Source: Hemiscyllium ocellatum (lineage: Eukaryota). From it: a DNA stretch of 64,000 bases. The stretch is taken from NCBI RefSeq assembly GCF_020745735.1, contig NC_083412.1, forward strand, positions 66,554,320 to 66,618,319, given 5' to 3'. Shown piece after piece: positions 1 to 64,000 of this stretch; the stretch's first letter is position 1, and each line of letters starts with the position of its first letter. The notes below the pieces were generated by a model, which worked only from the letters and a program-made list of their open reading frames with translations, was not told the DNA's origin and ran no database searches. A program made the position numbers and the translations under genes.

Positions 1-482
1 CCATCTGGTCATCCATTACTTCCACCCTCAATCATCCTTATGTAATTTTGCACCTTTCTCTGAAACACCAACCTGCAGGTGTATGCATGCCACTGTAGTC
101 ACTCAACTACAATCTTTCCTCATTGTGGGAAATAAGAGCAGAAGAAGCAAGGATGGCATTCAAGTTATTTTGCACCTTGGCACAACAGAAGAGAAGAGGC
201 ATTGGAGTTTGATAGTTTTGACTGCATGCCCATTGAAATAGTGAGGTAAAGAATGTCAGATTGTGTTTTATACATAACTTGTCTTTCCAGTACTCATTCC
301 TTTTTTTTCCCCATACAGCCTTCAGGCAAGCAGCATCACTTTTTTTGGAGGTCTCAGAGGTGTAATCCTCCAATGATCAAAGTTCTTTTTAAAAACATAG
401 ATTTTTGTTTTAAAGTTAAGAATTTCTGGTATGATCCATATGATATGAACCCAGGCCTCTGGTCCAGAGATAGGACATTTAT

Positions 483-774
483 GGGTGGCACAGTGGTTAG
501 CACTGCTGCCTCATAGCGCCAGAGACCCAGGTTCAATTCCCACCTCAGGCGACTCTGTGTGGAATTTGCACATTCTCCCCGTGTCTGCGTGGGTTTCCTC
601 CGGGTGCTCCAGTTTCCACCCACAGTCCAAAAAATGTGCAGGTTAGGTGAATTGGCCATGCTAAATTGCCCGTAGTGTTAGGTGAAGGGGTAAATGTAGG
701 GGAATGAGTCTGGGCGAGTCAATGTGGACGTGTTGGGCCAAAGGGCCTGTTTCCACACTAAGTAATCTAATCTA
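483..774 (+). mobile_element. HE1-like V-SINE (tRNA-derived)
   Basis: A-box TGGCACAGTGGTT, B-box GGTTCAATTCC, V-domain GTGTGGAATTTGCACATTCTCCCCGTGTCTGCGTGGGTTTCCTCCGGG, CR1-derived tail GGGCCAAAGGGCCTGTTTCCACAC ending in (AATCT)n; four more copies in the window. Confidence 0.9.
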
Positions 775-849
775 CTGTACCACAATACCTTACTCTTTTT
801 AGGGTGGCAGGGGACTGAGAACAGAAGAGAAAACAAGTAGGCAGCATGG

Positions 850-1585
850 TGGAGACTAAGAACTATGAAGGTAACATTAATAAAGGGAAGAATAGGCAGA
901 GAGCAGGTGAGTGCAAAAGAAGTGGTGGCCTGAAATGCATCTACTTCACAGGAGGCTCCCAATTACTGAGGATGTCACCTAGACAGGGGACAAAACATTT
1001 GCAACACAAATTCCCAGCTCAGCGAACAGAACCACAACAGAAATTGAAGTCACATGGTGTGCAGGGTGTTCTAGCTAGGTGGATAAAGAACTGGTTGAGC
1101 AACCGAGATAGAGAGTAGTAGTTGAAGGGAGTTTCTCGAAATGGAGAAAGGTGACCAGTGGTGTTCCACATGGATCAGTATTGGGGCCACTGTTGTTTGT
1201 AATATACATAAATTATCTGGAAGAGGGCACTGTTGGTGTGATCAGCAAGTTTGCTGATGACACAAAGATTGGTGGAGGAGCAGGAAGCATGAGGGACTGT
1301 CAGACAATACAGGAGGATATAGATAGACTGGAGAGATTGGGTGGAAAGTGGCAGATGGCTTTCAATCCAGACAAATGTGAGGTGAATCAATTAGGCAAGT
1401 CTAACTCTTGAGTGAATTATACAATGAATGGAAGAGCCTTGGGAAAAGTTGATGGGCAGAGTGATCTGGGAGTGCAGGTCCGTTGTACCCTGAAGGCTGC
1501 TGCACAGGTGGATAGAGTGGTCAAGAAGGCATATAGTATGATTGCCTTTATTAGACAGGGTATTGAGTATAAGAGCTGGCAAGTC
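850..1585 (+). mobile_element. CR1 (HER1-like) LINE fragments, 3'-truncated at the ERV junction
   Basis: LKCIYF (ORF2 start) then RT motifs GVPHGSVLGPLLF, KFADDTKIGG, WQMAFNPDKCEV with frameshifts; interrupted at about 945-1040 by a PLE end. Confidence 0.9.
945..1040 (+). mobile_element. PLE terminal fragment, hammerhead family C (core decayed)
   Basis: CTGAGGA-TGTCACCTAGACAGGGGAC-AAAA-CATT at 966-1000; near-identical to 27490-27590. Confidence 0.65.
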
Positions 1586-2699
1586 ACTATATTTTCCTTC
1601 TCAAATGCCAGGGTAAATGGAATTGCCAATCGCACAATTGCACATATTCCTCTCCAATCCGGAGATAGGGTGGATCTTAATATTTTGCCTCCACAGTACC
1701 ACCATAGATCTGCTCTGGGAACATTCAGTGCTGAGTAGTTCCCTCCCTTGTCCATTTTGGTGACATTCTTAATCTCTGTACATAATTTCAGCTCCCCCAA
1801 ATCTCTGGACCAATTTGTACCTTGTCTATGCACACACGACATGTGATTTCCGACTGCGGCTGAAAACGTTAGGGGAGCTTTTGAATCTTTCTTCTCCAAG
1901 GGAGGGAACATCAGAGATAGGGAGGTACAATTCCTATCATTCCATGCAGTTTTATCCTGATACAGGGCTATCATACATTTCATGCCCTTCCTGTCTCGAT
2001 TCTACCTGAGCAGAAAGGGAACCACCTGGGCCACTGGTCTACCGGAGTCACAGGCATAGCAATTGTTCAGACTTTTTACAGTATACTTTACCCATTCAAC
2101 CCAGGCATTTGCATCCTCATATCCAGTTTCTATTTCAATGGTCTATTTTACGTCCTTTACCTCAATAATTTTTACTACTTTAAGGTCATCAGGAGGGGTG
2201 AAAGCATGTACCTTATTATCCAGTAGTTCTGCTCGTTTTCCGTGTCCTATGCTAATTTGAAAACAACAGCCCGAGAAATCTTTCCCGTTTGTTTTCATTT
2301 CTATCCCAAATGTTTCATTTAATTGTATCTCATAGGTGCCCCCCCCCCCAACAGAATTGCTTCATTCCATGTGGTTTTCTTTATCGTTAAGTATATTGGG
2401 TTACACTTTTTATTGGGACAGTTGAGAGCTTGTCGGAAGGGGCCCGGTGTACTGTGACGAGACTATTATACTAAGTACCATCCCCATTGGACTTAAGATG
2501 TATCCCTGAGCTGCGGTACTGTCTCTGATTATCTACATCCCCACAATTTACTAAACTGCATGCATCAGCGTCTTTTACTTGTGGATTATCAGACTCAGGT
2601 ACTGTTAATAATACATATGAAAATGATATTTGACAAAATCCCAAAACTAAGAGAGCTAGTATCATAACTCTAAGCATCCCCAGCATTCTAAAAATCATG
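1586..2699 (-). pseudogene. env: ERV env (SU only), frameshifted, truncated before TM
   Basis: Hydrophobic leader MIFRMLGMLRVMILALLVLGFCQISFS after the IN stop; ADLWWYCGGKILRSTLSPDWRGICAIVRLAIPFTLAF near the SU end; then abuts antisense CR1 sequence. Confidence 0.85.
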
Positions 2700-2769
2700 C
2701 TGAAGCACAAAAAAAACTTAATATGCAATCCTACAGAAATAATCCCGCGCTCGCATCGCCACTGTATAA

Positions 2770-5700
2770 TCAGTTACTCAAAGTCCCTTTAGCCTGAGTT
2801 TCAGTGGGTCTTGCATTGATTCGGCTGTCCAATTTCTCCCTCAACTGGAGATTCCACTGGCCCTTTGATGCGAGTGTAGTGAGTCCAGCCTTTCTCCACT
2901 GTCCTAATTGCCGTGTCGATAGTCAAAAGAGCCTGGTACTGCCCTTCCGGTCCGGCTGCAATTTAGTCTCTGTCCATGATTTTACTAAAACCCAATCTCC
3001 TGGCCAGATGGGATGAACGGTGAATTCAAGGGGTGGAGTATGTGCCAATAAACCCTGTTTCCTGAGGAAAGACAAAGAGGAGGACAAGCCCAGTATATAC
3101 TTCTTCAAGAACAAGTCTTTAGTTTCGGGAATTGGCAATTCTCCATTCGTTCCCAGATAAGGTAATCCAAATAAGATTTCACAGGGGGATAGTCCCAAAT
3201 CTTTCCTTGGGGCCGTTCATAAACATTTGGTCCAAGGGAGCCTGGTTTCTATTATCAATTTAGAGAGCTGTCGTTTGAGTGTTTGGTTCATTCTCTCAAC
3301 CCTTCCTGATGATGGTGGCTGCCGTGGAATATGGAACTCCCAGGAAATTCCCAACCCTTTCATTACCCCCTGTAAAACTTTAGAGGTAAAGTGAGTTCCT
3401 TGGTCGGAATCTATGCGGTTCACTAGCCCATATCAGGGAATTATGTGCTCTAATATTGCACAGTGGCAGTAGCTAGGGGGTATGCCTCAACCCAACCAGA
3501 TAGATGATCTACTATGACCAGCATATATTTTAGTCTTCTTACTCTGGGTAACTCAGTATAATCTACTTGTATACTCTGGAAGGGTCTCAATCCCGGGTCT
3601 CTTCCTCTGGGGGTCTGTTTTCTCAAGACTTTCTTATTTACCTTTCTGCATATTATACATCCCTCACATATTTGTTTAGCAATTGTATATATTTCTTTAC
3701 ATCCATATTCCCTAAGAACTAAATCACACATTGCTTGTACTCCCCAATGGCTGCCTTGATGTGGACAGCCATAATTTCTCGCATCATCATTTTGTTTAAC
3801 ATTTCCCTTCCATTAGGTAACATTGATGCATGTCTGCTGATTTTGCAACCCCTAAATCTTTCAATTCTTTTTCCTCTCTTTCAGTAAATATAGGAACTTC
3901 CCGAGGATCTGGGACAGTAGGTATTAGGGAATGAATCACCACTTCTGGTGGGTTCAGGGCTGCTTACTTAGCCACTTCATCAGCTAATCTATTCCCCTTA
4001 ACTTCTGGTTCATTTTCTTTCTGATGACCATTTACATGCACTACTGCTAATTCTCGGGGGAGTAATAGGGACTCCAAGTCCTGTTTAATCAACTCCTCAT
4101 GTGCTAATTCCTTCCCCCGGCTATTGATCAGTCCTCTCCCCTGCCATACCTTTCCAAAAGTGTGCACAACACCAAATGGATATTTAGAGTCAGTGTATAC
4201 TGTTCCCTCTTTATTTTCTAACGCCCTAAGGGCTCTTTTCAATGCATAGAGTTTGCAGGTCTGAGCTGACCACCCATTTGGCACCCTTCCTGCCTCTACC
4301 ACCCGACCTTTCGTCCCGTCTATGACTGCATACCATTATGTCTTTTCCCTTCAATCACCTGGGATGATCCGTCTATAAAAAGTTGGGCTCCTGCATGAAG
4401 CGGAACATCTCCCAGGTCCATGTGGACCTTAGTTTGGTATTCTATAATGTCAAGGCAGTCGTGCCCTGGATTCTGAGGAGATTCTCCTTCCCCTTTCCAA
4501 AGAAAGGCAGCTGGATTTAAACAATTGTCCATGACCAACACTAGATCATCCTTTTCTATTAATATTGCCTCATATTTCAGAATCCGCGAATCTGTCAACC
4601 ATCACCCAGCTTTTTGGTTTAGGATTGTTCTCATTTGGTGTAGGGTGCTTACTATTAGGGCTCCCTCAAATGTAAGCTTTCTGTTTTCCTCCACCAACAG
4701 TGCAGTGGCAGCCACGGCCTGCGCACACTCAGGTCACCCTCAGGATACTGGATCCAATAGCTTCGAAAGATATGCTACTGGCTGTTTCATTCCTCCCCAC
4801 CTCTGGGTTAATACTCCCAAAGCCGCTCCCTTATCTACGGTAGCAATGAGGTGGAAAGGTTTATCTAGAGAAGATAAGACTAACACAGGGGTATGGATCA
4901 GATCTCTTTTGAGTTCCTCAACTAGTTATTTTTCCTCATCATCCCAACTTAGACACTTTGGTTCCTCCTCTAATAGTTTGAGATATAATTTATTAGTCTT
5001 TTGAGCATAAGAATCAATCCACAATCTGCAATATTCCATTAGACCCAAAATTTACATAACTCCCGTTTAGTCCTAGGCAGCGGCATCCCCACTATTCCCT
5101 CTATTTGTTCCGGGCTTATCTTTCGCTTTCCCTCACTAACTAAATGTCCCAGGTATTTCACTTCTCGCTCCACATATTGTAGTTTGTGTTTAGATACTCG
5201 CAGTCCCTGCTGACCCAGGAAATTAAATAATTTGTTAGTAGCTTCTCTTACTCTTTCTCTTCTTTTTCCTGTTACTAAGAGGTCGTCTACATACTGTAAC
5301 AGGGCAGTCCCCTTGGGGCTGCTAAATTTCTCCAATATTTGTTCTAACATCTGTCCAAATAAATTTGGGGATTCCGTAAAACCCCTGGGGGAGCATGGTC
5401 CACCGGTGTTGCTGTTTCCATCCTGTCTTGAGATCTTCCCATTCAAAGGCAAACAAATTCCTACCTTCCTCTGCTAAGGGACAAGCCCAAAAGGCATCCT
5501 TTAAATCTATTGCACTAAACCATTTGTGGTCATGAGGGATCTTACTTAATAACATATAGGGATTAGGCACCACTGGGTGCCTGATCTGTACTATTCAATT
5601 CAATGTTCTCCAATCCTGCACCAATCGATAAGTTCCATCGGACTTCCGCACTGGTAGGATTGGAGTATTATAAGGAGACATACATGGTTCCAATAGTCCA

Positions 5701-6250
5701 TCTCTAATCAGTCCCTCAATTGCTGGCTGCAGTCCTCATTTACCTTCTAGGGAAATGGGATATTGTCGCTCACAGACAACGTCCCCTTTCCTTTTTAAAC
5801 ATATTTCTAGGGGAGGGATCTACGATTCCCTTCTCTTGCCCATACAATAGGGTCTATCGCTCTCTCCACATCCTCTGTCAACATTGCCATTTGTACAACT
5901 AATTCTTTTTCCTGAATTCCAATCTCTAGTCCTAAAAGGATAATTAAATCTCTCCCTTGTAAGTTACTTCCTATATCAGAGATATACAACAGTTCCCCTG
6001 TGACCCTATCCTTAGGACCTTCTATCATCATAGGTTCAAATACTGGAACAGTAAACCTTCCCCTTTTACCTCGGAAACAGTAATTGACCATCTTCACATT
6101 CCTACTTTCTTTGGTTTATAATTCAGCGATGACCGTGCTGCCCTCGCCCCACCGTATCTACTAGAAAGACTACCTCTTCCCTACAGGGTCCCACCTTCAA
6201 GTTTATCAAGGGTTCCTGGTGGGTCCCCGGGGACAGGAACCCCGACACCC
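2770..6250 (-). pseudogene. pol: ERV pro-pol (protease, RT, RNase H, integrase), frameshifted
   Basis: FLVDT protease site; YNTPILPV, DLKDAFW, LPQGFTESP, LQYVDDLL (RT); VYTDSKY and GNRLADEVAK (RNase H); QVDYTELP, DSDQGTHF, SSGRVERMN (IN); stop at 2770-2772. Confidence 0.92.
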
Positions 6251-6253
6251 CTA
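6190..6253 (-). promoter_or_regulatory. gag amber-readthrough signal (TAG + 8-nt spacer + pseudoknot)
   Basis: TAG GGGTGTCG GGGTTCCTG...CAGGAACCC (9-bp stem 1); CCCAC in loop 1 pairs with GTGGG 15 nt downstream (stem 2); same layout as the MLV signal. Confidence 0.75.
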
Positions 6254-7874
6254 TTCTTCATCAAAATTCATAAGCGGAATTGCCCTTTCTTTCCTTTGTA
6301 TATTAGGACATTCCCACTTAAAGTGCCTTTCTTTCCGCAATAATAGCATCCTGCCTGTGGAGACTTCCATCTCTGCCCCTGTCACCCGAACCCTTTATCA
6401 AATGCTTCCCCTTGTTCTTTCCCTCTCCCTCTTCCTCTCTGTCCTACATGCTACCACCCGCTGCTCCGGTTGCTCTATATTGGTTCCATTCTTTTCTTAA
6501 CTACCTCATCAACCGTAGCTACCATCATTTTTGCCTTCTGTTTTTGTCTCTCATCCTGTCTCTTTACAAACACTTTCTGTGCCTCTCTTAACAATTCATC
6601 TAATGGCTTTTCGCTCAATCCTTCTATCTTCTGTATCTTTCTCTGTATGTCTGGCCATGCCTTTGTCTGTATGTCTGGCCATGTCACAAAATGTACTTTC
6701 AAAAGACCCTGTGCCACTAGGTCCTCAGGGTTCATTCCAGAGTATTTCTGCATTGAGTCTCTCAATCTTTGCAAGAAAGCTGAGGGAGTCTCATCTTTCT
6801 CCTGTCTAACTTCAAAGGCTTTAGTCAAATTCTGCGACTTTGGAACTGCGTCTGTTATTCCTTTTAGAATCAGGTCTTTCAATTCCCTCATTTCTTCTCT
6901 ATGCTCCGGGTTTTGATTTTCCCACTGGGGGTCTCTGAGGGGAAACTTCGTCTCTCCCTGTCCAGCATCTCCATCCCCAATGGGATGTTCCCTCTCCCAT
7001 ATTGTCATGGCTGCTCCTCGTATAAGTCCCCTTTCTTCCCCAGTAATTAGTATATTCAAAATAGACATTATCTCAGCCCACGTATATAGACTGGGCCCCA
7101 AAAATTGATCAATTTGTTCAGACAACCCTACCGGATCCTCAACCAGGACCTTCATCTCCTTTTTAAATGTTCTGACCTCCCCACTGGTGAGGGGGCACTT
7201 ACAAACCCAATCTCTTTGTCTCCTATTGGTACATCCTGAATGGGATAAGTCTTTATGTTCTTCCCCTTTTTTTGTTTTGTCTATCCCCCTTAGGCTTTGG
7301 TTTAGATACTCCGGAGGCCTCCTCTACATCTACTTTATCTTCCTTTCTCTTGTTGAGGAATGAAGGTCAGGAACAACAACATCCCCGTCCACTGCCCCTT
7401 CGTCCTCCTCTTGTGGGTCATCTGATCCCTGTCCCTGTCTGTCTGTCTCTCCTTCTCCCCCATTTTCACCTAATCTGATGTTATGGTATGGGGGAGGCAA
7501 GCAGCCAAAGGGGCAGAGGGGGAAACCCTTGTCTTTACTACCATCATTCCCAAACTGTCCTTCCAACAGGATGCATAGTCCACCTCTTCTTGACTAAAAG
7601 GTTGTTTTTCATTCACATACAAATTTAAATACTGACATACCCAATCCTCGTCCGAACCATACTTTGGCCAGAAGGCAGCCAGACAAAGGATTGGTTCTTT
7701 GGTCCAAACTAAACAACAATATTTAATCATTTTCTTTTTATTTTTTGCCTTTGTACAACTGTTACTTGTCCATTCCCGCAACATCCTCCCCAACGGACTT
7801 TCAGAAGGAATGTTACCAGGGACATTTTCTTCCTTTACTTCGTCGCATTTTGACTTACTCTGCCTACTCCCCAT
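6251..7874 (-). pseudogene. gag: ERV gag (MA, CA, NC), frameshifted
   Basis: Myristoylation start MGSRQSK; capsid ...RQEKDETPSAFLQRLR...; zinc knuckle CYYCGKKG(H)FKWEC broken by a 1-nt deletion; TAG at 6253-6251. Confidence 0.9.
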
Positions 7875-8170
7875 TTCTCGGGGCCCTCGCTAGTCCCTCA
7901 GTGATTGAATACCCCTTTTCCCGGCCACCAAGGCAATACTTAAAAGTCAGTTTTCTTACCTTGGTCTATGCACAGAGTTACCTGGCCCCTTTTCGCCGTA
8001 TTTTCTATCGACCTCCTTTCACTGTCTGATTCAGATGTCTCTCTTGTGGGATGCGTACCAGTCGCCCAAGGGAGCAGACCAAACCGGGACACGAGCTCGC
8101 TCCTCAATTGGGAACAGGACGCGTCTTCCCAGTGTCCAGGGCCAGCCACTCCCCCCAGTGATGGAAGAAT

Positions 8171-8187
8171 ATCCCGGACAGCCCCCA
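8171..8187 (-). promoter_or_regulatory. Primer binding site, tRNA-Pro
   Basis: TGGGGGCTGTCCGGGAT = canonical Pro PBS TGGGGGCTCGTCCGGGAT minus one C, 2 nt after the LTR-terminal CA. Confidence 0.88.
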
Positions 8188-8189
8188 AT

Positions 8190-8636
8190 TGTGAGAAACG
8201 AAGCTCACTCACTTCAATAATTTCAGTCCAAGACAAGATCTGAAGCAATCAGTATATTTACTATACACATGCAAGCGTGGTGCCTGGAATAGGGCACGCA
8301 GAGTTTAGCAAGTACATATCTTAAATATAGGATTCACTACTCCAAACCTGGTACCCATTACTATTGTTTATCTCTTGCCTTATCCAGCCTTGTGCATAAC
8401 AAAGTACAAGTTTTACTTGGCCATTTCACCACATCCTGCTGTGGTCCATTGTTAGGTTTATCCTCCTTCACTACTATCTACTTCCCCCACTTGTGACATT
8501 TCCTCCCTTTCCCCAACCATATTGATCCTTATGACCTTTTAATTGGGGTTTGTTTTTGTGTTTTTGCAGAAGTGGGAAACAGATGCTTACAACTACTGCT
8601 TGTGCAAGCATATCTGGCTTAACCTACATCCTCACA
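8190..8636 (-). repeat. ERV 5' LTR (447 bp)
   Basis: TGTGAG...CTCACA terminal inverted repeats; TATA-like TATATTTAAG at about 8320-8329; AGTAAA at 8262-8257 then TTGCTTCA; abuts the PBS. Outer boundary inferred from the inverted repeat only, as there is no second LTR. Confidence 0.75.
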
Positions 8637-8859
8637 GTGCCTTATCTATTTATCTGCTATTGTTTGCATGCACATTTTAGCTAGTACAAAAACAATTATA
8701 TATTTCCTCTATTATATTATATAGTTTTCATTCTTGTTGACTCAGCTCTTGGTTGAAACAATTATACACTGGTGTGAGTGCTTTTACCTTGCATAAGTAA
8801 TTATGATTGCAGAAGTAACACTACGTTACCTACATCCCAATTAGTGAGATAGTTGATTC

Positions 8860-9830
8860 ATTGGATTTAATTTTCCAAAGCTCATTTGATTTGGAGAAGG
8901 TTCCTTTAGAGCGGAAAATACCTAATGCAACACCTTTATTCAAAAAAGGAGGGAGCCAGAAAGCAGGAAACTACAGACTAATTAGTTTAACATCTGACAC
9001 AGGGCAAACATTAAATACTATTACTAAAGATATTATAATGTAGCACTTGGATAAGTTCATGGTAATTTGGCAGAGTCAACATGATTTAATCAAAGGGAAA
9101 TTGTTTAACCAATTTATTGATTGTGAAGATGACATAGAAACCTATAAAGGGATGTAGATAAATTAAGTAAGTGGGCAAAGATCTCGCAAATCTAGTAGAA
9201 AAGTGTGAAGATGTCAGAGCTGATGAAGAGCCACCTGGACTCAAAACATTAGCTTGCTCTCTCTCCATGGGTGCTGCCTGACCTGCTGTGATCTTCATCA
9301 TATTTTGTTTCCAGTAATAGATTGTTATGTTTTATTGTGAAGAAAATTGAATGCAAGAGTAGGGAGGTTATGCTTCAGCTACATAAGATATTGGCGAGAC
9401 CGTATCTGGAGTGCTGTATACAATACTGAGCATTGTATTAACTGTTCATGTGTTAGAAGTAGTTAAGAAAAGGTTACTAGACCAATATTGGAAGGAGCAA
9501 ATTGAAAAGAAGTTACATAGGATAACCCTATACCCTCTGGGGTTTAGAAGAATCAGAGGCGGCCTAATTGAAACGTATAAAATGCTGAGGAGCTTGATTA
9601 GGTAGATGGTGAAAGGATGCTTCCTCTTGTGGGAGAATCTAGGAGCAGGAGTCATAGATTTTAAAAAAAAAGAGGCACCGAATTAAGTCAGATGAAAAAA
9701 ACAAATTATTCTCAGAAGATTGAGTTTGAAAAAGTCCCTTCCTCAAAAGGCATGGATTCAAAATCTATAAATATTTTTAAGACTCAGGTAGACAGATTCT
9801 TGATTACCAAATAGATGTAAGATTATTGGA
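8860..9830 (+). mobile_element. Decayed CR1 LINE fragment
   Basis: NATPLFKKGG..KAGNYRLISLTS and GGLIETYKML motifs with many stops. Confidence 0.8.
9205..9310 (+). mobile_element. PLE terminal fragment, hammerhead family D (core decayed)
   Basis: CTGATGA-A-GAGCCACCTGGACTC-AAAA-CATT at 9220-9250 followed by the GCTGCCTGACCTGCTG tail. Confidence 0.6.
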
Positions 9831-10825
9831 TGTAGAATAGAGTAGAATATGCTTTTTTGTCACTTGTACTCCAATACAAAAGTGCAGGAGTACAATAAAA
9901 AGTATTTACAATGGCGTCATCTTAGTGTCAAATAACAAGTAGATTTAACAAGTTAAGTCCACTAATGACTTGCATTTATGGTTCAACTGCATTTGTGTGA
10001 CTATCTTGGAGAAATTAGCCCAATAAAGCAAACAAGATTGGGTGAAATTGACAAGTTGTTTATTACACTTGATATTGCTGGAAGAGAAATTGACTAGGCT
10101 GACACAGAACTGACAGTACAAGTAGATCAAGGGTTCTCTTCCTTGAGCTGAGGATGAAGGCAGGTTTTATAGGAATCTTGTACAATAAGTTTAATTAAAA
10201 TGGGGAAAGATGCAATGTATTTGGAAATCGGAAGAATGATCTGATTGTCGATACAATGTAATATCCTGACAGTATCAATGGGTTGTTGATAGGATCAGGA
10301 GATTCCAATTCTCTTTGCAGGGAGTCGAGAATGTCTCTTTTGAACCAGTAAGGTGCTTCCATTGTTCCTGTCCTGGGAATGAGTTGCCTGGTGGTGCCTC
10401 TCTGTCTGACCTGTTCTTTGTTTGGCTTTGGTATTGCTGTGTTATGAGACTGCCCTCGGGGTTTTGGAACAGCTGTGTTGGCCTGGTATTGTCAGTGTGT
10501 TTGGGAAATGTATTCCCTTGTCTGCGAGTGCTGTCTGGTTTCACTCGTCAGCCTGTTTGGTCACTGCTGAGGCATTATGGGAGCTTCTGCTAAAGTTTGG
10601 CCACATTTGATTTCCTACGTTCTGTGTGGATCTACTATGGGTAGGCAGGATGGCAGATATTTTCCCACACTACCATACTATGGTTTAAAAAGGTGTTACC
10701 TTCATAGTACTGACAAAATTAAGTAGATGATTTTAACCACAAATAACAATAATCATTCAGCTCAGTGCAGTTACAACAGCAGATATTCCGACACAATGTT
10801 GGTTTCTTGGTCTTTCCTCTTCATT

Positions 10826-10953
10826 TCAGTTTCTGTTTTTAAATGCAACAATCAGAATAATCATTAAGAGGATGATAAACCCAAATATTCCTGCAGCTGC
10901 GACCAATCCAATACGTTGCCGAGTCCTTGGAATTTCATTGTGAGTTCCTGGGT
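10826..10953 (-). CDS. HHLA2: HHLA2-like exon: stalk, TM and 4-aa tail
   Basis: Acceptor TTCAAATTTCAG|; DPGTHNEIPRTRQR-IGLVAAAGIFGFIILLMIILIVAF-KNRN*; too short for the ORF track. Confidence 0.8.
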
Positions 10954-13900
10954 CTGAAATTTGAACAAAGTGAACCTTATCAAACTTCATATAATTCACA
11001 CATAAAATATATTTGTAAATTTAAAACTAGACATAAACATAAACAGAGAATTTAAATAAAAATTCAACTGCAAATGTTGGAAATATAATGAAAATGGAAA
11101 CTAAGTTAGGTGAGGTGATCATTGCATTAATGATATAGAAGTAACTAAAGAACGGTTAACATATCCCACCACTAATATTGCTGCGTGGTGGAAATGTCAC
11201 TGGTGTAATAATTTAGACCTTGGGCTTATGCTCTGGGTTTATGGGTTCAAAACATGTTGTGGCAGCTGATGGAATTTAAATTAAGTTAATGAAAATGAAA
11301 TCTGGATTGAAAGCTAATGATGGTGCATTTAACTATTGTTGATTGTTGTAAAAACCTATCTAGTTCATTAATACCCCTTAGGAAAGGAAATCTGTTGTCC
11401 TTATTTGGTTTGGCCTAAATGTGCCTCCTGACCCACAATGATGTGGTTGGCTTTAATTGCCCTTTGATAGCCTAATAATCCACACTGTTTAAGAGCAATT
11501 AGAGATGGGCAACAGATACTGGTCATGGCAGAGACATCCATATCCCAAATAAAGAATAAAATAAGTCAATAAAGTTGGTAAAATGTTAGACCAAATAACC
11601 ATGGGAAGCAATACATGTGTAAAGTATATCTTTGAGTACTGTGATCAGTTCTGTCCTGTGAGGAACATTCACATACTAAAACAATGAAGACAAGACTTTG
11701 AGGGTGATTTCAAGACTGCTGATTTCCCTTTCCTTGATATTAATCCAGATGGCAATATTTGTTATCAGAATCAAAGAAACGATCTCTCTAACACAATTGA
11801 CTGAGAGATGATCTTAATACATGAAATGATATAAAAAAGATAATTCTGGAAAATAATTTCAAACTGAATTGTGAGAGTAAAACTAGGATAACGATGTGAC
11901 AATTGAGTAAAAAGCTCTTTTAGGGCAAAGATCAGAATATTCTTCAAATGCCCCTGTAGTGGGCAATGAATACATAGAATAGAAGATTGATATAATTATC
12001 ATCAATTATAAACCTTTAATTAAACAATATTTATCTGATTATATAATTACATAACACATGGACCTTAACATCAACAAGACGTTGTTTATAATGGTTTCCT
12101 GCAAATTGACAGCATATAATAAAATGCACGATAAAGCGCTTTGTGAAAATATAGGGCAGGAATTTAGTTGTCAAAATATTCTCACTAGGATATCTGGCCT
12201 TATCTGTATGTATCTCCTAGTTTACTGAACACACTATAATACTGTAAAAAGAGTATTTATAACAGCACTATGTGATTGTATATGTGTCCATCAGAGGGTG
12301 CTGATCAAAAGGTTATACTTTTCAATTTTAAAAATTCTTGATGAATGCTATATTTTGAGTCAAAAATATAAGAATAATGGTTACATATGAACATGTTATT
12401 AAATTTCTTCACCTTTATTTTAACAAAAGCGCTGAACCATTTTAAATGAATAGAGATAGTTTTGGCCAAGTTTTTGGTTGTTTGCCTTGCTCTCATATAT
12501 TTGAATTTTTTGCTCTTCCACTTATTTTTCATTTTATATTGTTCCTGTGAATCACTTCGGAATGTTTTACTAAGCTAAATACAGGTTTTTTTAAAAAGAA
12601 GTTTCTTTATTGCCTGTATGACAAATTTTACCCCTATATATTTCATTGGTTTAAGAATATGTTAACTCTTTAGAGTCCAGATTGAGGATTAAATATTTTC
12701 AGTCTTAAATATGGACAACCTTACTATGACACCATGTTCAAAACTAAATTTAAAGTATAAAGATAAAATCTAAGCTTTGAAGTACTTTCACATTCAATTG
12801 TGAATATTGGTGGACAATTAAACAATTAACTGGAAGAGGAGGCAACTCCACAAATATCCCCACCATCACTGGATAGGGAAGCCCAGCAACATCAGTGCTA
12901 AAGACAAAGCTTGTATGCATCCTCAGCTAGACGTGCCAAATGGAAGATCCATCTCAGCTTTCTCCTCAAGTCCCTAGCATCACAGATGTCAGTCCAGCCA
13001 ATCTGATGATCTTCCACATGATATCAAGAAGAGGCTGAAGGCACTGGGTACTGCAAAGGTTATGGCCCTAATAATGTTCCACCATTGGACTGAAAACTTT
13101 GCTTCAGATTTGCTGTACCAGTGGCCAAGCTCTTCCATTATGGACACAAAACTGGCATCTACCCGACACTGTAGAAAATTGTCCAGGTGTATCCTGTCTA
13201 CAAATAATAGGGCAACTCCAACCCAGCCAATTACCATCCTTTCAGTTTACTCTCAATCATCACCAAAGTGAAGGAAGGGGTCATTGACAGTGCTGTCAAG
13301 CAGCACTTGACCAGCAACAACCTGCCCACTCATGCTTAGTGTGGGTTCCAGCAGGGCCACACAATTCATGACCTCAGAACAGCTTTGGTCCAAACATGGA
13401 CTAAAGAGATGAATTCCAGACGTGAGGTGAGAGTGTCTGCCCTTGGCATCAAGACAGCATTTGACTCAGTGCGGTATGAGAGAGTGGTAGAAAACTAGAA
13501 TCAACGGGATTCTCCGCTAGCTGGAATCAATCCAAGTCAAAAGAAAACTGTGGTTGCAAATTGACCATCACAGTCTCAGGACATTACTGCAGGAATTACT
13601 CATGGCTGTGTCTTAGGCCCAGCCAGATCTTTTCTCAATAACATTCACTTTATCATAACATAGAAGTTGAGATGAGCACTGATGATTGCACAATGTTCAG
13701 CACTATTATCAATTCCACAGATACTCAAGCAATCTGCACATGGACCTGGACAACATCACAGGTTTGGATGATAAGTGGCAAGGAACATTCATGCTACACA
13801 AGTGCTACTTTTAACATCCTGGGGGGATAAACTGGTCCGACAATGCAAGTATTTGGTGACAAAAGCAGATCACAGGCTAAGAAATCTGGGGCAGTTCATG

Positions 13901-16900
13901 CCCCTGCTTATCTCCCCAGTGCTTGCCTACCATCTACAAAGCAATACAGTCTACTTGCTTGCGTGTGTCCAACTCCAACAACACTCAGGAAGCTCAATAC
14001 CATCTAAGACAAAGCAACTTGCTCAAGAGTCACCCATTCACCGCAGTTGCCTACCACCTACAAGAGGCAATTCACCTAGGCTGCATCAACAGCACTTTCC
14101 AAATCTGCAACCTCAGCTACTGAGAAGGACATGGCCAGCAGATGCATGGGAACACCATAAACTGCAGCTTCCACTCCAAATAACTCACCCATTCTAACTT
14201 GGAACTATGAGACAGAGTAAAAGAAAGAGATGGACAACTTAATGGTATGCTGTAGAGGCAAGAATCTCTCCTCAAAGTCAGCAAAATGAAGGAGATAGAC
14301 ATTGACTTCAAAAAAGAGACAAGATTAGAGTGGTGCTGGAAATGCTCAGCAGATCAGGCAGCATCTGAGGAGCAGGAAAATCGATGTTGCGGGCAGGAGC
14401 CCTTAGGAAACTCCTGCTCGAAACGTCGATTTTCCTGTTCCTCCGATACTGCCTGACCTACTGAGCATTTCCAGCACCACTCTAATCTTGATTCTAATCT
14501 CTAGCATCTGCAGTCCTCACTTTCACCTATCGATTTCAGGAAGTGGAGTGTAAGACACACCTGTGACTGTATCAGTGATGCTGAGATGGAGGTAGTCGAG
14601 AGCTTCAAGTTCCTACAAGTAAATATCATCAATGGTTTATTCTAATCAATCCATGTCAATGCTACAGTGAAGGCAGCACATCAATGTCTTTACATCCTTA
14701 AAAGCTGAAGGAAATTTGGTATGTCCACAATGATTTTTATCAATTTTTATAAATGCACCATAGAAGGCATCTATCCAGATGCATCAAAGCTTGATTTGGC
14801 AATTGCTCTGCCAGGACTGAAAAACTATTCCAGAGAGTTGTGAACACAGCCAAATCCATCATGAAAACCAGCCTTCCTTCTATTGACTCCATCTACATTT
14901 CCCGCTGCCTCGGAAAGCAACCAACATAGTCAAAAACCCATCCCACCCTCATTATATCAGACAGAGATACAAACATTTGAAAACAGCACCCATAGATTTA
15001 AGAACAGCGCCTTATCTGTTGTTATCACACTTATGAATGGACCCCTTATATATTAGAGTTGACCTTTCTCTGCACCGTCTCTGCAGCTCTAACACTATAT
15101 CTGCATTCTGTTCTGTTACCCTGATGTATTTATGTAAAGTATGATTGGTCTGATTAGCACACAAAACAGTACTTTTCACTGTACCTTTGTTCATACGACA
15201 ATAATAATTCAAATCAACAACCACATTGAGGTCTTACTTTTTTTGGCTAAATGTCAGATTTGTCCAGTCTCACAGGGTTTCTGTCGATGGGGTCCAGTGA
15301 GATGTCTTGCTGTATCTTATTAAAGTTACCTCATTAACTGTCTACCCTGGCCTAGTGTTATCCCACTCACCTAATTCTAGCCCAATTCAACCACCTGCAG
15401 CAGCGGATATCTGCTGCAAGTCCAGCATCTTTGACACCATACCATTCTTAAAAGGCTGCTGTGCACCCAGACAGGCATTGGTCATCATGCCTTGCCTCTT
15501 ACCGGCAAGTAATATCACAGCAGCTACAAAGCCATGCTACTCAAAGGGAAGCCATGGCCAGTGATATTACCACTGGACTACTAATCCAGAAACTTAGATA
15601 AGGGTTTTGGGGATCCGGATTCAAATCCTGACATGACAGGTGGTGAAATTTGAACTAATTTAAAAGAATTTGGGATTAAGTGTCTAATGATGACTATGAA
15701 ACCACTGTTAATTGTTGAGGAAACCTCCTTTAGGAAAGGAAACTACCATCCTTATCTGGTCTGGTCTACATGTGATTCCAGACCGACAGTGATGGGCAGT
15801 TAGGTATGGGCAATTAATGCTGAGTTATCCACTAATGCCCACATCCCGTGAGTGAATAAAACAAGTTTCCCTCACCCATAAGATCCCATTCTCTCATCCT
15901 GGTGTAATTTGACCAGCAGGCAATTTTGTTTTAATTGCCTTTATCTATGTTTAGTCACCTTACCCTGCCATCAGCACCCATTGTCCACCCACATCTTGTC
16001 ATTATCCAACAGGAGAACATCACATACAGAAACCAGTTGAATAAATCCAAAGTGATCTTTAATGTGCAAAAGCGAACATAAACAAAATGAACGGAGGCTG
16101 CTGGTCATCCCCACAATGCAAACCAAATGGAGTTGATGACTAACAAATTCCATGATGGTCTGCTGCATCTAGCTCTCATTTCCTGAAACTGAGTGACAGT
16201 CAGGCCCTGTCTGTCTTGTAGTGCCTGAAACAACTTAACTGTATCATGCACAAGGACAGCTTCCTCCTCCCCAGTGTCCTTATCCTTCTCCTAAGAAGAC
16301 TGCTCCCATACTCTCAGTTCCATATCATTCAATCGTATGGAGCATTGCACACCAGGAGGTGTGAGACAATCTTTCTGGACTATCCCAAAGGACCCTTTGC
16401 CCAGACCACTCCAAGTAGCAGAACCACGTCTTTAGCAGCCCCTATCGTCTGCTCTACCATTGCCCTGGTCAAACCATGGATAACATTTTCTCTGTGCTTT
16501 TCTTCATTTGGGGGCCATACAATGCTGTCAAGAACAATGATCACAGTGAGTAGCTCTTGTTCCCCAGTAATCTGCCTTGTAAGGCTGCTGGATGCCCAAG
16601 TGCAACAGGCCCCTGAGAGTGCTCCATGATGTAGGAGATATGGCAGCTGCCAGGATGGTACACCTCCAGGAAATGGTGGTGGTAGTCTCAGAGTCACCAG
16701 AACCTCAATGGGATGGTTACCCTTCCTGTTGATAAATTTCTCAGTGTTGTGATATGGCCATCTCAGTGTCATGTGCGAATAGTCAATGGCACCCTGCACC
16801 TGGAGGGGGGCAGGTCTGTTCCTGAATCCTACTGCCTGGGCTGCAGCACTGACCTCAGCAATGGAAAACAAAATGTACCTTGCACAGATGATATTGGTCT

Positions 16901-19900
16901 GTCCTGATACATTTGTGGGAACATGACTAAGAGATTCTACACAGCTACCTATTGCTCCCAGAAGGTTTAATGCAGCTGCTACATTCACAGTCACAATGAG
17001 AGGATGATCCTTTATTTCTGTAGCACTTGTCCCACTCCAACATCTGTCATCATTCCATCACAGTGTTTTGGGACAGAGGGAGTCTGCATTGACACTGCGT
17101 TTTGTTCATCCCAAGGAAGTGAAATTGGGGGGTGAGAAACTTGGGAGCTTCTCTTTAGCACTCTAAGTCTTTGGCACTTTGAGAGTCCCTTTGACTGTGA
17201 CCTATCCCTGAGTGGGGTGCTCCTCACCCTCCATTGGGACCTGCTTCTGCTCCTGGACTTGTCGGTGGCCTTGGTCTTGTTGCATTTGTTTTCACTTTTT
17301 TTAGGAAGGCAGCCACAGAGATCAACATTCCATCAGCACTGAGCACATGCCATTTGATGGAAATGACTAAAATAGGGAACATAAGAAACAAAGCAGTTTC
17401 TGCATAGCCTGCAGATGAGAACTGCACACACTCCTCCACACAGTGAGACATGCTACACCCTGATAACAAGGGCAATGTCTCCATCATTCTTTCTGCTTTA
17501 GCCTCAAAATAAGCATCAACTTGAAAAAGGTAATGCACTAACTGAGTAACCAATACATCACATCGAAAGGCAAGTGCTTTGATATTGTGTCAAAACTTTT
17601 CAGCTTATACTTATCAGGACATTTTACAAGAATACTAATTAAAGGGAAGAACCAACATTAATATTTGTGAGAGGAGAGTGCTGATTTTTTGACACATGGT
17701 CTCTGATTTATAGAGATGTTGCCATGGAGTATGAACCAATTAATGACAATGAACTTGCTTTGTTTAAATTTTGAACCAGTCAGATTTAAACTTTAATCAA
17801 GTTATTGCCCTGAGAAATGAGCCAGTCAAAACTGTCAACTCTGTAAGTTGAAACAGAGATGGTGAGTGTGCATGTTCTTTCTACAGGTAGTTCTCCCATA
17901 ATGCCATGGTTGCGTTCTAGCGAAACCTTGCTTAATAGAAAATCACTTAATATAAATAATGGGACATATGGGGTTGGGACAGACCAGCAAACAAAAATGC
18001 TCACAATAGCTCAAAAATCACCCAAAAGTCTAACACAAAGTGTGGCACATCCTTAATGAAGATTTAATTCATATTTATCAATGAAATAAAAGTAAATTTA
18101 ACACAGTACATTTAAAAGTAGTGTTAATGCAGGGACAGAAGGTCATCATGGTGCATAAGATAAACTCCGTCATCCCTATTAAGTGAGCTATATTATATGT
18201 TCTCTCCTTACGTTCAAAACTCTTTATAACAGCTAGCCTCTCTTCCAGTGTTTCAGCCTTTCTTTTGTGATCAGCATCTGCAATTTTATCACCAAGATGC
18301 TTCTTGCTAACATTCTTGTCACTGTGCCCCTCAATGATTTTATAGAAAGAGATAATCTAGGAGTAGTGTACCTTTCACATGTGTACATTTCAATGTAACT
18401 CTCTCAGAAAGCTGCTCTGTCAGCAGCTGACATCAGTGCATGTGCAGAATAGCACAAAGATCAGCACTGACATTGGCGCATGCGCAGAATGAAGCACATG
18501 AAAAGATCACCATTGGAATCATGCTATTGCAAACAGAGGTATGTATTCTTGAAAATACCATCCCTTAATTCCTCAGTGAAGTTATAAGCAAATCACGCTG
18601 CCAGAATGCACATTAGCTAAAGATGCCAATAGTCCTTTATTACTAAAGAGATTGAGTTTATAAGCAGGCAAGTTATGCTGCAACTGCATAGCATGATGGT
18701 GAGGCCACACCTGGAGTACTGCACCCAGTTTTGGTCCCCTTACTTGAGAAAAGATGTACCAGCACTAGAGGGAGTGCAAAGAAGGTTCACTAGATTGATT
18801 CCAGGGTTGAGAGGGTTGGTTTATGAGGAGAGACTGAGGAGACTGGGATTATATTCATTGGAATTTAGAAGAAATGAGGGGGGAATCTTATCAAAACATA
18901 TCAAATTATGAAGGGAATAGATAAGATAGATGTAGAGAGGGTGTTTCCACTGGCGGATGAAACTGGGACAAGAAGGCACAGCCTCAAAATTAAGTGAAGC
19001 AGATTTAGGACTGAATTGAGAAGGAACTTCTTCACTCAAAGGGTTGTGAATCTGTGGAATTCCCTGATTAGTGAAGTAGTTGAAACTATTTCAGTAAATT
19101 TTCCTAAAACTAAGATAGTTTTTTTTAACAATAAAGGAATTAAGGGTTAGGGTGAAAGGTCAGATAAGTGGAGCTGAGGCCATGAAAAGACCAGCCATAA
19201 TCTTATTGAATGGTGGAGCAAGATCGAGGGGCCAGATGGCGTACTCCTGCTCCGGGTTCCTATGTTCTTACGTTCACCCTCATGTATCAGTATCTCTATA
19301 ACATCTTGCAGCCTTGTAAAATTCCTTCCATCTTCCTCATTCCTCTGATACTGGCCTCTTGTTCATCTCCTTCCCCATTCCATTAGAAACAAATTTCTGG
19401 AATTTCTTAAATCCTTCTCTTTATTGATTGTCCACTTATTCTTTCAGGCCTTTCTTAAAATCCTCAATTTAGACCAAACGACTTGTCACTTCTTCTTTAG
19501 TTTGGCACTTGTTGCCATTTGAAGTGGGAGTTTTGCATTTTTCTTGTTAAATATTTGTTATTATTGAATCATGAAGTCTGCACTGTCAAGTCAACTGAAA
19601 GTTATTTGTAAGGGATGAAAGTTTGTTCATTGTTGCAATAATGGATGTGCAACCCAGCCTTCTGAAAATTGATCTTAATTTTGTTCTCGCTTTAAGAAAT
19701 ATGCATGTAAAAGAAAGGGATCTTGTTACCAACTATCATGTTTAAATCATTTTTCCAGTAGAATTTCCCCACAAATTAAATTGAAAATATCACTCCATTC
19801 ATTCATCTGTCTGAACATATTGTTTAATTTTCATTGTATCTAGTTTAATTTTTTTTTGGTTTTACATCCTGTCCAATAATTATATTTTACATTATAATAG

Positions 19901-22900
19901 CACCTGGCAGTAGATGTTGTTTGGCCTGTTTGTCTGGTATTGTGATCCAATATTACATGAGCTAAAATTGCACGAAAATCATGTTTAAAGAATCTGCCAG
20001 GGCACTAGCTGTAAATTTAATATGCAACGATATACAAAGCACTACATTCTCTCCAATGGAAGTCAGATTGGAGGTCTCCTTTTATTTTCGACCCAACATC
20101 TGTCAATGCTGCTTCATTTTTCTCTTTCCTCTATATATACTTTGGGGACTTAATATTCAGTTTGGAGGTTGCTCAGGAGATAACGAAATAGTTTTGCTTC
20201 TGAGTTCATTTATCTCTTACTATGAATGTGACAGCTCTCATTAAAAATAGATTTAGACAGTAAGTGAACAATCAGAGACAAGTCCAAGATGGAGATTCAG
20301 ATACTGTGAGTTGGTGACTGGTCTCGAAGGCCTTGCACCTTTTATGAATTGCCAGAAGGATTGGGAGACCTACAGTTCTTTGACCCTTTCTCAATGTAAT
20401 GCTTTGCCCAATCAGAAATTATTTGACAACTAATCAGCACCCTTCTCAGTTGTAATATAAACAGTTATGATTGTTTAAAGTTTGGCATCCTTACATTTGT
20501 CCTAATTAGCACAAGGTGAAAACAAGAGATGGTGACATTTAACACATGCTTCTCTTCTGAGCAATATTCAGATATATTTGTCATCTAATTCAAACCTAAT
20601 TCAGGATTATATAAATATCATAAGATGGAGGCAAGTAATGATGAAGGCTTGGAAACCAAATATTAGCAAAAATAATTCTAACAATTATATTCATTTCATA
20701 CAAACAAGTAAAAAAATCCATTCAGGCAGAAGTGAGTACTGCAGATGTTGGGGATTAGAGGAGTGATGAAGGGCTTTTGCCCGAAACGTTGGTTTTCCTG
20801 TTCCTCAGATGCTGCCTGACCTGCTGTGTTTTTCCCATCTTGAAAAAAACCCATTCAGTCTGGTTCCTTGCAAAGATCCAAGAAATTACCCCTCTTCCAT
20901 TTCCTCTTCTTCAAATCACTCAACAACACTAGTACAGTGACAACTTAAAGATCTGAAAGGCAAGAATGTTTAATTTGGCCTTCCATCCTTTTTAGGAGGG
21001 AATTGGGTTCAAATGTAGCACAGACATAAGAAGAAGGACTTTCTCAATCTGTCACTTGTAATGCTCATATTCAAAATGAATTTAGTAAATTCAAAATGTT
21101 AGTAATCTCAACACAGTTCCAGGAATGTCCAACTCTGTGGCTAACAACTGTTAGTACTATGATCCAGAATACTAAAAGAAGCAATAAGAAATTGCAATTT
21201 TTTTTTAACATGGAGCTTGCATATTACAAAACACAGGTGAGTTAATTGAATCAAATATTATAATATAATTCGATCTGTAACCATAAAATATTGATAGCTT
21301 ACCTATCCTTAGAATGTAGGTGAACACTTTCATTGCATCTTTGGTGCTGATTTCACAGGTATATTCTCCCTCATTAAGTGGAGTTACATTTTGCAGTTCA
21401 AGGGATGAAAGTTTCTCAATATTTGACATTCCAGATTGGGTTGTCAAACAGTTTGTATGTACATTGCCATATTGCTGCGTTGACTCACAAATCTCTAATG
21501 AAGGAGATGTTTCTGTTTTTCTAAATCTCCATTTAATTATGACATTTTGATCATCATTGATGAAATCATCACAAGTAATTACAATAGTTTCACTCTCGGT
21601 TCTGTTCAATCTGCCTTAAAAAGCAAACAAACATAATGTCATTTTACATCTTACCATTTTTTATACTCCAAAAATTGAAGAATTTGTTATGTAATGGTTC
21701 AGAATAATTGTGCCATAACATTAGGGCAGCACTTTCCTGCACATTGCAGATGCAATTACAATGATGCAAGAGTTGCAGTCTTGTATCTGCATACTGTACT
21801 GTTAAAAAAAAATTCAAACAAGTGGTATAGCAAACAATTTACAAGTTAGAAGGGAAAAGGTAACAAGGAAATAGCACAGTTCCAGCAACAGTAATTGGTT
21901 CCCTTAGTGATAAAGCCGGAAGCCTTCCATTAAAGGCTGCAATTCTTGCGTCTCTATGATTCCAACAGAGTGTGGGCCAAGGTATATGGGCAACAGTTCC
22001 TAACATCTTTTTTTAAATGTATTCTTTCATGGGATCTTGGTAGCACTAACAAGATCAGCATTTGTTACCTATTCTTAATTGCACTTGAACTGAGTGACTG
22101 GCTGTGTCATTTCAAAGTCAACCACATTGCTGTGCATCTGGAGTCGGTTAGGTAAGACCAGATAAGGATGTCAGATTTTCTTCCCTATTGGGAACCATTT
22201 GATTATAGCAACAGCAAGTGATTATAGTTTCATCGTCTACATTCCTAAGAACTGGCTTTCAATTCCAGATTGATTGATTAAATTTAAATTCCACCAACTA
22301 CCATGGTGATGTTTGAACCTGTGTCCCAGAACATTTACCTGGCCTCAGGATTATTAGGACCAATCACATCGTCACTGCACCACTGTCGTCTCAAGGTCAC
22401 ACCTTGTTGTAAAACATTCAGGAAACAAAGAAAGGAGGGATAAATGCCAAATAAGGCAAAATGGCTGATCTTACCCATGCAAAATGCACTACGTCTGACT
22501 CAAACAAAGCTGTTATGTTTGGCTTTTGAGAATTTAGATGTTGTGTGTGTTCGTTGTGCATTGATATTGGAACATGCTCAAATCACGTTAGGAAGTAAAT
22601 TTACTGCTATGGGCCTTAAAGGCTTCCAGGAACTTAAAGGTACACTAATCCTTTGAAAATGCATTAAAATGTTTGATAGCAATGTAAGGAATATGAGAGT
22701 CCTCTGCATCAATGTTGATAATATTATGTCTTGCTATAGGATGTGAATCCATTGGAGAATTGGAGGACGTACCATTTATTTCTATATCTGCATGGTGTGC
22801 AGAGTATTACAGGAAGTGCTAAGACAACAATGACAAGAGGAAGTGAAGACATTACACAGGTATTCCAGCCACTTTATATTCTTTGACACCTCAAGTTCAG

Positions 22901-25900
22901 AATGCAGCTTAGACAAGGTAACAAGAGTTGAAGTATTAAAGTGCACAGCCCAGCTGTAGTATTTATGTACTACTTAAAAAAAAACGACACTACTAGTGTT
23001 ACAAACCTAATAAAAATAGCAGAAAACACTGAAATAACACAGTAATTATTCAACATCTGTGAAGAGACTAGGCATTTTAAGTGTGACAAATGCTTTCACG
23101 CTCCAGTTGGAGAATTTTAGTCTAGATCTCCTGTTGGAAAACTGATTGAATCAAGTATCAACCACATTTTACATCTCGTCAGTCAATGGAGAGTATTGTT
23201 GGCTTGAATCTATGTCCAGATGATCCTATTGGTTTTCCATTGGGCAAGGAATGATAAAGTTGCTAACTGTATATTTAGTTTTGTTCCTATCTAACACGCA
23301 ACTAGAATTGTTGATGAAGCACAAAGGGATGGGACTAAAGTCATGAACCATGGATCTCAGTTTCTTATTGTGTAACAGTCTGAAATTAAGTGTATAGATG
23401 GCGCAATGCAGAAGATCATTGGTTACGGTTAGTTAAGGTTTTTCCACTGTTATTCAATCCACCATTTCTCTGAAATGAAAAAATTTGCATCTTGGATTGG
23501 TCTGCTTTTAAACTAAGGCTTTGTTAGTCCCACTCCCCTTTACCATCAACTCAGTTGGTCATCTTTACCAGCCTTATGCTACCAGGAATCTGGATGTCAG
23601 CATGGCTAAGTAATTGCAACTCTTTCTTCACACTGTATACTTTATAATAGTAAAATACAGAGTGTTGCTTCTCTCTTGGTCTCCTTCCCAGACTCTTAAG
23701 TTGGAAATAAAATTAAAAACTTTAATGCTTTACTCTCAATTTAAAGTATCATTTTAACTTGATTTGAGCAAACTAAAATCACTTTGCTACATCTCCATGA
23801 ACTGACTTCGTATTCATGGATAACATAATGCAAAGAACAACAGGAAGGTTCTTCAAACTTTACCCCAGGCATATAGAAAGAAAAGTATAGCACCATCTTC
23901 ACTTATGGTAACAAAAAGAAAGGTATGAACCACAGAAAATAATGCAATTATAGGTGTTGTTTAATCATCAATGTTTATCCAATTCAAATACTACCACAAT
24001 TCTGTAATATTGTATATGTGTGCAAAATAAAATTTGTGAGTATTTTTAAGGATTATTTAATAATTGTTACCTTTCATTTTCCAGGTTGCAGTCCATGACT
24101 GCTGCATTCGTTCATTCGTGATATTACATTTGTAGGTTATGTCTGATGTTGGATTAATCTTCAACATGCTCTGAACATTGAAAAGACCATCTGGATCAGT
24201 AGCCACTTCCAAACTTGCATCTTGAGTTAAGTCATTCTCGTTATTATCTTGCCATGTTACTAACGGTTTTGGATAACCACCAAATGAAGAACAGGCAATA
24301 TAGGTAACATTGGTTGCATGGGATAGCATATTTGGGTTTTCTAATGTTACATTCTTCCAATGAGCTGAAAAGAAATAGTAATTAATTGATTCCATATTAA
24401 TACAACTTAAATTACATTTATTACCATTCATCATATTGTAATGGGAGTGAAAATCTGGACAAATGTAAAATGCTCTGCTGATTCATTATCGCACACCATA
24501 AATTGTATCACAAAGTTAAAATACCCCCAGTTCTGTGAAAGTACTTCTGTACAAAGAAATAATTGTATGCAAAATTGATATAAAGTACTATATTAACTTG
24601 CAAAAGCAAAATATCTTTCAAGTCATTTCATAGAGTGCAAGAACAACAGTCCTGTGAGCAACATTAGAACTCACGGAATGGAAGAGCCAATGGCAACATG
24701 GATTTAAAATTGGCTGACTGACAGGAAACAAAGTTTAGTGGTGATCACTTGTTTTTAGACACAGGAAATATTTATAGTGGCATTCCCCATAGATCAATGT
24801 TAGGACCCCAGCTGTTCTTGATATGTATTAATAAACCATGCCTTGACATGTAGGGCATAACTTCAAAATTTGCAGATGATACAACAGTTGGAAATATTGT
24901 GATCTCTGAGGTGGGTAGTGTAGATGGGCTATTGGAATGGACAGATAAGTGACAGATGAAATTTATTACAGAGAAGGGTGAAGTGATTCAGTTTGGGAGG
25001 AAGAGTGAAAAGAGACAGCATTAAATAAAAGGCACAGTTCTAAAGAAGCAGAGGAAAGGAGGTGAATCAAATCATTAAAGGTGACAGGAGAGATTGAGAG
25101 TATGGTTAATAATGCATGCAGCACCCAGTGCTTTATCCATGGTGGCATTGAATAGAAAAGCAAACAAGTTATTTTAGATTCGTATTAAATGCTCAAGTCG
25201 TCTCAATTGGAGTCCAGCTTGTTACATCATACTTAGGAAGGATGTAAGTCATTAAACTGTATAGAGAAAAATTCCCAGGAATGGAGGCAGGGATGAGGAA
25301 GTTAAGTTACATAGAAAAAAATGGAGTCATTAGCGCAGTTCCCTTGGGAGAATAGAAGATGGAGAAGAAATTTGTTAGAGTTATTGAAATCATGATGAGT
25401 CTTAACAGAGTAGATACAGAGAATTTGCACCAGTTAGTAGAAGGATTGAGAATCAGAAGGCATAGAATCAGTGGTTAGCACTGCTGCCTCACAATACCAG
25501 GGATCCGGGTTCAATTCCCGCCTCAAGCAACTGTCTGTGTGGAGTTTGCACAATCTCCCAGGGTGGGTTTTCTCCGGGTGCTCCAGTTTCTTCCCACAGT
25601 CCAAAGATCTGCAGGTTAGGTGAACTGGTCATGCTAAATTGCCCGTAGTGTTAGGTGCATTAGTCAGAGGGAAATGGGTCTGGGTGGGTTACTCTTCGAA
25701 GGGTCGGTGTGGACTTGTTGGGCCGAAGGGCCTGTTTCCACACTGTAGGGAATCTAATCTAATCTAAAAAATAAAGCAATAGTGATAAGAAGAAAACCTT
25801 TTTCGCAAAGTGAATGATTAAGATATGAAATGCACTGTCTGAGGACGTGGTGGAGGTGGGGTCAAATAAGGATTTCAAGCATGAACTAGATCGTTATCTG

Positions 25901-28900
25901 AAGGGGAAAGTCTTTACAGGACTATGGGAAGAAGGCAGGAAAGTGGCACTGATGAGTTGTCCTTCACAGATCCAGCATGATGCAATGGGTTGAATGGCCT
26001 TATTTTTGTGTAACTGTTGTATAACATTGTGGATAACAGAAACCAAGAAAAAAGAAGAGACTAGTTAGGAGCATTGCAAAGTTTGCTTGCAGTGATGGAT
26101 TTCAAGGAGGTTTTCAAAGTAAGATTGATAAGTGGTGAAACACAGGGTAGGGAGAGTAAATCTACCCGACATTTATTTTAATGTTTCTCATTATATTATG
26201 TACTGAAAGAATATGTAGTATTGCTAAATATAAGTAAATACGTTTTTAATACGTGTCTGGAAATCTTCAATTCTAAACAAAGTTTCATCACTGTGGAACA
26301 AGTCTGAGTCATCACTCTAGTTGAAAAAAATTACCTTTAAAATTGTTTTGAAGTATTGGGTTACCAAAGCTTAACAGTCAAATGTACTAATGATACAAAG
26401 TTTCCTCGACATTACTGTGAGCAAATTAGAATCCCTATCGTCTTTGGCTCATCAGGTTGGCACCAACCCTCTGAAGACCATTTCATATAGACCCAGCCCC
26501 CTACCCTATTCCCATATTTCCCATGGCTAATACACCTAATCTACACATCCCTGGACACAACAAGGCAATTTACTATGCCCAACCCACATAATTTGTACAT
26601 TTGTGAACTGTGGGAGGAAACCCATGCAGACATGGGGAGAATTGTGCAACCTCCACACAGACAGTCACCTCGGGCTGTAATCAAACCCAGATTTCTGGTG
26701 CTGTGAGACTGCACTGAGCCATCACATTGCCATGGTAAGAAATATAGGAACATAGGCGCAAGAATGGGCCATTCAACTTTATTAAGACTGCTATACCATT
26801 TAATAGGTCATGACTGCTCATTCACTTTGATGCCATTTACTCACACTATCTCTATATCCTTTTATGCCAATAGCATTTAGAAACCTTTAATCTCTGCTTT
26901 AAACATACTCAATGATTGAACTTCCACAGCTCTCTTGGGTAGAGACTTCAAATAATTCACAACCTTCCGTGTAAAGAAAATTCTTCTCATTTCAATCCCA
27001 AGTGGCTTCCTTACTATTTTGAAATTGTGTACTTTGGGTCTCAACAGCTTAACTAGGGGAAGCAAATCACCTGCATCTTTTCTTCTGTCTCTTTAAGCAT
27101 TTAATAGGTTTCAGTGAGATTGCCTCTCATTCTTCAACACTCAATCTCCCCAATTCTCTTCATTGGACAGTCTCATTATCCTGGGAACAAGTTTGGCAAA
27201 ACTCCCTCTACACACTCCCTCTATATGGCAATATCTTTCCTATGATAAGGAGACTGAAGCTGCAACATGTAACTCTGGTGCAATCTAACAAGGTTCTATA
27301 CAATTCAAGCAAGACTTTGTTACTTCTGTACTCAGTCTTTTAGCAGTAAAGGCTAATTTACCATTTGCCTTTTACCAATGTATAAATTGCTTGCTGCATG
27401 TCCATATAAGTTTTCAGTGATTTATTGACAAAGACAACCGGAAGTGGCAGATTCAAGCCACTACAAATGCCGGAGGAAAGATCGCAGAAGCGCTTCACGG
27501 GAGGCTCTCAAGCACTGAGGATGTCACCTAGACAGGGGGCAAAACGTCTGCAACACAAATTCCCAGCTTGGCGAACAGAACCACAACAATGAATATACTA
27601 TTGTCAAGATTGTCGAAGATACAAAGAATAGGTAGGAAGGCAAGCAGTGAAGATGAATCTACAGAGGGTAAGTGGGCAAAACCTTGGCACATAGATATAA
27701 TGCGGGAAAATGTGAGGCCATGCAATTTGACAGGAGAAGTAGAGGAGCTGAATATTGTGCAAATAGAGAAAACTATAGAAAGCTGCAGTTCAGAGGGATT
27801 TGAGTATCTTTGTACATAGATGAGTAAATTTCAGCAGATAATAGCAAAGGCAAGTAGATTGTTGCAACAGAAGGTTGTTTGTATGAGGAGAGATTGATTA
27901 GTTTGAGCTTGTAAACATTGAAGTTTAGAAAAATGAGAGACAACCTGATTGAAACATAATGACAGTTATATTAGATACTGAGAGGCTGTTTCCCACTGTG
28001 ACAGTGACTAAGACCAGATAGCAAAATCTCAAAGCAAGAGGTGGCCCAGTTAGGACAAAGATAAGGAAGACTTAAATCTCTCAGAAGGTAGTGAATGTGC
28101 AGAATTCTTTACTGAAGAAGGCTATAGATGTTGGGCCATTAAGCAATGAGGAGAAAGTGAGGACTGCAGATGCTGGAGACCAGAGTTGAAAAATGTGGTG
28201 CTGAAAAAACACAGCAGGCCAGGCAGCATCCGAGGAGCAGGAGAATCGATTCCTGGCCTGCTGTGTTTTTCCAGCACCACATTTTTCAACTCATTAAGCA
28301 ATGATCACTTTAAGCTGTGCAGTCATTTGGCCATGCAGCTGCTTTGAGGTTCTGTACACTCTAATCAGTCTGCTGTGTCAACGCAGTGATTTCTGGTTTC
28401 AGAAATCAATGTTATGCATAGATCTTGGAGACCTGTCTGTCAAAAGAGAAATGATAGGGAGTTTTATTGTTAAATATATTCAAGGATGGGATAAACAGAT
28501 TTTTAGTCAGCAAAGGAATCAAGGCTTATAGGGAACAGGCAGGAAAATGTAGATGAAGATTATCAGATCAGCCATGTTATCATTGAATGGCAGAGAAAAT
28601 ACTATGGGCTGCATAACCCCTCTATACTTTTATGTCTTGTAGTCCTTTATTCAGATAGGGAGGGGGCAGAATGAAACTACAGGCCAGTTAGCTTAACAGC
28701 TTTCATTAAAAAAAATCAGATGCTATCACTAAAAAAGTTATAACAGGGCACTTAGATATAATCATTCAGCATGGCTTTGTGGAAGGAAAATCACATTTGA
28801 TTAGTCATTTGGTGTTCTTTACATGAAGAATGTACATGTATTATGGTTGAAGTGGAACCAGTGTATCTATGTTACTTAGATTTCCAGAAGGCATTTGACA

Positions 28901-31900
28901 AAGTGTCACATTAAAGTTTGTTATGAAATATAAATGGTCATTGGGTAGGCAGTAATACATAAGCATGAATAGAAAATTAGCGGTTAACAAGAAGCAGAGA
29001 TTATGCATAAATGAGTCTTTCTCAAGTTGTAAGATGTAATGAGTGGTGTGCCAGAGGGATCAGTACTTCAATTACTTGTAAGTTATATAAATAACTTGAA
29101 TGAAAGGAGGATAATTAAGTTTATTAATAACAGGAAGCTGGATGGAATGTAAATTGTAAGAAAATATAAGCATGTCACAAAAAAGGTGTAGGTTAATTGA
29201 ATGAGTGACAATCCACCAATTGGATTGTAATATATGGAAATGTAAAATTCTCAATTTTGGCAGGAAGAATAAAAAAGAAATATATTACTTCAATTATGAG
29301 AAATTACAAAGCTCTGAGATGCAGAGATCTGGATGTCTTAGCACATGCATCACAGAAGATTGGTATGCAGGTACAGCAAGTAATCAGAGAAGATAACAAA
29401 TGTTCTAAGTTATTATGATTGATATTGATATGAAACTAGGGATATTATGCTTCAGTTGTGCAGGGTACTGATGGGGCAACATCTGGAGTACACTGTACAA
29501 TATTGGTCCCCTTTATAAGTAAGAATCTAAATACATTGGAGCAGTAGAGGGAAAGTGTACCAGCATAATAACTTGAATGGTGGCTGATCTTTTGAGGAAA
29601 GATTAGGCAGGCTATGCTTGTACCTTCAGGAGTTTCAAAGTGTCACAGGGCAGCCTGATTAAAATAAAAGGTCGTAAAATCTTGACAGGGCACCTGTGGA
29701 TAGAATGCTTTCTTTTATGTGAGAATCTAGAATTAGGAGACACTATTTGAAACTAAGGCGCTGCCTATTTAAAACGCAGATTAGATGAACATTAGATGAA
29801 CATTTTTCTCTTGGAAGGTTGTAAGTCTTTGTAACTCACTATCTAAAAAGAGGTAGAAGCAGAAACTTTGAAAAATTTGAATGCGGAGGGAGATAGATTC
29901 TTGGTAAGCAAAGGGTTGAAAGGTACAGCAGTTCAGGCAGCATCCGAGGAGCAGTAAAATCGACGTTTCGGGCAAAAGCCCTTCATTCTTGATGGGTTTC
30001 GATTTTACTGCTCCTCGGATGCTGCTTGAACTGCTGTGCTTTTCCAGCACCACTAATCCAGAATCTGATTTCCAGCATCTGCAGTCATTGTTTTTAACCA
30101 AGGGTTGAAAGATTATCAGGGATAGGAATGTGGATTTGAGGTTACAGCCAGATCAGCTATGATTCTATTAAATAGCAGAGCAGGCTCGAGGGGCCAAATG
30201 GCCTACTCCACGTTTCTGTGTATTTACACATATGTTTGGACAAATAAAACCCACACCTTCCATAGCCATCAAATCTTGGAGTGGAACTCACAGTCTAAAC
30301 TTCTGTCTCAGAAGCAAGGAAATGCCATTGCACAGCAAACACTCTGGATAGTGCTGTACTTTCACAGTGCATTAAAGTTTATAACCTTAAAAGGATTGTG
30401 AAATCTCAGGCTTAGTAAATTTGCTGACTGTTTGTTAAAAATGAAATTGATTTCCTAACTTTTTTTCTTAGTTTGTAGAGCAATAGATTAATTCTCCTCT
30501 CAGGACTCAATAGCTTGTCTACCCCTTTGGTGGAACAATGTTGATTAACTCCAGAAAAAAAAAATTAAAAGAATGAATACAGCCATAGCTCAAATAAATA
30601 ACATTAACGCCAGTTTTAATATAAAAAAAAGGAGGCTTTCAATGATGGAATTTGAGGTGAGACTTAGTTATAGAAGCTTCTTGCCCCTTTCTCTTTCTAC
30701 TAAAAAATTGGGAGATGACTCTGTTTGGATGATTAGTTTTGAATGAGCTAAAACTTTATTCTTTCTGTTCAGTTGTGACAAAACCATTTGATTTATTTGA
30801 ACTTCACCATTATTTCCAATTCATTTACTGCCCAGCCTCAATGTCAAGAACTTGCACTCTCTTCCATAAAACAAATGTGAAAAATGGTGCCTACAAGGCT
30901 AACCCCTTAACACTCACATTTCTTATCAAGTTTTTATTTTATAATTTCTCAGGATCCTTATCAGTCTCTTAGGCAGTGCATCCTAAAGTAAGACCCATAA
31001 ATCAGCATAGCCATGGCCATAAATGGAACTTATACATTCACATTAAAGTTTATTAATGGCACATATCTTTTGAGATATTTCCAATTTGATCAGTACTGAA
31101 CTGAACTATGACACCTATCAAATGAGGATATCGTTGAGATATGGATCTCAGGTGGATATTTTTGTTGTGCAATGACAGAGGGTTAATGAATAATCTTGCT
31201 CTAAAGGATACTTTAGAAAAGAGTAAACTTCATATGATGGAATTTTAGATTAAGAGTGAGAGCGAAGTAGTTCAATCAGAAATAGGTTCATCAATCGATT
31301 CAAAGGGAAATATGAAGATATATTGGGAGTCCAAAACTAGGCAGAGTTTTAAGGTGAGAGGGGTCAGATTTAAAAGAGATCGAAGGAACAACGTTTTCAT
31401 GCAGAGGGTGGTGTATCTATAGAATAAGCTGCCAGAAGAAGTGATGGAGGCTGGTACAATTACAACATTTAAAAGGCATCTGGATGGGTAAATGAATAGG
31501 AAGGGTTTAGAGGGATATTGGCCCAAATGCTGGCAGTTGGGACAAGATTAATTTAGGATAACTGGTTCCCATGGAAGAGTTGGACTGAAGGGTCTGTTTC
31601 CATGCTATATAGTTCTATGACTATATGGGAGGAGAATAATAGGGAATAAGGAAAACAAAACTAAACAAATCCTTTGAATATTTTTAAGGCAGTAATCAAT
31701 AAATTCTTGGTAAGCAAGGGGTGAAAGGTTATCACGGATAGGAATGTGGATTTGAGCTTACAATGAGATCAGCTATGATCTTATTAAATAGCAGAGCAGG
31801 CTTGAGAAACCAAATGGGTTACTCCATGTTCGTATGTATTTACATATATATTTGGGCAAATTAAATACACAATCTTACAATTTTTTAACTAGGTATTAGT

Positions 31901-34859
31901 TTCTTTGAGTTTCATGGATTGTTTCTCTTTAAAAGGCCTAGCAAGTTTAATAGGTGCATCGTATCAAATGCACCTCGCTAATTGTATGATCCACTCCTAT
32001 GTTGCTCCACTTGTCTGAATCTAGCACCATTCTATCACTCGCAATACTTAGAACAACTCATTGCTGCAAGGATATCATGCAACGGACTGACATTCTGGAG
32101 CCAGCACCATCTTTAAAAGAACTTTGAGTACCAGCCAAGTACCATAGGTCAAGAGTTGTCTTGCATGGGTTCCTGATATTTGCCTCAATATGGTAGATAA
32201 GGAAAACTGGTGTCAAGAGTGTGGTGCTGGAAAAACACAGCAAGCCAGGCAGCTGGAAAGGGACAAGGGAAACTGGTGCCCCACTTTACAGGCTATGCAA
32301 GTTATCCTACTTTATAAGGAAAAAAAGAGACAGAATATTTCTTAAATAATAAGAGACTAGAAGAGTGAGCTTTAAAGACACTTGCGTATCCTTGCTCATG
32401 AGTCTCCGAAAGTCACCATGCAAGTACATGAACAATTAACAAGACAAGTAATATGTTAGCTGAAAATGTGTTGCTGGTTAAAGCACAGCAGGTCAGGCAG
32501 CATCCAAGGAATAGGAAATTCGACATTTCGGGCATAAGCCCTTCATCAGGATGCCCTAAACGTTGAATTTCCTGTTCCTTGGATGCTGCCTAACCTGCTG
32601 TGCTTTAACCAGCAACACATTTTCAGCTGTGATCTCCAGCATCTGCAGACCTCATTTTTTTACCCGAAGTAATATGTTACCTTTCATTACATGAGGCTTT
32701 GAGTAGAGAAGTAAAATTGTTTTGCTACAAATATAGAAGGGCTTGGTGAAATCATGGTATATTGTGTCATTTTGTGAATATTGGTTTTATTAGCTACTTG
32801 CCAGAGAGTGAAACAGAAGTTAAACCATTTAAACCTGGGATTAGAAGGATTGTCCTGCGAGGAAAGATTAAATGGACTGGGCTTACATTCTCTGCAGGTT
32901 TGAAGCACGAGAAATTCTCATTCAAATATAGAAAGTTATTACAGGAATAAACAGAGTAGGTGATGGAAAACCATTTCCCCTGGCTGTGGAGTCTGCAACC
33001 AGGGGACATAATCTCAGAATATGGGCTGGCCATTTAGGACTGAGAGGTGGAGGATTATTTTCATTCAGAAGACGGTGAATCTTTGGAATTTTCTCCCTCA
33101 CTGGCTGTGGAGGCTCAATCATTGAATATATAGAATTGTGGATGTTAAACATTATGAAGTACAGGGATGGCAACTGAAAGTTGTATTAAAGTAGAAGATA
33201 AGCCAAAACCTCAGTGGATGGTGGAGTCAGTTTATGAAGCAGAATATCCAGTTCCTATTTGTTATGTCTTATACAAATGAAGTTGAGGTAAAGATCAGTG
33301 CTGGTCTAATTGAATAGTGTTGACTGATGTCCTCCCATTTCCATCTTTTTAAGTAAGTATTATTTAACAGTTTAATTTTGACATTATACTTTAAATTTAC
33401 TTCTTTAAATTCTTGTTAAGTGTTAAACATTTTCACATTGTGTTAGTTCCAAGTTGCAACTCAATTCATAGAAGACATTTTCAATGGAAAATTACATATT
33501 TCTGACCAGCCACTTGTAGCGAGACATCAGTTTCTTGTTTCCCTCCAGGCGTACTGACATAGCATTGGTACTCTCCTTCGTCATTCTTGTTAAGTTTTGA
33601 AAGCTGAAGGGATGCATTTCCCCTCATTATCTCATTCTTAAAAAGCTTTGTTCTTCCTCTGTAGTCTTCATCTTGGTTCGATAGCTGATCGCTTTCTCGA
33701 TAAAAGCTGTGAATTACAATGGTGCCAGAGTGCAAAATGCGCATCCAGTGAAGAACTACTCCACCTATAGGTGATGGTTGGAATTTACATGGCAAAATGA
33801 CTTCCTTGGAAATGATAGCCATGATGCTCCCATCTAAAAGGAAAGAGATCAAGATTTGGGTTTTTTTTGGTGAAAAGAATATGCTTGAAATTTATGATCC
33901 AAATTTCAAAAACGGATCATGTCAATTAACCATGAAGTGAATGTTCACCGGCAGTGAGCATCACAATTTAGAGGGTGCTATTGGAAAAGATTAAGATAAC
34001 AAAGGTTCTATGCCTAAACCTAGAATTATGGCATGTAAAATTGATTTTTATTATTCCAGGAAAGCATAGATAACCTCTGGTTTCCTAACTTTACTGCAAA
34101 ATTATTTTCCCAAACTTCTTTCCTCTATTTCTCCGCTTCTATATCAAAAAAAAATGCAAAGCTCTTGGATTTCTTTGTTATTAAAATTGAGATCATTCAA
34201 TTAATTGCCTAATTAATGGCTCCCTGAAACCATTTACATCTCCTCCCTGCTAAACCCTATTTAGGACATATTGTCTTGCCTGATATAGTGTGAAATGATA
34301 AGAAATCGACATATGAATGCCCTTTTGGAATAGACAGCCTGTCAGTTCCATTTAATGAAAACTAATCTTGACAAAGGTGTAGCTTCTTTTCTTTTGAAAT
34401 AAGGGTGTGACAAAATGCTAATATCTACCCTTCTAATTCCATTTTCCATAACCTTAATATTCTTCTTTTTTAAAACACGATCTAGTTCTCTATTAAAGAA
34501 TTTTATCAGAGTTGTTATTCTAACACCCCTCCAGATGTGCTAGTAACTAAAGAACAATGGATCCATGATTTTGAAACATACACTTCCCACCCTCGGTGAA
34601 TATTCAGTAAGAATTGTGGTCAAGCAGTGCTGATAATTCTAATTTTAATGCATTGTGTAAAAAGATTCTGCTATTTTCCACTTTATTACAGTAATTTCTC
34701 CTTTATTTTTATGTGTTTATAGTTAATTGAACCCTCAGTAATTTTATAGCATAAGGCAATATGTAAATATAACATATCAGAAAAAAGGTTGTCACCTGTA
34801 GTCACAGCCTGCAGTTGCAAAATTCCAAAAACATAAAAACAGACTATTCCACATAACAT
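10826..34859 (-). CDS. HHLA2: B7-family IgV-IgC-IgV type I membrane protein, HHLA2/B7-H7-like; join(34859-34796,33833-33507,24364-24071,21614-21303,10953-10826), 374 aa
   Basis: Five exons with GT/AG sites, all phase 1, total 1125 nt = 375 codons with an uninterrupted frame; V-C-V order is characteristic of HHLA2 among B7 genes. Structure is high confidence; orthology is inferred. Confidence 0.78.
11180..11560 (+). mobile_element. Second SINE family (tRNA-like head, tail shared with CR1/L2-type LINE)
   Basis: GGTGGAAATGTCACTGG...GGGTTCAAA head; central GGAAAGGAAATCTG..CCTTA..TGGTTTGGCCTA; tail CAATTAGAGATGGGCAAC...CATCCATATCCC..AATAAA; similar at 15555, 22040 and 35270. Confidence 0.7.
12800..14190 (+). 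mobile_element. Decayed CR1/L2-group LINE (distinct from HER1 type)
   Basis: RT remnants ...ALGTAK.MA...; QTWTKEMNSRREVRVSALGIKTAFD; C-terminal ...RRTWPADAWEHHKLQ. Confidence 0.8.
14205..15195 (+). mobile_element. Rex1/Babar LINE 3' fragment, split by a PLE mini-element
   Basis: KMKE..IDF, VVESFKFL, AAHQCLY, FQRVVNTAKSI, DSIYISRCLGK, RFKNS remnants. Confidence 0.8.
14311..14528 (+). mobile_element. Fold-back PLE mini-element, family A
   Basis: Inverted arms (AGAGTGGTGCTGGAAATGCTCAGCAG / CTACTGAGCATTTCCAGCACCACTCT), 3' tail extension, degenerate TSD ATTGACTTCA / ATCGATTTCA. Confidence 0.8.
15555..15865 (+). mobile_element. Second SINE family copy
   Basis: Same head, centre and tail as 11180-11560; ends CCCACATCCCGTGAGTGAATAAAA. 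Confidence 0.7.
15870..17560 (-). mobile_element. PIF/Harbinger DNA transposon remnant (HARBI1-like DDE transposase)
   Basis: VNVAAALNLL, VQGAIDYSH, FINRKG, TRAMVEQTIG motifs with frameshifts; TIRs not resolved. Confidence 0.82.
18620..19270 (+). mobile_element. CR1 LINE 3' fragment
   Basis: [35 protein letters not shown]; tail GGGCCAGATGGCGTACTCCTGCTCC..CCTATGTT. Confidence 0.9.
20726..20842 (+). mobile_element. PLE mini-element, family A
   Basis: GTGATGAAGGGCTTTTGCCCGAAACGTT; flanked by AAAAAAA(T/C)CCATTCAG duplication (20710-20725 / 20843-20858). Confidence 0.75.
21303..21614 (-). CDS. HHLA2: HHLA2-like exon: second IgV domain
   Basis: Acceptor TTTGCTTTTTAAG|, donor G|GTAAGC, 312 nt phase 1-1; ITC...IKW...LELQNVTPLNEGEYTCEIS. 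Confidence 0.88.
22040..22385 (-). mobile_element. Second SINE family copy
   Basis: Reverse complement of the 11180-11560 family. Confidence 0.65.
24071..24364 (-). CDS. HHLA2: HHLA2-like exon: IgC domain
   Basis: Acceptor TATTTCTTTTCAG|, donor G|GTAACA, 294 nt phase 1-1; IACSSFGGYPKPLVTW...DPDGLFNVQSML...YKCNITN (B7 C-domain signature GYP.P.V.W). Confidence 0.92.
24660..26000 (+). mobile_element. Decayed CR1 LINE, interrupted by a V-SINE
   Basis: SGIPHRSMLGPQLFLI, KFADDT remnants; CR1 3' tail at about 25960-26000. Confidence 0.75.
25470..25766 (+). mobile_element. HE1-like V-SINE
   Basis: B-box GGGTTCAATTCC, V-domain, (AATCT)n tail. Confidence 0.9.
26480..26735 (-). mobile_element. Degenerate HE1-like V-SINE
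   Basis: Reverse-strand V-domain CTGTGGGAGGAAACCCATGCAGACATGGGGAGA. Confidence 0.75.
26745..27435 (-). mobile_element. CR1 LINE 3' fragment
   Basis: Antisense MRRIFFTRKVVN...SLSMFKAEI and CR1 tail. Confidence 0.8.
27436..27590 (+). mobile_element. PLE terminal fragment, hammerhead family C
   Basis: AGCA-CTGAGGA-TGTCACCTAGACAGGGGGC-AAAA-CGTC-TGC (27511-27551); GCA/TGC stem I; G12 mutated. Confidence 0.65.
28150..28291 (-). mobile_element. Fold-back PLE mini-element, family A, 13-bp TSD
   Basis: TSD CATTAAGCAATGA at 28137-28149 and 28292-28304; centre palindrome GAATCGATTC; ribozyme core deleted. Confidence 0.88.
29923..30099 (+). mobile_element. Fold-back PLE mini-element, family A, 12-bp TSD
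   Basis: TSD AAGGGTTGAAAG at 29911-29922 and 30100-30111; inserted in a CR1 tail. Confidence 0.88.
31130..31840 (+). mobile_element. CR1 fragments and tails
   Basis: RFKRDRRNNVFMQRVV-type 3' end, GGGTCTGTTTCCATGCT tail, second CR1 tail at about 31690-31840. Confidence 0.75.
32459..32666 (+). mobile_element. Fold-back PLE mini-element, family A, 13-bp TSD; near-intact hammerhead core on minus strand (32518-32552)
   Basis: TSD AAGTAATATGTTA at 32446-32458 and 32667-32679; minus strand CTGATGA-A-GGGC-TTAT-GCCC-GAAA-T-GTC. Confidence 0.88.
33507..33833 (-). CDS. HHLA2: HHLA2-like exon: first IgV domain
   Basis: Acceptor TTTCCTTTTAG|, donor G|GTCAGA, 327 nt phase 1-1; VILPCKF...LHW...DQLSNQDEDYRGRTKLF....GNASLQL...DEGEYQCYV (B7 V-domain signature). 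Confidence 0.93.
34796..34859 (-). CDS. HHLA2: HHLA2-like exon: signal peptide
   Basis: ACAATG start, MLCGIVCFYVFGILQLQAVTT, donor ACAG|GTGACA phase 1; an in-frame upstream ATG at 34913 is an alternative start. Confidence 0.78.
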
Positions 34860-35435
34860 TGTTGTGCTTCTATGAGTTTTCAATAGGGTGTGTTTAAATA
34901 TATTTCCAAACATAATGTTGCGAGTAGAATCTTATGTCATTCTCAGTGAACAGGTCAGGTCATTCCTTCAGAATCATCATTCAACTGTTAAAAAAAGACA
35001 AATTATGAAAAAGATCACTGAAAAAATACTTCCATAGCACATAAGTTGCGCAATATTCAAGGACATTGTGACTGTTGATTAGTTTATCACCAGCACTCGA
35101 CCCCCACAGGAGACGTCTTCTCCAGTGTCTAGAATGAGTGGATTCTCTTTCTTTAAAGCAATGAATTCAGATATGTTATAACACACTCAAGAGTAGCTGG
35201 GGCATCAGCCCAGATCTATTCACTGGGGTCTTTTCACTTTAGAGAATGAATTTTATCTGTCATTACCTGGTTTGGCTTACAGACCAAAACAGCAATGTGA
35301 TCGACTCTTAATTGTCCTCCAGGCAAATAGGAAAGGGTAATAATTGCTGGCCTCACCAGTGATGCCCATATCCCATAAATAAATCAACAAGGTCAGGAGG
35401 GCAGGTTTAATATATGTGTGACTTAGATCAAGATA

Positions 35436-35647
35436 TGACTTGGAGATGCCGGTGTTGGACTGGGGTGTACAAAGTTAAAAATCACACAACACCAGGCTAT
35501 AGTCCAACAGGTTTAATTGGAAGTACATTAGCTTTTGGAGCGCCGGTCCTTCATCAGGTGATTGTGATGAAGGAGCGTCACTCCGAAAGCTAGTGTGCTT
35601 CCAATTAAACCTGTTGGACTATAACCTGGTGTTGTGTGATTTTTAAT
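35436..35647 (-). mobile_element. Fold-back PLE mini-element, family B, 13-bp TSD
   Basis: TSD TTAGATCAAGATA at 35423-35435 and 35648-35660; inverted arms TAGTCCAACAGGTTTAATTGGAAG / CTTCCAATTAAACCTGTTGGACTA. Confidence 0.88.
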
Positions 35648-36574
35648 TTAGATCAAGATAGGAAGTTGACAGTCTGGGCTGGCCACTAAACCACCAGGTG
35701 TGATGAAATGAACATAACGCATTTTGAAACATTCACAGAAAATGTCATTCTTGATGGGAGCTAGGAAGGAAAAAAAGGGGGAAGGGAGGGAATACCGCAG
35801 AGAGGATACAAATGATGAGAGGGAAACAGGATTGCATCTTCATAGCATTTTCATGACCACTACCTGTAATTTATATCCAGTCATGTACTGTTTACGTTTC
35901 ATCACTGTTTTGATGTAAGTTAAGGCATTATGTTTCTGTGAGAGGGCAAAACTCCTGCCTGGTAGAATCCAAATAGATTTGTGAAAGAGATGTGCATAGA
36001 TATGGAAGGTAACGATATGTTTCAGATCTTTGGAGAAGGAAAGACTGTAAGTAAGAAAGATAATTGCAGATGAATATTGTGCAGGAGGCTGATGATCGAT
36101 GTTTTGAAACTGAAGCGAGAGAACCGATCACTGACGCCAAAAGTGGAAGTTAGTGTTAAGGAATTTACTGGGAACATTGTTGACTAAGCAAGCGAGGAGT
36201 CTCATGGAAAACTCAACTTGGAGTGTTCACTGAAAGCAAAGAAAAAGAAGATATAAGGAGATGAAAGAAAAGGAAAGGTTTTTCGCTTAAATAATGGCTT
36301 TCATGATCTGAGGGTATTTCAAAACGGTTATGTACTTTCTTTAAGCAAAGTGAAATCACGATTGTAAGATAGGAAATCAGATGGATCAGAAGCTAAATAT
36401 ATGGCATGGTTTGTGTGAGTGTTTTGGCAGGACCCTTCTGGAGGTGGGATGTATTTGACATGAACAAGGAAGGTGAAGGAAACAGTAGCGGCAACCAATT
36501 GGGTGATCTTTAATGATGTAAGAAACCCATAAATTCATTTTAAAGTCTGTTAAATGTGAGATTGGAAGGCTTAG

Positions 36575-37534
36575 ATAGAGTCATAGAGGTGTATAGCATG
36601 GAAACAGACCCTTCGGTCCAACCCAATCTAGTCCCACCTGCCAGCACTCGGCCCATATCCCTCCAAACCCTTCCTATTCATATACCCATCCAAATGCCTC
36701 TTAAATGTTGCAATTGTACCAGCCTCCACCACATCCTCTGGCAGCTCATTCCATACACGTACCACTCTCTGCATGAAAAGGTTTCCCCTTAGGTCTCTTT
36801 TATATCTTTCTCCTCTCACCCTAAACCTATGCCCTCTAGTTCTGGACTCCCTGACCCCAGGGAAAAGACTTTGTCTATTTATCCGTGCGCCTCATAATTT
36901 TGTAAACCTTAGCCTTGGACGCTCCAGGGAAAACAGCCCCAGCCTGTTCAGCCTCTCTTTACAGCTCAAATCCTCCAACCATGGCAGCATTCTTGTAAAT
37001 CTTTTCTGAACCCTTTCAAGTTTCACAATATCTTTCCGATAGGAAGGAGACAAGAATTGCATGCAATATTCCAACAATGGCCTAACCAATGTCCTGTACA
37101 GCCACAACATGACCTCCCAACTCCTGTACTCAGTACTCTGACCAATAAAGGAAAGCCTACCAAATGGCTTCTTCACTATCCTATCTACCTGCGACTCCAC
37201 TTTCAAGGAGTTATGAACCTGCACTCCAAGGTCTCTTTGTTCAGCAACACTCCCTAGGACCTTACCATTAAGTGTATAAGTCCTGCTAAGATTTGCTTTC
37301 CCAAAATGCAGCACCTCACATTTATCTGAATTGAACTCCATCTGCCACTTCTCAGCCTATTGGCCCATCTGGTCCACATCCAGTTGTAATCTGAGGTAAC
37401 CCTCTTCACTGTTCACTACACCTCCAATTTTGGTATCATCTGCAAACTTACTAACTGTACCTCTTATGCTCGCATCCAAATCATTTATGTAAATGACAAA
37501 AAGTAGAGGACACAGCACCGATCTTTATGGCACC
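36575..37534 (-). mobile_element. CR1 (HER1-like) LINE 3' part
   Basis: ORF track 36892-37341: MEFNSDKCEVLHFG...LVRPLLEYCMQF; tail. Confidence 0.92.
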
Positions 37535-38474
37535 ATAAGACCATAAGACATAGGAGTGGAAGTAAGGCCATTCGGCCCATCGAGCCCACTCCACCATTCA
37601 ATCATGGCTGATGGGCATTTCAACTCCACTTACCCGCATTTTCCCCATAGCCCTTAATTCCTTGAGACATCAAGAATTTATCAATCTCTGCCTTGAAGAC
37701 ATTTAGCGTCCCAGCCTCCACTGCAATCTGTGGCAATGAATTCCACAGGCCCACCACTCTCTGGCTGAAGAAATGTCTCCGCATTTCTGTTCTGAATTGA
37801 CCCCCTCTAAGTCTAAGGCTGTGTCCACGGGTCCTAGTCTCCTCACCTAATGGAAACAATTTCTTAGCATCCACCCTTTCCAAGCCATGTATTATCTTGT
37901 AAGTTTCTATTAGATCTCCCCTTAATCTTCTAAACTCCAATGAATACAATCCCAGGATCCTCAGCCGTTCCTCGTATGTTAGACCTACCATTCCAGGGAT
38001 CATCCGTATGAATCTCTGCTGGACATGCTCCAGTGCCAGTATGTCCTTCCTGAGGTGCGGGGACCAAAACTGGACACAGTACTCCAAATGGGGCCTAACC
38101 AGAGCTTTATAAACTCTCAGTAGCACAATGGTGCTTTTATATTCCAACCCTCTTCTGAGAAATGACAACATTGCATTCGCTTTCTTAATCACGGACTCAA
38201 CCTGCATGTTTGCCTTTAGAGAATCCTCGACTAGTACTCCCAGATCCCTTTGTACTTTGGCTTTATGAATTTCTCACTGTTTAGAAAGTAGTCCATGCTT
38301 GTATTCTTTTTTCCAAAGTGCACGACCTTGCATTTGCTCACATTGAATTCCATCAGCTATTTCCTGGACCACTCTCCCAAACTTTCTAGATCCTTCTGTA
38401 GCCTCCCCACTTCCTCAGTACTACCTGCCTGTCCACCTAACTTCATATCATTGGCAAACTTCGCTAGAATGCTC
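37535..38474 (-). mobile_element. Second, younger CR1 LINE 3' part
   Basis: 195-aa ORF 37620-38207 ([15 protein letters not shown]...VFKAEIDKFL); 3' tandem tail ACCATAAGACCATAAG on the plus strand. Confidence 0.92.
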
Positions 38475-39628
38475 CCACTTCTCTCTTTCCCACCGCACCA
38501 ACCAGTACCCTTCCACTGACACCCTCCTTCGACTGATTGAACTGGTCCTCACCCTGAACAACCTCTCTTTCTAATCCTCCCACTTCCTCCAAACCATAGG
38601 AGTAGCCACGGGCACCCGCATGGGCCCCAGCTATGCCTGCCTCTTCATAGGATATGTGGAACAGTCCATCCTCTGCAGCTACACTGGCACCACCACCCAC
38701 CTTTTCCTCTGCTACATCGATGACTGTATCGGCGCTGCCTCGTGCTCCCACGAGGTGGTTGAACAGTTCATCCACTTTACCAATACTTTCCACCCCAACC
38801 TCAAATTTACCTGGACCTCTCAGACTCCTCCCTCCCCTTCCTAGACCATTCCATTTCTATCTCGGGTGACCGAATCAATATGGACATTTACTATAAACTG
38901 ACCGACTCCCACAGCTACCTAGATTACACTCCTCCTACCCTGTCCCCTGTAAAAACGCTATCCCGTACTCCCAATTCCTTTGTCTCTGCCGCATCTGCTC
39001 CAGGAGGGCCAGTTCTGCACCTCCACACACATCATTTTCTGCATCTACTGCACCCGATGTGGCCTCCTCTATATTGGGGAGACAGGCCGCCTACTTGCGG
39101 AACGTTTCAGGGAACACCTCTGGGACACCATGACCAACCAACCCAACCACCCCGTGGCTCAACACTTCAATTCCCCCTCCCACTCCGCCAAGGACATGCA
39201 GGTCCTTGGACTCCTCCATTGCCAGGCCATTGCAACACGACGGCTGGAGGAAGAGTGCCTCATCTTCCGTCTAGAAACCCTCCAACCACAAAGAATGAAC
39301 TCAGAGTTCTCCAGTTTCCTAATTTCCCCTCCCCCCACCTTGTCTCAGTCAAATCCCTCGAACTCAGCACCGCCTTCCTAACCTGCAATCTTCTTCCTGA
39401 CCTCTCCGCCCCCACCCCCACTCTGGCCTATCACCCTCACCTTGACTTCCTTCCACTATCGCATTTCCAATGCCCCTCCCCCAAGTCCCTCCTCCCTACC
39501 TTTTATCTTAGCCTGCTGGACACACTTTCCTCATTCCTCAAGAAGGGCCCATGCCCGAAACGTCGACTTTCCTGCTCCTTGGATGCTGCCTGACCTGCTG
39601 CGCTTTTCCAGCAACATATTTTCAGCTC
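38475..39628 (+). mobile_element. Penelope-like element (RT fragment, GIY-YIG endonuclease, pLTR), family A, internally deleted
   Basis: MGPSYACLF...YIDDCIG...FHPNLKFTW (RT); CTRCGLLYIGETGRLLAERFREH...HPVAQHFN (GIY-YIG); pLTR with mutated core CTCAAGAAGGGCCCATGCCCGAAACGTC. Confidence 0.92.
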
Positions 39629-39629
39629 C

Positions 39630-39945
39630 GGTGTACAAGAACACCCAGATCTCTTTGTACTGCCCCTTTACTTAACAAGACTCCACTTAGGTAGTAACGC
39701 CTTACTGAAGTCCATATAGATCACATCTACTGCTCTGCCCTCATCAAAAAATTCAATCAAGTTTGTGAGACATGATTTCACGCACAAAGTCATGTTGACT
39801 ATCCTGAATCAATCCTTGCCTTTCCAAATACATGTACATCCTGTCCCTCAGGATCCCCTCCAACAACTTGCCCACCACTGAGGTCAGGCTCACCGGTCTA
39901 CAGTTCCCTGGCTTATCCTTATCATCCTTCTTAAACAGTGGCAGT
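39630..39945 (-). mobile_element. CR1 RT fragment
   Basis: PLFKKDDKDKPGNCRPVSLTSVVGKLLEGILRD. Confidence 0.85.
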
Positions 39946-40342
39946 GTATATGGCAATCAATTGATGGTATGTTTGCCACTCAGAATGATCTGACTCTATT
40001 GGGTAATATCAGGAAAGCAGAATAAGGTTTAACAGCACTTATGAGTGGACAACACCCTGTCACAGATAGTGAAGCCAGTTGTGCAGCAGATACATTCAGT
40101 GTTTTAATGTATGGTCTTTCAGTTATAATCTCCCAAAATGAATTTAAAACTGGACTCTAAAATCAACAGAATGGAGAATAGGAAATTAGTTTATGGTTTA
40201 AGGAAGAATCCTGCGCAGGACACCAGGTGAATTCTTTATTCTTCTTCATAAAACCCTATGTTATAGGAGCAGAATTAGGTCATTTGATCCAGTAAATTTT
40301 CTCCACCATTTGATCATGGCAGATATGTTTCTCAACACTGTT

Positions 40343-40654
40343 TGATTAGATTAGACTTACAGTGTGGAAACAGGCCCTCCGGCCCAACAAGTCCACACCG
40401 ACCCGCCGAAGCGCAACCCACCCATACCCCTACATTTACCCCTTACCTAACACTACGGGCAATTTAGCATGGCCAATTCACCTGAGCCGCACATCTTTGG
40501 ACTGTGGGAGGAAACCGGAGCACCCGGAGGAAACCCACGCAGACACGGGGAGAACGTGCAAACTCCACACAGTCAGTCGCCTGAGTCGGGAATTGAACCC
40601 GGGTCTACAGGCGCTGTGAGGCAGCAGTGCTAACCACTGTGCCACCGTGCCGCC
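40343..40654 (-). mobile_element. Full-length young HE1-like V-SINE with 7-bp TSD, nested in a CR1 tail
   Basis: TSD CACTGTT at 40336-40342 and 40655-40661; intact A/B boxes, V-domain and CpGs. Confidence 0.93.
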
Positions 40655-40995
40655 CACTGTTCTCCTGCCTTTTCCCTGTTACCTTTGATCCATTTACTAA
40701 TCAAGAACCTATCTATTATCTATCTTAAGTACACTCAATGACTTGAATAGAAAGATTATCCAATCTTTTATGTCCACCTGAACAACCCATGTGCCCTTGA
40801 ATTAGTTTCATTCAAAAGACTGAAACTTAAATTTTGAAGCATTCTGCTAATTTGTGTCATATTTTAATAATTATTTTTTGCCTTACTGGGGAAATGTTGG
40901 AAGTATTAGCAAACTGAAAGTGGAATTGCAGAATCCCCATGTGACCCCTGAGGAATGTGCTGATCCATAAGGGTGTGTTGTTTGTGTGAACTCAC

Positions 40996-41101
40996 CTGTA
41001 ACTCCACAAGAGTTGCATGCCAGTGTCATGAACTGTGCAGCATCAGTGTCAAGAAAGTCTTGGGGAAGTTGCAGCTTCTGAAGAAATCCCGTGACTGGAA
41101 T
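40996..41101 (-). other. Candidate 5'-UTR exon of the HHLA2-like gene
   Basis: Long polypyrimidine tract TTCTTCTTGTTCCTTTCTTTT...ATATCAG| and donor ACAG|GTGAGT around a 106-nt non-repetitive segment. Confidence 0.5.
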
Positions 41102-41945
41102 CTGATATGTTGGACAAGATTCAAAAGAAAGGAACAAGAAGAACTGAAAACAAAACTGAGCACATTTATGGGCTGAATTTTACCTCAAATATACTGTGTC
41201 AGTTTTGATGCATTTCATGAAGTTTTTTGTGAACTCACCTTATTAACTATGCACCATGCCACTATGGCACCCTACTAATTGTATTTTCCCACTCCTCACA
41301 GACAGAAGTACGCAGCCACTGGTGAGATCTTTTTCAGCTCTAGCAGAGCTTGAGATATTTCTTTGTCCAAATGTTACACCAGAACTTTTCTCCTTTTGTG
41401 TCACGTACACTAAATTGTTTGCATCCTTTCATATTTCACCAACATTACAATTTCTTGCTCCTATTACCAGTGTGCTCTCCATAAATCCAACTGTTAACCT
41501 GAGCATCAAGTAATTAGGTAAATGGGCTGAATTAGGTCAGTTATAGGTTAGAAATACAAAGTTGCAAAGCCTATTTCTCAGTCACAATCTAAGTGTGGAT
41601 GGGTCCAATCAATTTTTGATTTACTAATGGGATGTGAACATCACTGGCTGGGCCATTTATTGTCCACTCCTCGTTGCCCTTGAGAGGCTGTGTCCTTGAA
41701 CAGATGTTGTTCATTTGCTGTAGGTAAATCCACAATGACATTAAGGAGGGGGATTCAGGATTTTAACCCAATACAGCATATAGCACTGGTGTGCTCAATC
41801 TGTACCACATGCCATTTTGGTTGGCCCATCTGCTGCCTGTGATTTAGTTATCTCACATTTCTAATGGAATTAAAGAACAGTAATATCATTCTTATTTTTG
41901 CAGAAGTGTCAGTACATCATTCTCACCCATTCCATGGTACCATAA

Positions 41946-42685
41946 TGTTGCAAAATTGATGTGTATAAAATTGTAAAATGGGAAAAGCATTTTTAAGATG
42001 GTGTCTTTTTCTATGCTTATTAGAGATTTTAAAAAATGGATGTCTGTGAACAGCACTTTAAGGTTTGCAGGAACAGAGAGCAGTTGAATTGAAACATTTT
42101 GTATCAAAAGGCTAAGTAGTAGTTTTTATCAAGACAACAGGTTTTAAATTTAGCCAAACAATTTAAATCAGGCACTTAGCTACCAAAAAACCTATTAAAT
42201 TTAAATCTGATGGTTTTGACAACATAGGACCAATCCTCTTGTAAGAAATTGATATTTCATCAGAGGTATATAAGAAGGAGGCAATTGGACAGAGCCCCAG
42301 GCCTAACAGCTCTCAGCTCTTAAAAAGAGACTAAATTCTATTTTGAGAGACTAAATTCTATTGTTTTGTTATATAAGTGGGTCTTGTCTTTATTGTAACA
42401 GCATACCATTATTCGGGAACAGTTAAGAGTTAGAGGGGAATTGTTTGGTCTGTTAATAATTTAGTTAATTTGTTCACTGTTAGAGTTAGATAAATAAAGT
42501 GGATTATAAAGTGAGTGTCAGGGATTTCTTTTACTTAACCATCAGAAATTGCTGAACAAAAAATGGATTACACCCCTTCTCACACTCCTTTTAACAGATT
42601 AGAAGATGAGGCACTCCCCTTTGGTAGCTTCAGTTTTAGTTCATGGTGGGGGGAGGGGTAGGTAGTCAACCTCTGCTTAATAACA
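41946..42685 (+). mobile_element. Putative solo LTR (Gypsy-like)
   Basis: TGTT...AACA ends, CCAAT (~42230), TATATAAG (~42267) and AATAAA (~42492) in LTR order; left boundary uncertain, no TSD seen. Confidence 0.45.
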
Positions 42686-42774
42686 AACTCCATAAACTCG
42701 GAGTGAACTATGCCCTACAGTTGCTACTAGGCCTTGCAACCGATGGCACAATACCACATTGTATTTGTAGTGAC

Positions 42775-42978
42775 TGTAACAAGGTCAGCCAGGAATGAGT
42801 TCCCTGATTGGCACTGTTAATCTGATCCAATTAGGAAGCCGTGGTTGACAGATGAAAACAGGACTGTCAGATATCCTGCTTACTGTAACAGCTGGCTCTG
42901 AGGAAGCTAGATCAGTGACAAGGACTCTCCACTTGTAAATAAAGGTGATGGGATGTTGGCCTCTGTGAAATTATTTCG
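42775..42978 (+). mobile_element. Short putative solo LTR
   Basis: TGTAAC start, ATTGG/CCAAT boxes, AATAAA, TTATTTC(G) end; resembles short shark LTRs by eye. Confidence 0.5.
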
Positions 42979-43799
42979 GTACTCACTGAAAATGAGTATC
43001 GTTCCCTAATGTATAAATGTGACAGTGACTATAGACATGGTTCTGAGAATCTTTCTGGGTGCACCAAAGCAGACTACATGAGTTTTTGAATCTAACCATG
43101 AGGCATATTGTTCATGCAAATCAGGAATGTGTGTTCCTATTGCAGATCACTGCAAAGTTGACAACATCATCTGATATGCGATGATCAGTCTTTAAAGTGA
43201 GTGCTGCAGATTGCCGACAAAATACACGCTTGTGCTTAACTGAATGTTAAATTCGAAGGAACAAGAGGGATCTTTCAAAAGCAGTTTGAGTCCCTATTTT
43301 GCATAGAGGCCCCCATCCACAACCATAAAACTGTAGGAACAGAAGTAGGCCATTTACCCGTGAGACATTGTATTATAGGTCTCTTTACTAACCCACTCAC
43401 AAGCACTTGACATTTACTCATTCGTAACTCCTTTACTAATCCACTCACAACTGAACACCACGTTCCTGTTTCATTCATTCATAACTCCCACTATAACACG
43501 GTTTCATTCATTCAAAAAGCCACAGTTTTATAGTACATTTTTACTACTGCAAGATAGATTAAAATGAAAACATTACTTCCAACCCATTACTGCTTCTTCG
43601 CACCTTTGATGCTTATCAGGCCTATTTCTACATCAAAATCTGCCTCTGAATAGATGTCAATATCGTAAATAATACCGTCCCCATAAAGTCTCTACAAAAC
43701 ATCATCATATAAATCAGCCCTTCCCAACTGTCTCTCAGATCTGAATAGATTACAGAACACCAAACAGTTTCCCCAATTAGTATGTACCCTTTTACTGGG

Positions 43800-44068
43800 G
43801 TCGAGAGTTTGTTGCTGGAAAAGCACACAGGCCAGGCAGCATCTGAGGAGCAAGAGAATCAACATTTTGGGCAAAAGCCCTTCATCAGGAGAGATAAATG
43901 GGAGGGAGATGAGGCTCACCACCCCCTCAGCCCACAGTTTCATTCCTGATGAAGGGCTTTTGCCCAAAACATCGATTCTCCTGCTCCTTGGACACTGCCT
44001 GACCTGCTGTGCTTTTCCAGCACCACACTCTGGACTCTAATCTCCAGCATCTGCAGTACTCACTTGTG
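43800..44068 (+). mobile_element. Fold-back PLE mini-element, family A
   Basis: Two opposed hammerhead cores, both GAAA>AAAA; TSD-like CCTTTT(A)ACTGGG on both flanks. Confidence 0.85.
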
Positions 44069-45699
44069 CCTTTTAACTGGGTCCTATCCCTTTAAGAAAT
44101 TAACTGTCAAAACAGCATTTATGTGAAATTGCATGAATGAATGAAACTCAGACCAGCAAATAGTAAACAAATCTCACAACCCAGCGGCAGTAATCAGTTT
44201 AATATCCTTTATTCTTTTATTAAGTAAAGGTATAATTTCTGACTTATTTAGAACATATGGGCCTAGTGTTTTTACTAACTTAAAAGACAAACGACAAACA
44301 CCTCTTAATTTTGCAAGCAGACCATACAGACACTCTTAATCCCATCAGAAGTAGCAGGCAGCACTCAATACACTTCAACCCACCTCCGGTCTCAAACCTT
44401 TGTATACTATGAATAAAGCATTGCAACACCATAATGCTGGAATTTTAATACATGTAAGAACTCTGTGTAAACAGGCTACTATAAAAACTGTATTTCTGGA
44501 TTCTATTGCCGCCTCAAACTTGTGCTACTGTGATTACTGAATAAAAGAGGCTATTATCGCCAATCCCTGATTTCAGTCATTGTTTGAACATGATCCCACA
44601 AGTCCATTAAGACTGCTCCACCATTCAATGAAATCATGGCTGATCTGACAATCCTTAATTCCACTTTCCTGTTTCTTCCCTACAACCCATTACTGACCAA
44701 ACCACTGTCTATCCCTGTGTTGAATACACTTAATGAATAGGAAAAAGTGAGGACTGCAGGTGTTGGAGATGTCAGAGTCAAAAAGGGTGATACTGGAAAA
44801 GCATAACAGGTCAGGCAACATCCAAGGACCAAGAGAGTCGACATTTTGGGCATAATGACTGAGCCTCAACAACACTCTTGTGTGAAATTCTTTACCACAA
44901 TCAGTGCACTCCTCCTTTTCTCTGTTTCGTACATTATACTGAGATTATGCCCTAGACTATCCCACTTTTCATATCTACCCTGTCAATTCACCTAGCAATT
45001 TTGTATATTCAATAAGGTCCCATCTAATTTCTCACATACCAACAAGTATAGGCCCAAACTACTCAGCCTCTTCTTATAAGCCAGTCTGCCCATACCCAGA
45101 GTACCTGCCTTTGTTAGGTAAGGTTAAGTAATCCAGTTGAATTATGATCAGTGCTTTGCAGAGTTTAGCCAGCATCACCTTGGTTTGATATCCATTTGCC
45201 TTTGAAATAAAGGCTAATATTCCATTTATCTTCATTATTACCTTCTGAACTTGTTTGCTCACTTCTTGAGGTTTATTCATGAAGATTCCTAAATCCCTCT
45301 AATTTGTAACTTTCTGCGGTTTTTTTTCATTTAAATCACACAAGTGCCTCTGTTCTTCTTGCCAAAATGCATAATCTCACATTTGCTAATATTATTTATT
45401 GTGTGCTCTTGCCTACTTGCTGAACCTGTCTGTAGCCCTCTGGGGGCTCTATTGTGACGTCCTCGCTATTTGTTTTCCATTATGTGCTATTTCGCAAACT
45501 TGGCAATAGTGCACCTGGTTTCCTCTTACGAGTCATAATAAAGTTTAACACTTTTAAGGCCCCAGCACTGACCCCTCTGGCATGTTACTGGTTAAATGTT
45601 GTAATCCTGAAAATGCTCCTGTTATCCTAATTAGCTGTCTTGTATTAGGCAAATCTTGATCCAAAGTAATGTACTAGTATTCCAAATCCACACTAGCGT

Positions 45700-46970
45700 A
45701 CAACTATTCTGAATCCACATCTCTGCCCCACAGCACCAACCCCTCACGTCCTTTGTGCAGCCAATTCACTCCTTCAAAAACTCCTCACCATCTTTTGCCC
45801 ACTTGCACCATCTCTAAGAGCTGTGCCATCCACTTTTGTCTCCCTCAATCCCTCCTTTTCTATCTAGGAGAAGACAGCCCATCACAGAGCAGAGAGATCC
45901 ACCAAGCCCCGATGGGTGCAGTTGTGCCGGACATTAGGCTCTGGATCCCTGATGAAGAGAGAACCTGGCTAATGCTGGAGAGCTCAAGGACTGCTTCTGT
46001 GGGGATGCAGAGGCATCCATGTTCTGCTAAATGAGTAAGGGCTACTTGTTATTCCACTACAACTCTCACATTAACTTAACTGTCAGCATCATCTATTGCG
46101 CATGACTGCCATCCACTGGCTGCAATATCAGTCTCTCTCAGGTATAGCCCACATGCCTACCATGACTATGGTGGAATGCCCAGCTCTCCCAGAAGTCACG
46201 TCTTTAGCCTCTGAGGATGAGAAGTATTCAGGCTGCCTCCTGTATTTCCTATCAGCTCAGATACTGACACCTCAGTGGGAATGTTAGGCTTAGAGAGTGT
46301 GGGAGCTCAAACTGGTGAGCATCTCACTGTGGCAAATCCTCAGCTTTCCAAGGAAGAAAAAGACCCAGGTAAGTGGAACTTGGAGGGTAATCAGAGATCA
46401 GGCATAGCCCAGACACAAGATAACCCAGGGGCTTTAGCAATCACTACCGTTTTAGGCCCTCCCTCCGCATACAACATCCCTACTCCTTCGCAGCCTCTGT
46501 GTCCAAAAGAGCTAGAGTGATTGACTTGTTCAGTGATGCCTGTGATTGGGAGATGCAAAACACAGACGAGGGGTAATGCCATAAGGTGGCTAGGGAAATG
46601 GGAACCCGCCGTACATGGGTCTGTGTGCAATTGTTGTTCCTTTAAATGCCCTCACATCAGTGGGTACTATAGGCGAGTACTCTCATGGGTCAAGTTACTT
46701 ACCCTGCACACTCTGAGTGTTATCATAGACATTTTCATCCATAATACATACTTTTGTTTTCCAGCATGATGGAAAGTGGCAGTGAATGTTTCTCAGTCAG
46801 TAGCTTATAGACTCTGCCTCAAGATGTTGGTGAATCCCCAAACATCCAAACGCGTTTCCTCGCAGCATTTTCTGTGAATCCTACAGGCTTCACATTTCCC
46901 CAGATCCGCAGACAACCCTTCGACATGTGCCTCGACCTGGCCACCTTTCTGCCCAGCCCTTGACATATGA
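45700..46970 (+). mobile_element. Harbinger ORF2 (Myb/SANT-like) remnant
   Basis: EKTAHHRAER and GAVVPDIRLWIPDEER resemble the post-SANT EK.AHNRRER...GG.PDIR..TP.EER segment. Confidence 0.55.
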
Positions 46971-47073
46971 GGTGCCCATAGGAGAAAGTGAGGACTGCAA
47001 ATGCTGGAGATCAGAGCTGAAAATGTGTTGCTGGAAAAGCGCAGCAGGTCAAGCAGTATCCAAGGAGCTGGAG

Positions 47074-47109
47074 AATCGACGTTTCGGGCATGAGCCCTTC
47101 TTCAGGAAT
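47074..47109 (-). ncRNA. Minimal type I hammerhead ribozyme, family A (intact core, weak stem I)
   Basis: ATTC-CTGAAGA-A-GGGC-TCAT-GCCC-GAAA-C-GTC-GATT, within a PLE end at about 46981-47250. Confidence 0.65.
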
Positions 47110-47930
47110 GAGGTATGATCATTCACTGCAATCCACCACTGCTCCACATGAAGCCAGAGTACTGTTGACTGAGGATAGGCCAAAACCCCATCCTCTCACC
47201 ACACCACCCAAACACACACCCACCCTACACCCACCCCCCCACCTCCACAGATACTCCTGACATTGAGCTAAGCCTTGGCAGATTCGATTCTGCCACAATG
47301 CCATATAGCCCATCTCACATAACCCATATTGGGTTTCACCCAATCTTTTCTCGGTCAGTGAAATTAAAGCGCTCCGAAAGCTAGTGTGTTTCAAGTAAAC
47401 CTGTTGGACTATAACCTGGTGTTGTGTGATTTCAAACAGTGAAATTAAAAGAAGTCTTGCTTATATCTATGACAATTCAGTAAATTGTGTGCCTGTGGAC
47501 ATCAGACATGCACAGTATCAGGTTTGACAAAAATCATTAAATCAAACAGTATAGCTGTCGTATGAACCTTCATATTAAATCAAAGTCCAGCACTAAAGAT
47601 CAAGTCACAGCATAACTTTAACTTTGTTACAGATTTTGTAATGTTTAGAACAAGCTTACTTACATTTTCCAGACTTCTTTCAGTCCACTTTGTCCTGTAG
47701 TTTCTTTTACATTTTAGTCCATTTCTATTACTCACTAAACTTTAACATTAAACCAATTTGAAGAGCAACTAGTTACAAAATAATTCACCTTTGGAACAAT
47801 CCACGCCCATCACAATGCAAGTTGACGCAGCTGTTTTACTCACACTGGGAGGTATAACATACCTCTATAGCAACAAAGTTAAAAATCACACAACAACTAG
47901 GTTATAGTCCAACAGGTTTAATTGGAAGCA

Positions 47931-47965
47931 CACTAGCTTTCGGAACGCCGCTCCTTCATCAGGTG
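47931..47965 (-). ncRNA. Minimal type I hammerhead ribozyme, family B (intact core)
   Basis: CAC-CTGATGA-A-GGAGC-GGC-GTTCC-GAAA-G-CTA-GTG; palindromic AGCT stem III, CUA cleavage triplet. Confidence 0.7.
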
Positions 47966-48539
47966 GTTGTGGAGGACACAATTTTAAAACACAGAATTTA
48001 TAGCAAAAGTTTACAGTGTGATGTAATTGAAATTATACATCGAAAAATACCTTGATTGTTTGTTGAGCCTTTCATCTGTTTGAATACCATGATAGCTTCA
48101 CTTCTTTCATGTGTAAATCACAAAAGTTTTTTAAAATGTCTATGCCATAATGTTTAGACTGATTCTAATCTAAAAAGTGAGATAACTGAGTCTTACATGA
48201 ACTCATGCAGTTTTTGAGCAAAGTATAATGTAACTCTGCAAGTACACCCCATGAATACATAGGTATATGTGTGCATGTGGGTCTTTGTGTGTGTGGGTGT
48301 GTGTCTGGGTTGGGGGATTGTGAGTGTGAGAGAGTGCATATGTGAGTGTAGAGTGTCTTAAGTCTGTGAGGGGGTGCATGTGTGTGTCTGGGGTGACACA
48401 CACACACACTCCTACAGCCACACACACATGCACCCCCTCACAGACTTAAGACACTCTACACTCACGTACACACAGATATATACACTCTCTCACACTCACA
48501 ACCCCCTAGCCCAGTCAGACAGACACATACATATGCGCA

Positions 48540-48576
48540 CACAAACATACGTACACACACACACATACACACACAC

Positions 48577-48615
<39 letters not shown>
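48540..48615 (+). repeat. (CA)n/(CATA)n microsatellite
   Basis: Visible CA run inside the fold-back element. Confidence 0.95.
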
Positions 48616-48616
<1 letters not shown>

Positions 48617-49469
48617 TATACGTTTGTGGGGTGAATTTGTACTTGCAGAGTTACATTGTACTTTGCTCAAAAATTGCATGAATTCACGCAAGACTCAGTT
48701 ATCTCACTTTTCAGATTAGAATCAGTCCGAACATTATGACACAGACAGAGAACACGGGGGCTAACACCTTCAACGTATTGTCTAGCTAACACCAATTGTT
48801 ACAGTTATCCTGAGAATGCAACTTTTAAAAATAAGTCTTGTCATTTACACATGAAAGAAGTGAAGCTATCTTGGTATTCGAACAGATGAAAGACTCAACA
48901 ATCAAGATATTTTTCAATGTATAATTTCAGTTACATCACACTGTAAACTTTTGCTATTAATTCTATGTCTTAAAATTGTGTCCTTCACAATCACCTGATG
49001 AAGGACCAGCCTTCCGAAAACTAGTATGCTTCCAATTAAACCTGTTGGACTTTAACCTGGTGTGTGAGTTTTAATTTTGTGCACCCCAGTCCAACACTGG
49101 CATCTCCAGATCTATAGCAACAGTTTATTTGAATGTGAAACACAAGAGAGGTGGTGACGTGATCTTATCGTCACTAGCAACAATTCAGGTATTGCTCCAG
49201 GCAATATCTTAAATCTAGCAGATATTGGAAACTGAATCTGATATATCTACTGTTAAAAGTCTATTGTAATCATGAAAACATTGTTGATTGGCCAAGTGGG
49301 ACATAACCAATAATACTAATAAATTTATGGGAATTCAACTTTGAAACTTTGAAGAAGGCAAGTCGGATCAGTAAGTGTCATTCAAGAAGTTTTTTTTGTT
49401 GTCGTACAGTTCTCCTGGCTAACTGATCTCATTTCAGGAAAGAAATCTTACCTAATCTGGATGAACAAA

Positions 49470-50480
49470 GGACAAAGGGAACAAAAGAGAAGTACAGCAA
49501 AGGAACAGGCCCTTCGGCCCTTCAAGCCTGTGCCAATCATCATGCCCTAACTAAACTGAAAAACAAGCTTTCTGCCCTTATTTGTTCTGTAACCCTCGAT
49601 TTCCTTCCTATTCATGCAACCATCCAGATGTCTCATAAATGTCACCAAAGTGCCTGCTTCCACCACCTCTTCTGGCAGTGCGTTCTGGGCTCCTACTACT
49701 CTCTGCGTGAAAAACATCCCTTTCACATCTCCCTTAAACTCTTCCCCTCTCACCTTAAACCTGAGCCCCCTTATAATTGAAACTTCAGCCCTTGGAAAAA
49801 GCCTCTGACTATCCAGCCCATCTATGCCCCTCATAATTTTGTAGACTTCTATCAGGTCTCCTCTCAGCCACCATCACTCCAATGAAAACAATCCCAGGCT
49901 TTTTAACCTTTCCTCATAACAATGTCCTCAAGACCAGACAACATCCTGGTGAACCTTCTCTGCACTCTCACCAGAGCTTCCACATCCTTCCGATAGAGTA
50001 GTGACCAAAACTGCACACAATATTCCAAATGCGGCCTAACAAGGGTTTAATATAGCTGCAGCCTGGTTTGCCAACTCTTGTACTCCATGCCCCAGCCGAT
50101 GAAGCATGCCATATGCCATCTTAATCACCTTGACCACCTGTGTTGCCAGTATTAGGGAACTGTGGTGCATGTTAATGTTCTTAAAGGTTCTGCCATTTAC
50201 AATAAAATTCACACCTAAATTTGATCACTGCACATATGTCTGAATTAAACTCCATCTGCTATTTCTGTGCCCAAGTCGCCAATCCAGCCATATCCTGTTG
50301 TATCCTCTCACAATCCTCAGCACAATCAGCAACTCCACCAATCTTTGTGTCATCTGCAAACTTATTAATCAGACCACCCACATTTTCCTCCATGTACTTT
50401 TTATACACTATCAACAACAGAGGACCTAAGAATGACCTCTGTGGAACGTCACCAGTCTCTATTCTGAAAAACACCCTTTT
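49470..50480 (-). mobile_element. CR1 LINE 3' part
   Basis: GLINKFADDTKIGG...; MRGIDGLDSQRLFP...; tail. Confidence 0.9.
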
Positions 50481-51025
50481 CAGGGAACGTTTCTGGGAAC
50501 ACTTTTGGGACACCCGCCCAACCAACCCGACTGCCCCATGGCTGAACACTTTAACTCCCCTTCCCACTCCGCCAAGGACATGCAGATCCTTGGCTTCATC
50601 CATTGCCAGACCCTGGTCACATGCCTCATCTTCCACCTAGGAACCCGCCAACCACACGGGATGAATGTAGATATCTCCAGCTTCCTCATTTCTCCTCCCC
50701 CCACCTTATCTCAGTCTCAACCCCCGGATCCAGCACCGCCCTCTTGACCTGCAATCTTCTTCCCAACCTCTCCACCCCCACCCCTCTCCGTCCTATCACC
50801 CTCACCTCCTTCCACCTATCATATTCCCAGCACCCCTCCCCCAAATTCCTCCCCCACCTCCTTTTATCTCAGCCCACTTGGCACACCAGCCTCATTCCTG
50901 AAGAAGAGCTTATGCCCGAAACGTCGATTTTCCTGCTCCTCGGATGCTGTCTGGCCTGCTGCGCTTTTCCAGCACCACACTTTTCAACTCTGGTCTCTAG
51001 CATTTGCAGTCTTCACTTTCTCCTA
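50481..51025 (+). mobile_element. 5'-truncated PLE (GIY-YIG C-terminus plus pLTR), family A
   Basis: CPMAEHFNSPSHSAKDMQILG; pLTR CTGAAGAAGAGCTTATGCCCGAAACGTC. Confidence 0.88.
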
Positions 51026-52703
51026 GTTGATCTTCCACTTCTACCCTCTGTTTCTGTGATCAGTGCAAAAGATAACCATCTAGCCAGCCCACCCTGAATC
51101 CCATGTAACTTTAGTTTTGTACAGAGAGATGCAACTTCTAATGCACAGCAATACAGTTGACTCTTAACTGCCCTCTGAAATGGTTCACTAATTCAATTCA
51201 AACTATTACAAAAGCTAAAGAAAAGAGGAAGGACTGAGGGTAGCAAGGGTGTAAAATCTGTTCTGAGTGGGAATCTTTCAATATCCATCCCCAAGTCTGG
51301 CATGACAGCACCTCTACTGACTGAGCTGGTATAGTACTAAAGGACATAGCTGCTCGACTAGATCTACAGCAGGTGGTGAGGGAACCAACAAGTGGAAAAA
51401 ACATACTTCACCACATCCTCACCAACCTGATGTCGATGCAACTGTTCGTAACAGTATTGGTAAGAAGAACCACCACATGACCCTTGTGGAGATAAAGTCC
51501 CACCTTTATATTGAGAATACACTCCACCATGTTGCCTGATTTAAATGGGATAGCTTTGAAACAGGTCCAGCAACTCAAGACTGGGTATCCATGAGGTGCT
51601 CTGTGTGATCAGCAGCAACAGAACTGTATTCAAACACAATCTGCACCTCACAAATTGACATTTCCCCCATTCTGTCAATACCCATCAAACAGGGGATTAA
51701 ATCGATGTCAGTGAAGAGGGCAGAAGGGCATGTCAGGACCAGCACCAGGCATATCTGAAAATGAACTGTCAACCTGGTGAAGCTACCAAACAGGACTACT
51801 CGCATGCCAAACAGCAGAAGCAGCAAGTGATTGACAGACCTAAATGATTCCAAACCAATGGATCAACCATAGGCTCTGCAGAGCTGCCTCATCCAGTTGT
51901 GAATGGTGGTGAAAACTTAAACAACTCAGTGGAGGAGGAGGCATCACAAGTATCCCCATCGTTATCGATGGGTGACCAGAGTACATCAGTGCAAAAGATA
52001 AGACAGAAACATTCACTTCTTCAGCTGAAGTGCCAAGTGGATGATCCACCTTGGCCTCCTCCAGAAGTGGCCAACATCACAGATACCAGTTTTCTGCTAA
52101 TTTAATTCACTCCACATGATATAAAGAAGAGGCTATGTGCACTGCATATTGGAAATCCTGTGGGCACCAACAATAATTCTTGTTATTCTTTTGCAGAATA
52201 AAGGCATCATAAAAAAGGCCAGTATTTTTTGTCTATTATAAATTGCCCATGGTCTGATTGGCTTCCTAGGCTACTTCAGAGGGATAGTTAGGAGACAATA
52301 ACATTGCTGTGGTCTGGAGTCACATGTGGGTCAGACCAGATAAGGATAGCAGATTTTCCACCTCTTAAAGTGAATCAAATGTTTTAATGAAAATTGACAA
52401 TCATTTTGTAGTCATAATTTTAATTAATCTTTGTTCCAGATGTATTAATTGCACTCAAATTTCATTATCTTCAATGGTGGGATGTGAATGCATGTGCCTA
52501 GACTACTCAGATTAGTTCTTAGTTCATTGACAATACTGCATCACCGACACCGTCATCAGCAGCAACATCTCCCCCGTCTCCAAATATTCTGACAATGGTA
52601 TTCTGTCTTCTGTTCCAGAACATGCCAAGTCCCAAATCAAACTGTTCCACTACATCATTGGCAGTTACCAAATAATATGCAAAATTGCCCAGTTATTTCT
52701 TGT

Positions 52704-53371
52704 CTGAGCTGAAAATGTTTGCTGGTTAAAGCGCAGCAGGTCAGGCAGCATCCAAGGAACAGGAAATTCGACGTTTCGGGCAAAAGCCCTTCATCAGGAA
52801 TGAGAAAAGTGTGTCCAGCAGGCTAAGATAAAAGGTAGGGAGGAGGTACTTGGGGGAGGGGCGATGGAGATGTGATAGGTGGAAGGACATCAAGGTGAGG
52901 GTGATAGGCCGGAGTGGGGTGGAGGCGGAGAGGTCAGGAAGAAAATTGGAGGTTAGGAGGGCGGTGCTCATCTTCCGCCGGGGAACCCTCCAACCTCAAG
53001 GGATGAACTCAGATTTCTCCAGTTTCCTCATTTCCCCTCCCCCCACCTTGTCTCAGTCGATTCCCTCGAACTCAGCACCACCCTCCTAACCTGCAATTTT
53101 CTTCCTGACCTCTCCGCCCCCACCCCACTCCGGCCTATCACCCTCACCTTGACCTCCTTCCACCTATCACATCTCCATCGCCCCTCCCCCAAGTCCCTCC
53201 TCCCTACCTTTTATCTTAGCCTGCTGGACACACTTTCCTCATTCCTGATGTAGGGCTTTTGCCCGAAACGTCGAATTTCCTGTTCCTTGGATGCTGCCTG
53301 ACCTGCTGTGCTTTAACCAGCAACACATTTTCAGCTCTGATCTCCAGCATCTGCAGACCTCACATTTTACG
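52704..53371 (+). mobile_element. Fold-back PLE derivative, family A, 14-bp TSD
   Basis: TSD CAGTTATTTCTTGT at 52690-52703 and 53372-53385; inverted pLTR (52704-52975) joined head-to-head to a sense copy. Confidence 0.92.
52766..52801 (-). ncRNA. Minimal type I hammerhead ribozyme, family A (fully intact)
   Basis: ATTC-CTGATGA-A-GGGC-TTTT-GCCC-GAAA-C-GTC-GAAT: 4-bp stem I, 4-bp stem II with tetraloop, palindromic ACGT stem III, GUC triplet. Confidence 0.8.
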
Positions 53372-53658
53372 CAGTTATTTCTTGTACATAAAATGTAGGT
53401 CAAATCCACTGTGGTCAATTATTTCAATGTCAGTCTACGCTCGATCATCAGTAAAATGATGGAAAGTGTTACCGATAGTGCTATCAAGCAGTACTTGCTC
53501 AGCAATAGCCGGCTCACTGATGCTCAGTTATGGTTCTGCTAAGGCCATTCAGTTCCTGTCCTCATTAAAGTGTTGGTTCAAGCATGGACAAAAAAAAAGC
53601 TGAATTCCAGAGTTGAGGTGAGAGTGACTTCCCTTGATACCAAGGTGTATTTAATTAA

Positions 53659-53862
53659 AAGTCAGAAGTCACATGACACTGGGTTATTGGCCAACAGATT
53701 TATTTGAAATCTCCAAGTTTTCAGATGCTGCTCCTTCATCAGGTGAATGAAGGGGCAGCACTTGGAAAGCTTGTGATTTCAAATAAATCTGTTGGACTAT
53801 AACCTGGTATCATGTGACTTCTAACTTTGTTCACCCCGGTTCAATACTAGCACCTCCCTATC
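53659..53862 (+). mobile_element. Fold-back PLE mini-element, family B (older)
   Basis: Inverted arms, tail GTTCACCCCGGTTCAATACTAGCACCTCC, TSD TTAATTAA at 53651-53658 and 53863-53870. Confidence 0.8.
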
Positions 53863-54329
53863 TTAATTAACTGTGGCATCAAGAAGCCCTAGAAAAACTG
53901 GAATCAATGGGAATCAAAGAGAAACCCTTCTGTTGATTGGAGTCATACCTGGCACAAAGGAAGATAGTTGTTGTTGACTATCTTCCTGAGATAGTGCATC
54001 ATCTCAGCTCCAGGACATCTTTGTATATGTTCTTCAAAGTAGTGTCCTGGGCGCAACCAAAGGGGCTACAATTTTAAGATGAAAGGCCCAGGAGGTTTAA
54101 AGGGTATTTGAGGAAAATGTTTTTTTCACCCAGACAGTGGTGGGGGTCTGAAATGCACTGCCTGGATAGGTAAAATTGGAAACCCTACAACCTTTGAAAA
54201 GTACATGTTGAGCATTTGAAATATCATACCATTCAAAGCGATGAACTTAGTGCTGAAAATTAGGACTAGTGTAGATTTAGTTTAGCTTTGGTGGTACAGA
54301 CTTGACGGACCAAAGGGCCTCTTCTATAC

Positions 54330-56210
54330 TCTATGATCCCATGAATGTAAAAGCGCATGGGCTCTCACAACACCATGCATCCCTCTCACTAATCTGCCAA
54401 CTCGTATCATGAAGGGTGGAACACGAAGGGCTGGACACCTCATCATGCATGAGGCAAAATGTCAGCTTCCTCCCAATGGAGCAAAAGCTGGCAATCTGTT
54501 TGGTGATGGATTATGATTTCTGTTGATAAACATCAAGAACCTATTCTATTACATTTGCATTCTGACTGGAACACAAGACTGTCAGTTTAAACTATATCTT
54601 TGTACCAGGTCTACAGAAAATGAGAAACTTGTGCCATCAGATTATGACTGTTTGAAGGTGGCATTCAGAAGGTGAAGTGATCTTCTTGATGGACTTAGAG
54701 TCAGTAAGAGTTGTTTTTCTTGTAAGGAAACTTTGTTGTACCAAGTGAGAGGAGACTGAGCTGTTGCACGGAATGGTGGATATCCAGGGAGGTTGGAATA
54801 TGACTGTTTGAGAAAAAGTGTGTGGATATTGCCCAGTAAAGCTGGGGCATGACTGTCCAAGGAAGGAGGGAAGTCAGGTCATAACAGCCCTAAGAAGGGT
54901 AGTGAAGGACAGAGGAAAGGAGCCGGATCATACAGGGGGAGTTCAATCTCTACTGAATGCAAATCAAGGTTGACAGAGGGGAGATCAATGGTGCCTGAGG
55001 GAAGGTCAAAGGTGAGATCGGGAAAATCAAGGAGAAGAAGAGTCAAGGAGAAATGAGGAGGTCAAAGGGCAGATCCAGGCTGATGACTCGCAGCTCCCAG
55101 TCCAAGTGTTTGTGGCCAGGGGTAAAGCTGCTACAGCAGGGAAGGGAGACCATGTCATAGAGTGGATTGGTGACAGTGTGGTGGGTGGAGACTAGCTGTG
55201 ATTGACACACAACAGTGCCCTCCCTATTGGTCCATATCCACCAAGTCAAAAACGAAGGCCAAATGGAACATGCTGACCAGGTCTTTACCAGCCTTCTGTT
55301 TGCAGTTCACTTCAGATCTCATGCACCCTGTATGTTTTGATGCAGTGGCAGAGAAGAGGGCAACCAGAGAATGTCATAGGGCCTGCTGCAGCAATGTCCA
55401 GAAAGCCACTAACAGGCCATATGAAAGGTCAGGCAGCTCAAGGTGCTGACAACCATGGTGCCAGTCCAGTCATACATCAGGTTGAAAGAACTATAATTAA
55501 AGTCACAAAGCTAACTTTAACAAAAATGAAAACAAAATAGAACCTGCTCCTTACTGTCAATTGTTTCTTATTTAAGAGTGAGGAGACAACCTGAAGGTGA
55601 TGCAGGGTTATTGGTGTGAGAAGAGAGTGGGCAATGAGTGTGAGTGAGAGAGGCTGTTCAATGTAATGGAAGGGAATGTCAGCATGAGCCCTAGTGAGAG
55701 GCGGGTGCAGTCACTGAGATGGAGTGACTGTGAGGGAGCAGAAAGCAGGATGCAGAACCTATCCTGAAGGATGAGTGAAGATCAATTACACTCTTTGACA
55801 TTGCAGTCCTGTTCTCTTCACCCTTGATATGGTACTAACCAGGCTGTGTTGGGTGGCAAGGACCTCTTCTGATGGTTCTCCAGGAGAGGACAGCTTTTCA
55901 TAGCCCCACCTCTTACAGGACCCTGTTAGAGAAACACATTGGCACTTTCCCCTTCTCAGTGATCTCCCCCTGCAGTATCCACAAAGGAACAGTGCCACTG
56001 CCAATGTTAGCACTTCTCCAGGTGTATTGTGGGCTTTCAAAGAAGGCACTGGCAAATGTTGGTCTTGTGGTGGATGTCTGCTGTGTTGATTGGGAGCAGC
56101 TTATGGTAAGCTGGGGTGAAAATTCGACACCATTGGACAAGCATCAGCAATTATTTCAGTAAGTTTGTTAAGATAATAGGAAGAAAACTTACTGGGTCTC
56201 ATGGCAAGAT
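54330..56210 (-). mobile_element. Harbinger remnant with Myb/SANT ORF2 and transposase traces
   Basis: LVSTISRVKRTGLQCQRV (SANT-like) at about 55790-55900; VFINR-like trace at about 54520; AAGATTCTGTCC TIR-like end at about 56207. Confidence 0.55.
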
Positions 56211-57307
56211 TCTGTCCAAAAAAAATTAACTCAACTCGTATTTAACCAAAACATCATGAGATTTGACCCATTGTGATGACCTTCAAATTTACACTTATTT
56301 AATTCTTTGTATTCATATTGTTAATTGCATTTTAAACTTAATGTCACAAAAAAATCTCTTTTAATTTGTCTTGAGTTTATTAAATGGGGCATGGTTGCTA
56401 CTACTTTGGGTGATAACGTAAAATGGGTGATTACAATTTGGAAACCAATTTATATCTCTGCTGAATGTTATTGTTTCACCTTCTGCTTACCAAGGACTTC
56501 CTATGCTGAGTGCAAGAGTCTGTGTATAATTAGTGATAGAACATGGACAGCTATAAGTCTTAACAAGAAGAGGCACTTGTTTGAGGTAACAAGGTATAGT
56601 TTATTGAAATAACAAACAGTAAAATTAACATTTAAAATTTAAGCACAATTGCAACTATCACAAGCCAAATGTGTTGTTTTTGGTATCCATCAGAATCTCA
56701 TGGAAGACTATCTGTTTTTATACCAAAGCCCGAGACATCAACAGGTGGGTTGGAACTCAATGCAACTCAATATTTACTCTTCCAGAACCATTACTTTATA
56801 CAATAGTTGCTTCCATTGATTTTTGGTTAGCCAATCCTACATTGGAGTCCCCAAACAATATTTTGGCCCTCATTCATAAATGCAAAAGCGTAAAATTAAT
56901 ATGAGATGTAAGTAAAAACCCAACAGTATTTTATCATTTTCCTTTACGGTGACAAGTGCACTATTGGTTGAAAATCTGTCTGTGTTCCCTATCCTCTATA
57001 TTGGAGTTTAGCAGACCTGTTAGCACACAGACAGTGGAGCTTATATGGCTGAATTTCTAAATCAATGCCTCTTGAGACCTAAAGGAAATATATACAATTA
57101 CAAACAGGCCTGGGTTGTGAATGAGTTCTGTTCTTGAGTGCACTCACAAGACCACTTTCTAGTCAAGTCAGAACACAATATATGACATGATAAAGGAGCT
57201 ATTCATAAATACAGAAAATATTCAAATATCAGAACTTTATAATGACACTGTTATATAGGGATTGCATTCATAAGTACCAACGCTCATAAGTCAGATGTTC
57301 ATAAATT

Positions 57308-57318
57308 GGGGACTTTCC
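57308..57318 (+). promoter_or_regulatory. Canonical NF-kB site GGGGACTTTCC
   Basis: Exact kappa-B consensus in non-repetitive DNA upstream of the HHLA2-like gene; function unproven. Confidence 0.35.
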
Positions 57319-57591
57319 GTGTACATCTTATTCCTTATATTTAAGTTTGGAGAAAATATGCTTATCTTTGACCTTTTAATGTGATTCCCTCCATTGTACA
57401 GAGACTGACATTAACTCATTAATCTGGATATAAGACTTAAAATTAGCATCTGAATTGAAGATAGTATATTTCAAGAGGTATCAAAAACTGAAAAGCACAG
57501 AAGTTATGCTGAACTGTATTGAAAGTGGGTTATATAATATTAGTATGGGTTGTATATGGCATTTAATGTAAAAGATAAGAAATGAACTAAA

Positions 57592-57930
57592 GATCATAGA
57601 ATTCCTCCAGTGTGGAAACAGGCCATTTGCCCAAAAGATCCACGCCAACCCTCCAAAGACCATCCTACCCAGAACTATCCCCCTATCCTATATTTCCTAT
57701 GGCTATTGCACCTCACCTGCACATCCCTGGACACTATGGTCAATTTAACATGGTCAATTCGTCCAACTTGCACATCATTGGATTGTGGGAGGAAACTGGA
57801 GCACCCAGTGTGAACCCACGCAGACACAGGAAGAATGTGCAAACTCCACACAGTCACTTGAGGGTAGAATTGAACCTGGGTTCCTGGCACTATGAGGCAG
57901 CAGTGTTAATCACTGAGTCACCATGCCACC
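57592..57930 (-). mobile_element. HE1-like V-SINE
   Basis: Reverse-strand V-domain and B-box (GAATTGAACCTGG). Confidence 0.88.
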
Positions 57931-58569
57931 TTTAATGATCTCAACAGCATTGCAAGATTTTAATTATTCAGAAAAGAGAAAGGTCAAGGGGTGAGCTAAT
58001 AGATGTCTTGAAAATAATTAGTTAATTGCACAGTCATTAAATGTTAGAAATTTACTTTGGCCAAATTTTCAGCATGGAGATCACAATGCTTGAATCATTA
58101 CCTGCCTACACCCCTGCACATCAAGGCTGAGCTAATGCTGTGTTTACTTTCCACCTCTTCTGCATGAATTTTATATTGGCTCATTCAACTCCCGCATTGA
58201 ATCCCTGTCTGTTAAACTATCTACAGCCTCTGAGCACAACACAGCATCCTGCCAATATTGTGTGCAACTTGCATGATCCAGACAGTTTGCTCTTTTCAAA
58301 TGTTCACTGCCTATTAAATGGAGGCTGCTCACATAGAACCATAAGAAATGAGACCACGATTTGGCTATTTGGCGCCTTGAGGCTGCTCTGCCTTTCAGTG
58401 GAATCATGGCTGATCTTGACTTTAAAACAATTTTCCTGCACTAAGCCTGTAAGTCGTGATGTTTTTAGCATGTGGGAATTTGTTGATCTCAGTCTAGAAC
58501 ATACTTAATAACAGAGGCTAAAAACTGACTGTGGCAGAGAATTCTAAATATGCACAGCCCTGTGAATGA

Positions 58570-59340
58570 TAAAGCTTGTTATAATTGTTAGCAGGCCTCT
58601 GTCAAGACAAGGTGGATAGCCTATGCTCAAGGGTTCCTGACACGGGCAGCCTCTAATATAAGTCATGGCCCTGCTCGGGTGGGTCAGAGTCAGGATCCTC
58701 TCCACATTAAGGGGATATGAAAATGGGTGTTACAATTATTACTGTCGGTGCAGGTGGAGAAGTGCCCTGAGAGAGTAAGTAGACAGCAAAGAGGGCATAC
58801 AGAGTTCATGCTGTAATGGGATTAGTGTGAGCAAGAACGAGCAAGGAAGATATTGCAGGTAATAGTGAAAGTGGTAGTGCATGAGCTGCAGTGGAAGGTG
58901 GGAGCAGCAACAGAGTGAGTGTAGGATATTGCAGAGAAGGTGTTGTCATTTATGCTAATAGTGTGGTGAAGGACATCAAACTTCTTCCTACAATGCTGGG
59001 AATTCCTCCACAAAGCTAAGATTGCTTTAACTTGGTTTGCAACCTCAGACATGACCTGCGTTTTTTTCTCTACTGTTTACCCTGGGGAGGAGGAAGGACC
59101 CCATCCAGTAGGACTTCCAAGATCCTGCCTGCAAAGCAGGACATCAATGCCCCCCTGTCTGTCATGTCTGGGGCAATTGTCAGCAATCATGCTTGGCAGA
59201 TCACAATTGATAGTTCCTGTCCTGGTGCATAATGGGCTTTTAAAGATGGCGGCTGTGTAAGGGATGCCAGTGAATTCTGGGATATTCTCTGAGTGGCGAG
59301 TTGTTCTGGATATTGCATGTACTAATACAGGACAGAAACT
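58570..59340 (-). mobile_element. Harbinger ORF2 (Myb/SANT-like) remnant
   Basis: DLGSPTG/LEVLLDGV...SEVANQVKA...RNSQHCRKKFDVL matches the Myb_DNA-bind_5-type pattern. Confidence 0.65.
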
Positions 59341-60239
59341 GGACATGAGAGATGTTGTGTGTGCAAGGTAGGCAATTAATTAGGAGGGTTTAGTAAAATA
59401 CAGCAAATAAACTCATTAGATTTTACAGCAAGAAACGCTGCAGAAAATAGAATGGCAAATGAACATAACCAAGAAAAAAAACCCATAAAATTCAGCTCAT
59501 AGATACATTTTATGGGAGACTACATAACTACATCAAGGAGAAGGATTTGTGGATAATGTTAAGTAATGAAAGCTAAAAAGACACTTGAGAGGAATATAAA
59601 TGCTGATTGTCTCAAGTAACCTCAATTTATGCATATGTTCTATTCTATGAACTTCTATGATCAATAACTGTTCACAACTTTGCATATCTGTTAACATTTG
59701 ATTAAGATGAACCAGATGAGTCATCTCTTGGTTTATGTAGGTGATGTCCTCTTTGTAGCTTATTAGAGAGAGGTAGTTTTGACTTAACCCTGTTATTTCT
59801 GCAGCACATTTACCTTTGATTTTTGTCTTGCACAACATACATTCAGCACAGAAATTTTATTCAGTTCTTGTAGGACAAAGAGACAGTTTTTGTCTTACAA
59901 AGATTGCACCAAGAGTAAATAGGTGGAAGTAGTGGTAAATTGAGACTTAGTAAAGTGACATGAATTTGAGATGATCTCTAGGGGAATCAATTTTGGCAGA
60001 GATGTCCAACTCGAAGACAGTGGCCACATACAGTCCATGAAAACTTGCAATTTGCTGCTTAAAGTACAATGCAGAAGCTCCAGTACCCTTTTGTTCAATT
60101 AGGGCATCTGTCCCACTTCTCTGGGCCTGCTACCACCTCCATTTCTCATCTTTTGGATGTAGCAATAGCATAGAGCAAAGCAAAGCAATCCAATTAAATA
60201 GGCTATCCCAGTGAGCAGGAAGGAGCAGATAGCAGCAAA

Positions 60240-60358
60240 TAAAAACTGAAAGAACCGTGGATACTGTAAATCAGAAACAAAAACAGCAGGTCTGGCAACG
60301 TCTGTGGGGATAAATCAGAATTAACGTTTTGGGTCTGGTGACACTTCCTCAGAACTCA
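60240..60358 (-). mobile_element. PLE terminal fragment, hammerhead family D (decayed)
   Basis: GAGTT-CTGAGGA-A-GTGTCACCAGACCC-AAAA-CGTT-AATTC. Confidence 0.6.
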
Positions 60359-60615
60359 GATAGCAGCCGTTCCAGTAGGGGAAGGGCTACTACAGTCAGG
60401 TAGGAAAGCAGCAGCGGACAGCACTTCCCCAACAGTCACATTCGCAATTCAATTTGGTCAAAACTGTGGATGGCAATAAACTTTTTCAGGTAATAATTGT
60501 CCAGAGCTTAATGTAATTCCACATGATATAGACGTACATGGGATTCAATGACATGTATAGAATTATCAAGAGGAACGGATGACAGTGGATTGATAGCTCC
60601 TCAATTTCTATAATT

Positions 60616-60829
60616 TTGAGACTCCACAAATATAACAGTTAGGAGGAGAGACAGAGCACAGACCTAAGTCTCCAATTGAGCTGTAATGTTTTAAATCAAC
60701 ATATTTTGTTTTACAAAACTGGAAGGTTTTGCCACTTTTAATTTGATGGTTTAAAGCATTGCAGCTCAATTGGAGACTTAGGTCTGTGCTCTGTCTCTCC
60801 TCCTCACTGTTATATTTGTGGAGTCTCAA
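60616..60829. repeat. Long inverted repeat (~80-bp arms, ~50-nt spacer)
   Basis: TTGAGACTCCACAAATATAACAGT...GCTGTAATGTTTTAAA versus its reverse complement ending GTGGAGTCTCAA; 3 mismatches in the first ~78 bp. Confidence 0.95.
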
Positions 60830-60851
60830 TGCTATAGTCTATTAGTGAAGT

Positions 60852-60857
60852 TTTATT
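60852..60857 (-). promoter_or_regulatory. Candidate polyadenylation signal of the ITIM-bearing gene
   Basis: AATAAA on the minus strand about 140 nt after the stop at 60995. Confidence 0.5.
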
Positions 60858-60994
60858 AGGTGACATCACCTTTAGGAATTTCTAGAACTGCACAAAATGG
60901 TTGAATAGCTTTGTTAACACTCCTACAAGAAACCTATAGGAACCTCGAAACCTGTTGACTAATGTCATAGACAACCTTTTAAAACATTGTCAGT

Positions 60995-61119
60995 TCATAT
61001 ATCACAAGGGTATTGGCCAAGTAGTGAATAAACAACATTATCATCGTTGGGTGGCTGCTCTCTTGCATGTGGTTCACTTTCAGGCATGTCTGCTTTCTTT
61101 GACGATGAAGCATTTTTTT
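60995..61119 (-). CDS. Terminal coding exon of an upstream ITIM-bearing receptor-like gene
   Basis: Strong acceptor TTTCCTGTTTGTTTTACTGCAG|; phase-1 frame xKNASSSKKADMPESEPHAREQPPNDDN-VVYSLL-GQYPCDI*; followed by AATAAA. Confidence 0.65.
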
Positions 61120-61469
61120 CTGCAGTAAAACAAACAGGAAATCTTTTAGAGAAGTTTAATAATTAAAACAAATCGAAGATTGCAACAGGAAAATAAAGTC
61201 AACTGCTGTATGTCAAGCTTGCTTCAAAACAGAAGGAGGTCAAATTTAATATGTCGATGGTATTGTTTACTGAATAGCAAACATAGAAGAAGAAATATGC
61301 AGTTTCAGATATGCTGTAAACACACAATAAATAACTGCTTTTCAAACATAACTTCACACCAACCTTTTACCCTTTGAGCACTAATGAGAAAGTGGAAAAA
61401 GGATTCCCAGGCTCATTGTCAACTAGTTGAATCAGATCATAAAAGCTCCTTTCATGGCCAAGTCCTTGC

Positions 61470-63230
61470 ATGAGACTGATGGAGAAGGCCATTCGACCCT
61501 ACAAGCCTGCTCCACTATTCAATATGATTGTGGGTGATCATTGAGAGCAATACCCTAATCCTTCCTTTCCCTATATCCCTTGATCCCTTTAACCATAAGA
61601 GCTATAGTTACCTCCTTCTTGAAATCACAATGTTTTGGCCTCAACCAGTTTCCATGGTAGTGAATTCCACAGGCTCACCACTCTCTAGGTGAAGAAATGT
61701 TTCTACCTTCTCCCACTTTCAGACACTACCACTACACCATAAGATCTCACAATTAAAGAAAACGTTCTGCTAGGAGGCAACTGATGGCAACTAGATAATT
61801 CTGTGTTTTAATGATAATGGTCGAGGGATAGATGTTAGTCAAACCTCTAAAAGAAGCCCCGAGCTTTTCTTTACAAAAAGTATAAAGATTTTGAATAATT
61901 TATGAAGTTGTTCATTTAGAGAAGGATCCCTGATGGTCCTCTAAGCAGACTGCCTTTTGGGAAAAGGCCAGACCAGCAAGGCCTGTGTCTTTGGGAGACA
62001 ACTGAATTGATACAGATGAGATCCTGAGAGGACTTGACCAAGTGGATGTTGAAAGCATGTCTCCTCTTATAGAGCCATAGTGATGGAGTCAAAAAGCATG
62101 GAAACAGACTCTTCAATCCAACCGGTCCATGCCGATCATAATCCCAACCTAAACTATTCCCACCTGCCTGCACTTGGCCCATATCCCTCCAAACCTTTCT
62201 TATTCATGAAGTTATCTAAATGTCTTTTAAACATTGTAACTGTACCCATATCCACCACTTCTTCTGGAAGTTCATTCCACACATAAACCACTCTCTGTGG
62301 TAAAGGAAAGTGTCCCTTGTGTCTTTTTTAAATCTTTCTTCTCTCACCTTAAAATATGTCCCTAATCTTGAAATCCCCCACCCTTAGGAAAAGACACCTG
62401 CCATTCACCTTATCTACATCCTGCATGATCCTATAAAGCTCCATCAGGTCACCTCTATGCTCCGATGAAAAAGTCGCAACCTATCCAGCTACTCCTTATA
62501 ACTCAAACTCTCCCTGTCTGACAGATTTCTGGTAAATCTTTTCTGACCCCACTTCAGCTTAACAATATCCTTCCTAAAAAATGGTGACCAGAACTAGACA
62601 CAGTATTCCAAAACAACCATCACTAATGACTTGTACAACCTAAACATGACATCCTAACTCCTATTATCAAAGGTCTGAGCAATGAAGGCAAGTATGCTAA
62701 ATGTTTTCTTAACCACCCTGTATAGGTGTAATATGAATTTCAGAGTTATGCACTGAACCTCTAGGTCTCTCTGTTCTATAACACTACTCAAGCTCTATTT
62801 TGAATTGTCTAATTCCTGCCCATGTTTGTTTTACCAAAATGCAATACCTCATGTTTCTCCAAATTAAACTCCATTTGCTACTCCTCAGTCCATTGACCCA
62901 ACTGAGCACATGTGGGAGAATCTTAGAAATAGGGTCATAGTTTTAAAATGATGGAGTGCTCGTTTAAAACAGAAATGGGGACATTTATTTTTCTCTCAGA
63001 TAGTTGTGAGTCTTTGGAATTCTCTTCCTAAAAAAGTAATGGATGCAAAATCTTTAAACACTTTAAAGGCAGAAATTGATAGACTTTTGATTAACAAGCG
63101 GGGGGAAAGATTATCAGGGATACCCAAGAATGTAGGGTTGAGGTTAAATTCAGATCAGTCACAATCTTATTAAATGGTGGAGAAGCCTCAAAGGGGTGAG
63201 TGACCTATTCGTGTTCCTTGTTCATGTATA
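61470..63230. mobile_element. Nested CR1 fragments
   Basis: Minus tail 61470-61720; plus CR1 61920-62068 resumes at about 62908 after an inserted minus-strand HER1-like copy (62070-62905). Confidence 0.8.
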
Positions 63231-64000
63231 ACTGCTGCCTCACCCACCTCAAAATGCATTGATTTAAACATGTCTGAAGCATAAAGCTGGGCCTTTTGGA
63301 TAGTAGGAATAATTAATACCCTTTGAAGTGGCTGAGTAAATCATTCAAATGTCTTTAATATTGAAACAATGCTCTAAAATGTAACAATGCTCCAAGATGT
63401 TTGCCAGAAATGTAAAAAGAAAGAATCCTTGTTCAAACGAAATGGTATTGGAAGGGGCCATTAAATTTCATTCAAGGAATTGAGTAATAAAGAGGGCTTT
63501 AAAGGAGGACTTGTAAATTGGAGAGCTTTAATCAAAGAAATTATAAACATTGGGGTTTAGCAGCAGAAGATAAAACTTTCAATTGTAAGAAAATGAAGGG
63601 AAAATGAAGAGGCTAGGATCAGAGGAAAGGTGAGATCAGTGATTGAAGAAGTTGGATTGAAGAAGGGACAGAGATAGGAAAGGGCAATGTCATACGGGAT
63701 TTAAAGACAAGAGATTCTGTGGCTATGATCGGACAAATAAGAATAGAACTAAATGAGGATAGTCATACTTTACAGGACCAAAATATAGCAGTTGTTGGAA
63801 ATGAGAAATGAAAACAGGAAATGCTGGACACATTCAGGAGGTTTCAGCAGTCTCTATACTGATAGAAACAGATTTAATGGACTGAATTTGGTACAAGTAG
63901 CAGAGGTCCCAGCAAGTGCCACAGGAATTGAGATCAAAAACAGAAGGTAACCCTACAGCTGAACCTAGACGAGCAGATTACCAGCAACAACACGTCATTC

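What the first reader, a model, noticed from the sequence alone, without database searches (positions are those of the whole stretch)
10826..34859. Complete V-C-V B7 gene (HHLA2/B7-H7-like) assembled from exons the ORF track does not join
Seen: five exons give 374 aa with all introns phase 1, B7 V and C signatures, several N-glycosylation sequons (NAS, NVT x3, NIT, NRT) and a TM. Established: HHLA2 is the B7 member with V-C-V order and is the ligand of TMIGD2 and KIR3DL3 in humans. Inference: a cartilaginous-fish version whose receptors cannot be KIRs, which bears on the origin of this checkpoint axis.
Basis: partly seen in the sequence, partly recalled or inferred. Interest (0 to 1): 0.75.

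Follow-up and report, generated by a model that had tools for sequence, protein, structure and literature searches.

The report
Shark orthologue of HHLA2 (B7-H7)
The five exons are real and encode a complete cartilaginous-fish copy of the immune-checkpoint ligand HHLA2 (B7-H7), but this gene is already annotated in a skate and many other vertebrates, so this is a good annotation and not a discovery.

Summary
Observation confirmed. Five minus-strand exons (34859-34796, 33833-33507, 24364-24071, 21614-21303, 10953-10826) have canonical AG/GT sites and only phase-1 introns. They give a 374-aa protein: signal peptide, IgV, IgC, IgV, TM, four-residue tail. No fourth Ig exon exists anywhere in the 64 kb.

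Interpretation supported.
- The protein is 57% identical to a basking-shark protein and 45% to a thorny-skate protein named HHLA2.
- It is 30-33% identical over about 340 aa to tetrapod HHLA2. Domain 1 alone is 43-49% identical.
- The third domain matches the tetrapod HHLA2 third domain better than any first domain. In a tree, first and third domains split with 100/100 support.
- A model of the basking-shark orthologue finds human HHLA2 first (E 2.6e-31, 363 residues aligned), ahead of CD276 and VTCN1.
- That orthologue lies next to CIP2A, a gene listed in the same short chromosome intervals as HHLA2 in cattle and horse.

The early CD276 hits arose because the PDB copy holds no HHLA2 chain.

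Not new in kind: HHLA2/B7H7 is described in teleosts, and CD28H (TMIGD2), the likely ancestral receptor, in Chondrichthyes (PMC11599192).

Not done: an outgroup-rooted tree with true CD276 and VTCN1 sequences.

The parts
34796..34859 (-). Exon 1: start codon and signal peptide (MLCGIVCFYVFGILQLQAVTT), 64 nt, ends in phase 1
   Evidence: ATG at 34859 with A at -3, donor GT at 34795-34794. Same N-terminus as the basking-shark protein P0001 (MLCRIVWFCVFG...). tblastx match to skate exon 1.
33507..33833 (-). Exon 2: IgV1 domain (D1), 327 nt, phase 1-1. Presumed receptor-binding domain.
   Evidence: Pfam V-set 46 bits. HHLA2 D1 HMM E 7.5e-44. 43-49% identical to tetrapod HHLA2 D1. AF2 pLDDT 96.8.
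24071..24364 (-). Exon 3: IgC domain (D2), 294 nt, phase 1-1
   Evidence: Pfam C2-set_3 53 bits, C2-set_2, C1-set. HHLA2 D2 HMM E 8.9e-31. The end motif WTATWKMK is shared with tetrapod HHLA2 (WTAEWKME).
21303..21614 (-). Exon 4: IgV2 domain (D3), 312 nt, phase 1-1. Carries an extra Cys pair (EIC...NCL) shared by cartilaginous fishes.
   Evidence: Pfam ig/V-set 34 bits. HHLA2 D3 HMM E 1.4e-28. hhalign of cartilaginous D3 vs tetrapod D3 scores 77, against 35 to tetrapod D1. Falls in the D3 clade.
10826..10953 (-). Exon 5: stalk, transmembrane helix, four-residue tail KNRN and TGA stop
   Evidence: acceptor AG before 10953, TGA at 10828-10826. Cartilaginous orthologues also end up to about 10 residues after the TM. 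tblastx match to the last skate exon.

Best explanation
This is the HHLA2 (B7-H7) gene of a cartilaginous fish, most likely a shark. It is a five-exon, one-domain-per-exon B7-family gene encoding a type I membrane glycoprotein: signal peptide, IgV1, IgC, IgV2, TM and almost no cytoplasmic tail.

Shown here: the gene model, the domain order, its conservation across cartilaginous fishes, and its orthology to tetrapod HHLA2.

Inferred: it acts as a cell-surface ligand that presents IgV1 to a CD28-family receptor on lymphocytes. Candidates are CD28H/TMIGD2 or the CD28H-like paralogues reported in Chondrichthyes. With a four-residue tail, any signalling would go through the receptor-bearing cell, not through HHLA2 itself.
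For: Gene model. Pfam gives V-set, C2-set_3 and V-set in order.

Orthologues with the same V-C-V-TM layout and short tails:
- Cetorhinus maximus P0001, 57% identity over the full length.
- Scyliorhinus torazame P0026, 54%.
- Amblyraja radiata P0028, named HHLA2, 45%.
Sources. The skate locus has the same five exons in the same order.

A profile search gave full-length hits (83-96% coverage) named HHLA2 in frogs, turtles, crocodilians, birds and a marsupial.

Per-domain comparison:
- D1 is 43-49% identical and scores 83-91 bits against tetrapod HHLA2. It scores 66.8 bits against human VTCN1 IgV and 37 bits against a CD276 V domain.
- D3 to D3 by hhalign scores 77 (P 6e-14), against 35 for D3 to tetrapod D1.
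- In the ML tree the D1 and D3 clades split at 100/100. The window's domains fall inside the chondrichthyan clades (100/94 and 97/87).

Structure: the AF2 model of P0001 (pLDDT 85.5) searched with Foldseek against Swiss-Prot finds human HHLA2 first (E 2.6e-31, TM 0.71, 363 residues aligned). CD276 follows at 8.9e-24 and VTCN1 at 1e-19.

Synteny: CIP2A lies about 5 kb downstream of P0001, in convergent orientation. HHLA2, MYH15, CIP2A and DZIP3 are listed in the same short chromosome intervals in cattle and horse (PMC11927911, PMC8532986).

Function of the family: human HHLA2 is IgV1-IgC-IgV2 and binds TMIGD2 through IgV1 (PMC10173190). CD28H, CD28HL1 and CD28HL2 are reported in Chondrichthyes (PMC11599192).
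Against: - No bona fide CD276 or VTCN1 sequences could be fetched, so there is no outgroup-rooted tree.
- For D1 alone, Foldseek ranks VTCN1 (E 1e-12, 32-33% identity) level with human HHLA2 (E 2.3e-12, 38% identity).
- NCBI names the basking-shark orthologue 'VTCN1-like'.
- D2 scores slightly higher against human CD276 IgC (38 bits) than against tetrapod HHLA2 D2 (26-32 bits).
- D3 similarity to tetrapods is weak in pairwise terms (19-23% identity, 13-15 bits).
- Synteny was shown for the orthologue only. In this window an ERV fills the space downstream of the gene.
- Expression, splicing and receptor binding are untested.
- CD28H is reported as not found in the great white shark, so the receptor may differ between sharks.
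Confidence: 0.85

Rival explanations
1. It is a VTCN1 (B7-H4/B7x)-like gene, as NCBI names the basking-shark orthologue, and not HHLA2.
For: The best single-domain PDB hit of D1 is the VTCN1 IgV (66.8 bits). Foldseek on the D1 model ranks VTCN1 of mouse, rat and human first (E about 1e-12, TM 0.90). P0001 is named 'V-set domain-containing T-cell activation inhibitor 1-like'. VTCN1 and HHLA2 are each other's closest paralogues (PMC13262535).
Against: The Swiss-Prot VTCN1 entries are 282-283 aa and align to P0001 with lower scores than HHLA2; that VTCN1 has only a V and a C domain is established knowledge, not tested here. This gene has a third Ig exon that is homologous to the HHLA2 IgV2. D1 scores 83-91 bits against tetrapod HHLA2, higher than against VTCN1, and has its highest identity (38%) and TM (0.91) with human HHLA2. 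The full-length model hits HHLA2 at 2.6e-31 against VTCN1 at 1e-19. The orthologue's neighbour CIP2A matches the HHLA2 region.
Confidence: 0.06
2. It is a CD276 (B7-H3)-like gene with a VCVC or degenerate VCV layout.
For: CD276 is the top PDB sequence hit for D1 and D2 (E about 1e-21). Many teleost relatives are auto-named 'CD276 antigen-like'.
Against: The PDB copy has no HHLA2 chain, and a marsupial HHLA2 gives the same CD276-first ranking. No fourth IgC exon was found by tblastn, motif scan or HMM on six frames. D3 is not a copy of D1: they form separate clades at 100/100. In the 4Ig human CD276 chain the two V and the two C copies give nearly identical alignments and scores. Each CD276 V domain scores only 37 bits.
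Confidence: 0.03
3. It is a lineage-specific HHLA2 paralogue or an unexpressed gene, not the functional one-to-one orthologue.
For: Identity to other sharks is only 54-57%. CIP2A synteny could not be checked in this window. There are no expression data. An ERV lies directly downstream.
Against: All exons are open, with canonical splice sites, conserved Ig cysteines and tryptophans, and a stop at nearly the same place as in the skate. Searches found one cluster of chondrichthyan sequences only. Basking shark against catshark is itself only 63% identical, so 57% fits orthology in a more distant shark.
Confidence: 0.06

Closest known systems
Human HHLA2 (B7-H7, B7y; UniProt Q9UM44)
   Same: Signal, IgV1, IgC, IgV2, TM order. 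The orthologue's model aligns over 363 residues (TM 0.71, E 2.6e-31). The window's D1 is 38% identical with TM 0.91. The orthologue lies next to CIP2A.
   Different: 374 aa against 414 aa. The tail is only four residues. D3 has an extra Cys pair and an insertion shared by cartilaginous fishes; this stretch has low pLDDT in the model of P0001 (residues 269-290). D2 still matches the B7/butyrophilin IgC profile C2-set_3, which is absent from the Pfam lists of almost all tetrapod HHLA2 hits. KIR3DL3 is described in the literature for higher primates (reference title cited in PMC10173190), so that receptor is not expected here.
HHLA2 of Amblyraja radiata (P0028) and 'VTCN1-like' XP_078416700.1 of Cetorhinus maximus (P0001)
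   Same: Same five-exon layout, same domain order, short tails, the extra D3 cysteines, and 45% and 57% identity.
   Different: A different species. The gene here spans 24 kb against 10.3 kb in the skate and 17.9 kb in the basking shark, because of repeat-filled introns.
VTCN1 (B7-H4) and CD276 (B7-H3), the other members of B7 group III
   Same: D1 and D2 are clearly related: VTCN1 IgV 66.8 bits, CD276 V and C domains about 37-38 bits each. HHLA2, B7x and B7H3 form one B7 subgroup (PMC10173190).
   Different: Mouse and rat CD276 (316 aa) aligned to P0001 only through D1-D2 (residues 1-219). The 4Ig human CD276 chain shows V and C twice as near-identical copies, unlike the divergent membrane-proximal V here. 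That VTCN1 has just a V and a C domain is established knowledge.

Membership tests
B7 family (general) | Type I membrane protein with a signal peptide, N-terminal IgV and then B7/butyrophilin-type IgC, one domain per exon with phase-1 introns | tested here: met
   Exon lengths are 64, 327, 294, 312 and 128 nt. Pfam gives V-set and C2-set_3. The TM helix is in E5.
HHLA2 / B7-H7 | Ectodomain order IgV-IgC-IgV with no fourth Ig domain | tested here: met
   Pfam. The six-frame HMM scan finds only three Ig exons. Orthologue proteins go straight from D3 to the TM.
HHLA2 / B7-H7 | Full-length and D1 similarity highest to proteins established as HHLA2 | tested here: met
   30-33% identity over about 340 aa to tetrapod HHLA2. 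D1 is 43-49% identical and scores 83-91 bits, against 66.8 bits for VTCN1 and 37 bits for CD276. Caveat: Foldseek on D1 alone ties VTCN1 with HHLA2.
HHLA2 / B7-H7 | Third domain homologous to the HHLA2 IgV2, not a recent copy of D1 | tested here: met
   hhalign scores 77 against 35. The D1 and D3 clades separate at 100/100, and the window's D3 lies in the chondrichthyan D3 clade.
HHLA2 / B7-H7 | Conserved synteny with the HHLA2 region (IFT57, HHLA2, MYH15, CIP2A, DZIP3) | tested here: inconclusive
   Met for the basking-shark orthologue: CIP2A lies 5 kb downstream (mammalian gene lists). The window ends inside an ERV before any such neighbour, so it is not shown for this genome.
HHLA2 / B7-H7 | Monophyly with HHLA2 in a tree rooted with CD276, VTCN1 and other B7 members | not tested
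   Three homologue searches returned no bona fide CD276 or VTCN1 sequences. Only score comparisons were possible.
HHLA2 / B7-H7 | Binds CD28H/TMIGD2 through IgV1 | not testable with these tools
   Literature only: PMC10173190 and CD28H in Chondrichthyes, PMC11599192.
CD276 / B7-H3 | V-C, or tandemly duplicated V-C-V-C with near-identical repeats | tested here: not met
   No fourth IgC exon. D3 is highly divergent from D1.
VTCN1 / B7-H4 | Only two Ig domains (V-C) | tested here: not met
   A third Ig exon is spliced in frame and conserved in orthologues.

The most novel reading that the evidence does not exclude
In cartilaginous fishes HHLA2 may be a tail-less, pure ligand form with a lineage-specific disulfide-bonded insertion in IgV2. 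It may be genetically linked to its own receptor: an ITIM-bearing IgSF gene lies immediately upstream in the same orientation, with its last exon at 60995-61119. That would be an ancestral linked inhibitory receptor-ligand pair that predates the primate KIR3DL3 solution.
Probability: 0.07. Interest if true: 0.6.

Novelty: new member of a known kind. Interest (0 to 1): 0.22.

Why it matters
It gives a clean, complete gene model for HHLA2 in one more cartilaginous fish. It also shows that the automatic name 'VTCN1-like' given to the basking-shark orthologue is probably wrong. It confirms that the V-C-V layout, including the second V domain, predates the split of cartilaginous and bony vertebrates. 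That fits published evidence that CD28H is equally old. It opens no new question: HHLA2 in fishes and CD28H in Chondrichthyes are already in databases and in the literature.

Tried and rejected
- PDB sequence searches of the three domains first pointed to CD276 and VTCN1, with no HHLA2. I rejected this as evidence against HHLA2 because a bona fide marsupial HHLA2 gives the same ranking. The PDB copy therefore holds no HHLA2 chain.
- I looked for a fourth Ig exon or a tandem paralogue with tblastn, an Ig motif scan and family HMMs on six frames. None was found. A 13-bit D3 hit at 20758-20910 lies in a stretch whose words recur elsewhere in the window, and I dismissed it.
- The third homologue search, with D1-D2 of P0001, was meant to fetch CD276 and VTCN1 as outgroups. 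It returned only fish HHLA2-like proteins.
- tblastx of the skate locus against the window showed the colinear exons. Everything else it matched lay where reverse-transcriptase-like and other repeated ORFs occur, and no conserved flanking gene appeared.
- Rfam at gathering thresholds found nothing in the window.
- A direct-repeat search in 1-12500 found no LTR pair.
- Flajnik et al. 2012, which defined B7H7, is not held in the library.
Full report
**Gene model.** On the minus strand, five open segments join through canonical sites:
- E1 34859..34796: ATG with A at -3, donor GT.
- E2 33833..33507.
- E3 24364..24071.
- E4 21614..21303.
- E5 10953..10826, ending in TGA.

Exon lengths are 64, 327, 294, 312 and 128 nt, so every intron is phase 1. 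The spliced CDS of 1125 nt translates to 374 aa. The TM helix is followed by only KNRN.

**Domains and chance.** Pfam calls E2 V-set (46 bits), E3 C2-set_3/C2-set_2/C1-set (53 bits) and E4 ig/V-set (34 bits). HMMs built from the three HHLA2 domains were run against every stop-to-stop segment of all six frames. They hit only these three exons, in order (E 7.5e-44, 8.9e-31, 1.4e-28). tblastn and an Ig motif scan agree.

**Relatives.** A search of 1.84 billion representatives with D3 found a 367-aa protein (P0001) with the same layout. It is XP_078416700.1 of Cetorhinus maximus, auto-named 'VTCN1-like'. The window protein compares as follows:
- 57% identical to P0001 over its full length.
- 54% to a Scyliorhinus torazame hypothetical protein.
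- 30-33% over about 340 residues to proteins named HHLA2 in a marsupial, crocodilians, turtles and birds.

A profile search returned full-length hits named HHLA2 across amphibians, reptiles, birds and a marsupial. It also returned teleost 'hhla2b' genes and mis-named 'CD276-like' proteins. The skate locus shows the same exons in the same order. The source is therefore a cartilaginous fish, most likely a shark.

**The CD276 lead.** PDB sequence searches put CD276 and VTCN1 first for D1 and D2, and nothing B7-like for D3. A bona fide marsupial HHLA2 gives the same ranking.

**Domain-wise tests.**
- D1 is 43-49% identical to tetrapod HHLA2 D1. It scores 83-91 bits against them, compared with 66.8 bits for human VTCN1 IgV and 37 bits for a CD276 V domain.
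- D2 is 22-32% identical and shares the terminal W-x-x-x-W-K motif with tetrapod HHLA2.
- D3 is only 19-23% identical. Profile-profile comparison still gives cartilaginous D3 against tetrapod D3 a score of 77 (P 6e-14), against 35 for tetrapod D1.
- An ML tree of all D1 and D3 sequences splits them at 100/100. The window's domains fall inside the chondrichthyan clades.

The V-C-V order therefore predates the split of cartilaginous and bony vertebrates.

**Structure.** The AF2 model of P0001 (pLDDT 85.5) finds human HHLA2 first in Swiss-Prot: E 2.6e-31, TM 0.71, 363 residues aligned across all three domains and the TM. CD276 follows at 8.9e-24 and VTCN1 at 1e-19. The window's own D1 model (pLDDT 96.8) is statistically tied between VTCN1 (E 1e-12, 32-33% identity) and human HHLA2 (E 2.3e-12). 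HHLA2 has the highest identity (38%) and the highest TM (0.91). D1 alone cannot separate the two closest paralogues. The architecture and D3 do.

**Synteny.** In the basking shark, the next gene lies 5 kb downstream in convergent orientation and is CIP2A. In cattle and horse, HHLA2, MYH15, CIP2A and DZIP3 are listed in the same short chromosome intervals (PMC11927911, PMC8532986). In this window the corresponding space is filled by a decayed gamma-type ERV, so the neighbour is not seen here.

**Mechanism (inferred).** Human HHLA2 is IgV1-IgC-IgV2 and binds TMIGD2/CD28H through IgV1 (PMC10173190). CD28H, CD28HL1 and CD28HL2 are reported in Chondrichthyes, although CD28H was not found in the great white shark (PMC11599192). 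The likely role is a surface ligand for a CD28H-family receptor. The four-residue tail, like the tails of at most about 10 residues in other cartilaginous fishes, argues against signalling by HHLA2 itself.

**Novelty.** Low. HHLA2 is annotated in a skate, B7H7/HHLA2 is described in teleosts, and the antiquity of CD28H is published. Three details may be new:
- The basking-shark 'VTCN1-like' name is probably wrong.
- Cartilaginous fishes share an extra Cys pair and an insertion in D3.
- Shark and teleost D2 keeps the B7/butyrophilin IgC signature.

**Limits.** There is no outgroup-rooted tree, no synteny in this genome, and no expression or binding data.

**Earlier notes of the scan.** Four bear on this window:
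- s1-236486 (tail-less protein) agrees with what I found.
- s1-236450 (ITIM exon) adds context.
- s1-237832 (ERV downstream) adds context.
- s1-203515 (V-C1-TM gene beyond the window) adds context.

Noticed in passing
window 60995-61119 (minus strand): A terminal coding exon ends ...PPNDDNVVYSLLGQYPCDI followed by a stop. It carries an ITIM-like VxYxxL motif. It sits upstream of the HHLA2 gene in the same orientation. The rest of that gene lies beyond the window end.
   Followed up: partly
window about 1400-7900 (minus strand): A decayed gamma-type endogenous retrovirus lies directly downstream of the HHLA2 stop. It has Gag_p30 (6475-7155), reverse transcriptase (5039-5452) and RNase H (3964-4302) in separate broken ORFs. 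No LTR pair was found within 1-12500.
   Followed up: partly
window 21355-21573 (D3); P0001 residues 269-290: Cartilaginous-fish D3 carries an extra conserved Cys pair (EIC...NCL here) flanking an insertion that is absent from teleost and tetrapod HHLA2. AF2 gives that stretch pLDDT below 50.
   Followed up: partly
window 36892-39593 and 50221-51097: Reverse-transcriptase-like ORF debris on both strands upstream of the gene. Related fragments recur in its introns (for example 18675-18911) and dominate the tblastx matches to the skate locus.
   Followed up: no
protein P0001 (Cetorhinus maximus XP_078416700.1): The automatic name 'V-set domain-containing T-cell activation inhibitor 1-like' is probably wrong. 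The protein is V-C-V, best matches human HHLA2 in structure, and lies next to CIP2A.
   Followed up: yes
proteins P0029, P0077, P0099 (frog HHLA2 models): Several anuran HHLA2 models carry two D1-like V domains in tandem before the C domain. This is either a real V duplication or a merged gene model.
   Followed up: no
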